DNA from: Reclinomonas americana ATCC 50394 | Lineage: Eukaryota | Reading direction: 5' to 3' | NCBI GenBank assembly: GCA_048213135.1 | Contig: PS015572.1 | Span: 55,945 to 89,939 of the forward strand | Length of the DNA stretch: 33,995 nucleotides | Shown: positions 1 through 33,995 of the stretch, piece after piece | How the letters are laid out: each line of letters begins with the position of its first letter | Position numbering within the stretch: position 1 is the first letter of the stretch | The notes under the pieces: generated by a model | The model's database searches: none | The model's input: the letters and a program-made list of their open reading frames with translations, nothing else | Told to the model about the DNA's origin: nothing | Program-made: the position numbers and the translations under genes

Positions 1-3000
1 ACAACAGGGCCATCATTGCCGGCCACCAACGGGCACTCGGCGGTGATGCTGGGGGGAGTCGGAGGGATGGCCAGTTTGACATCGCTCACTCTCTCGCCAA
101 GTGCGCCCAACGGAGGTGGCGCTGGCGCCGGAGGCAAGCTGGCTGTGATTCCCGACGCCCGACAGCCACTGATGCACCGCGGGCAAGACGTGTGCGCACA
201 GGTGAGTGCGGAGGGTGTCGTGTGTGGGGTCGCCATCACACACGCACAGACGCAGATGCACGCACACACGCGCACTGACAGCGACAGACACGCGCTCGTC
301 GCCGCGCACACACGCACACACACATGCGCATGCATACACGACAGCAGAGACGACTGTGACACACACGCATGCCCAATATGGCCAGTTGCATGCACTTTGA
401 TCACACGCTCTCTCTTTCTCTCTCTCACTCACTTTCTCTCTCTCACTCTCTCTGCACACGTGCACAGGTGGAGTTCCGCAGTCGTCAGGTGGCGTGGATC
501 GTGGCGTGTGTGGAGCGCTACCACGAAGAGAGTCGCACGTACCGAGTTCGCGACAAATTCCCGTCGGGAAAAAAGTCAAAGCAGTGGGATGTGCCGGAGG
601 ATGACGTGCTCATCTTTCCGCCTCTGGAGGCGCAGGTGGCCACGCTGGAACCCGGCAGTCGGGTTTGTTCGAAATTGTCTTGTTTTGGTCGATATATGGT
701 TGTGGACTGACATCGCATGCATGCATGCATGCATGCACAGGTGCTTGCTCTGTGGCCCAATGACGATGCGCAGACCGAGTGGACCTCTCAGTTTTACGAG
801 GCGACAGTGGTGGCCATTGGGGTGCGTGGGGGGCTGCGATGGAGTGCCAGTTTCCGATTGTTTGACTTGTCTTCTCGTTGCAGGAGCCACTGGAGCCGGG
901 CATGGTGTGTGTGCGCTTCAGGCAAACCACCGACTATATCGACATTCCAGTCAACAAACTCGTTCCTGTTGCGTGCCTCTGAGTAGCGCCCCTTGGGTTA
1001 CTCTCGACTCAAGTGTGTACCGTTGCAGGCACCCGAGTCCGTTGTCAATGCGTCCCGAGTCGACATTGCCGACCCGCTGCAAATGACGGGTGTGTCGGGC
1101 GGTCAGCTGCTCTCGGAGGGCGACTCGTTGCACACGCCGGAGCTGTTGTTGCCGTACATCGGCGTGACCTGGCAGAATCTAATGGACAGCGAGGCGCTGT
1201 TCTACGAGGTCAGTCCGTGGTAGCCGCGGAAGGGAGTGTCGCAGTTTGTCGCGCGCTGACGAGTGTTTGTTGCGCGCGACAGGTGTATCACGCGGTGCTG
1301 GCGGTGCAAGGCATCCCCATCAGTCAGGCAGTGCCTGTGGTTGGCATGCGAAACATCAATGCGTTTGTGTTCTTCCGAGAGGTCAACAAGCGCGGTGGCA
1401 TGCGCAAGGTGTGCCACGCAAGAGTCTCCGTTTCTCTGTTATGGCCTCTGCTTCTCACCACCGCGATCGGGTGGGGTGGACAGGTCATTGAGAACTCACT
1501 GTGGCCCGACATTCACTGGATGTTGAGACTGCCGAGAACGGCCACATCGTCCTCGTTTGCCCTTCGTCGGCACTACCAGAAGCTCTTGTTCCCGGTGGAG
1601 GAGCGCTACCGATGGAAGCGTGAGATCGCCGCTGTCGTGCTGCGGCGCAATCGTGGTGGACCCAAGGCTCGCAAAGAGTGCGTGTGCGTTTGCATCCCGA
1701 GAGTGTGTTCGCCAGCTGACGATTGCGTGTGCACACAACACAGTAGCACTGGAGACGACGGCGGATCGTGGGCCGGGGCAGAGGGCAGCGGACCGTCGCA
1801 GTCACCGTTACCATCGCAGCAGTCGTCGCAGACGTCAAGTGTGCGACGCGCAGCAGCGGCGGCCAGTGGCTCCATGGGGACGCCCGCGGAGGAACTCGAC
1901 GAGGAGGTGGAGCGCATCGTGGCCACCAAGTCGCTTGGTGGTGAGCGGTACTACTTGGTGAAATGGTGAGGCCATCAGTCTCGGTGTGGTTGCTGGTGTG
2001 TTACTGACGTGCTGTGCGCAGGGTCGGCATCACGGAAACATCGTGGGAGCTGTCGGCCTCGCTGCACCTCAACTGCCCGCACCTAATTGTTGAATTTTGG
2101 GAGGCCAAGGACGACGAGGTACTGTTGCTCTTGTGCGTGACCCTGCGTGTATGCGTGTGTCAACATACTGAGAATCGTGGCGACACAATGCGCAGCGTCG
2201 AATGCGCAAGCATCGCGCTCGTCATCGCGACGATGCCGTGGCGTCGGACGAGGAGGGCGAAGAGGTCACAGTTGCGCGGATCTCTCTTCCTGTGTGTGTG
2301 CACACAGGCCAACACTATCATGCCCCGCAGCAGCAGCACGCGCATCAGGTGAATTTCACGCCACCTCCACCACGTCGCACCACCTCTGGCGGCGTCCTCG
2401 ATGCTCGTCGCCGCACTCGGAACCGCACCGTGTTGGATGGTGTGTGCTCCGCAGTGACACTTGTGTGTGCGCACGGTTGCTCACCTTAATGACTGACAGA
2501 TTCGCGGAGAACTCGCCGGAGACCAGCAGGCGATTCGGTGCGTGTGACACTTGTTAGGGGAAAGCCAGTGTGTGTGCATCGATCTGTCTGACTCCCGCCT
2601 CTACAGGCACTGGACGACACGGACGACGAATCGATCATGGCCACCACGACAATGTCGATGGCGCCGTCGGGACCGGTCGGTCCGCGACCGTTTGTGTTTG
2701 ACGCAGCGCGTGTGAAGCAGTTCCGGGATGGTCTCTTCCAAGATGAATTCCAGTCGGATGATGAAATGGTCAGTGGTGGTGGTGCCGTGCTGCTGCACGA
2801 TCATGCGTGTCTGGTTTTCACACATCTTCTCTCCTCTCTGTTGTCAGGACTCGAGCTCAACGCCAGTGGAGCAGAGGATACGACAGGCGGCCATGCGCAT
2901 GCCATGGCCACCGGTCGATCGCGAGAGGGATTCACTGTTGGCCGGCCTGTGCGAGCAGCGACCACTAGTGCGCTCCAGCTCTGTGGCACTGGCACATCAG

Positions 3001-4864
3001 GGCGCGTGTGCCGCTCTGGCACTGTCGCCGGATGGTGCGCTGCTGGCGACTGCGGACTCGTTCGGAACCGTGCATGTGTATGCCGTCGGTGATGCCGGCG
3101 ACTTTTCGTTGCTGGTCGAGTACCGCGATAACGAGGTGCGGAGAAGTAGAGGAGGAATGAGTTGCTCTCTCCATGTCTTGTCACTCACTGTGGTCGGAAA
3201 ACAACAGGAGACGGAGATTGAGGAGTTCTGGACCGTGGCATTCACTCCCGACGGCTCCAAGGTCTACGCCGCCGGTCGTCGCAAGTCGCGGTTAGAATGG
3301 GACTTTGACGAAGAAGACAATCATGTTATTGCGTCTCACATCAAGGTGGGTCAAGACACATCGAGCTGCTCCTCTTCATTTTCCTGACCATGCGTCTCAG
3401 ATGTTTGACCTGGCGACCGGAGTGGTGAACACGTTGCAATTGCACAAGGAGGAGGTGTGGCGACTGTTGGTGGCCAACTTCAAGAGCCGCTGGCATCTGC
3501 TGTCGTGCTCTGCCGACGGGACGATCGTCAAGTGGCGACTGAGTCGCGACTGTGCGCTGGTGCGCGGTCGGGTGGTTTTCGACGACGACACGACGAGTGT
3601 GGTGTCGGATATGGCGCTGGTGCCGGATTGCGGCAACAAGTACCTGCTGGCCGCGTGCGACGATCGCTTCAAGATGTTTGATCTGGAGGAGGAGCGAGTT
3701 GCGTGTCAATGCACCGGTATCGCATCAGCGAGAGCGCGTGTATTGATTGACCCGGGATGTAAAATGTGTGCAGGTGATTCAGATCTTTGACGCGCCAGTG
3801 TACGGCAGCTCGGCCGATTTCGTGCAGTTTGTGTTCCCCACCGACATGAAGCTGGGCGACGGTGAATTTGCCGTTGTCACTCGTGGCGTGCCGGCGCTGG
3901 ATTCGGCGTGCAACCGTTGCGTTTCATCCTGTTTCTCGCATCAAGCGCGCGCTGTGTTGTGCTGAGAAGTTTATCTTTTTTCGCGCGACAGCTCGTGGTC
4001 CATCACAACTGCACCTCAGTGTGCTTCGCTTCCCACCGCACATGGGCCACGCTTTCTCGCTCATCCCAGTGCGCGTGTTTGAGCACGATCAGTTGAGTGT
4101 TTTTCTTGTTTCCTCGGACTCGCACGCTGCTTCTTTTTTTCCTGAAACAGTGTCGTGCAACAGATACGAATCGCTGCTGTCTCCGGTGAGACCGGCGGTC
4201 ACCAGCATGTACATTTTTGCGCCTGCAACAGCCGGGCGTGTATTTGTATGGCGCATCCTCGATGGGCGACTTTTGGGAGTAATTGACGTGAATGAGGATG
4301 AGGAAGACGTGCGAGTGGTTTTGGTGCATCCGAAGCGCGAGATGCTGTTGTGTGGAGGGGAAGGTGAGAGCGAGAAGGAGGAGAGAAATTTGCAATGGAC
4401 TTTCTCTCATGTCTGTTGCAGGCCCGTACACTTTTGCCTTGGAGCCGCAGGCTGTTGATGGCAGCTCAAGTGGCGAGGCCGTCGCCATGGACGATGATGT
4501 GACTGTGTTGCGCGCCACTCGCGCGACACAGCGTCCTGCACCTTCACAAATGCCGCCGCCACCGACGCTGCCAGTGATGACTTCCAGTGTAGGAGCAGCT
4601 GCAGCCGCCGCCGCCGCAGCAGCATCGATGGCACCTCCCCCACTACCTGCTGTCGCAGAAATGTCGATGGACAGTTTTGCGCTGCCGCCACTGCCGCACG
4701 AGGTTGGCGGTGATCGCAGTCTGCTGTCGGCGATGGAGTGGGATTCCTCGCCATCATTGCCGACGCCGACGACAACAACCACAACAACAACGACGACGTA
4801 CACTTTTGGCCTGGACGGTGGAGAATGTGTGCAATCGCCCGAGCCACCACCACCACTGCCGTAG
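1..4864 (+). CDS. Multidomain chromatin protein: SGF29-like tandem Tudor + ARID + chromodomain + WD40 repeats + Pro/Thr-rich tail (5'-partial, ~18-19 introns)
   Basis: Spliced frame gives a Tudor-like segment (LEPGSRVLALWP...TSQFYEATVV), an ARID segment (INAFVFFREVNKRGGMRKVIENSLWPDIHWMLRLPRTATSSSFALRRHYQKLLFPVE), a chromodomain (EVERIVATKSLGGERYYLVKWVGITETSWE...NCPHLIVEFWE) and WD40 repeats (HQGACAALALSPDG, HKEEVWRL...LLSCSADGTIVKW). GT-AG introns include 202-467, 663-740, 822-883, 968-1028, 1209-1282, 1409-1483, 1678-1743, 1966-2021, 2119-2195, 2440-2499, 2538-2606, 2769-2847, 3136-3207, 3346-3400, 3698-3773, 3916-3991, 4092-4163, 4364-4421. Stop TAG at 4862-4864. The junction around 2265-2307 is unresolved. 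Confidence 0.72.
715..736. repeat. Self-complementary (GCAT)n tract at the 3' end of an intron
   Basis: gcatgcatgcatgcatgcatgc lies immediately before the ACAG acceptor at 740. Confidence 0.9.
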
Positions 4865-4929
4865 GTATGATACATTGATTAGACAATAGGAGAAAAATAA
4901 CCACGACATGTACCTGTATGCTATATTAT

Positions 4930-7361
4930 TTACACGGCAGCCACTGCACGGCGAATCATCTCGTGGAATGCGACGCCTTCTCGAGCCGCCACGGCAGCGA
5001 GAGCCTCGCAAAAGTCCTCAAACTCGAGCTCCGCACCAGCCGTCGCTCGAGTCTGTGCAATGAACAGCAGATCCACATCGGCCTGGGTCATGGAGGCCAG
5101 TCGGCACTTGCCCAGCCAGCGAGTGAAGCGCGAGCGCGAGAGGCGACCGAGGCTGCGGATGCCGCAACCGCGCAAGAAGGCCTCAATCAGATCGTCTGCA
5201 GCCACGCACACCCCAACGTGAGTGGACGAATGGACTTGCGTGTGTTAACTACAGCCTGCATGCATGCAAAACGCACCGTCGGTGAGCTCGCACTGCAATT
5301 GTGGCTGCTGTGCGTCGTCGCCAGCAACGGGCAGTACACGCACGTAGCCACATGCCATGGCATCTTCGTGCTGGCGCCTGGCTGCCTTTTGCTCGTCCAC
5401 TGTCAGTCCGGCCATCTGCGTACAGTGTGAGAAACAGCGCGCTTCACGATATCGATGAACCACGTGCGTCAACACCGACCTTCTTGGGATGCATGCAGTC
5501 CACGTTGCACATGAGGAGCGCCTCGGCCAGCACCCACTGCTTAACGTACACGTCGAGAGGTGTGTCGGCAAAGAGACTGGGGCAGTGGTTGACCTCCATG
5601 AGGTGCGGTCGCAGGTGTTCGTCAAGCAGCACATCGAAGCCCATGACATGGAAGCAGTGCGCCCCACCGCTGGTGTCGTTGGGCAACGCCGCACGGTAGC
5701 GAATCAACAGCGTCGGTCGGAGTGCCAGCAGGGTGAAGCGCACGAGATCCTGCGTGTCGAGTTGGTGTGGCGCAGAGGCAAAGCGAAGAGAGCAACACCA
5801 AACTCACCTCGATACGCTGCCACATGGCCTCCGTGTCGTGTCCGCCGTCGGCCAGCAGCTGCAGCAGGTGTGTCAGATTGTCTGGACGTGCCTGCGTGCT
5901 CTGCACTCACGAAACGCATATACCTTTTCGACAGAGCTCACGGAGCTGCAGGGGTGAAAGGAGGGGGTCAATAACAGACCAGGCGCAGGGCGATGCATAT
6001 TCCTCTCCACCGTAGAAGGCCACCACTCACCGCTTGTGTCCCTGATCGTGGTGCTCCAGGTCCACATTTCCCTGGAAGCCGCCCTCATTGAACTTGTTGA
6101 GTGAGTAGTTGGTGAGGTGCATGAAGGCGAGGCGCAGATTGTCGGCCTGCGGTGCTGTGTACGGCTGTGTGATGGCGGTGAGAATTGTGAAAAGTAGGCG
6201 TGGACGCACGATTCGCATCTCACCTGTGTGGCCAGTCGCCCGAGTCCCTCGTGGTGCACAAATGCCGACAACGGCTCCAGTGAGGTGACCAGCACGTACA
6301 GGCGCATGTCGAACTTGAGGCCGTCGATGAGCAGCGGATTGGCGATGTACTCTTGCACGATGCCGCGATGGCGACTCTCGGGGATGTTACGGACGCGCTG
6401 AAACAGGTGGATGCCTGTGGCGATGGAAGAGATGAGCCGCGGTGCCGAAAGGAAGACGGAGAACACCTTGCGTGTGTGCGCACGTACCATCGCCCTGGCA
6501 GCCCTCGTCGGGCTTGAAGAGATACGTTGTCGCCGGCTCATCCGCACCTCGACGAGCGGCAGCCGCCTCACTGCGACCGACGCTCTCGCGAATGCGATCG
6601 AGTTCGTCGGGGTAGACCCAGGAGCGCGGCCAGAAGGCCATCTCATCGGGGAATCGCTCAGCAAAGCGATTCATGATGCGCGCAAACGGGGCCTTGTGCA
6701 AACACTGCCGCGATCCGGGAAACTGATTCAGCTTGCGCACGCGATGCTCGTCGCCCTCCTCCGCCAACAGCTTGCCACAATCTTGCATGCGCGTATACTT
6801 GTTAGGAACACTTGCGCAACAAGAGTCGTGTATCCGCACGCCCAACTCACCGGCGACAGCCACACCGCGATTGATAAACACGACATCGGCCTCGTGACGA
6901 TTGCGCTGACTCGCCACTCGCCAGCCCATTCGCAGTGCGCACCTGTCGATGCCATCAGTCACAGCGATGACACACCTGGAGAGAGGGAGGAAAGCGATCG
7001 CAACTTGGGCACGGAATCCATCACACAGTCGACGGCATCGAGCATGGGCGGGCGTCGCTTTCGTCGACGCAGCGTGGCCTCGTGGCGTTGCAGCAGCGCC
7101 AAGTGTCGACGATACACGGGGCGCTGAGTCACATCATCGCCCGCAGCAGCTGCAGCGATGGAGATGAGAGAGAGAGAGTGAGTGGCGATCGATGAAAGAC
7201 AACTTGAAAATGCTATTTATATAACGACTGTCGGCAATGGCGATCTCCTCGTCTGCGTCGACGCTGTCTCCGTGCTCATCGTCATCGTCGTCATCGTCAA
7301 CCACAGGGAGAGGGTGACGAGGGTGGGTGAGGGTGGGGGCGGCGGTGGCAGCCGAGGCCAT
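4930..7361 (-). CDS. Tubulin polyglutamylase, TTLL family (TTLL11-like C-terminus), ~10 introns
   Basis: TTL motifs KPDEGCQGDGIHL, VQEYIANPLLIDGLKFDMRLYVLVTSLEPL, MHLTNYSLNK and CFHVMGFDVLLDEHLRPHLMEVNHCPS. The C-terminal LSRSRFTRWLGKCRL...ADVDLLFI...FCEALAAVA resembles the TTLL11 tail as I recall it. ATG at 7361 with an acidic N-terminus. Confidence 0.88.
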
Positions 7362-7454
7362 ATGACTTCTCTCTCTGAAAGCAATGAAAACGAGCGGACA
7401 GACAGCGCGTGAAGTCTAATCGATCCACGTCTTTTTACACAAACTCAAACTACC

Positions 7455-10400
7455 TTATGCTCTGATGGGCATCAACTTCGAGCCCAATGGCGATATTTGC
7501 ATCCTCCTCCTCTTCTGTTCTTCCTCCTCCTCGTGCATCTCCTGCACAAAGGTCCACACTTGACTCGGTGATCGGATGCCCGGACACACCTTGCGCAGGT
7601 AGAGAACCATCGGAATAGTGATGGCGCAGAGGGCGCCGAGAATGGCGTACGCGTAGGTGAAGTTGTTGTTCAGCGGTCCGTTCAGCAGGGCCACCAGGCC
7701 GACTTGCACGTAATTGACAATGGCGCACACGACATTGAAGCAGCCGACGGCGCGACCGAACTGCTTCGGCGGGTAGCTGCGGGGGTGGAGAGAAGACGTC
7801 AGAGGCGGTACACGCCGTAAGGAGTAGGGAGGGTGTTGTCACGCAACATCTCCGCAAACGTCACCGTCACGCCAGCCGAAAATTGCCCTCGCAGCAACAC
7901 AAAGAGCGCGACAGTCACCATCTGGTACGACAGGCTCGGCACCATGCTGGAGAGGCAGAGGATGATGCCGACCAGTGAGATCTCGATCATGGCCACGGCG
8001 AGGCCGAAACGTCGGAACACCCAGTCGACAAGCAGAGCAGTGATGGCCACCGACGGGTAGATGATGGAGAAGATGGTGATGTAGAATTGCGCCTCGTCGA
8101 TGGAGGAGGCGAGAGTCAGGAAGAACGAGTTCAGCGTGCCCATGTAGAAGATGGTCAGCAGCGAAATCACCGAGGCCCATATTGACAGCACCAGAAACTC
8201 CGCCGAAAACAGACTGGATCTGAACGATGGCTCAGTTGAGATTTCCGCCGCAGTGATGGTGGTGGTGGTTGTGGTAGTGGTGTTATTGTTGTTGATATCA
8301 TCATTGCTGGGTTTGCGATCAGCCTCCTGCGCCTGGTGTAACACCGGAGTTGAGTGACGCATTGACTCAACATGAATACCACGCGCACAACGCAACTCGA
8401 GTCTGCGACGCCTGCCGATGCTTGAGACTCCACGAGGTGAGCGACGACAGCGATGAACCCGCCTGCAGCGTCTCCGACATGTGCTTCTTGAGATCCGGCA
8501 GCGATTTGATACGCATCGTGGCCGAGCTGCCGGAGCGACCCAACTCCCCCGTACTGCCGCCGCCAACGTGGCCCGACGATCCCACCTGCCGGGCACTGCT
8601 GCCTACGGCAAGCCTCTCGCTAGTCACCGGCTCTTCTCCCTCCTCCTCCACCTCCTCCTCGACCTCCACCTCCTCCTCGTGCACCTCTGGAATGTCGTCA
8701 AAATGCATCGGTCGCCGTTGCTCCGGGCTCTGCTGCTCTGGGCTCCGCTGCTCCGGGCTTCGCTGCTCCGGGCTTCGCTGCTCCGGGCTTCGCTGCTCCG
8801 GGCTTCGCTGCTCCGGGCTCTGCTCGATCGCCTGCAACAGGACGACATTGTCGCCTTGCCGCTCACTGCCGGCGCTCTCCTCGCGCGCCACAGTCGCCAT
8901 CTCCACATCCGTGGATGCCTTTTCCGGTGGCGGCGGCTGCGATCTGGAGCTCGACAGCGCCTCACGGTTCATGACATACGCCACATCCAGGAGCACCTAT
9001 CAATCGCCAGTCAGTGAGCGCCTCACTCCACCACTCACTCACTCTCTCAATCAACTCACCAGCAACACCACAGNNNNNNNNNNNNNNNNNNNNNNNNNNN
9101 NNNNNNNNNNNNNNNNNNNNNNNNNNNNNNNNNNNNNNNNNNNNNNNNNNNNNNNNNNNNNNNNNNNNNNNNNNNNNNNNNNNNNNNNNNNNNNNNNNNN
9201 NNNNNNNNNNNNNNNNNNNNNNNNNNNNNNNNNNNNNNNNNNNNNNNNNNNNNNNNNNNNNNNNNNNNNNNNNNNNNNNNNNNNNNNNNNNNNNNNNNNN
9301 NNNNNNNNNNNNNNNNNNNNNNNNNNNNNNNNNNNNNNNNNNNNNNNNNNNNNNNNNNNNNNNNNNNNNNNNNNNNNNNNNNNNNNNNNNNNNNNNNNNN
9401 NNNNNNNNNNNNNNNNNNNNNNNNNNNNNNNNNNNNNNNNNNNNNNNNNNNNNNNNNNNNNNNNNNNNNNNNNNNNNNNNNTGAACACCGCATACGCCCA
9501 CATGAGTTGGCTCAGCGTCAATCCAAACTGACTCGCCGCAAAGCGCAGGCCCATGCCACACACAAACGCCACCTCCCAGAACGAGCATCCCATTGCGATA
9601 ATCGTGCTCTCCCGCCCCGGAAACAGTCGCGCCACCACCAATCCCGCATAACCAATCCCGTTGCCGCCGGTTCCGAGCAGACACGCCCCGACCATGACAC
9701 ACACCGGATTGAATGGATTCACCGCCAGCAGCACCACTCCGCCCAGACACACCACTCCAAACAAGGCGCTGGTCAGACGCGCTCCGTAGCGATCCAAGAG
9801 AGATCCAATCAGCACAGTCGCCAGCATGCGCACCGAGTTGGCCACCGTGTAGGCATTCGAGTAGAACGGGAGATCCAAGCTGTCAACAATGGTGGTGAGT
9901 GAGAGACACGAATGAGTGAGCAATGAGCGCGCGCGCGAAACTCGTCCTTCTCGACTTGGAGAATGGCGACAAGCAGTGGCCATGTGAACAGCAGTCCGCA
10001 CACAAAGAAAATGGCCATCATGACTGTGCGAGTGAGTGAGCGAGTGAGACNNNNNNNNNNNNNNNNNNNNNNNNNNNNNNNNNNNNNNNNNNNNNNNNNN
10101 NNNNNNNNNNNNNNNNNNNNNNNNNNNNNNNNNNNNNNNNNNNNNNNNNNNNNNNNNNNNNNNNNNNNNNNNNNNNNNNNNNNNNNNNNNNNNNNNNNNN
10201 NNNNNNNNNNNNNNNNNNNNNNNNNNNNNNNNNNNNNNNNNNNNNNNNNNNNNNNNNNNNNNNNNNNNNNNNNNNNNNNNNNNNNNNNNNNNNNNNNNNN
10301 NNNNNNNNNNNNNNNNNNNNNNNNNNNNNNNNNNNNNNNNNNNNNNNNNNNNNNNNNNNNNNNNNNNNNNNNNNNNNNNNNNNNNNNNNNNNNNNNNNNN

Positions 10401-10954
10401 NNNNNNNNNNNNNNNNNNNNNNNNNNNNNNNNNNNNNNNNNNNNNNNNNNNNNNNNNNNNNNNNNNNNNNNNNNNNNNNNNNNNNNNNNNNNNNNNNNNN
10501 NNNNNNNNNNNNNNNNNNNNNNNNNNNNNNNNNNNNNNNNNNNNNNNNNNNNNNNNNNNNNNNNNNNNNNNNNNNNNNNNNNNNNNNNNNNNNNNNNNNN
10601 NNNNNNNNNNNNNNNNNNNNNNNNNNNNNNNNNNNNNNNNNNNNNNNNNNNNNNNNNNNNNNNNNNNNNNNNNNNNNNNNNNNNNNNNNNNNNNNNNNNN
10701 NNNNNNNNNNNNNNNNNNNNNNNNNNNNNNNNNNNNNNNNNNNNNNNNNNNNNNNNNNNNNNNNNNNNNNNNNNNNNNNNNNNNNNNNNNNNNNNNNNNN
10801 NNNNNNNNNNNNNNNNNNNNNNNNNNNNNNNNNNNNNNNNNNNNNNNNNNNNNNNNNNNNNNNNNNNNNNNNNNNNNNNNNNNAGATTATGCGGGGAGAG
10901 AGAGAGGGAGAGAGACGAACCCAGCACGGTCACAAAGTAGGTTTTGAAAGCCAT
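7455..10954 (-). CDS. MFS transporter, SLC43/LAT3-FMP42-like (interrupted by two gaps)
   Basis: Many hydrophobic helices and MFS motif A (GSLLDRYGARL). Also LFPGRESTI, SSLFSAEFL and AEIYPPKQFGR. Exon 1 (10921-10954, MAFKTYFVTVL, phase-1 donor GTTCGT) joins in phase to the acceptor at 10024 across the gap. Confidence 0.8.
8719..8823 (-). repeat. 15-bp coding tandem repeat, ~7 copies, encoding (SPEQR)n in the MFS central loop
   Basis: Plus-strand unit cgctgctccgggctt is repeated. Translation is QSPEQRSPEQRSPEQRSPEQRSPEQRSPEQQSPEQ. Confidence 0.93.
9074..9481. other. Assembly gap
   Basis: Run of N. Confidence 1.
10051..10883. other. Assembly gap
   Basis: Run of N flanked by GAGT/GA repeats. 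Confidence 1.
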
Positions 10955-11059
10955 TGCTTATGCATCAGCAAGGTTGTGAGACAGGGTGACAGTCGTGGAC
11001 AGATGACATCATCGGTGGATCGTTGTCTCTGGCCACGCGCGCACACACTCACTCACACA
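10955..11059. promoter_or_regulatory. Putative bidirectional promoter (MFS / BTB, 105 bp)
   Basis: Position between divergent inferred ATGs. Confidence 0.45.
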
Positions 11060-13350
11060 ATGTCGACGTCGTCGTCGTCGGCGTCGCCTGTGTCCTCGTC
11101 ACCGCCGTCGCCTGGCTCACCAGCGGCTACTGCTGCGGCTGCGGCTGCGGCTGGTGGTGTGACAGTGGTCTCACAGAGTCCACCACCACACCCGCACCAC
11201 TTTCATCACATGCTTCCTCCTCCTCCACCTCCGCCGCCTCCGCCTCCACCTCCACCTCCACCGCCTTCATCGGCTGCCAAGAATGAGTTTGGCGCGGGAA
11301 GAGCGGCTGGCGCAGGTGGACCACCACTGGTCGCAGAGATGAGCCCGAGCAAGAAGCGAGTTTCGTTGTGCTCACTGACACAACAGCGATGATGATGATG
11401 ATGATGGTAGCGATGATGATGGTCTTATGGTGATGTGTGTGAGCAGTACTCGTCGCTGGATAAGCTGGGATGTGATTTGCGGGCGTTGGTGAACTCGCGA
11501 GACTTTTCGGATATGCAGATCCTGGCGGGTCCGGAGCGTGTGCTCTTGTATGCGCATCGGTGCATTCTCTCGCAGCGGTGTTCGTACTTTCAGGCGTGCT
11601 TGTCGGGCGGCTGGGCCGAGTCGTCGAATGGTGTCATTGAGAAGCCGAACACGTGTGCCGAGGTGTTTCTGCTGTTGCTCACGTTTCTGTACACGGGCGA
11701 GGTTGCGTCGTGTCGTCGTCCCACCAGCGCGCGCAAGTCATCTCACTGTATTTGAAATAGGTGGAGATCGAGGAGAGCACGGCGTTCGATCTGCTGGCGG
11801 CGGCCGATGAGCTGCAAATAACAGACCTGCGGATGCACTGCACGTCGTACATTCGGGAGACCATGAATGCCGACAATGTGTTTCTGTATCTGGTGCGCGC
11901 GCGCGCGTGTGTGTGTGTGTGTGTGTGTAAGTAGCTCGCGCAGGGCGAATGGCTGACCTGTTGTCGGTGGCAGGAATCCGCCGGGCGTCATCATGTGGAC
12001 GAACTGAAGGACGGCTGCATGAAGTGGATTGTGGAGCATGCCGAGGGCGTGTTCACCTCGGAGTCGTTCCTGTCGATACACCTGGACACGCTGGCATACC
12101 TGCTGCAGAACGACGACATGGAGATTGAGGAGGATAATGTGTGGAGGGCAGTACTGCGATGGGGAATGTTGCGTGGCGAGTCGTGCGTTGTCGCCTCCTC
12201 GTCGTTGTTCTAATCGTGTACTGCAGTCACAACTGTCAAGTGCACGGCGCACTGCCGTCACAGTGGACAGCCGACGAGCGGGAACGGTTGCGGCAGACAC
12301 TGGCTCACGTGTTCCCTCACATTCGCGTGTTGCGGATTTCGGGCGAGTGCTTTGTCGACGAAGTCGAGCCGACACAACTCATGCCAGTGGAGCTGCGACT
12401 GGAGCGCGGACTGTTGCGTGGATTACGGCATTACTACGCCTGTACAAGGTTTCTCACCTTTGGCATCCAATGCAGGTATGCCATGGCGCCCCAAAAGTAC
12501 CCCGAATCACACCCACTTCTGCGACCCAGAGGGCACGCCACCAAGGTCAGTGTGTGTGTGTGCTTGGCGTCGAGCCACTCACTTACCTTCTGCCATTCGT
12601 GCGTGCTGACTGGGATCTCGTTACTCGCAGTTCCGGTGGGACACGCAGATGAAGGCTCCGCACTGCGCCGTGTCGCCCGACGGCAAATTAATCACGCTGA
12701 GCCTGCAGGGCACAGCAACCACGTTTGTGGAGGAGCCTGTATTTAAGGGTGCGTGCAGGGAGAATGAGAGATGGGATTCCCCTGCGCACGGAGACTGATA
12801 TGGGTGGAGCAGGCAAGCAAACGATTCACATCAAGGTTGAAAATATCCCCGTGCGCACGGCATACTATGTGGGCATTGCGCTGGAGAAGAACGAGCAGAC
12901 GGTGTCACGGTCATTGCGGGACGTGGGCTGGGGTCTGCAGGGTGCGTTCCTCCGACCCCCTGCGTGTTCACGGATGACGTGGGATAGAGCGCTGAAACAA
13001 CTCTTTCTGTGTTCGTGCAGACAACGGGCGGGGTGTCATGCACGGCGGTGAGTTCCTGAATCAGGAACACGGCGGGCGTGGGATTGTGTACAACACGGGT
13101 GATGTAGTGTCCATGTCCGTCGACAAGGACAATGGCGTTCTGTCGTACCAGGTGAGCGGGCACGCGGGCGAAAGGAGTCCACTCTCGGCTCATTGTTGTC
13201 CTCCCACAGATCAATGGAGATCAGGTCGTGCAGGTGACGATCGAGGATATTAAGCACTCGTCAGCCGTCCACATGGGAGTGACGATGTACAACATGGGGG
13301 CCTCGATGAGGATTCTCGACACGTACATGCCCAACCACCATGAACGCTGA
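11060..13350 (+). CDS. BTB/POZ-BACK protein with C-terminal SPRY-like domain and polyproline N-terminus, 9 introns
   Basis: BTB segment FSDMQILAG...LYAHRCILSQRCSYFQACLSGGWAES...LLTFLYTGEV. BACK segment FLSIHLDTLAYLLQNDDMEIEEDNVWRAVLRWG. SPRY-like YYVGIA...YNTGDVVSMSVDKDNGVLSYQING. Stop TGA at 13348-13350. Confidence 0.85.
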
Positions 13351-13511
13351 AAAACGCATGTGCCGTGTGTGAGTGTGAATGCGGGCATGCGCTCATGTAA
13401 ACAGCGAGATTTATCTAGCACTGCTACTGCTGCTGCTGCAAACACACTACCACGGTCAGCAATGAAGCGAAAACCACTTGTGTATCGGCAGCGAAGGACT
13501 TGTTTCTCTCA

Positions 13512-15576
13512 TCAACGGCGTGCCGCCGGCTGAACGCGCTTGGCCGACTTTTCCAGGAGCTCCAGGTAAACCTGTGCGTGCAGGCATCAGTACTTGGAAT
13601 ACGACAAGGAGTCAGCGACAGCGAATGGACCTCAGCGTGCGGCTTTTCAAACACCAGCATGGGACGCAGGCGTACCGACTGCGCACCGCAACCGCCGGCC
13701 ATGACACCTGTGGACGGGCAGTGGTCAGCACCCAGTCGACCACATAATGGCGCACGGCACACTATGCACGATACCATTCTGGCGCAGCTCAGCCACCAGC
13801 GCGTCGCGAATCTCGGGCGAGGCCGAATCAAAGGCCAAGAAGGTGCCGGAGCCGCGCGTGTTGGCCACCACGTTGGGATACTTGCGCTGTGGGGGGAGAG
13901 AAGTCGTGAGATGCAAGGCTGGTCAAATGCACAGCTGGCGGCAGCACACGCACCGACAGCGCCTCCAGCTGCTCCTTCAGGAACTGGCCAGTGGCGGCGG
14001 TCTTCTCCACCAACTTGTCGCGCTTGATCACCTGCACCACAGTGCGCAGCTGCAGCGCGCGAATGGGATCTCCCATCCACGTGTTGTACTGGCGGTAGGT
14101 CTGGAAACGCGACGTATTTGCAATCAGCAAGTGCGCACACGCGGAGAGAGAGAGGGGCCGCACGCATCACGAGAGCACGCAACGTCACTCGGGCGGTACT
14201 CCATGTTGTGGTAGAAGCCGGCCGCTTGCATCTTCTTGGAGAATGTCACCATGTCCTGCATTCACACAATGTAGTTCAGTTCCACTCTCTCTCTCTCCCT
14301 TTCGTCCCCCCATCCGCCCCACTCACCGGCGGCGATGGCAGCTTCCACGCCTCGTGAGCCCAGAAAGTACCGGTGGCTCCGCAGCCAGTCTGCACCTCGT
14401 CCACGATAAAGGTGACGCCGAGGCGCTTGGTGATCTCGCGCAATCGGCAGAAGAAGTAGTTCGACGCGTGATTGTCGCCACCCTCGGACTGCACCGGCTC
14501 GACGATCACGGCGGCCACTGGCACGTGCCACGTAGCAATGAGGCGCTCGACCTGCGTGCATTCGGTGAGTGAGAGTGCATGCAACAACAGACAAAAAGCA
14601 CAGCACCGACCTCCTGCAGACAGCGGTCCTCCTCCATTCGATTCTCGGTCTCGTACTGCGACAGCGGGTACCGGAGTCGCGGGAATGGGGCAGCCGGCCA
14701 ATCAAACGCCGGCACGTCGACCTTGTGAATGGCCTTGGAGCGCGTCGTGCTCAGGCAGCCAAACAACCGGCCGTGGAAGCCGCCCATGAAGCTCAGCACG
14801 CTCAGATTCGGCGAGCCTGCACCATCGCAAGTCAGCGGGTCACACGGAAGAGGCAAGAGCGACAACGCAGTGAGGCACACACCCGGTGGCGAGTTCGACA
14901 TGCACGACTGCAGATCCTCCTCGGTGATCGGGTGCCCGTTGCGCTGCCGGTTCATCCAGAACATGAACGCGGCCTTGTAGGCGGTCTCGTTCGCGCACGA
15001 GCCACACATGGCCGTAAACACGTTCTTCAGACCCGGAGGTGCCACCTACAACACACGGTTAAGCGCACCGGCATGTCCGCGCAACGATTCTTCGCTGCAA
15101 TGCACCTCCATGAAGCTGTCGCGCAGCAGCTGCGGCCAGTACTCCGGCGGATTGACGCCCAGCGCCGGTCGATTGATGAGCGCCGTAACCCACTCATCCG
15201 AGCGCGCGGCCTTGACCAGCTCCGGGTGATTGTAGCCAATTGGCAGCGAGGCAATCTGGCAGAAGGTGTCGAGCAGCATGTTCCCGTCGGCATCGCACAG
15301 GTAGTTGCCGGTGGAGGCCGAGTAGTTGGCGAAGAACGGCTGCATGCGGGCCTCCTGCAGCTGCGAGAGCGAGTCGCGGAGGGCCTTGGTGCGCTCGCCG
15401 GGCACGACGCTCGTGCGGAGAACAGGGCGTGCGGGCTCGTTGGGCCACACGGAGGAGGCGAACCAGCGGCATTGCGCGGTGAGACGCGCGCGGTGTCTCA
15501 CTGTGTGTGTGTGGCAATGAGGTAAGTATGTGAGAGGCAGGCGAGGCGAGGGGAAGAAGGGCGCACCGATTTGCAT
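13512..15576 (-). CDS. ABAT: 4-aminobutyrate aminotransferase (GABA transaminase), mitochondrial, eukaryotic type, 9 introns
   Basis: Motifs [103 protein letters not shown] (PLP lysine) and NTWMGDP. Arg-rich presequence; first coding exon is only 10 nt. Confidence 0.95.
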
Positions 15577-15718
15577 TGTGACGATGAGTAGAGCTGTCCC
15601 TCGGGACGCGCAGTGTGTGATTGCGTGTGTGTGTGCAGCGAGCGCGTCTGTGCGTTGTCTGTCTTCCTCTCTCTGTCTGTCTGTGTGTGCGCGTGTGAGT
15701 GAGCGTGTGTGTGTGGCG
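15577..15718. promoter_or_regulatory. Putative bidirectional promoter (ABAT / J-protein, 142 bp)
   Basis: Position between divergent ATGs. TG/TC microsatellite-rich. Confidence 0.55.
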
Positions 15719-17766
15719 ATGGCTGATCCATATGCCAAGGACTATTACGAGGTGTTGGGCATTTCGCGCTCAGCGACCGTGGCGGAGGTGAAGAAGGCGT
15801 ATCGCACACTGGCACTGGTGAGACAGAGAGAGTGTGTGCGTGCGCGTGAGAGTGGAGTTGAGACATGTCGACGCTCACTCTCTCTTGTGTTGGTGGCGTC
15901 AGCAATACCATCCGGATCGGAACAAGGGTACGCTTTGAGTTGGCAGCCTTTCCTATCTATGTTGTTGTTGTTGTTGCTAGGTGACCCACAAGCGACTTGC
16001 AATGGCGCAGCGGAGGACGCGGAAAAGTGCTTCCAAGCGATTACGTTGCGTCAATCACAGTGTGTCGTCATTCTCTCTCTGTGAGTGTGCTCATTCTCTC
16101 ATTGCACCAAACAGCAACGCGTATTCCAGTTGTGTTCTTTCACTGCGTGTCTCTCTTCCTGTGTGGTTGCGTTGACGTTCCGGTCATTTCAGTCTTGAGC
16201 GACGACAAGAAGCGAGCGCACTATGACCAGTTTGGCGACGAGAGCGATGCGATGGCCGGGTCGGGGATGGACGACGCCATGATGCACATGTTTATGTCGA
16301 TGTTTGGAATGGGCGGGCCCTCGGTGTTCTTCACATCAGTGCGCTCTTCACCCCCTCTCAATCTTGATTGATGGCTTGCCGAAGGCTGACTGCGCTGTTG
16401 TGTGCGTCTCACAGAGCAGGGATCCGCACGGGTTCCACAGTGGCATGTACGACGGCGACGACGACGACGATGAGTATTATGAGGAGTACGACGACGAGGA
16501 TGTGCAGTTTGAAGATGAGATTTACGACCAGCAGCGATTTGTCGATGCAGGTTGGGCGTTTGTCGCTCTCAGCTCGTCTTCGCACGCCGCACACACTCAT
16601 GCGTGCGTACCATGCGCAGCACTTCTTGACTTGCTGAGGGGCGGCGGGAGAGGCATGTACATGGGAGATGAAGACGATCTGTACGACGAGGATGACGATG
16701 AGTACGATGAGTACGAAGACGACGATGACCTTGACCACGGTGGTATTCCGCTGGACTTTGCCACCTTTGCCACCATGTTTGGCGTTCCGACAAAAGTCGG
16801 TGCCGGTGTTCGCGAAGCGCCACCATCGCGATTCAAGAAACCCAAGGTCAAGATCGACCCGAAGAAGACCAAGGCTGGCGGCAAGGGCAAGACTGGCAAG
16901 GCAGCGGCAAGCGAGAAGGGCAACAAGAGCAACAAGGGAGCCAAGTCAGCCGCAGCACCACCACCACCAGCACCAGCACCACAACCATCAGCGAAGGCAC
17001 AACCGCCGCCAGCATCAGCAGCAGCGAAGCCACCACCACCAGCAGCACCTGCGGCGACAGCGGCTGCGCCCGAGGCCGACGCTGCAGGCAAGGCCAAGAA
17101 GAAGAGGAATCGCAAGAGGAACAAGGGCAAGGGCGACGACGATGACGGTGCAGCAGCACCAGCGGCGTCGTCGGCGTCAACAACCACCACTACAACGACC
17201 ACGGCGGCCTCGGTCCTCGAGCCCGTCGAACCCATGGATGTGGAGCCGATTCCCATGCCATCGCCACTTAAGAAGCCTGCAGCTCCTGCTGCACCGCCGC
17301 CACCAGCGGTGAAGGTGGACGAGGAGCCGCAACAGCGACGCGCCAGTGGCGACAAGAAGAAGCGTGGCAAGAAGGCCGCCTCAGAAATGTCACCCATGGA
17401 CCGGATGGCGGAGATGGCGGCGTCGTTGGGAATGATTGACGACGGACCACTCGGTTAGTAGGCGCCCGTGTCACTGTATTGTGTGTGTGTGCATATACGT
17501 GTTGTGGTGGTGGTTGTCTTACTGTTTGCGCAGACTTTTCGTCATTGTCGACCGAGGAGCTGGCGGAGCTGGTGGCGTCGGTGGATCCCGACATACTGGT
17601 GGACTTGATGGAGAGCAACGGGCTCGACTCCATTCTCGGCGACTTTGGCAGCCGTCGGAAGCCGAAGAGCGGTGCCAGCAGGTCGCGAGGTTTGTGTTTC
17701 TCCACGCAGATCCTTACTTTCACTGCCACTCACGACCGCCAACTCACAGGGAACAAGAGAAAGTGA
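15719..17766 (+). CDS. J-domain (DnaJ type III) protein with acidic and Lys/Pro-rich disordered C-terminus, 8 introns
   Basis: Spliced J-domain reads [34 protein letters not shown]...AEKCFQAITNAYSILSDDKKRAHYDQFG. The last exon (GNKRK*) is inferred. Confidence 0.88.
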
Positions 17767-17808
17767 TGCATGTTTGCGAGTGAATCAATGTATGTCGGTG
17801 CCGATCTT

Positions 17809-18639
17809 TTACCTGTCGGGCTTGCTCTGCCCAACTGCCTCGGCCATGCGGTCCACTGACGCAACCTCACGAATGTGCTGCACCACGGTGTGACAGTGTG
17901 GTCGCAGACGATCGGCCTCGAACGTGTGCGCCACACCCACGGTCATGCAGCCGGCCGCCATGGCGCCCTGGAATGGGGAGCAAGGGAGAGGGAGAGGGAG
18001 ACGGAGAGGGGGAGAGGGAGGGAGAGGGAGAGGGAGAGGGAGAGGGAGAGGGAGAGGGAGGGAGGTAGGGAGGGAGAAGAGATAAAGGGTGATGAGCGAT
18101 TGGCGTCACGAGAATCCCCACTGAGAAGCCTCGCAACTTTGCATCCGGCCACCGCATCCTCCACAACCACCACGCTGGCCGGCTCCACCCGCAACAGCTC
18201 ACACGCACGCAGAAAGATGTCCGGATGCGGCTTGCCGCGCTCCACATCGTAGCCCGACACCACGGGCCTGCCCTCGAAAAACGACGCCAGTCCACTCTCC
18301 CTCAGATTGAACGCAATCTTTCGATGATCGCCACTGGAGGCCACCGCAAACGGCATCTCCCGCTCCCCGCACTCCTCCAGCAGCTCCCGCACACCGTCAA
18401 ACGCACTCAGTTGTCCGCAGACACTCTCGAAATACACCGTCTCCTTCTCCGCGCCCATCTCCTGCAAGATCGCCAGCGAAGGTTCCTCGACGCCATGCTG
18501 AGATTGCAGAGTGAGTGAGAGCGACATGCAGGCAACACGAGCGAGCGATCGACACACCGTGGAGCACAAGTGTCGCGCAGCATCGACACTGCTCAACCCG
18601 ATGATACCGTGGAAATCGAAACCAATGTCGACACCGAAG
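17809..18639 (-). CDS. HAD-superfamily phosphatase (beta-PGM/CbbY-like), 5' end lost in the gap
   Basis: Motifs II-IV: FAVASSG, VERGKPHPDIFLRACELL and VVVVEDAVAGCKGAMAAGC. The 3' end is uncertain because an extra GTTGCGT intron near 17867 is possible. Confidence 0.85.
17984..18075 (+). repeat. Intronic (GGGAGA)n polypurine tract
   Basis: About 90 nt of near-pure purine hexamer repeat inside HAD intron 17968-18137. Confidence 0.9.
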
Positions 18640-18813
18640 CTGGAAAGGAGAGAGAGAGGGTGAGGGATGGGGGAGAAGGGAAGGGTGGAGAGAAACAAGG
18701 AAGGGAGGGAAGGAGGAGACGGGCGCGGAGGGGAAGGGAGGGATGGAGGAAAGAGGGCTCCTTGTCTCCAGTTCTCTTTCACTTGTCTCCAGCTCACAGT
18801 CTCTCTCTCTCTC

Positions 18814-19798
18814 NNNNNNNNNNNNNNNNNNNNNNNNNNNNNNNNNNNNNNNNNNNNNNNNNNNNNNNNNNNNNNNNNNNNNNNNNNNNNNNNNNNNNNN
18901 NNNNNNNNNNNNNNNNNNNNNNNNNNNNNNNNNNNNNNNNNNNNNNNNNNNNNNNNNNNNNNNNNNNNNNNNNNNNNNNNNNNNNNNNNNNNNNNNNNNN
19001 NNNNNNNNNNNNNNNNNNNNNNNNNNNNNNNNNNNNNNNNNNNNNNNNNNNNNNNNNNNNNNNNNNNNNNNNNNNNNNNNNNNNNNNNNNNNNNNNNNNN
19101 NNNNNNNNNNNNNNNNNNNNNNNNNNNNNNNNNNNNNNNNNNNNNNNNNNNNNNNNNNNNNNNNNNNNNNNNNNNNNNNNNNNNNNNNNNNNNNNNNNNN
19201 NNNNNNNNNNNNNNNNNNNNNNNNNNNNNNNNNNNNNNNNNNNNNNNNNNNNNNNNNNNNNNNNNNNNNNNNNNNNNNNNNNNNNNNNNNNNNNNNNNNN
19301 NNNNNNNNNNNNNNNNNNNNNNNNNNNNNNNNNNNNNNNNNNNNNNNNNNNNNNNNNNNNNNNNNNNNNNNNNNNNNNNNNNNNNNNNNNNNNNNNNNNN
19401 NNNNNNNNNNNNNNNNNNNNNNNNNNNNNNNNNNNNNNNNNNNNNNNNNNNNNNNNNNNNNNNNNNNNNNNNNNNNNNNNNNNNNNNNNNNNNNNNNNNN
19501 NNNNNNNNNNNNNNNNNNNNNNNNNNNNNNNNNNNNNNNNNNNNNNNNNNNNNNNNNNNNNNNNNNNNNNNNNNNNNNNNNNNNNNNNNNNNNNNNNNNN
19601 NNNNNNNNNNNNNNNNNNNNNNNNNNNNNNNNNNNNNNNNNNNNNNNNNNNNNNNNNNNNNNNNNNNNNNNNNNNNNNNNNNNNNNNNNNNNNNNNNNNN
19701 NNNNNNNNNNNNNNNNNNNNNNNNNNNNNNNNNNNNNNNNNNNNNNNNNNNNNNNNNNNNNNNNNNNNNNNNNNNNNNNNNNNNNNNNNNNNNNNNNN
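18814..19798. other. Assembly gap
   Basis: Run of N after (CT)n. Confidence 1.
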
Positions 19799-19943
19799 AA
19801 ACAGAGTGAGACGCACGTCACAAAAGGAACAGCAGGAGAGCACAGACCAAGTCAAACACAATTGCTTGCATAATGAACGAAGACAGAAGAGACTGATTGG
19901 CTCGCGCACTGTCTCTCTTAACACACACACACTCACTCTCAAG

Positions 19944-22489
<2,546 letters not shown>

Positions 22490-22645
22490 AATCTCCACCC
22501 TGTCCCTTTTTTCCTGCTCCCGCGCGTGTTTCTGTGTTAGTTTTTGTGTGTCTATTATACCCTTCTGGCCCCTTCACTCTTGACTGCCTAATACACAAGA
22601 GAGAACGACGTATCGACTGTCATGCAGGACCACAATCACACAAAA

Positions 22646-23699
22646 ATGGCCTCGTCGAGCGCAGGCAGTGCCGAACGCAAGGGTCCCAGCTTGCGAGTGA
22701 TCACACAGCGAGTGGAGAGCGCTCGCTTGCTCGTTGTTTCGTCTCAGCATCATTGATGGGAAAGGAGCGACAGACAACTCACTCACCTTNNNNNNNNNNN
22801 NNNNNNNNNNNNNNNNNNNNNNNNNNNNNNNNNNNNNNNNNNNNNNNNNNNNNNNNNNNNNNNNNNNNNNNNNNNNNNNNNNNNNNNNNNNNNNNNNNNN
22901 NNNNNNNNNNNNNNNNNNNNNNNNNNNNNNNNNNNNNNNNNNNNNNNNNNNNNNNNNNNNNNNNNNNNNNNNNNNNNNNNNNNNNNNNNNNNNNNNNNNN
23001 NNNNNNNNNNNNNNNNNNNNNNNNNNNNNNNNNNNNNNNNNNNNNNNNNNNNNNNNNNNNNNNNNNNNNNNNNNNNNNNNNNNNNNNNNNNNNNNNNNNN
23101 NNNNNNNNNNNNNNNNNNNNNNNNNNNNNNACTTCTCGTGCATGCAGCTGCTGAGCTGGTCCTCGCCAAGATCTACAAAAAGCCCGTCACAGAGGAGAGT
23201 GGATCCATCAAGAGCCTCGGGTTGGATGGTGAGTGGTGCATTTCACTGCGCAGAGAGAAAGAGTGCTGTCAGACTGACAGTGGCCGGGCAGTGATGGTCA
23301 TTCCGCAGTTTTCGATGGTCGGGAAGGCGCGTCTTTCCATCCCTTGCATACGTCGCTTCATATGTGCATTTACTCACATCCTTTGTACCTCAGATAAAGG
23401 GCAAGGGCATGCAGTACCACGCGGCCATGGACAAGGACGAGTGCGAGGAGTTTTACACGCGATTCGTGATGGCCTTGGTGGGGGAGCTCGGCGGCAGGCT
23501 GCTGTCACGCGGCAATGCCACTGGCACCGAGAGCGTGGCCGCGGCGGAGAACGTCATTGCTGTCGGCACCTACGGTGCGTACACGCTGCCCGGCACACGG
23601 GATGCAATGGTCGCTGACCGTCGTGTGTTCTGTGCAGGCAATCGTCAGGGTCTGCATTTCGACAGCCCCGGACCCTTCACCCACGTCCTAGAATTCTGA
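22646..23699 (+). CDS. DTD2: D-aminoacyl-tRNA deacylase 2 / ATD-like, partly in a gap
   Basis: N-terminal LRVITQRVESARLL, then VMVIPQFSMVGKIKGKGMQYH and GTYGNRQGLHFDSPGPFTHVLEF*. This matches the metazoan DTD2/ATD pattern (PQ, QYH, GTYGNRQ, GPFTH). Confidence 0.85.
22790..23130. other. Assembly gap
   Basis: Run of N. Confidence 1.
23327..23393 (+). other. GC-AG intron in DTD2
   Basis: AAG|GCGCGT...CTCAG|ATA joins GK to IKGKGMQYH in frame. The donor otherwise matches the local GTGCGT consensus. Confidence 0.8.
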
Positions 23700-23749
23700 A
23701 TAAACACAAACAGGTACAGCTGTACACTACTGCTACTTGCGGAGGTCGG

Positions 23750-24947
23750 CTATACTCCATTGACCGCCGTGGGCAGTGACGATGGTGGCGGTAGTTGCCG
23801 ATTGTTGCGCGCGCTGTTGGAGGACAACAGAATGTCGCCGCCCCAGTACCGCTCGAACCGTGGATCCGCCCACGCGACGGCAATCATCGGTCCCAGTGTG
23901 CACGGCACGAGGTACAGCAGCGCCGGCTGCGCCGCACTGGTCATGTAGACTGCCAGGAACGAGAGCAACAGGCCGCCCATGTAGCCGGTGAGTGCCCACA
24001 TGAAGAAGCCCTCGATGCGATACCACGGCCGACCGACGGCACAATCGTAGCGCAGCGCCAGGCACACCAGCATGCCCGGCATCACAATGTCGCCGAGTCC
24101 CAGCATGGAGAAGCCGTCGCCACGCGGGAACAGCAGCTTGATGGGCAAGTCGACTTGCGTCGCCACCGTCACCATCACATTCTTCCCAAACACCGGCTGC
24201 GAGTAGAACACCCAGAAGATGTCGTACACAAACAGCGCCGACAGCAGCAGCGAGGCCACCTTCAGACTCGGCAGGCGCAGAAAGGCAATCGTCGACACAC
24301 ACATGGCCATGCCGAGCACTGGGGAGTCAAAGGCGGGGCGGGTCAGAAGTACAACTAAACACAGCCGGTTTGTGGCTTACGAAACGATTGTTGATCACCC
24401 AATGCCCACTGGTGGACCACCACAGCGCCAGTGCGAGGACCGCCACACACATGGCGACTACATCCAGCGCAGAGCACGAGCACCAGCCTCCACATCGCTG
24501 CGATTGCGCATCACTGCCTCCTCCGTTCGGTATCACAACGCTCTCCGATACAACTGATGACGATGACGATGACTGAGGGAAGCACCACAGTTGTGCCAGC
24601 CACGGATGCACACAAAAGGCGACGGCAAAGGCCGACGAGAGCATGAAACACGCCGTCAGCACGACAATCGCCGTCGACACAAAGTAGAACAAGACGAGCA
24701 GGACCACAGAGGAGACAAGTGGCAGCACAATCGCCGATCGCAGAGACAGACTGGCGATGCCTGTGAGAGACAGTGTGTGTGTGTGTGTGTGAGAGAGACT
24801 GCAGTTGTCGATGACTGAGCGCCACTTGTCAAAACCTTTCTGCTCTTCGGATTCCCCTGGCATCTCATCGAGTGCTCTTGCGCGCAGTGAGCCGTAGAGG
24901 ATGGTCAGCGTTGCACAAGCCATGACCACGAACAAGTTCGACTCCAT
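23750..24947 (-). CDS. Signal peptide peptidase-like aspartyl intramembrane protease (SPPL3/SPP family), 2 introns
   Basis: Catalytic YD (LFVYDIFWVF), GxGD (FSMLGLGDIVMPG) and QPALLYLVP motifs. Also HWVINNLLG and LPIKLLFPR. Confidence 0.93.
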
Positions 24948-25031
24948 CGCTTTCTCTCTTCTCGCCTTCCTCGTGAAATCCACAGTCCGTTAGTCTGTCG
25001 CTGATTATTGTGTGTGTGTGCGCGCGCTTGC
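24948..25031. promoter_or_regulatory. Putative bidirectional promoter (84 bp between divergent SPPL and MON2 start codons)
   Basis: Position only. Contains CT- and TG-rich tracts. Confidence 0.55.
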
Positions 25032-28000
25032 ATGTCGTCGCTGCTGCATGTGCTCGAGTCCGAGCTGAAGCACGTCAGCAGCGAGTCGCGACGCAAGCTG
25101 CCCAATGTCAAAGAGGTGCGCGTGTGAACGAACATGAACGAGCCATTTCCTCTCTCTCACTCACGCTCACTCGCTCGCTCTCACAGGCCGCTGATCGTGC
25201 ACTGGTGGAGGTCAAGCGACTGGCCGACAGTCTGCACGGACAGCCGCTGGATGCGATCGTGCAAGGTGTGTGTGTGTCTCTGAGTCTCTGTGTTCATTGT
25301 GAGTGTGACTGATGAAGGTCTTGGCAGCAATCCGCGATACCTCGGATGTGTACTCGCCGCTCATCCTCGCCACGCTCTCCAACAACACCAAGCTGGTGCA
25401 GTCGGCGCTCGGGTGCCTGCAGAAGGTCCTGTCGCACGGCGGCGTGGCCAAGGTTTGAGTGCTCACACTCCACTCATCACGCACACGTGTGTGTGTGTGT
25501 CGCTGACTCTCTCTCCATCTTGTAGCGCGACCTGCCGGAGGTGCTGGAGGCTGTCATGCACCAGAGCGACTGTGGAGAGGAGATTGTGCAGCTCAAGGTC
25601 ATTCAGACGCTGCTGACGGTGATGACATCGCCGTCGTATCACTTGCCGGATGCGCTCTTGTCGGGGGTTGCGTCGTTGCTGCGTGCGAGGAAAGCGCACG
25701 GGCCTTGTGTTGCTGATGCCTTTTATTGCGTTTGTGTGCAGTGCTTGCGAGTGTGCTTCCTGTTGCATCGCAATCGCAGTCCGATGATTCACCACACGGC
25801 GGCGGCGACGGTGCGACAGGTGGTCAACCTGTTGTACGATCGCCTGGAGCAGTCGATGAACACGGACATTGCGTCGTCGCCAGACCCAGCTGCAGCGGAA
25901 AAGCTGCTGGAGGATCGTCGTCGCACCGGGTACTTGTTCTTCCAGGATCTGCTGAGTCTGGTCGACGGCAAGAGTGGCGACTGGCTGAGCATGCGACCGG
26001 GAGTGCTGAATCTGCGCTTTGGTATCGAGCTGTTGGAGTTGGTGTTGTCGCATCCGGTTGCTTTGAAGGTCAGTGTGAGCGCGCGTTGTGTGCGATCGGG
26101 CAGTCGGCGGAGTCGACTCACGTGGGGGAGTGCAGGAGGAACCGTTCTTGCCGACCATCGCGTACCGCCTGAGTCCGTTCCTGCTCTCGTCGATTCGCAG
26201 TCAGATGAGCGACTTTGGCAATCTGGTGCGCCTCATTCGTGTCGGCGTCGTGCTGATGACGCACTACACGCAGTACATTGTTGCGTGGCGTGCATCACGC
26301 GTGTCATTATTTGTTGCTTGTGTTGTTGTCTCACTCGCCGCTGCGTGCGCAGCCGGAGCAAACGCGCGACTTTTTCGACTTTCTCACGAAAATGGCCAAC
26401 GGCGACTACGAGCGCAGCGTGCTGGTGTGGCCGTGCGTGCTGGCAGTGGACGCACTGCGTTGCATGTTGAAGATTCCGCGCATGGCCGAGTTTCTGTTCG
26501 AGACATTCGACATGGGGCGGGCGAATCGGCCGTCGGCGGTGTTTGGCTGCCTGGCCAACGCCATTGGTAGCTTTGTGAAGCGCATCTACGAGTCGCAACC
26601 GGGACCGATCACCATTAGCTTGCAGACGAAGCGATTTGGCGGGTGAGTCGAGCGCTTGAACACTGTCGTGTAACGGCGACTCACGCGCTGCACACTGTAG
26701 ATTGGAATTGCTGAATGACACGGATATCATGGCGCCGGGAGTTTTGGTGAATGCCGAGAGCGCACTGTTCCTGGGTCTGGAGGCGGTCTCGCTGGTGGTG
26801 GAGTCGTATTCTCGCACTTGTGGATTGCTGGAGACGTTGGATAATCCGACGAGTGGCAGCACGCCGTCGTCGCCGACTCTGGCTCGCACCGAGCCACCGG
26901 GAACACCGTCGGGCTCCATGGTGAGATTACGCAGTGGGTGGTGTTGGTGGGAGGACGAAACTGACTTTTTGGATGGTCTCATCAGTCGCAACTGTTGGCT
27001 CGTTCCCTTTCGACGCTCGCTGCCGACATGGTGCCGTTGCGCACCGATGCTGTGGCAGCCGAGGTGAGTGCTGTGATTTGCATGACTGCTCGTGGCAAGG
27101 GCATGTGCTGATCTGTACCTTGCTACAGCCTGCGTCTGGCTCTGGTGCTTCAGGCTCGGGTGTGTCGGCTCGTCCAGACGACGCCGTTGCGTCTGTTGTG
27201 CCACTCTCGCTCTATCATCAAGCACCACAGTCTCTGATCCTCATTTGTTCGCTTTTCAGTCACAGACAGTGGCTTCTGCGCCGCCTGGCAGTGGAAACGA
27301 GGACTCCAGCTTGTCGGAGCCACCGACGGGTGTGGAGTCGGTGTGTTGGCTTTCCTTGTTATTCTCAGGTTTTGTTGTTGCCTTTCTCTCATCCTCCCGT
27401 GCGTGCAGTCGGCTGCCGACGACACGGAGGAAGCAGACAGTGATCCTGTCTCTCTGCTGATCCGGCGCTGTGTGGAGGAGGCCGTGCGGCGTGGTATCTC
27501 CATGGCCATTTCGTCGACTGGCCCCATGCAGCCGTCGTCTCGCGGTGCAGACGCTACGGACAGTGAGGGTCACGATGCGCTGACGGAGGACCAGGATATG
27601 GCCGACGGCGATGCGGGTGCTGGCATTGAAGATGTGGAGCAGGACAGTGATGAGGATCAGCGCGGCTCACCCGTGCCCGACGAGGCTGCCGCTGTGGAGA
27701 CGGAACAGGTATGATTTTCCTCCGTCTCACTCTCCCTCTTTGTAACCAGCGCTGATTCGCGTCGAGACGCAGGACGTGTCTACGCCGTCACGCCCCGCTG
27801 CACCCAAGGTTGACGCGCCGTCGCCACTGCAGCTGACGCCGTCGGCAGCCACCGACGAGGGCGGTCGCAGCCAGTCCGACCTTGCAGGATCGTCGTCGTC
27901 GTGGGAGACGCCGTCGAATCTCGGCAAGGGACCGGAGTTGCTGCGGATTCACTCAAAGACCAAGGACGAGGACATTTCGGTGAGCGCTGGCTGATTCTGG

Positions 28001-31000
28001 ATGTGAGGCAGGAGATGGGTTGTGGTGGTCTCATGGCCTTGCGCGCACGCAGCTGTGCAAGAAAATGGTGGAGTCGAGCTGGTGGTCGCTGCTCGCAGCC
28101 ATTGGCAGTCTGCTGGAACGCACACGCAACGAGGAGATTTTGTCGTCGGTGCTCCGCCTGTACCACGTGTTCATTCACGTGTGTGGAGTGACGGGTCTGA
28201 CGCAACCTCGTGATGCGTTGCTCACGTCGCTGTGCCGGTGCGTCGTGCAGGAGAGCGAGTGCTGTCGAGTGCAGTTGTCTGACTTGAGTGTGCGCGCAAC
28301 AGCTTCACGCTGCCAGTGTCGGAGGATCCGCGTCCGGAGGATGATGCCGCGGTGGGCACGGAGAAGGGAGTGATGACCCCGAAGAATGTGCAAGTGATGA
28401 AGGTATGATGTCTTTTCCTTGTACGCCTTTGCTAGCTTTGTCTGACAGCTGTGACGTGTCGGTGACAGGCACTCTTCAAAGTGGCCATCAAACTCGGCTC
28501 GCTCCTCGGCAGCTCGTGGTACCTGCTGTTGAAAAACTTGCAGCAACTCGACACGCTGCTGTATCCGGTGATGCCGAGTCAGCAGGCGGTGAAGGGCGCC
28601 AACGAGGGTACCACGCAGGAGCTGTCGGTACGTGTGTCTCTCGCTGGCGAGTAGGATATCATCTCTCGCGGTTATCTCATCGTCGTCGTGCATGCAGATT
28701 TTGAGCGACTCGCTTGCCACACTCTTCTCCAAGAGTGTGGACCTCGACGAGGAGGCACTCGTGCACTTGTTGCTGGCACTGACGCAATTGTCGGCCGACA
28801 CACTCACCTCGCCTTCGTTCAAGCTCATGTCGTCGACGGTACGTTTGTGTGTGCGTGCAACCTGATTCGCACGCTGTCTGTGATCTCCTCATGTGATCAC
28901 CGCAGGCACCTCGCATGTTTGGCACGAGCAAACTGGTGGAGACCGCCAAGTACAATGTGCACCGCATCGGCAACATCTGGGAGTTCACAACACAGCACCT
29001 GGTGTCTGTGGCACGACACGATGTTTCGTGATTGTTGTTGTTGTTATTGATTGTGTGCCTCCTTGGTCGCTCACTGCGAACAGAATGCCGCTGTGCGCGC
29101 CTTCGCCGTGGAGAGTATGGGAGCCATTGTGCGCGCCACGCTTGCCGACCCCAACAATGCGCACATGGAGGAGGTTGGTGTTGTGGGCGTCGGTTCTGTG
29201 GGCCGCTTGTGCGAGCACCATCTGAGCGTGTTCGTGTGTGAGCAGAAGGCATTGATTCCGTTCCAGCGGCTGTTTGAGAATGTCGAGTTCCCGGATCTGC
29301 ACGAGAATCTGCTGACGCAACTGAGCAGCATCATTCGCAGTGTTGGGCCGGTGCGTTTGGGGAGGGCAGATGACTGTGATGTGGCTTTTCCTCAGCTCAC
29401 CCGGCTTTCGATTGTGCGCAGCAATTGACCACGAGCTGGGAAATCGTGCTGCAAGTGCTCTCACAAGTCGGCAAGGAAGGCCGCCGCAACGAGATTCTGA
29501 TTGGATGGGAGAGCATTCAGCTGATTGTGACCGACTATGCCAACAAGTTCCCCACTGTTTGTGCGTCGGCTGGTGAGATGTATCGTATTGATCATGAAAC
29601 TCACCCACTGTTCGTTTCTCGTGCAGCCAATCTGCTGATGCTGATCAAGGTCGTTGGGAGTTTCTCGCACCAGCGCGAGGAAGTCAACATTGCGCTGTCC
29701 TCCATGAACTTTTTGTGGAACCTCTCGGATTTGCTTGCGTCGCGTGTCTCGTTGCGTCGTCAAAATGGGGTGTGGCTCCCACACAACATTCGCTGACAGA
29801 CCACGCAGGGCTGGCGCGCCGGAGATCCGCGCATTGTGGCAAGTGCTCTTTGCCGAGCTGCAAGTGAGTTCGTGGGACAACCGACCGGAGGTGCGTCACT
29901 GCGGCATTCGCACCGTGTTCTCCACGGTGGTGCGCCATGGCGCCGGATTCAGCGAGGAGCTGTGGACCGAGTGCTTGTTGGCCGTTGCGTCGACGATTCG
30001 CGTTCCTGGTGACGCGCTGCTGCTCACCCTTCTCTTTCCCGCACAGATTCTCATCCCTCTTGTCAAGCAAGTGGAGATGTTTGCCGATAGTGCGTCGGAG
30101 GAGGAAGAGCCGGAGGATGGCAGTGGTCAAATGTTGCGTTTGTAAAGAGACTATATTGTACTCAGTTTCTCTTGTGCCTCACACTCTATGGATGCAGTAT
30201 GAAGCACTGGAGTCGCAACTCGGCGGCGAAGCAGTGGGATGAGACTCGCGCAGTGGCACTGGCTGGGGTCACGCACATGTACAAAATGCTTTATGTGCAT
30301 CTCAGGTACGTGTGCGAGGCGAGAGCGAACGGGTGAGTGTGTGGGTGAAGTAAGTTACTCATTTCATGTGCGCAGCAAATTGGAGTGTTTTGCGGAGAGC
30401 ATTCAGCTGCTCACCGAGCATGCAGCGAACGGTGTGTTGCATCCGGCCAAGGATGTGCACAGGGTTGCGTCGCTCGAGTGCAGCTTGGTTGTCGCAATCG
30501 ATTCTTGCCATTCATGTTGCATTTGTGTGCCAGATTGCCATTCGCGGTGTGCTCGACATGCTGCTCAGTGCCAATGAAGCCGAGGCTGGACAGCCGGCAT
30601 CGGAGTCGTTGATGGTGGTGTGGAAGTTGGTGTGGCACATCTGGGAGGCTTTGGCGGCGTACCTCTCGCTCACTCCGTGCAGTTGCGCAATCTCCCTGCT
30701 TTGCGTCGTCGCCCTCTGTTGACTCACGCCGCCTTGTCGGACGCAGGTGCGGGGAAGCCGCGAAGTGTGCTGGAGGCATTGACACCGATTGTGTCGGTGC
30801 AAAAGGCCTTGCAGCGCGGCACGAAGAACAACCCCGACCTTGTGAAATTCTTTATTAATGGTGTGAAGGAGGCGTACGAGCTGATGCGAGGCCGCTTTAC
30901 CAGTCCAGATTGTGTTCGGTGCGTGCTCGCGCGTGTAGGTGCATCATTTACAGTCCACGATCTGATATTGCTTCACACAGGTTGATATCCATTCTCAACA

Positions 31001-32311
31001 AGTGCCTGTACTGCGAGTCGTCGGTCTCCGACACCATGGATGGCTTCCCGACTCCTGCGCAAAAGGCCGTGCTCAGCACCATTCGTGTGTTGGTGAGTGG
31101 AGTTCATGTTGTGACAGTTGTGTCGGTGCCCGACTCATGTGCGTGGATGACAGCCTCCGTTCCTCGATGACGACATGTGGGCGAGATACTACGAGCAAAT
31201 TCTGCAATACTTGCCACAGCGGGCCGACACCGTGGCCGATCTGACTCGCATGCCGGCTCTCGAATACTCCAGTGCGGTTCTCAATCTGGCCTTGGACATG
31301 TACCAGACGTTGCCACACAATGGTGCGTTTTTATCCTGGCTTGTGCATGTTTGGCTGACGCTTCTCTTACTTTTCGATCAACAACAGTCAAGATGCACAT
31401 GTTCCTCGGCCTCATGCACACACTCGGCGTGTGCTTGGAGACGAAGCAGCACGCGGAAAAGTATCTGCTGTGGCGTGAATCGGTGGCACTGTTCCAGAAT
31501 CAATGCCGCGTCACGCTGCCGCAGTACAATGGTTTGCAGAATGAGTGTTCCGCCGTCGTCCATTGGTGCCTCACCCAGTCCTTGCGCGTGTGTGCAACAG
31601 AGTACACGGCCGCGGATGCGAGCAAGCGCGAGGCTGCCTGGGTGCTGGTGTCCTCGGTGATTACCCGCTTTGTGACGGACAAACGACAGATTGCGTGGAT
31701 CTTTGTGCCGGAGGAGGAGTCCATGTTGCGCCTGGTTGGCCGCACACTGCTGGTGCTCACCAATGGTCGCTCGCGTGAGCGCCTGTTCAAGCTGCTGCAG
31801 ACGTGCACGTTGAGTGTGCGGCACACGCAGTCGGTGCGTGTGCGCAGTCTCGAATCGCTTCTGCGCTGGTGCTCCAACACGGCGGCCCCAAGCGACGCAC
31901 CGCACATGGACGAGGCGCTGCGCAACGAAATCGCCTTGCGCGCCTTCCCCTACCTGCGTGCCTGCTGCGACGACATTGTTATGCGCTTCCTCGACGATGC
32001 ACGCCGCAGCGGCTCGTGCCCACTGGCACGCAATCAGCTGGATCTCTTCCGCTACCTGTGCCAGTCGCTCATGAAGGCCGACTTCCCGCACCACGCGGTG
32101 GCCGCCGAGCAGCCACATGCGCGGATAGGTGAGTTTCTGCGAGGAGAGTGTGTCTTGTATGTGTGTGTGTGTGTGCTGAACTGTCGCCGCAGAATTGGTG
32201 ATGCAAGTGTACCGCGCACTCACCGCCACACCCGGCCACGTGGATCAGCGTCTGGAATCAGTCACCACGGCGGTGATAGACGAGGTCGGCGCACTGCGTT
32301 TATCCACATGA
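25032..32311 (+). CDS. MON2: MON2 homolog (Arf-GEF-like endosome/Golgi trafficking scaffold), ~32 introns
   Basis: N-terminal LESELKHVSSESRRKLPNVKEAADRAL. Then IVQLKVIQTLL, IHHTAAATVRQVV, PRDALLTSLCRFTLP, EVNIALSSMNFLWNLSD, DNRPEVRHCGIRTVF, KHWSRNSAAKQWDET and RFLDDARRSGSCPLAR. Stop TGA at 32309-32311. Confidence 0.93.
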
Positions 32312-32409
32312 AATGGCAGCAGGCGTGAGAGAGGAATGAGAGATGGAGAAATGTAACAAGTGTGTCTCGCATTGGTTTACGTTGTCGTGCAGTGTGTTCT
32401 ATTGTGTGC

Positions 32410-33485
32410 TCAGTCTATCACGTTAACCACCGGCCGCCATTCGCTCTCCGGCGCCTCGTACAGGAAAAATCGGTAGAGCGCATCGAGTGCGGCCTCCTGT
32501 TCGCTTCTCGTTACGGTGGTGCCGGCACCCTGACCAAGGAACGTGTTCCCATTCTCGACGACCGACACGAACGGTGGCCCCTCGCTCAGCCTTCGGTACA
32601 CCGGTTTGGGGAGACCGAGACGCCAGCTCAGCAAGAACAGGTCGCGCTTCGGTTCGTGGACGGGCACAAAATCGCGCAGGTACAAGTGCTCCATGTCCTG
32701 TGCGACACACGAACAGCGTGAGGTCGACGAGGCACGGGAGGGAGTGAGAGACAGCGCATGCACAACTCCTCGCGGCGACTCGCGGTACCGCCTCATGGCG
32801 ACCGCATCGAGCTCGCTGGCATCCGGTCGCCTCCCCGCAATCAATCGCACCGGCATCAGCACGTGCGGCCACACCAGTCGCCTGAACGCCTCCTCGGGGC
32901 CCAGATCGCGACACGTCGCGGCCGCCAAACACTCAAACAGATTCGCCACCGTCTTGGACGCCGGTTCCATGCGCGATGCCGCCACACCGGCTCGTGGCTG
33001 CAACGATGTGAGCAACAAATAAGGGGGAGAACGCCGAGCTGTACGACGCGCACCTCCCAGTCTCGCGAACAGTAGCTGGTCAAGTCGTCGAGGCCAAGTA
33101 GTCGTCCTCGTGAGACAAGCCACACGTTACTGGTGAACTGACTGCGCACGTGGGAGGAGAAAGGTTGTCAGCTGTCGACTGAATGCAGAGCAATGTAGTG
33201 ATAAAGAGCACGAAACGATGTGAGACTGTGGATGGTGCCAGCTGGCATATTGGGAAACCGCTTGAAAAAGTGCTCAGTGATGGACATGGCGAGGAACTTG
33301 TCGCCTGTGCAATGCATGCAAGGAAAGAGTGAGATGTGCGTGCATTCTCTCTCTTCCGTTTCTTCTCTCACACACAAACCGAGAAACTCCAGACTTGAGT
33401 TCTTGGCGGCCTCGGCAGCTGCACGTGCAGTGCTCACAGGGAAGCCGAGACGACCGCTGACGACTGTGCGGAAGGCGCGCTGCAT
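32410..33485 (-). CDS. RNase III-domain + dsRBD protein, probable mitoribosomal protein mL44, 4 introns
   Basis: Presequence-like MQRAFRTVVSGRL, RNase III segments NSSLEFLGDKFLAMSITEHFFKRFPNMP and VANLFECLAAA, and a dsRBD EPKRDLFLLSWRLGLPKPVYR...GQGAGTT...EQEAALDALYRFFLYE resembling fungal mL44 C-termini as I recall them. Confidence 0.75.
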
Positions 33486-33586
33486 GTGAAGACGGGAGAA
33501 GGGAGGGGGACAGACGTGCTCGCTCTGTCCGCGACGTCTCGTCTGTCCTCTGTGTGTGTTTTGAATCGAGTTCACAGAGCGACGAC
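33486..33586. promoter_or_regulatory. Putative bidirectional promoter (mL44-like / unknown gene, 101 bp)
   Basis: Position between divergent inferred ATGs. Confidence 0.45.
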
Positions 33587-33995
33587 ATGGCGACTGCAGA
33601 GTACGATGAGGGCGAGGGCTTTGATGCCGAGGACGACCAGGTGAGCGCGCGAAAGGGGCGGGGAGAATGGAAAGAGAGAGAGGGAGAGGCGCGGCCATGT
33701 CCGATCCTTGTTGTGTGTGTGCGTGCGTGTGTCTCTCTCTCTCTTGCTGCATGCTGGCACTCCTGGTGGTACGCACAGAAAGGGACACACGCGCACAGAG
33801 CATGCAGTGTGTGTGCACTGATCGCATCGCACCTGTTTCTCCGACATGTCACACTCTCTCTCTCACACACTCTCTCACACAATGTAGGCCGAGGAGGAGC
33901 GTTTGGCGGCTGGCTTTGGCGCGATGACGACGGCGGAGCAGATTGCGTTCTTCCGCACGCGTCTTCCGCCCATGGAGCAACTGTACGTGCACGAG
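33587..33995 (+). CDS. Unknown protein, first two exons (3'-partial)
   Basis: ATG at 33587 gives MATAEYDEGEGFDAEDDQ. Intron CAG|GTGAGC...TGTAG spans 33641-33887, then AEEERLAAGFGAMTTAEQIAFFRTRLPPMEQLYVHE stays open to the window end. Confidence 0.7.
   Translation, partial: MATAEYDEGEGFDAEDDQVSARKGRGEWKEREGEARPCPILVVCVRACVSLSLAACWHSWWYAQKGTHAHRACSVCALIASHLFLRHVTLSLSHTLSHNVGRGGAFGGWLWRDDDGGADCVLPHASSAHGATVRAR

Follow-up and report, generated by a model that had tools for sequence, protein, structure and literature searches.

Can a spliceosome make routine use of 5′ splice sites whose conserved bases stand one nucleotide further from the cut than usual? The question is raised by a 34-kb window, the whole stretch of gene-dense eukaryotic DNA analysed here, and all frequencies reported are window frequencies. 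A first-pass annotation had listed 32 introns starting with GTT[G/T][C/A/T]G, and the motif is indeed present at all 32 coordinates on the strand given (23 plus, 9 minus; Table 1). Exact GTTGCGT accounts for 19 of the 32 and is the commonest single donor heptamer in the window, with donors of this GTT class spread over 12 genes. The class comprises 27 of 105 modelled introns and 13 of 38 homology-supported donors, a share of 26–34% that agrees with the ∼28% of introns originally claimed.

The window holds 25 copies of GTTGCGT on its two strands, against ∼5 expected from base composition by a hand estimate. Their orientation is biased: 21 lie on the sense strand of a gene against 3 on the opposite strand (binomial p = 2.8e-4), with one further copy between genes, and 19 of the 21 sense copies are listed donors. 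The GTT-class motif occurs at 124 of 4217 GT sites (2.9%) versus 16 of 97 donors chosen by a donor-agnostic gene finder (p = 2.6e-8), which used GT...AG only and no further donor information. Of the 32 listed sites, this gene finder placed 15 exactly and misplaced 17. A gene model built without any splice signals was too noisy, and a heptamer-bootstrapped model reinforced its own singletons. A class-aware gene finder already knew the GTT class, so that support for the donors at 3916, 8396, 12168 and 33216, which were chosen by this model alone, is circular. The donors at 968, 4092, 20102 and 27186 were reproduced by none of the gene models.

Spliced alignments were made to 13 GDH, 12 GABA-aminotransferase and 14 MON2 homologues (the last all distant), with a donor model of GT only. 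Spliced alignment, Pfam continuity or spacing, and the J-domain provide conserved-protein support for 14 of the listed donors; the remaining 18 come from gene models alone or were not reproduced. At 22175, the two alignments that were inspected are gap-free at the junction or carry one gap two residues upstream. Pfam profile continuity supports three junctions (11702, 24385 and 25667). The BTB profile covers positions 4–75 up to the end of the exon upstream of 11702 and restarts at 77 with residue 2 of the next exon; Peptidase_A22B reaches 112 at the codon overlapping the donor at 24385 and restarts at 113 with residue 1; and the DCB profile extends to 132, six residues short of the exon end at 25667, restarting at 139 with residue 1. 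Profile spacing supports 29984 and 30133, where the 86-nt exon between the two introns fills a gap of ∼28 positions in the Mon2_C profile. In the DnaJ gene, taking out the introns at 16045 and 16129 restores the helix III motif that the first-pass annotation had quoted for the J-domain, and the exon after 16129 shows a weak match to DNAJA1 residues 55–96 (E = 0.66) that begins at the first residue of the exon. A PDB search with DnaJ exon 3 returned no match, nor did Pfam scans with individual short exons (DnaJ exons 3 and 5, the BACK continuation and the RNase III continuation). The WD40 gene, which contains the donors at 3698, 3916 and 4092, had no homologues at E ≤ 1e-5. The intron at 32698..32766 is itself in frame and stop-free, so an open frame alone is no proof of splicing there.

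As far as protein homology can tell, the GTT sites are genuine donors. Within the limits of evidence from DNA and homologous proteins, they form a real and frequent donor class with its conserved G at +6 rather than +5. A metagenome scan with a GABA-aminotransferase exon found 80 loci at 47–73% identity, none of them from a close relative. Among named proteins, the best matches come from fungi and animals, and none is near-identical.

Table 1. Introns and candidate donors of the GTT class in the 34-kb window.
Donor and feature	Gene	Position	Strand	Evidence
GTTGCGT candidate donor	SGF29/ARID region	968..974	+	motif present; not reproduced
GTTGCGT intron	WD40 gene	3698..3773	+	donor-agnostic model
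GTTGCGT candidate donor	WD40 gene	3916..3922	+	class-aware model alone; acceptor uncertain
GTTGAGT candidate donor	WD40 gene	4092..4098	+	motif present; not reproduced
GTTGCGA intron	TTL gene	6943..7004	-	donor-agnostic model
GTTGCGT intron	MFS-like gene	7777..7847	-	donor-agnostic model
GTTGCGT intron	MFS-like gene	8333..8396	-	class-aware model alone
GTTTCGC intron	MFS-like gene	9880..9941	-	donor-agnostic model
GTTTCGT intron	BTB-BACK gene	11360..11446	+	donor-agnostic model
GTTGCGT intron	BTB-BACK gene	11702..11760	+	BTB profile continuity; donor-agnostic model
GTTGCGT intron	BTB-BACK gene	12168..12226	+	class-aware model alone
GTTGCGT intron	BTB-BACK gene	12413..12475	+	bootstrapped and class-aware models
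GTTGCGT intron	GABA aminotransferase	14101..14183	-	11/12 homologues; junction gap-free
GTTGCGT intron, upstream of 14-nt micro-exon	DnaJ gene	16045..16114	+	sequence reading
GTTGTGT intron, downstream of micro-exon	DnaJ gene	16129..16192	+	sequence reading; DNAJA1 match
GTTGCGA intron	HAD hydrolase gene	17968..18137	-	bootstrapped and class-aware models; HAD profile stops at exon end
GTTGCGC candidate donor	GDH, N-terminal region	20102..20161	+	motif present; not reproduced
GTTGCGT intron	GDH	21616..21681	+	7/13 homologue spliced alignments; donor-agnostic model
GTTGCGT intron	GDH	22175..22242	+	13/13 homologues
GTTGCGC intron	GDH	22363..22438	+	13/13 homologues; junction gap-free
GTTTCGT intron	signal peptide peptidase	24319..24385	-	Peptidase_A22B profile continuity
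GTTGCGT intron	MON2	25667..25741	+	10/14 homologues
GTTGCGT intron	MON2	26280..26352	+	6/14 homologues (plurality there); donor-agnostic model
GTTGCGT candidate donor	MON2, poorly conserved part	27186..27192	+	1/14 homologues; models took neighbouring GTs
GTTTCGT intron	MON2	29023..29083	+	8/14 homologues
GTTGCGT intron	MON2	29751..29808	+	5/14 homologues, with acceptor 9 nt earlier; donor-agnostic model
GTTGCGT intron	MON2	29984..30046	+	5/14 homologues; Mon2_C profile spacing
GTTGCGT intron	MON2	30133..30197	+	4/14 homologues; Mon2_C profile spacing
GTTGCGT intron	MON2	30464..30533	+	2/14 homologues; class-aware model
GTTGCGC intron	MON2	30682..30746	+	donor-agnostic model; 2/14 homologues
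GTTGTGC intron	RNase III/dsRBD gene	32698..32766	-	donor-agnostic model
GTTTCGT candidate donor	RNase III/dsRBD gene	33210..33216	-	Ribonuclease_3 match stops at exon end; class-aware model; acceptor uncertain

If the class were an artefact of gene modelling, the true donors would be nearby canonical GTs and the motif would be enriched for another reason, such as codon or repeat bias. In-frame alternative GTs do lie within 9–21 nt of several sites (968/950, 29023/29002, 30133/30142 and 30464/30455), where an open frame alone does not discriminate between the two. The donor-agnostic model took the GT at 950 in place of 968, and the GTAAAGA at 30142 was chosen by as many homologues as 30133 (4/14, or 3+1 by acceptor). 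At 20102 the gene models favour GTGCGTG at 20062 with the same acceptor, in a region that is not conserved. We nevertheless regard an artefact as very improbable: the homologue alignments take the GTT site itself (13/13, 13/13 and 11/12 at three donors), Pfam profiles run on across the junctions, GTTGCGT is biased 21 to 3 towards the sense strand, and the alternative GTs share no recurrent motif.

Beyond the donor, the introns of the two classes closely resemble each other. All 32 listed sites begin with GT. The acceptor is CAG or TAG in each of the 27 modelled GTT-class introns, CAG being used by 26 of them versus 68 of 78 other introns. Median length is 69 versus 70 nt, GC content 0.548 versus 0.555, and 25 of 27 GTT-class and 70 of 78 other introns have a branch-like YTVAY motif 8–45 nt before the 3′ end. 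Judged by their sequence, GTT-class introns are otherwise ordinary and would use the same downstream machinery. A sharply conserved 5′ heptamer is, on the other hand, typical of U12-type introns and of introners, and the class could in principle be a distinct intron family, made up of U12-type introns with transformed signals or of introner transposon copies. U12-type introns have an RTATCCTT-like donor and a TCCTTAAC-like branch site near the acceptor. GTTGCGT is unlike this donor consensus, and branch-like motifs, spacing, length and acceptors match those of the other introns; the U12-type reading was rejected. The introner reading was also rejected, as an all-versus-all blastn comparison of the 105 intron bodies yielded 227 hits, all short, of which the first 30 were inspected; these were 11–24 nt long, looked like low-complexity repeats and revealed no family. 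A distinct family is in our judgement extremely unlikely, the least probable of the explanations weighed here.

The positional profiles of the two classes superimpose with a one-base offset, the GTT core from +3 corresponding to the canonical core from +2. Among the 32 GTT-class sites the preferred bases are G at +4 (27/32), C at +5 (29/32), G at +6 (32/32) and T at +7 (25/32), and among 25 ordinary donors G at +3 (13), C at +4 (13), G at +5 (21) and T at +6 (19). The classes also differ at the last exon base. Of the homology-supported donors, 3 of 13 in the GTT class have G at -1 versus 22 of 25 in the ordinary class (p = 1.3e-4); among donors with a perfect core, the counts are 2 of 15 for GTTGCG versus 12 of 16 for GTGCG (p = 9.7e-4). 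Donors with T at +3 that still have G at +5 (21464, 22000 and 25453) keep the G at -1. These figures add a new point, that G at -1 appears to be required solely in the ordinary class. Active depletion of G at -1 in the GTT class was considered and rejected, since its level is that of the background (3 of 32 versus 15–21% G before GTT or GT sites) with no significant depletion. Two ordinary GTGCGT donors lack G at -1 (21833 and 29561), a hint that a perfect intron side may relieve the need for it.

The first-pass annotation had described the motif as GTGCGT with one extra T. The offset and the G at +6 hold; on the -1 statistics (3/13 versus 22/25; 2/15 versus 12/16) the description of an inserted T was dropped. 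Since G at -1 is rare in GTT donors, GTTGCGT aligns with G/GTGCGT (the slash marks the cut), the second G being replaced by T and cleavage falling one base upstream. The signal in this window can be written as a seven-base word, G-N-T-G-C-G-T. Where N is G, the sole GT would begin at the second base and the cut would follow the first G (G/GTGCGT, the ordinary class); where N is T, GT would begin at the first base and the cut would fall one base earlier (/GTTGCGT). The likeliest reader of the word would be the 5′ end of U1 snRNA, docking on the same bases of the word whichever class is read. At a GTT donor, the first G of the intron would then occupy the position of the final exon base, which corresponds to the shifted register described by Roca and Krainer. 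U6 and U5 would fix the cleaved GU at a later step. A single U1 would presumably serve both classes, and in this organism's U1 the base facing the conserved C may be a G, a change for which an archamoeba provides a reported case. We hold it at about even chances that these are ordinary GT-AG spliceosomal introns in which the reading of the 5′ signal and the position of the cut differ by one nucleotide.

Pairing was computed with the textbook U1 5′ end. On this basis, GTT-class donors form on average 6.2 pairs in the +1 register versus 4.2 in the canonical one, with the shifted register better at 26 of 32 sites, and ordinary donors form 4.6 versus 7.3. Of the three mechanisms offered by the first-pass annotation, a shifted U1 register, a bulged U at +2/+3 and a variant snRNA, the -1 position favours the first over the second, because GTT donors do not prefer G there. 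With a bulge, U1 and later U6 would pair normally with G+1 and U+2, one U at +2/+3 would be bulged, and pairing would resume at GCGU. Downstream pairing would be the same as in the shifted register, so that the mirrored motif fits equally well; the bulged register has been validated at a few human sites (Tan et al. 2016, PMC4856993), and U6 would require a bulge of this kind under either register if its pairing with the conserved G is to be maintained. In the bulged register, however, the -1 base would still face C9 of U1 and a strong preference for G should persist there, which is missing (3/13 versus 22/25; perfect-core 2/15 versus 12/16). Compensation by a strong intron side, as in the two GTGCGT donors without G at -1 (21833 and 29561), would soften this objection. 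A bulged U seems to us quite improbable as the explanation.

The textbook U1 end also leaves a discrepancy that bears on the shifted register itself. Nearest-neighbour duplexes average -1.7 kcal/mol in the GTT class versus -2.9 at random GT sites and -6.3 at ordinary donors, and the textbook end scores GTT donors against background with an AUC of 0.31. With duplexes this weak, a standard U1 fails to account for the near-invariant C at +5 in any register, and this poor pairing keeps a modified or second U1 under consideration. Here the recognition sequence of U1 (or U6) would depart from the textbook one, either with two U1 variants, one per class, or with one co-evolved U1. Among 256 hypothetical variants of U1 positions 4–7, GTT donors are told apart from background (AUC 0.81) only by those able to pair with GUUGC. 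The heptamer is also unusually tight (19/32 exact), and U1 co-evolved with atypical donors has a precedent in Entamoeba and Mastigamoeba (Roy and Bowser, bioRxiv 10.1101/2022.06.08.495308). Yet other lineages that prefer C at +4, the Mamiellales and Thecamonas, have standard U1 ends according to the same preprint, nothing else sets the two intron classes apart, and a tight consensus is equally expected if a single U1 must offset a mismatch. An Rfam scan of the window at gathering thresholds matched no family and no snRNA. A non-textbook snRNA is on balance unlikely. So is the related proposal that the major spliceosome operates two modes of donor recognition in parallel, by way of two U1 types with different 5′ ends, one per donor class, or of one co-evolved U1 routinely docking in two registers, which we put forward only tentatively.

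The first-pass annotation had claimed that no genome was described with such a frequency, and a literature search agrees: no description of a GTTGCGT donor class was found in open-access papers. The closest parallel to the preferred reading is the human shifted-register 5′ splice site of Roca and Krainer, at which U1 pairs displaced by one position (described in Tan et al. 2016, PMC4856993). Sites of both kinds start with GUU, have G at +6 and are cut at the GU, and in the window, as in the human sites, G+1 would take the pairing place of the last exon G. Human sites of this kind are rare and atypical, whereas the class makes up about a quarter of donors here; their core is AAGU, while the core here is GCGU, which pairs poorly with the textbook U1 end. 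Human bulge +2/+3 sites number 68 predicted among 201,541 donors and 54 after curation (PMC4856993, Table 3), and all curated non-canonical human registers together amount to 2.1%. As in the GTT class, one additional U separates the GU from the paired core at these bulge sites, but the share here is 26–34% and the missing G preference at -1 speaks against this register.

Entamoeba has GUUUGU donors with a co-evolved U1, and Mastigamoeba a U1 variant (bioRxiv 10.1101/2022.06.08.495308). These lineages share T at +3 with the GTT class, in their case as part of a genome-wide donor signal, and show that the U1 recognition sequence can change, one of the changes being a G able to pair with C at +4; they have one transformed consensus in the normal register, unlike the two classes offset by one base found here. 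The ordinary class of the window, GTGCGT with a CTSAC-like branch motif, resembles the GYGCGY, C-at-+4 donors of Mamiellales green algae and Thecamonas, for which the text consulted mentions no GTTGCGT class (bioRxiv 10.1101/2022.06.08.495308). Their genomes are intron-poor, in contrast to ∼10 introns per gene in this window.

Parker et al. 2022 reportedly distinguished two complementary classes of 5′ splice site, one strong on the exon side and the other on the intron side. The donors in the window likewise trade G at -1 against intron-side consensus, the GTT class lacking G at -1 and having the tighter intron core. The intron-side core is here also displaced by one nucleotide, which goes beyond that model and is not predicted by it.

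Knowledge of shifted and bulged U1 registers comes from reporter experiments and a few dozen human sites, and such registers are treated as exceptions. To our knowledge, splice-site predictors ignore them. In practical terms, about one in four of this organism's introns would be missed or misplaced by gene finders trained on just one donor matrix. Two recognition modes, if true, would mean that docking and cutting no longer coincide at a fixed distance in a quarter of all introns, so that nature itself would provide, across a genome, an example in which U1 marks the site while the cut is chosen by U6/U5. If about a quarter of donors genome-wide belong to the GTT class, the organism would offer a natural system for asking how far U1 docking and cut-site choice can separate, how U6 handles a GU lying one nucleotide further than usual from the U6 pairing site, and whether snRNAs co-evolve with donor signals.

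The 33,995 bases of the window (∼59% G+C, five N runs) are densely filled on both strands by short-intron eukaryotic genes, identified by Pfam scans of open frames and modelled exons. These encode an SGF29-Tudor and ARID protein, a WD40 protein, a tubulin-tyrosine-ligase-like protein, an MFS-like protein, a BTB-BACK protein, a class-III aminotransferase (closest solved relative, mitochondrial GABA aminotransferase), a DnaJ protein, a HAD hydrolase, glutamate dehydrogenase (GDH), a signal peptide peptidase (SPP), MON2 and an RNase III/dsRBD protein. No RNA families were found in the window by Rfam. All junctions were placed from DNA and protein homology. The introns frequently carry (GT)n and (CT)n runs throughout, and the tubulin-tyrosine-ligase-like gene may represent a fusion of two tubulin-related domains (Table).

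The first-pass annotation had listed 32 donors beginning GTT[G/T][C/A/T]G (the GTT class), and each of the 32 coordinates does begin with this pattern on its strand. Across both strands, GTTGCGT occurs 25 times against ∼5 expected from base composition (a hand estimate), with 21 copies sense to the host gene and 3 antisense (p=2.8e-4); of the 21 in sense orientation, 19 are on the list. This abundance is not due to chance. The two remaining sense copies (Table) may be extra donors, in a 5' UTR or last intron. An agnostic gene finder, based on dynamic programming and scoring codon usage, acceptor with branch-like motif, and intron length, with the donor defined as GT only, placed the pattern at 16 of its 97 donors, against 2.9% (124/4217) when every GT site is counted (p=2.6e-8), and recovered 15 of the 32 sites exactly. 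Its misses were mostly in-frame GTs 9–21 nt off in the same intron.

Junctions were also assessed with a protein-to-genome spliced aligner that allowed any GT...AG of 38–400 nt without a donor matrix. With alignments, Pfam profiles and the J-domain counted together, homology support was reached for 14 of the 32 sites (Table). The 86-nt exon between donors 29984 and 30133 closes a gap in the Mon2_C profile and agrees with it in size. In the DnaJ gene, joining a 14-nt micro-exon, which was read from the sequence and is absent from every gene-model run, restores the J-domain helix III motif quoted in the first-pass annotation; from residue 1 onward, the exon that follows matches DNAJA1 residues 55–96, but weakly (E=0.66).

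Donor sites and other features of the window. Fractions are homologues selecting the donor in spliced alignments; those for MON2 come from 14 distant homologues and are noisy. The class-aware model is a gene finder given the GTT class.
Position	Strand	Gene	Feature	Support or remark
968			GTT-class donor	reproduced by no gene model
3916			GTT-class donor	class-aware model only
4092			GTT-class donor	reproduced by no gene model
4933-5193	-	tubulin-tyrosine-ligase-like	last exon	weak match to p25-alpha (tubulin polymerisation promoting protein), E=0.007, below Pfam cut-off
8396			GTT-class donor	class-aware model only
11702		BTB-BACK	GTT-class donor	BTB profile (Pfam) crosses junction: 4-75, then 77 onward
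12168			GTT-class donor	class-aware model only
13514-15576	-		stretch with degenerate donors	
14183		GABA aminotransferase	GTT-class donor	11/12
15928-15971	+	DnaJ	intron GTACGC...TAG	44 nt (usually 60-80 nt); sequence reading only
16045		DnaJ	GTT-class donor	precedes micro-exon
16115-16128	+	DnaJ	micro-exon	
16129		DnaJ	GTT-class donor	follows micro-exon
17865	-	HAD	sense GTTGCGT, unlisted	within 3' part of gene
17968-18137	-	HAD	intron, 170 nt	full of CTCCCT-type microsatellite
19946	+		sense GTTGCGT, unlisted	just 5' of GDH coding region
19950-22487	+		stretch with degenerate donors	
20102			GTT-class donor	reproduced by no gene model
20456	+	GDH	GTTTTGT donor, unlisted	13/13
20658		GDH	aligner intron donor	probably gap artefact
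20753-20869		GDH	N run (assembly gap)	masks ∼40 conserved residues
20881		GDH	aligner intron donor	probably gap artefact
21484		GDH	donor of 114-nt intron	4/13, instead of 21616, reading through the stretch
21616		GDH	GTT-class donor	7/13
21634	+	GDH	GTTGCGC, in frame, 18 nt inside 21616 intron	2/13; may be tandem alternative to 21616
22175		GDH	GTT-class donor	13/13; no more than one gap, lying two residues upstream of junction (two alignments inspected)
22363		GDH	GTT-class donor	13/13; no gap (two alignments inspected)
24385		SPP	GTT-class donor	Peptidase_A22B profile (Pfam) crosses junction: 112, then 113
24835	-		GTTTTG donor	
25667		MON2	GTT-class donor	10/14, top or joint-top; MON2 DCB profile (Pfam) crosses junction: 132 + six residues, then 139
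26280		MON2	GTT-class donor	6/14, top or joint-top
27186		MON2	GTT-class donor	1/14, weak; reproduced by no gene model
29023		MON2	GTT-class donor	8/14, top or joint-top
29751		MON2	GTT-class donor	5/14, top or joint-top
29984		MON2	GTT-class donor	5/14, top or joint-top
30133		MON2	GTT-class donor	4/14, top or joint-top
30142		MON2	GT competing with 30133	3+1 homologues, by acceptor
30464		MON2	GTT-class donor	2/14, weak
30682		MON2	GTT-class donor	2/14, weak
33216			GTT-class donor	class-aware model only

The pattern was found in 13 of 38 homology-supported donors (34%), one of them the unlisted GTTTTGT donor of GDH, and in 27 of the 105 introns of the class-aware model (26%); the share first proposed, 32 of ∼114, lies in the same range. 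Pooling agnostic with homology-supported donors gave nearly equal numbers of GTTGCG and GTGCG (15 vs 16).

The two classes differ on the exon side of the junction. Among homology-supported donors, G occupied position -1 in 22 of 25 ordinary donors (consensus GTGCGT, with the conserved G at +5) and in 3 of 13 of the GTT class (Fisher p=1.3e-4); among all listed GTT-class donors the count was 3 of 32. G precedes 15–21% of GTT or GT sites overall, which puts the GTT class at background and not significantly below it. A similar contrast was seen where the core is perfect (GTGCG 12/16, GTTGCG 2/15; p=9.7e-4). Two ordinary GTGCGT donors were without G at -1, and at this sample size strong-core compensation and a register effect are not fully separable. 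From +4 to +7, GTT-class donors share the base preferences that ordinary donors show from +3 to +6, and hold to them more tightly. Donors with T at +3 that retain G at +5 (GTTCGT, GTTTGT, GTTTGA) also have G at -1. The two GTTTTG donors (Table) match the pattern with G at +6, yet have G at -1, as ordinary-register sites do. Thus the conserved G at +6 stands, whereas the original description of the class as the consensus with one extra T does not, since an extra T would keep G at -1; the same word cut one base earlier fits. The simplest description is one word of seven bases, G-[G or T]-T-G-C-G-T, with the cut ahead of whichever GT lies inside it. In two stretches (Table) the homology-supported donors other than the two main words are highly degenerate (GTCCAT, GTCGGT, GTGCAT, GTATCG, GTAAAT). 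Nearly all of them retain G at -1, so that in ordinary introns a large part of the signal seems to lie on the exon side, in this G.

We consider it most likely, with about even confidence, that a single reader serves these sites, docking with an offset of one base relative to where the intron is cut. In this shifted register, with U1 pairing displaced by one base, G at +1 would face C9 of U1 and U at +2 would be mismatched with C8. When pairs were counted against the textbook U1 5' end, from which this organism's U1 may differ, the shifted register was better at 26 of 32 GTT-class sites, and ordinary sites mostly scored higher in the canonical one (22 of 25). Both this and a bulged +2/+3 register, in which U1 is placed normally and one U is looped out, are described by Tan et al. 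2016 (PMC4856993); we regard the bulge as unlikely here, since C9 would still seek G at -1, where the GTT class shows only background. Mis-modelling of genes is a very improbable source of the class. Least probable of all is a separate intron family. The donor alone differs, and GTT-class introns match the others in every feature measured: median length (69 vs 70 nt), G+C (0.548 vs 0.555), presence of a branch-like motif (25/27 vs 70/78), its median distance to the 3' end (19 vs 17.5 nt) and CAG acceptors (26/27 vs 68/78), with all three phases represented, as had been claimed. All-against-all blastn of intron bodies gave only short, low-complexity-like matches (first 30 of 227 inspected). Both a transposon-like family and minor-spliceosome introns were therefore rejected.

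Nearest-neighbour duplex energies with the textbook U1 averaged -1.7 kcal/mol for the GTT class, -2.9 for random GT sites and -6.3 for ordinary donors (GTT class against background, AUC 0.31). The near-invariant C at +5 (29/32), which faces a pseudouridine of textbook U1 in any register, is also left unexplained by that 5' end. These weak energies and the unexplained C leave a live if doubtful rival to the offset reader, namely that the snRNA is a variant or has a second form, with U1 either modified or present as two types. A precedent exists in Entamoeba and Mastigamoeba, where, according to Roy and Bowser (bioRxiv 10.1101/2022.06.08.495308), U1 recognition sequences are altered to fit atypical donors, the Mastigamoeba alteration including a G to pair with C at +4; against this rival, the same preprint describes Mamiellales and Thecamonas as favouring C at +4 with a standard U1.

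Of 201,541 human donors counted by Tan et al. 2016, 68 are predicted to use the bulge +2/+3 register, and curated non-canonical registers combined reach 2.1%; a class of 26–34% in a run of 12 genes is on another scale. In the main text of open-access papers, searched by motif, register terms and related concepts, no genome was found described with such a class, in agreement with the first-pass annotation. The original observation is confirmed and refined: judged by DNA and protein homology, the donor class is real, and its extra-T wording is replaced. The class is of clear interest for the study of splice-site recognition and has a practical consequence for annotation of this genome.

Follow-up and report, generated by a model that had tools for sequence, protein, structure and literature searches.

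Two classes of splice donor, tied to the last exon base, in a scaffold segment of Reclinomonas americana

Why should the last base of an exon foretell the form of the splice donor that follows it? The question is raised by the window, the whole stretch of 33,995 nucleotides analysed here, a piece of eukaryotic scaffold with about 59% G+C and five N gaps in which Pfam profiles, run on six-frame open reading frames, recognised 11 genes. Its initial annotation had tallied 29 of 32 shifted donors, of the form /GTTGCGT (the slash marks the exon end), after A, C or T, and 77 of 82 ordinary donors, G/GTGCGT, after G.

Gene models and donor classes

Genes were modelled with a 3-periodic Markov coding score together with GT..AG introns and signals learned by EM, whose starting point specified GT alone. 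With a single donor matrix the procedure converged on 112 introns of median length 69 nt, and a two-component mixture divided their donors into nnG/GTGnGT (76%) and nnn/GTTGCGT (24%); since the mixture was unlabelled, the classes emerge without supervision. The final model (model F) holds 117 introns, about 6 per kb of coding sequence, all of them gene-model predictions from one window of 11 genes and several of them with weak support, while 29 introns, nine with GTT[G/T]CG donors, were confirmed to the codon by protein-family profiles. The donors are given below with their support, with the outcome of codon-shift homology scans, and with their recovery in two control runs, one exon-blind (donor model of positions +1 to +9 only) and one donor-agnostic (no donor model, any GT); "both runs" refers to these two.

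968..974, + strand: shifted, T/GTTGCGT; intron 968-1028 (61 nt, phase 0), support 6.7, missed by both runs
2271..2277, + strand: shifted, A/GTTGCGC; intron 2271-2330, support 9.1, in the exon-blind run, missed by the donor-agnostic run
3698..3704, + strand: shifted, A/GTTGCGT; intron 3698-3773, support 18.8, in both runs
3916..3922, + strand: shifted, C/GTTGCGT; intron 3916-3991, support 11.9, in both runs
4507..4513, + strand: shifted, T/GTTGCGC; intron 4507-4674 (168 nt), less sure, lying in low-complexity coding sequence
6998..7004, - strand: shifted, A/GTTGCGA; intron 7004-6943, TTL gene, support 17.1, in both runs
7841..7847, - strand: shifted, T/GTTGCGT; intron 7847-7777, MFS gene, support 20.5, in both runs
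8390..8396, - strand: shifted, A/GTTGCGT; intron 8396-8327, support 15.1, in both runs
9935..9941, - strand: shifted variant, A/GTTTCGC; intron 9941-9880, support 19.2, in both runs
11360..11366, + strand: shifted variant, A/GTTTCGT; intron 11360-11446, final model
11702..11708, + strand: shifted with -1 G, G/GTTGCGT; intron 11702-11760, BTB gene, the Pfam BTB profile continuing across the junction (upstream exon ends at profile position 75, downstream residue 2 lies at 77)
12168..12174, + strand: shifted, T/GTTGCGT; intron 12168-12226, final model
12413..12419, + strand: shifted, T/GTTGCGT; intron 12413-12475, support 17.6
14177..14183, - strand: shifted, C/GTTGCGT; intron 14183-14101, 4-aminobutyrate aminotransferase gene, scan peaks at donor and acceptor
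16045..16051, + strand: shifted, C/GTTGCGT; intron 16045-16114, DnaJ gene, support 5.2, in the donor-agnostic run
18131..18137, - strand: shifted, A/GTTGCGA; intron 18137-17968 (170 nt), less sure
21616..21622, + strand: shifted, T/GTTGCGT; intron 21616-21681, glutamate dehydrogenase gene, scan broad and best one codon further on (472.1 vs 469.7 bits at the model); the other in-frame GT from -8 to +8 codons, at -8 (458.1 bits) and +6 (467.7), are both lower
22175..22181, + strand: shifted, A/GTTGCGT; intron 22175-22242, homology peak at the model, dropping 9.3 bits at -1 codon and 6.1 at +1
22363..22369, + strand: shifted, T/GTTGCGC; intron 22363-22438, homology peak at the model
25667..25673, + strand: shifted with -1 G, G/GTTGCGT; intron 25667-25741, Mon2-like gene, Mon2 scan best at the model for donor and acceptor
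26280..26286, + strand: shifted, T/GTTGCGT; intron 26280-26352, Mon2 scan best at the model
27186..27192, + strand: shifted, C/GTTGCGT; intron 27186-27265, final model, Mon2 scan flat
29023..29029, + strand: shifted variant, T/GTTTCGT; intron 29023-29083, Mon2 scan best at the model
29751..29757, + strand: shifted, C/GTTGCGT; intron 29751-29808, support 4.1, Mon2 scan flat, best at +3 codons by 3.9 bits
29984..29990, + strand: shifted, C/GTTGCGT; intron 29984-30046, Mon2 scan best at the model
30133..30139, + strand: shifted, T/GTTGCGT; intron 30133-30197, support 19.8, Mon2 prefers +1 codon by 4.7 bits, with no GT there
30464..30470, + strand: shifted with -1 G, G/GTTGCGT; intron 30464-30533, Mon2 scan best at the model
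30682..30688, + strand: shifted, A/GTTGCGC; intron 30682-30746, final model, Mon2 scan flat
33210..33216, - strand: shifted variant, C/GTTTCGT; intron 33216-33142, RNase III gene, support 13.1
1678..1684, + strand: ordinary without -1 G, A/GTGCGTG; intron 1678-1743, in both runs
21833..21839, + strand: ordinary without -1 G, A/GTGCGTG; intron 21833-21898, scan peak at the model; the unspliced frame has a 22-residue insert exactly there against the glutamate dehydrogenase profile
14320..14326, - strand: ordinary example, G/GTGAGTG; intron 14326-14256, homology peak at the model
28238..28244, + strand: ordinary example, G/GTGCGTC; intron 28238-28302, Mon2 scan best at the model, dropping 10.7 and 8.0 bits

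Across the 117 introns of the final model, 68 of the 70 donors that carry G at +5 are preceded by a G at -1, 1678 and 21833 being the two that are not, as against only 6 of 37 with G at +6 and not at +5 (Fisher p=1.3e-18) and 5 of the remaining 10. The strict form GTT[G/T]CG accounts for 29 donors, with T10, A9, C7 and G3 at -1, the three G being those of 11702, 25667 and 30464; depending on whether the strict or the looser definition is used, the class takes 29 to 37 of the 117 introns, between about a quarter and a third. The earlier tallies become 26/29 and 68/70, and the five exceptions named with them were all recovered (21832 is 21833 in the final model). In the homology-confirmed subset the contrast is smaller, 16/17 against 4/10 (p=0.004). 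The tie between donor class and last exon base is confirmed as a real observation.

Donor choice and the one-base shift of the profile

The donor mixture of the final model includes the -1 base and could reinforce itself, and this, together with the weakly supported introns, might suggest that the association arose from donor picking, from base composition or from a repeat family. Such an origin is hardly credible and is already largely refuted. The association is kept in the exon-blind run (-1 G in 54/73 vs 4/27, p=1.2e-7) as well as in the donor-agnostic run (49/59 vs 5/35, p=3.9e-11), which still picks 25 of the 29 strict shifted donors, and so the biased donor choice that the annotation had itself raised as a threat does not account for it. 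Non-donor GT sites trend the other way, with -1 G at 13% (G+5) vs 28% (G+6) on the sense strand and 19% vs 29% on the antisense strand. Furthermore, the bare 7-mers are unevenly spread over the two strands, independently of any gene model: the gene-sense and antisense strands hold 22 vs 3 for GTTGCGT, 17 vs 2 for [ACT]GTTGCGT, 13 vs 1 for GGTGCGT and 24 vs 16 for [ACT]GTGCGT. The 29 homology-confirmed introns also speak against an artefact, and the introns have only simple repeats in common, which argues against a repeat family. The association is robust and does not stem from donor choice.

We compared the profiles of 67 G+5 and 34 G+6 donors and observed that the second matches the first once displaced by one base, and does so throughout, from the third base ahead of the motif to the eighth past it, exon included. 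In the G+6 class real +3 is T in 32/34 (place +2), real +4 is G in 28/34 (place +3), G at real +6 is followed by T at real +7 in 26/34 (places +5 and +6), and real +8 is G-rich as is ordinary +7. On the exon side -1 (A12 C7 G5 T10) resembles -2 of the G+5 class (A25 C18 G10 T14), and -3 matches -4 of that class better than its -3; judged by likelihood, the exon bases fit the shift better, by 98.7 bits when -1 is counted and by 5.4 bits when only -2 and -3 are. Shifted donors have G at -1 at the frequency (15%) that the shift predicts, with no extra avoidance. Both classes therefore align as the single motif G-[G/T]-T-G-C-G-T that had been proposed, and intron G+1 occupies the place of exon G-1 with the cut still at GT, as the annotation had also held; for nine GTT[G/T]CG donors in the predicted introns, the homology scans confirm to the codon that the cut would fall before GT. 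This position-by-position shift, exon included, suggests that in the second class recognition register and cut site seem offset. Median intron lengths (67 and 69.5 nt, p=0.39), the CAG acceptor (61/67 G+5 and 33/34 G+6 introns) and branch-like CTRAY motifs are alike in the two classes, suggesting that one machinery serves both. The data thus show two donor classes with a one-base profile shift, a cut at GT and common 3' signals and length.

Pairing with U1 and readings of the GTTGCGT motif

Nearest-neighbour duplex energies were computed with the standard U1 5' end (AUACUUACCUG). For the G+6 donors the mean was -0.63 kcal/mol when paired in register 0, -0.59 when moved to +1 and -0.88 when +3 was bulged; decoys averaged -1.35 and ordinary donors -7.46. 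No stable duplex was thus found for the shifted donors in these three arrangements, and 15 of 34 of them had no duplex below 0 in any register. The better U1 pairing in the +1 register that the annotation had expected is therefore not borne out with the standard U1; that register takes a clear lead only when U1 is given a hypothetical G at position 5. If standard U1 paired in the +1 register, GUUGAGU or GUUAAGU would be the expected forms; C is seen instead, at 30/34 with A at 1/34, and the near-invariant C of GTTGCGT is unexplained by standard U1. Nor did the shifted class prove to be a slid copy of all ordinary donors, whose commonest forms are GTGCGT (14) and GTGAGT (12), with A and C used equally at +4 (24 and 24 of 67).

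The strict 7-mer might reflect full complementarity to an altered or separate reader, be it a U1 whose 5' end is altered so as to place G opposite the C (..ACGCA..), a second U1 variant or another GUUGCGU factor. Of the 16 base combinations at U1 positions 5 and 6, G5/C6 gave both classes their best energies (ordinary donors -9.41, shifted ones -5.85 in the +1 register, decoys -3.54), C is in excess over ordinary +4 (30/34 vs 24/67, p=5e-7), and A is rare at ordinary +3 (7/67, vs 17% inside introns). Co-evolved U1 5' ends are reported in Entamoeba and Mastigamoeba, and mixed variants in Physarum (Roy and Bowser 2022, bioRxiv 10.1101/2022.06.08.495308). However, A is the most enriched base at ordinary +4 (36% vs 17% background), which fits standard U1, and ordinary donors with A there and those with C are alike at the remaining positions. 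No snRNA gene was found within the window, and the same authors report a standard U1 kept in Mamiellales, with GYGCGY donors, and in Thecamonas, with +4 C, so a changed U1 is not the default expectation. We regard an altered reader as unlikely.

It is also conceivable that U1, and then U6, sit in the ordinary register at G+1/U+2, with one U of +2/+3 flipped out and pairing resumed at GCGU. The bulge energy with standard U1 is as good as that of the shift or slightly better (-0.88 vs -0.59), U6 and the catalytic centre must absorb an extra base between GU and GCGU anyway, and human sites with a +2/+3 bulge exist (54 to 68 predicted, Table 3 of Tan et al. 2016, PMC4856993). With the hypothetical G5/C6 U1 the bulge reaches -5.18 vs -5.85 for the +1 register. 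However, a bulge would leave exon -1 opposite U1 C9 and G would be expected there, yet it falls to 5/34, the same 15% as at ordinary -2; exon -2 and -3 are better fitted by the shifted profile; and a flipped-out base need not be T, yet T is found in 32/34. In GT[N]GCGT the sense/antisense counts are T 22/3, G 10/3, C 4/0 and A 0/1, and an extra base that is specifically T is more in keeping with pairing at place +2 than with a free bulge. A bulged U appears quite improbable.

Known systems and the proposed mechanism

A register shift of this kind has experimental precedent in human cells (Roca and Krainer 2009, via Tan et al. 2016, PMC4856993). In the human +1 register, as here, intron G+1 takes the place of exon G-1, the contacts lie one base further downstream and cleavage is still at GU, so that recognition and cut site are uncoupled. 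However, all validated non-canonical registers make up 1.5% of 201,541 human sites (PMC4856993), a rare exception against 29 to 37 of 117 introns here, and the class in the window is one stereotyped 7-mer, unlike the human shifted register, whose example is A-rich (GUCAAGUAU) and pairs with standard U1; here C replaces A and computed pairing is nil. The human +2/+3 bulge register (Roca et al. 2012, listed in Table 3 of Tan et al. 2016) likewise has an extra U after GU, but predicts a kept preference for exon G-1, which is lost in the window's class. The ordinary donors, with consensus G/GTGCGTG and a CTGAC-type branch motif, resemble the GYGCGY or AG/GTGCGT donors of Mamiellales (Irimia and Roy 2008, PMC2483917; Verhelst et al. 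2013, PMC3879977), whose U1 is reported as standard (Roy and Bowser 2022) and whose genomes are intron-poor outside special regions, unlike the window with its ~6 introns per kb coding; the available portions of both papers make no mention of a GTTGCGT class for Mamiellales. In Entamoeba a U1 5' end altered to suit an unusual donor provides a precedent (Roy and Bowser 2022, bioRxiv), but that genome is poor in introns and has only one donor class, its register unshifted, against two classes here.

We lean towards a reading in which one motif of about nine bases is read with GU in either of two placements, the cut being fixed at GU. In ordinary numbering the motif would run -1 G, +1 G/U, +2 U, +3 G, +4 C/A/U, +5 G, +6 U and +7 G, and its reader would most likely be the 5' end of U1 snRNA; this identity, like the way in which the C of GUUGCGU would be recognised, is inferred. 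An intron would have to start with GU, which could fill places +1 and +2, giving the ordinary G/GUGCGU, or places -1 and +1, giving /GUUGCGU, cut one base upstream of the motif's expected point, with cleavage presumably set later, at GU, by the catalytic spliceosome.

Several points weigh against this reading: four of ten G+6 donors have a -1 G in the homology-confirmed subset, standard U1 gives shifted donors no stable duplex, with C where A is expected, lineages with GYGCGY donors or +4 C reportedly retain the standard U1, and the data come from one window of 11 genes. The interpretation of the initial annotation is supported in part: an offset of register and cut seems likely, while U1 pairing, codon necessity and full sliding lack support or were put too strongly.

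With one motif and two placements of GU, class would be tied to the last exon base because ordinary donors need exon G-1 for place -1 while shifted donors use intron G+1, and the last exon base of shifted donors would be as free as -2 elsewhere. The further claim that shifted donors occur where the codon cannot supply G is too strong, since, of the 15 phase-0 shifted donors whose -1 is not G, only 5 follow a codon that lacks a G-ending synonym. The G+6 share depends on intron phase (34%, 15% and 62% for phases 0, 1 and 2, p=0.003) and is greatest when the second base of a codon stands at -1, in keeping with a release of the coding sequence from the -1 G constraint.

Gene map and intron models

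The window has ~59% G+C over its 33,995 bases, with five N runs. Its gene map is based on Pfam matches to six-frame ORFs of the window, as follows; a comparison of the window with Rfam families gave no match.

1-4865, + strand, SGF29-tudor/ARID/chromo/WD40 protein
4900-7350, - strand, tubulin-tyrosine-ligase family
7450-10050, - strand, MFS transporter
11040-13350, + strand, BTB/BACK protein
13500-15500, - strand, class-III aminotransferase
15720-17770, + strand, DnaJ protein
17800-18813, - strand, HAD hydrolase
19800-22490, + strand, glutamate dehydrogenase
23650-24800, - strand, signal peptide peptidase
25100-32310, + strand, Mon2-like protein
32400-33995, - strand, RNase III/dsRBD protein

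The stop codons of the first two, convergent genes lie ~65 bases apart (4862-4935; the + gene ends at 4864 and the - gene at ~4930), leaving a very short intergenic space. A 15-base tandem repeat in the MFS-like gene (8700-8830, - strand) encodes, in the modelled protein, successive SPEQR units (..RSPEQRSPEQRSPEQ..).

Introns were predicted from the sequence of this one 34-kb window alone, using a dynamic-programming gene finder whose coding score was a 3-periodic second-order Markov model seeded with Pfam-matched stretches. Introns ran from GT to AG over 40-450 nt and were scored for branch point and acceptor, and genes could be partial at segment ends. This strand-restricted version replaced finders relying on codon usage only, on both strands or on a single donor matrix, which over-predicted or drifted into GT repeats. 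Short simple repeats, (GT)n, (CT)n and (GCAT)n, abound in the introns (e.g. 711-735, 11893-11930 and 25266-25290), and GTGTGT runs tend to be mistaken for donors by a single donor matrix. One donor matrix, trained by EM from GT alone, yielded 112 introns (median length 69 nt), of which 77 had G at the last exon base (-1) and 75 had G at intron position +5. An unsupervised two-component mixture of these donors separated into nnG^GTGnGT (76%; the caret marks the cut) and nnn^GTTGCGT (24%). The final gene model, which combined the donor mixture with a learned length distribution, converged at 117 introns.

Donor class, last exon base and the one-base shift

The initial annotation had claimed that donor class is predicted almost perfectly by the last exon base, ordinary donors following G (77/82) and shifted donors following another base (29/32). 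The final model gave closely similar figures: -1 was G in 68/70 donors with G at +5 (exceptions 1678 and 21833) and in 6/37 donors with G at +6 and not +5 (Fisher p=1.3e-18), as well as in 5/10 of the remaining donors. The strict shifted form, GTT[G/T]CG, was present at 29 donors preceded by T (10), A (9), C (7) or G (3), the G cases being 11702, 25667 and 30464. Thus the exceptions named at the outset recurred, including 1678 and 21832 (21833 in our model).

Since the donor mixture of the final model sees position -1, we ran controls for donor choice. With the donor model limited to +1..+9, -1 G was found in 54/73 G+5 against 4/27 G+6 donors (p=1.2e-7), and without any donor model in 49/59 against 5/35 (p=3.9e-11); the donor-blind run recovered 88/117 donors of the final model and 25/29 strict shifted donors. 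The association therefore persists in donor-blind runs, and a bias in donor choice, which the initial annotation had named as one way in which its claim could fall, does not account for it. A composition artefact was also rejected, because GT sites that are not donors trend the other way, with -1 G at 13% (G+5) versus 28% (G+6) in sense and 19% versus 29% in antisense. Counted without any gene model, GTTGCGT was the most strand-asymmetric non-repeat 7-mer (22 gene-sense versus 3 antisense copies), and its asymmetry was independent of a preceding G (sense/antisense 5/1 with G, 17/2 without), whereas that of GTGCGT depended on it (13/1 with G, 24/16 without). The model leaves three sense copies of GTTGCGT unused as donors. 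The one at 19946 (+) precedes the first modelled exon of glutamate dehydrogenase, where a 5' intron may have been missed; that at 16166 (+) is within the modelled intron 16129-16192, and that at 17865 (-) is near the HAD gene's 3' end.

Profiles were compared for the 67 G+5 and 34 G+6 donors whose per-intron support score was at least 4. As the initial annotation had proposed, both classes align as a single motif, with intron G+1 filling the place of exon -1 in the G+6 class. The G+6 profile is the G+5 profile moved by one base, exon included.

Donor profiles of the two classes (place, position numbered by the ordinary register)
G+6 real +3, place +2: T 32/34; ordinary, T invariant
G+6 real +4, place +3: G 28 (of 34); ordinary, G 44/67
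G+6 real +6, place +5: G by class definition; ordinary, G by class definition
G+6 real +7, place +6: T 26 (of 34); ordinary, T 48/67
G+6 real +8, place +7: G 16, C 9, T 7, A 2; ordinary, G 34, T 17, C 11, A 5

On the exon side, -1 of the G+6 class (A12 C7 G5 T10) resembles -2 of the G+5 class (A25 C18 G10 T14), and -3 (G 12/34) resembles -4 of the G+5 class (G 24/66), not its -3 (G 10/67). The shifted profile improved the likelihood of the G+6 exon bases by 98.7 bits, of which -2 and -3 alone gave 5.4 bits. As -1 G occurs in the G+6 class at the level that the shift predicts, it is not specially avoided there.

In other respects the classes were alike, with median intron lengths of 67 and 69.5 nt, branch-like motifs and a CAG acceptor, which is nearly universal (94/101 introns of the two classes at support of at least 4). 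U12-type introns have the donor RTATCCTT and the branch site TCCTTAAC near the 3' end. A minor-spliceosome origin was rejected for the shifted class, whose donors are GTT[G/T]CG and whose 3' parts share the CTRAY-like motifs and CAG of ordinary introns. An introner-like repeat family was rejected as well: an all-against-all blastn of the 117 introns gave no similarity of intron length among the best 20 of 23 non-self rows, where matches were short (15 to 24 nt) and, as we read the intron sequences, consist of simple GT/CT repeats.

The share of G+6 donors varied with intron phase, being 34%, 15% and 62% in phases 0, 1 and 2 (20/59, 4/27 and 13/21; p=0.003), and it was highest in phase 2, in which -1 falls on the middle codon base, where G is scarcest. 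This dependence supports a relaxed exon -1 constraint on coding sequence. The initial annotation had further supposed that the shifted form is used when the codon cannot supply G, and this is not the rule: only 5/15 phase-0 shifted donors with non-G -1 follow a codon for which no synonym ends in G (GAC, GAT, AAT, ATT, GAT). The motifs of the two classes differ at a single internal base, but a change there would displace the cut and disrupt the reading frame. Loss of G-1 together with gain of one T after GT would be the more likely route to a class switch.

Position of the cut in conserved proteins

Profile HMMs were built from database homologs, and the spliced translation was scored as each donor or acceptor was moved by whole codons; the resolution of these scans is one codon, and the exact cut base was taken from the GT-AG rule together with the reading frame. 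The scans peaked at the GT for shifted donors 14183, 22175, 22363, 25667, 26280, 29023, 29984 and 30464, which agrees, to the codon, with the proposal that the cut stays at GU while the register of recognition lies one base further downstream. Cutting after the first base of the motif (G^TT..) was rejected, as it would break frames confirmed by the scans.

With the glutamate dehydrogenase profile (60 homologs) the model aligned end to end at 469.7 bits, and for 6/7 introns the best score fell precisely on the modelled donor and acceptor. Among these six are the shifted donors A^GTTGCGT (22175) and T^GTTGCGC (22363) as well as A^GTGCGT (21833), an ordinary donor that is exceptional in lacking -1 G. 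The scan of T^GTTGCGT at 21616 was broad, with its best position one codon further on (472.1 versus 469.7 bits at the model); among in-frame positions from -8 to +8 codons, the other GTs lie at -8 (458.1 bits) and +6 (467.7 bits), both below the model. Introns 21464-21526, 21616-21681 and 21833-21898 (+) of this gene are stop-free and of 63, 66 and 66 nt, multiples of three, so that one 270-codon ORF (21229-22038, +) reads straight through them; the 65 extra residues appear as inserts in the Pfam and profile alignments. The enzyme (19800-22490, +) is closest to bacterial-type proteins (~41% identity; Saprospiraceae, Belliella, Cyclobacteriaceae), no closer eukaryotic relative was found among 8000 candidates scored, and this bacterial-like gene carries at least 9 spliceosomal introns.

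All 8/8 introns tested with the aminotransferase profile (60 homologs) peaked at the model, including C^GTTGCGT (14183). Protein matches to this gene reach 79% identity, on one exon; no annotated protein of the organism itself was among the matches found for this gene or for glutamate dehydrogenase. Three of its donors (13630, 15105 and 13774, - strand) lack +5 G and read G^GTCCATT, G^GTGCATT and G^GTATCGT; the first two have no G at +6 either, and all three have -1 G and are homology-confirmed to the codon. The 1693-residue Mon2-like model aligned as one domain to a profile of 30 distant homologs (858.7 bits), and 14/32 introns peaked at the model at both ends, including 25667, 26280, 29023, 29984 and 30464. 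The other 18/32 gave flat scans in poorly conserved stretches, with donor-side score changes of at most 4.7 bits and an acceptor change of up to 7.2 bits at one of them, 27064-27128. For the BTB gene, the exon upstream of 11702 runs to position 75 of the Pfam BTB domain and residue 2 of the next exon falls at 77, a continuity that supports a junction at 11702. A search for longer proteins matching the BTB exon gave nothing, and no related loci were found in metagenome contigs with a Mon2 exon as query. A protein-atlas comparison yielded broad eukaryotic clusters only.

Within the homology-confirmed subset, -1 was G in 16/17 G+5 against 4/10 G+6 donors (p=0.004), a contrast below that of the full set, in part because all three strict exceptions fall in conserved regions.

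Candidate readers of the shifted donors

To our knowledge, the 5' end of U1 snRNA is the only known single reader spanning exon -1 to intron +7. It would read the donors of both classes, the shifted class one base downstream of the register set by the cut. We computed fixed-register duplexes (ViennaRNA) with the standard U1 5' end AUACUUACCUG, which may not be the U1 of this organism.

Mean duplex energies with the standard U1 5' end
Ordinary donors (67), register 0: -7.46 kcal/mol
G+6 donors (34), register 0: -0.63 kcal/mol
G+6 donors (34), register +1: -0.59 kcal/mol
G+6 donors (34), bulged +3: -0.88 kcal/mol
250 decoy GT sites, best of 0 and +1: -1.35 kcal/mol

G+6 donors, which lack G at +5, thus fit U1 poorly when paired in register 0, as shifted-register sites do (-0.63 versus -7.46), and against the organism's own donor consensus the one-base move restores their fit at every place but one. 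The initial annotation had made its U1 explanation depend on better pairing in the +1 register; with standard U1 the pairing is not better (-0.59 versus -0.63 kcal/mol), and if U1 is standard the explanation fails by that criterion. Donor by donor, the +1 register was lowest for 14/34 and register 0 for 5/34, four of these five with -1 G, while 15/34 formed no duplex below zero. The poor pairing is due to the C in GTTGCGT, where standard U1 would prefer A. C fills this place in 30/34 G+6 donors versus 24/67 at ordinary +4 (p=5e-7). Among ordinary donors GTGCGT (14) and GTGAGT (12) are similarly common, but GTTGAGT was seen only once.

The main known alternative to a moved register is a bulged U at +2/+3, which would keep exon -1 facing C9 of U1 and so favour G-1; G-1 is seen in 5/34, the level of ordinary -2 (10/67), and the extra base, which on a bulge need not be T, is nearly always T. 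A moved register has also been shown in human, at rare sites (Roca and Krainer 2009, as described in the accessible text of Tan et al. 2016, PMC4856993). As for its reader, a changed U1 5' end in this organism is a hypothetical answer to the misfit: among 16 variants of U1 positions 5/6, G5/C6 was best for both classes (ordinary -9.41, shifted -5.85 in register +1, decoys -3.54 kcal/mol), and only with such a U1 did moving the shifted donors by one base improve their pairing. Against such a change, ordinary +4 is enriched above all in A (36% versus 17% inside introns), and lineages whose donors are GYGCGY or carry +4 C are reported to have standard U1 in the accessible text of Roy and Bowser (2022, bioRxiv 10.1101/2022.06.08.495308), which also describes a co-evolved U1 for Entamoeba and, for Physarum, mixed variants. 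We consider it rather improbable that two readers operate, namely standard U1 for G^GURAGU-type donors and, beside it, a U1 variant or rewritten 5' end ..ACGCA[A/C]C.., fully complementary to G[G/U]UGCGU. If true, this second reader would let a quarter to a third of introns be recognised in a register one base away from the cut, a genome-wide, hard-wired non-canonical register with snRNA co-evolution and a relaxed exon -1 G constraint.

The principle of out-of-register recognition is already known; what is new is its scale, 29 to 37 of 117 introns, as well as the fixed motif GTTGCGT and its mismatch with standard U1. All validated non-canonical registers in human amount to 1.5% in the accessible text of Tan et al. 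(2016, PMC4856993), where the shifted register is a rare exception, whereas here it is apparently a standard second intron mark with one fixed 7-mer. A literature search of article texts found no description of GTTGCGT/GUUGCGU donors or of such a shifted-register class.

If the second class is genome-wide, gene prediction would be affected, as a single donor matrix mis-called several shifted introns in the window, and the finding would bear on what reads GCGU donors in GC-rich lineages with standard U1. It would also show exon G-1 to be unnecessary for splicing chemistry, and would offer a natural system that separates early recognition, with G at place -1, from catalysis, with GU at the cut.
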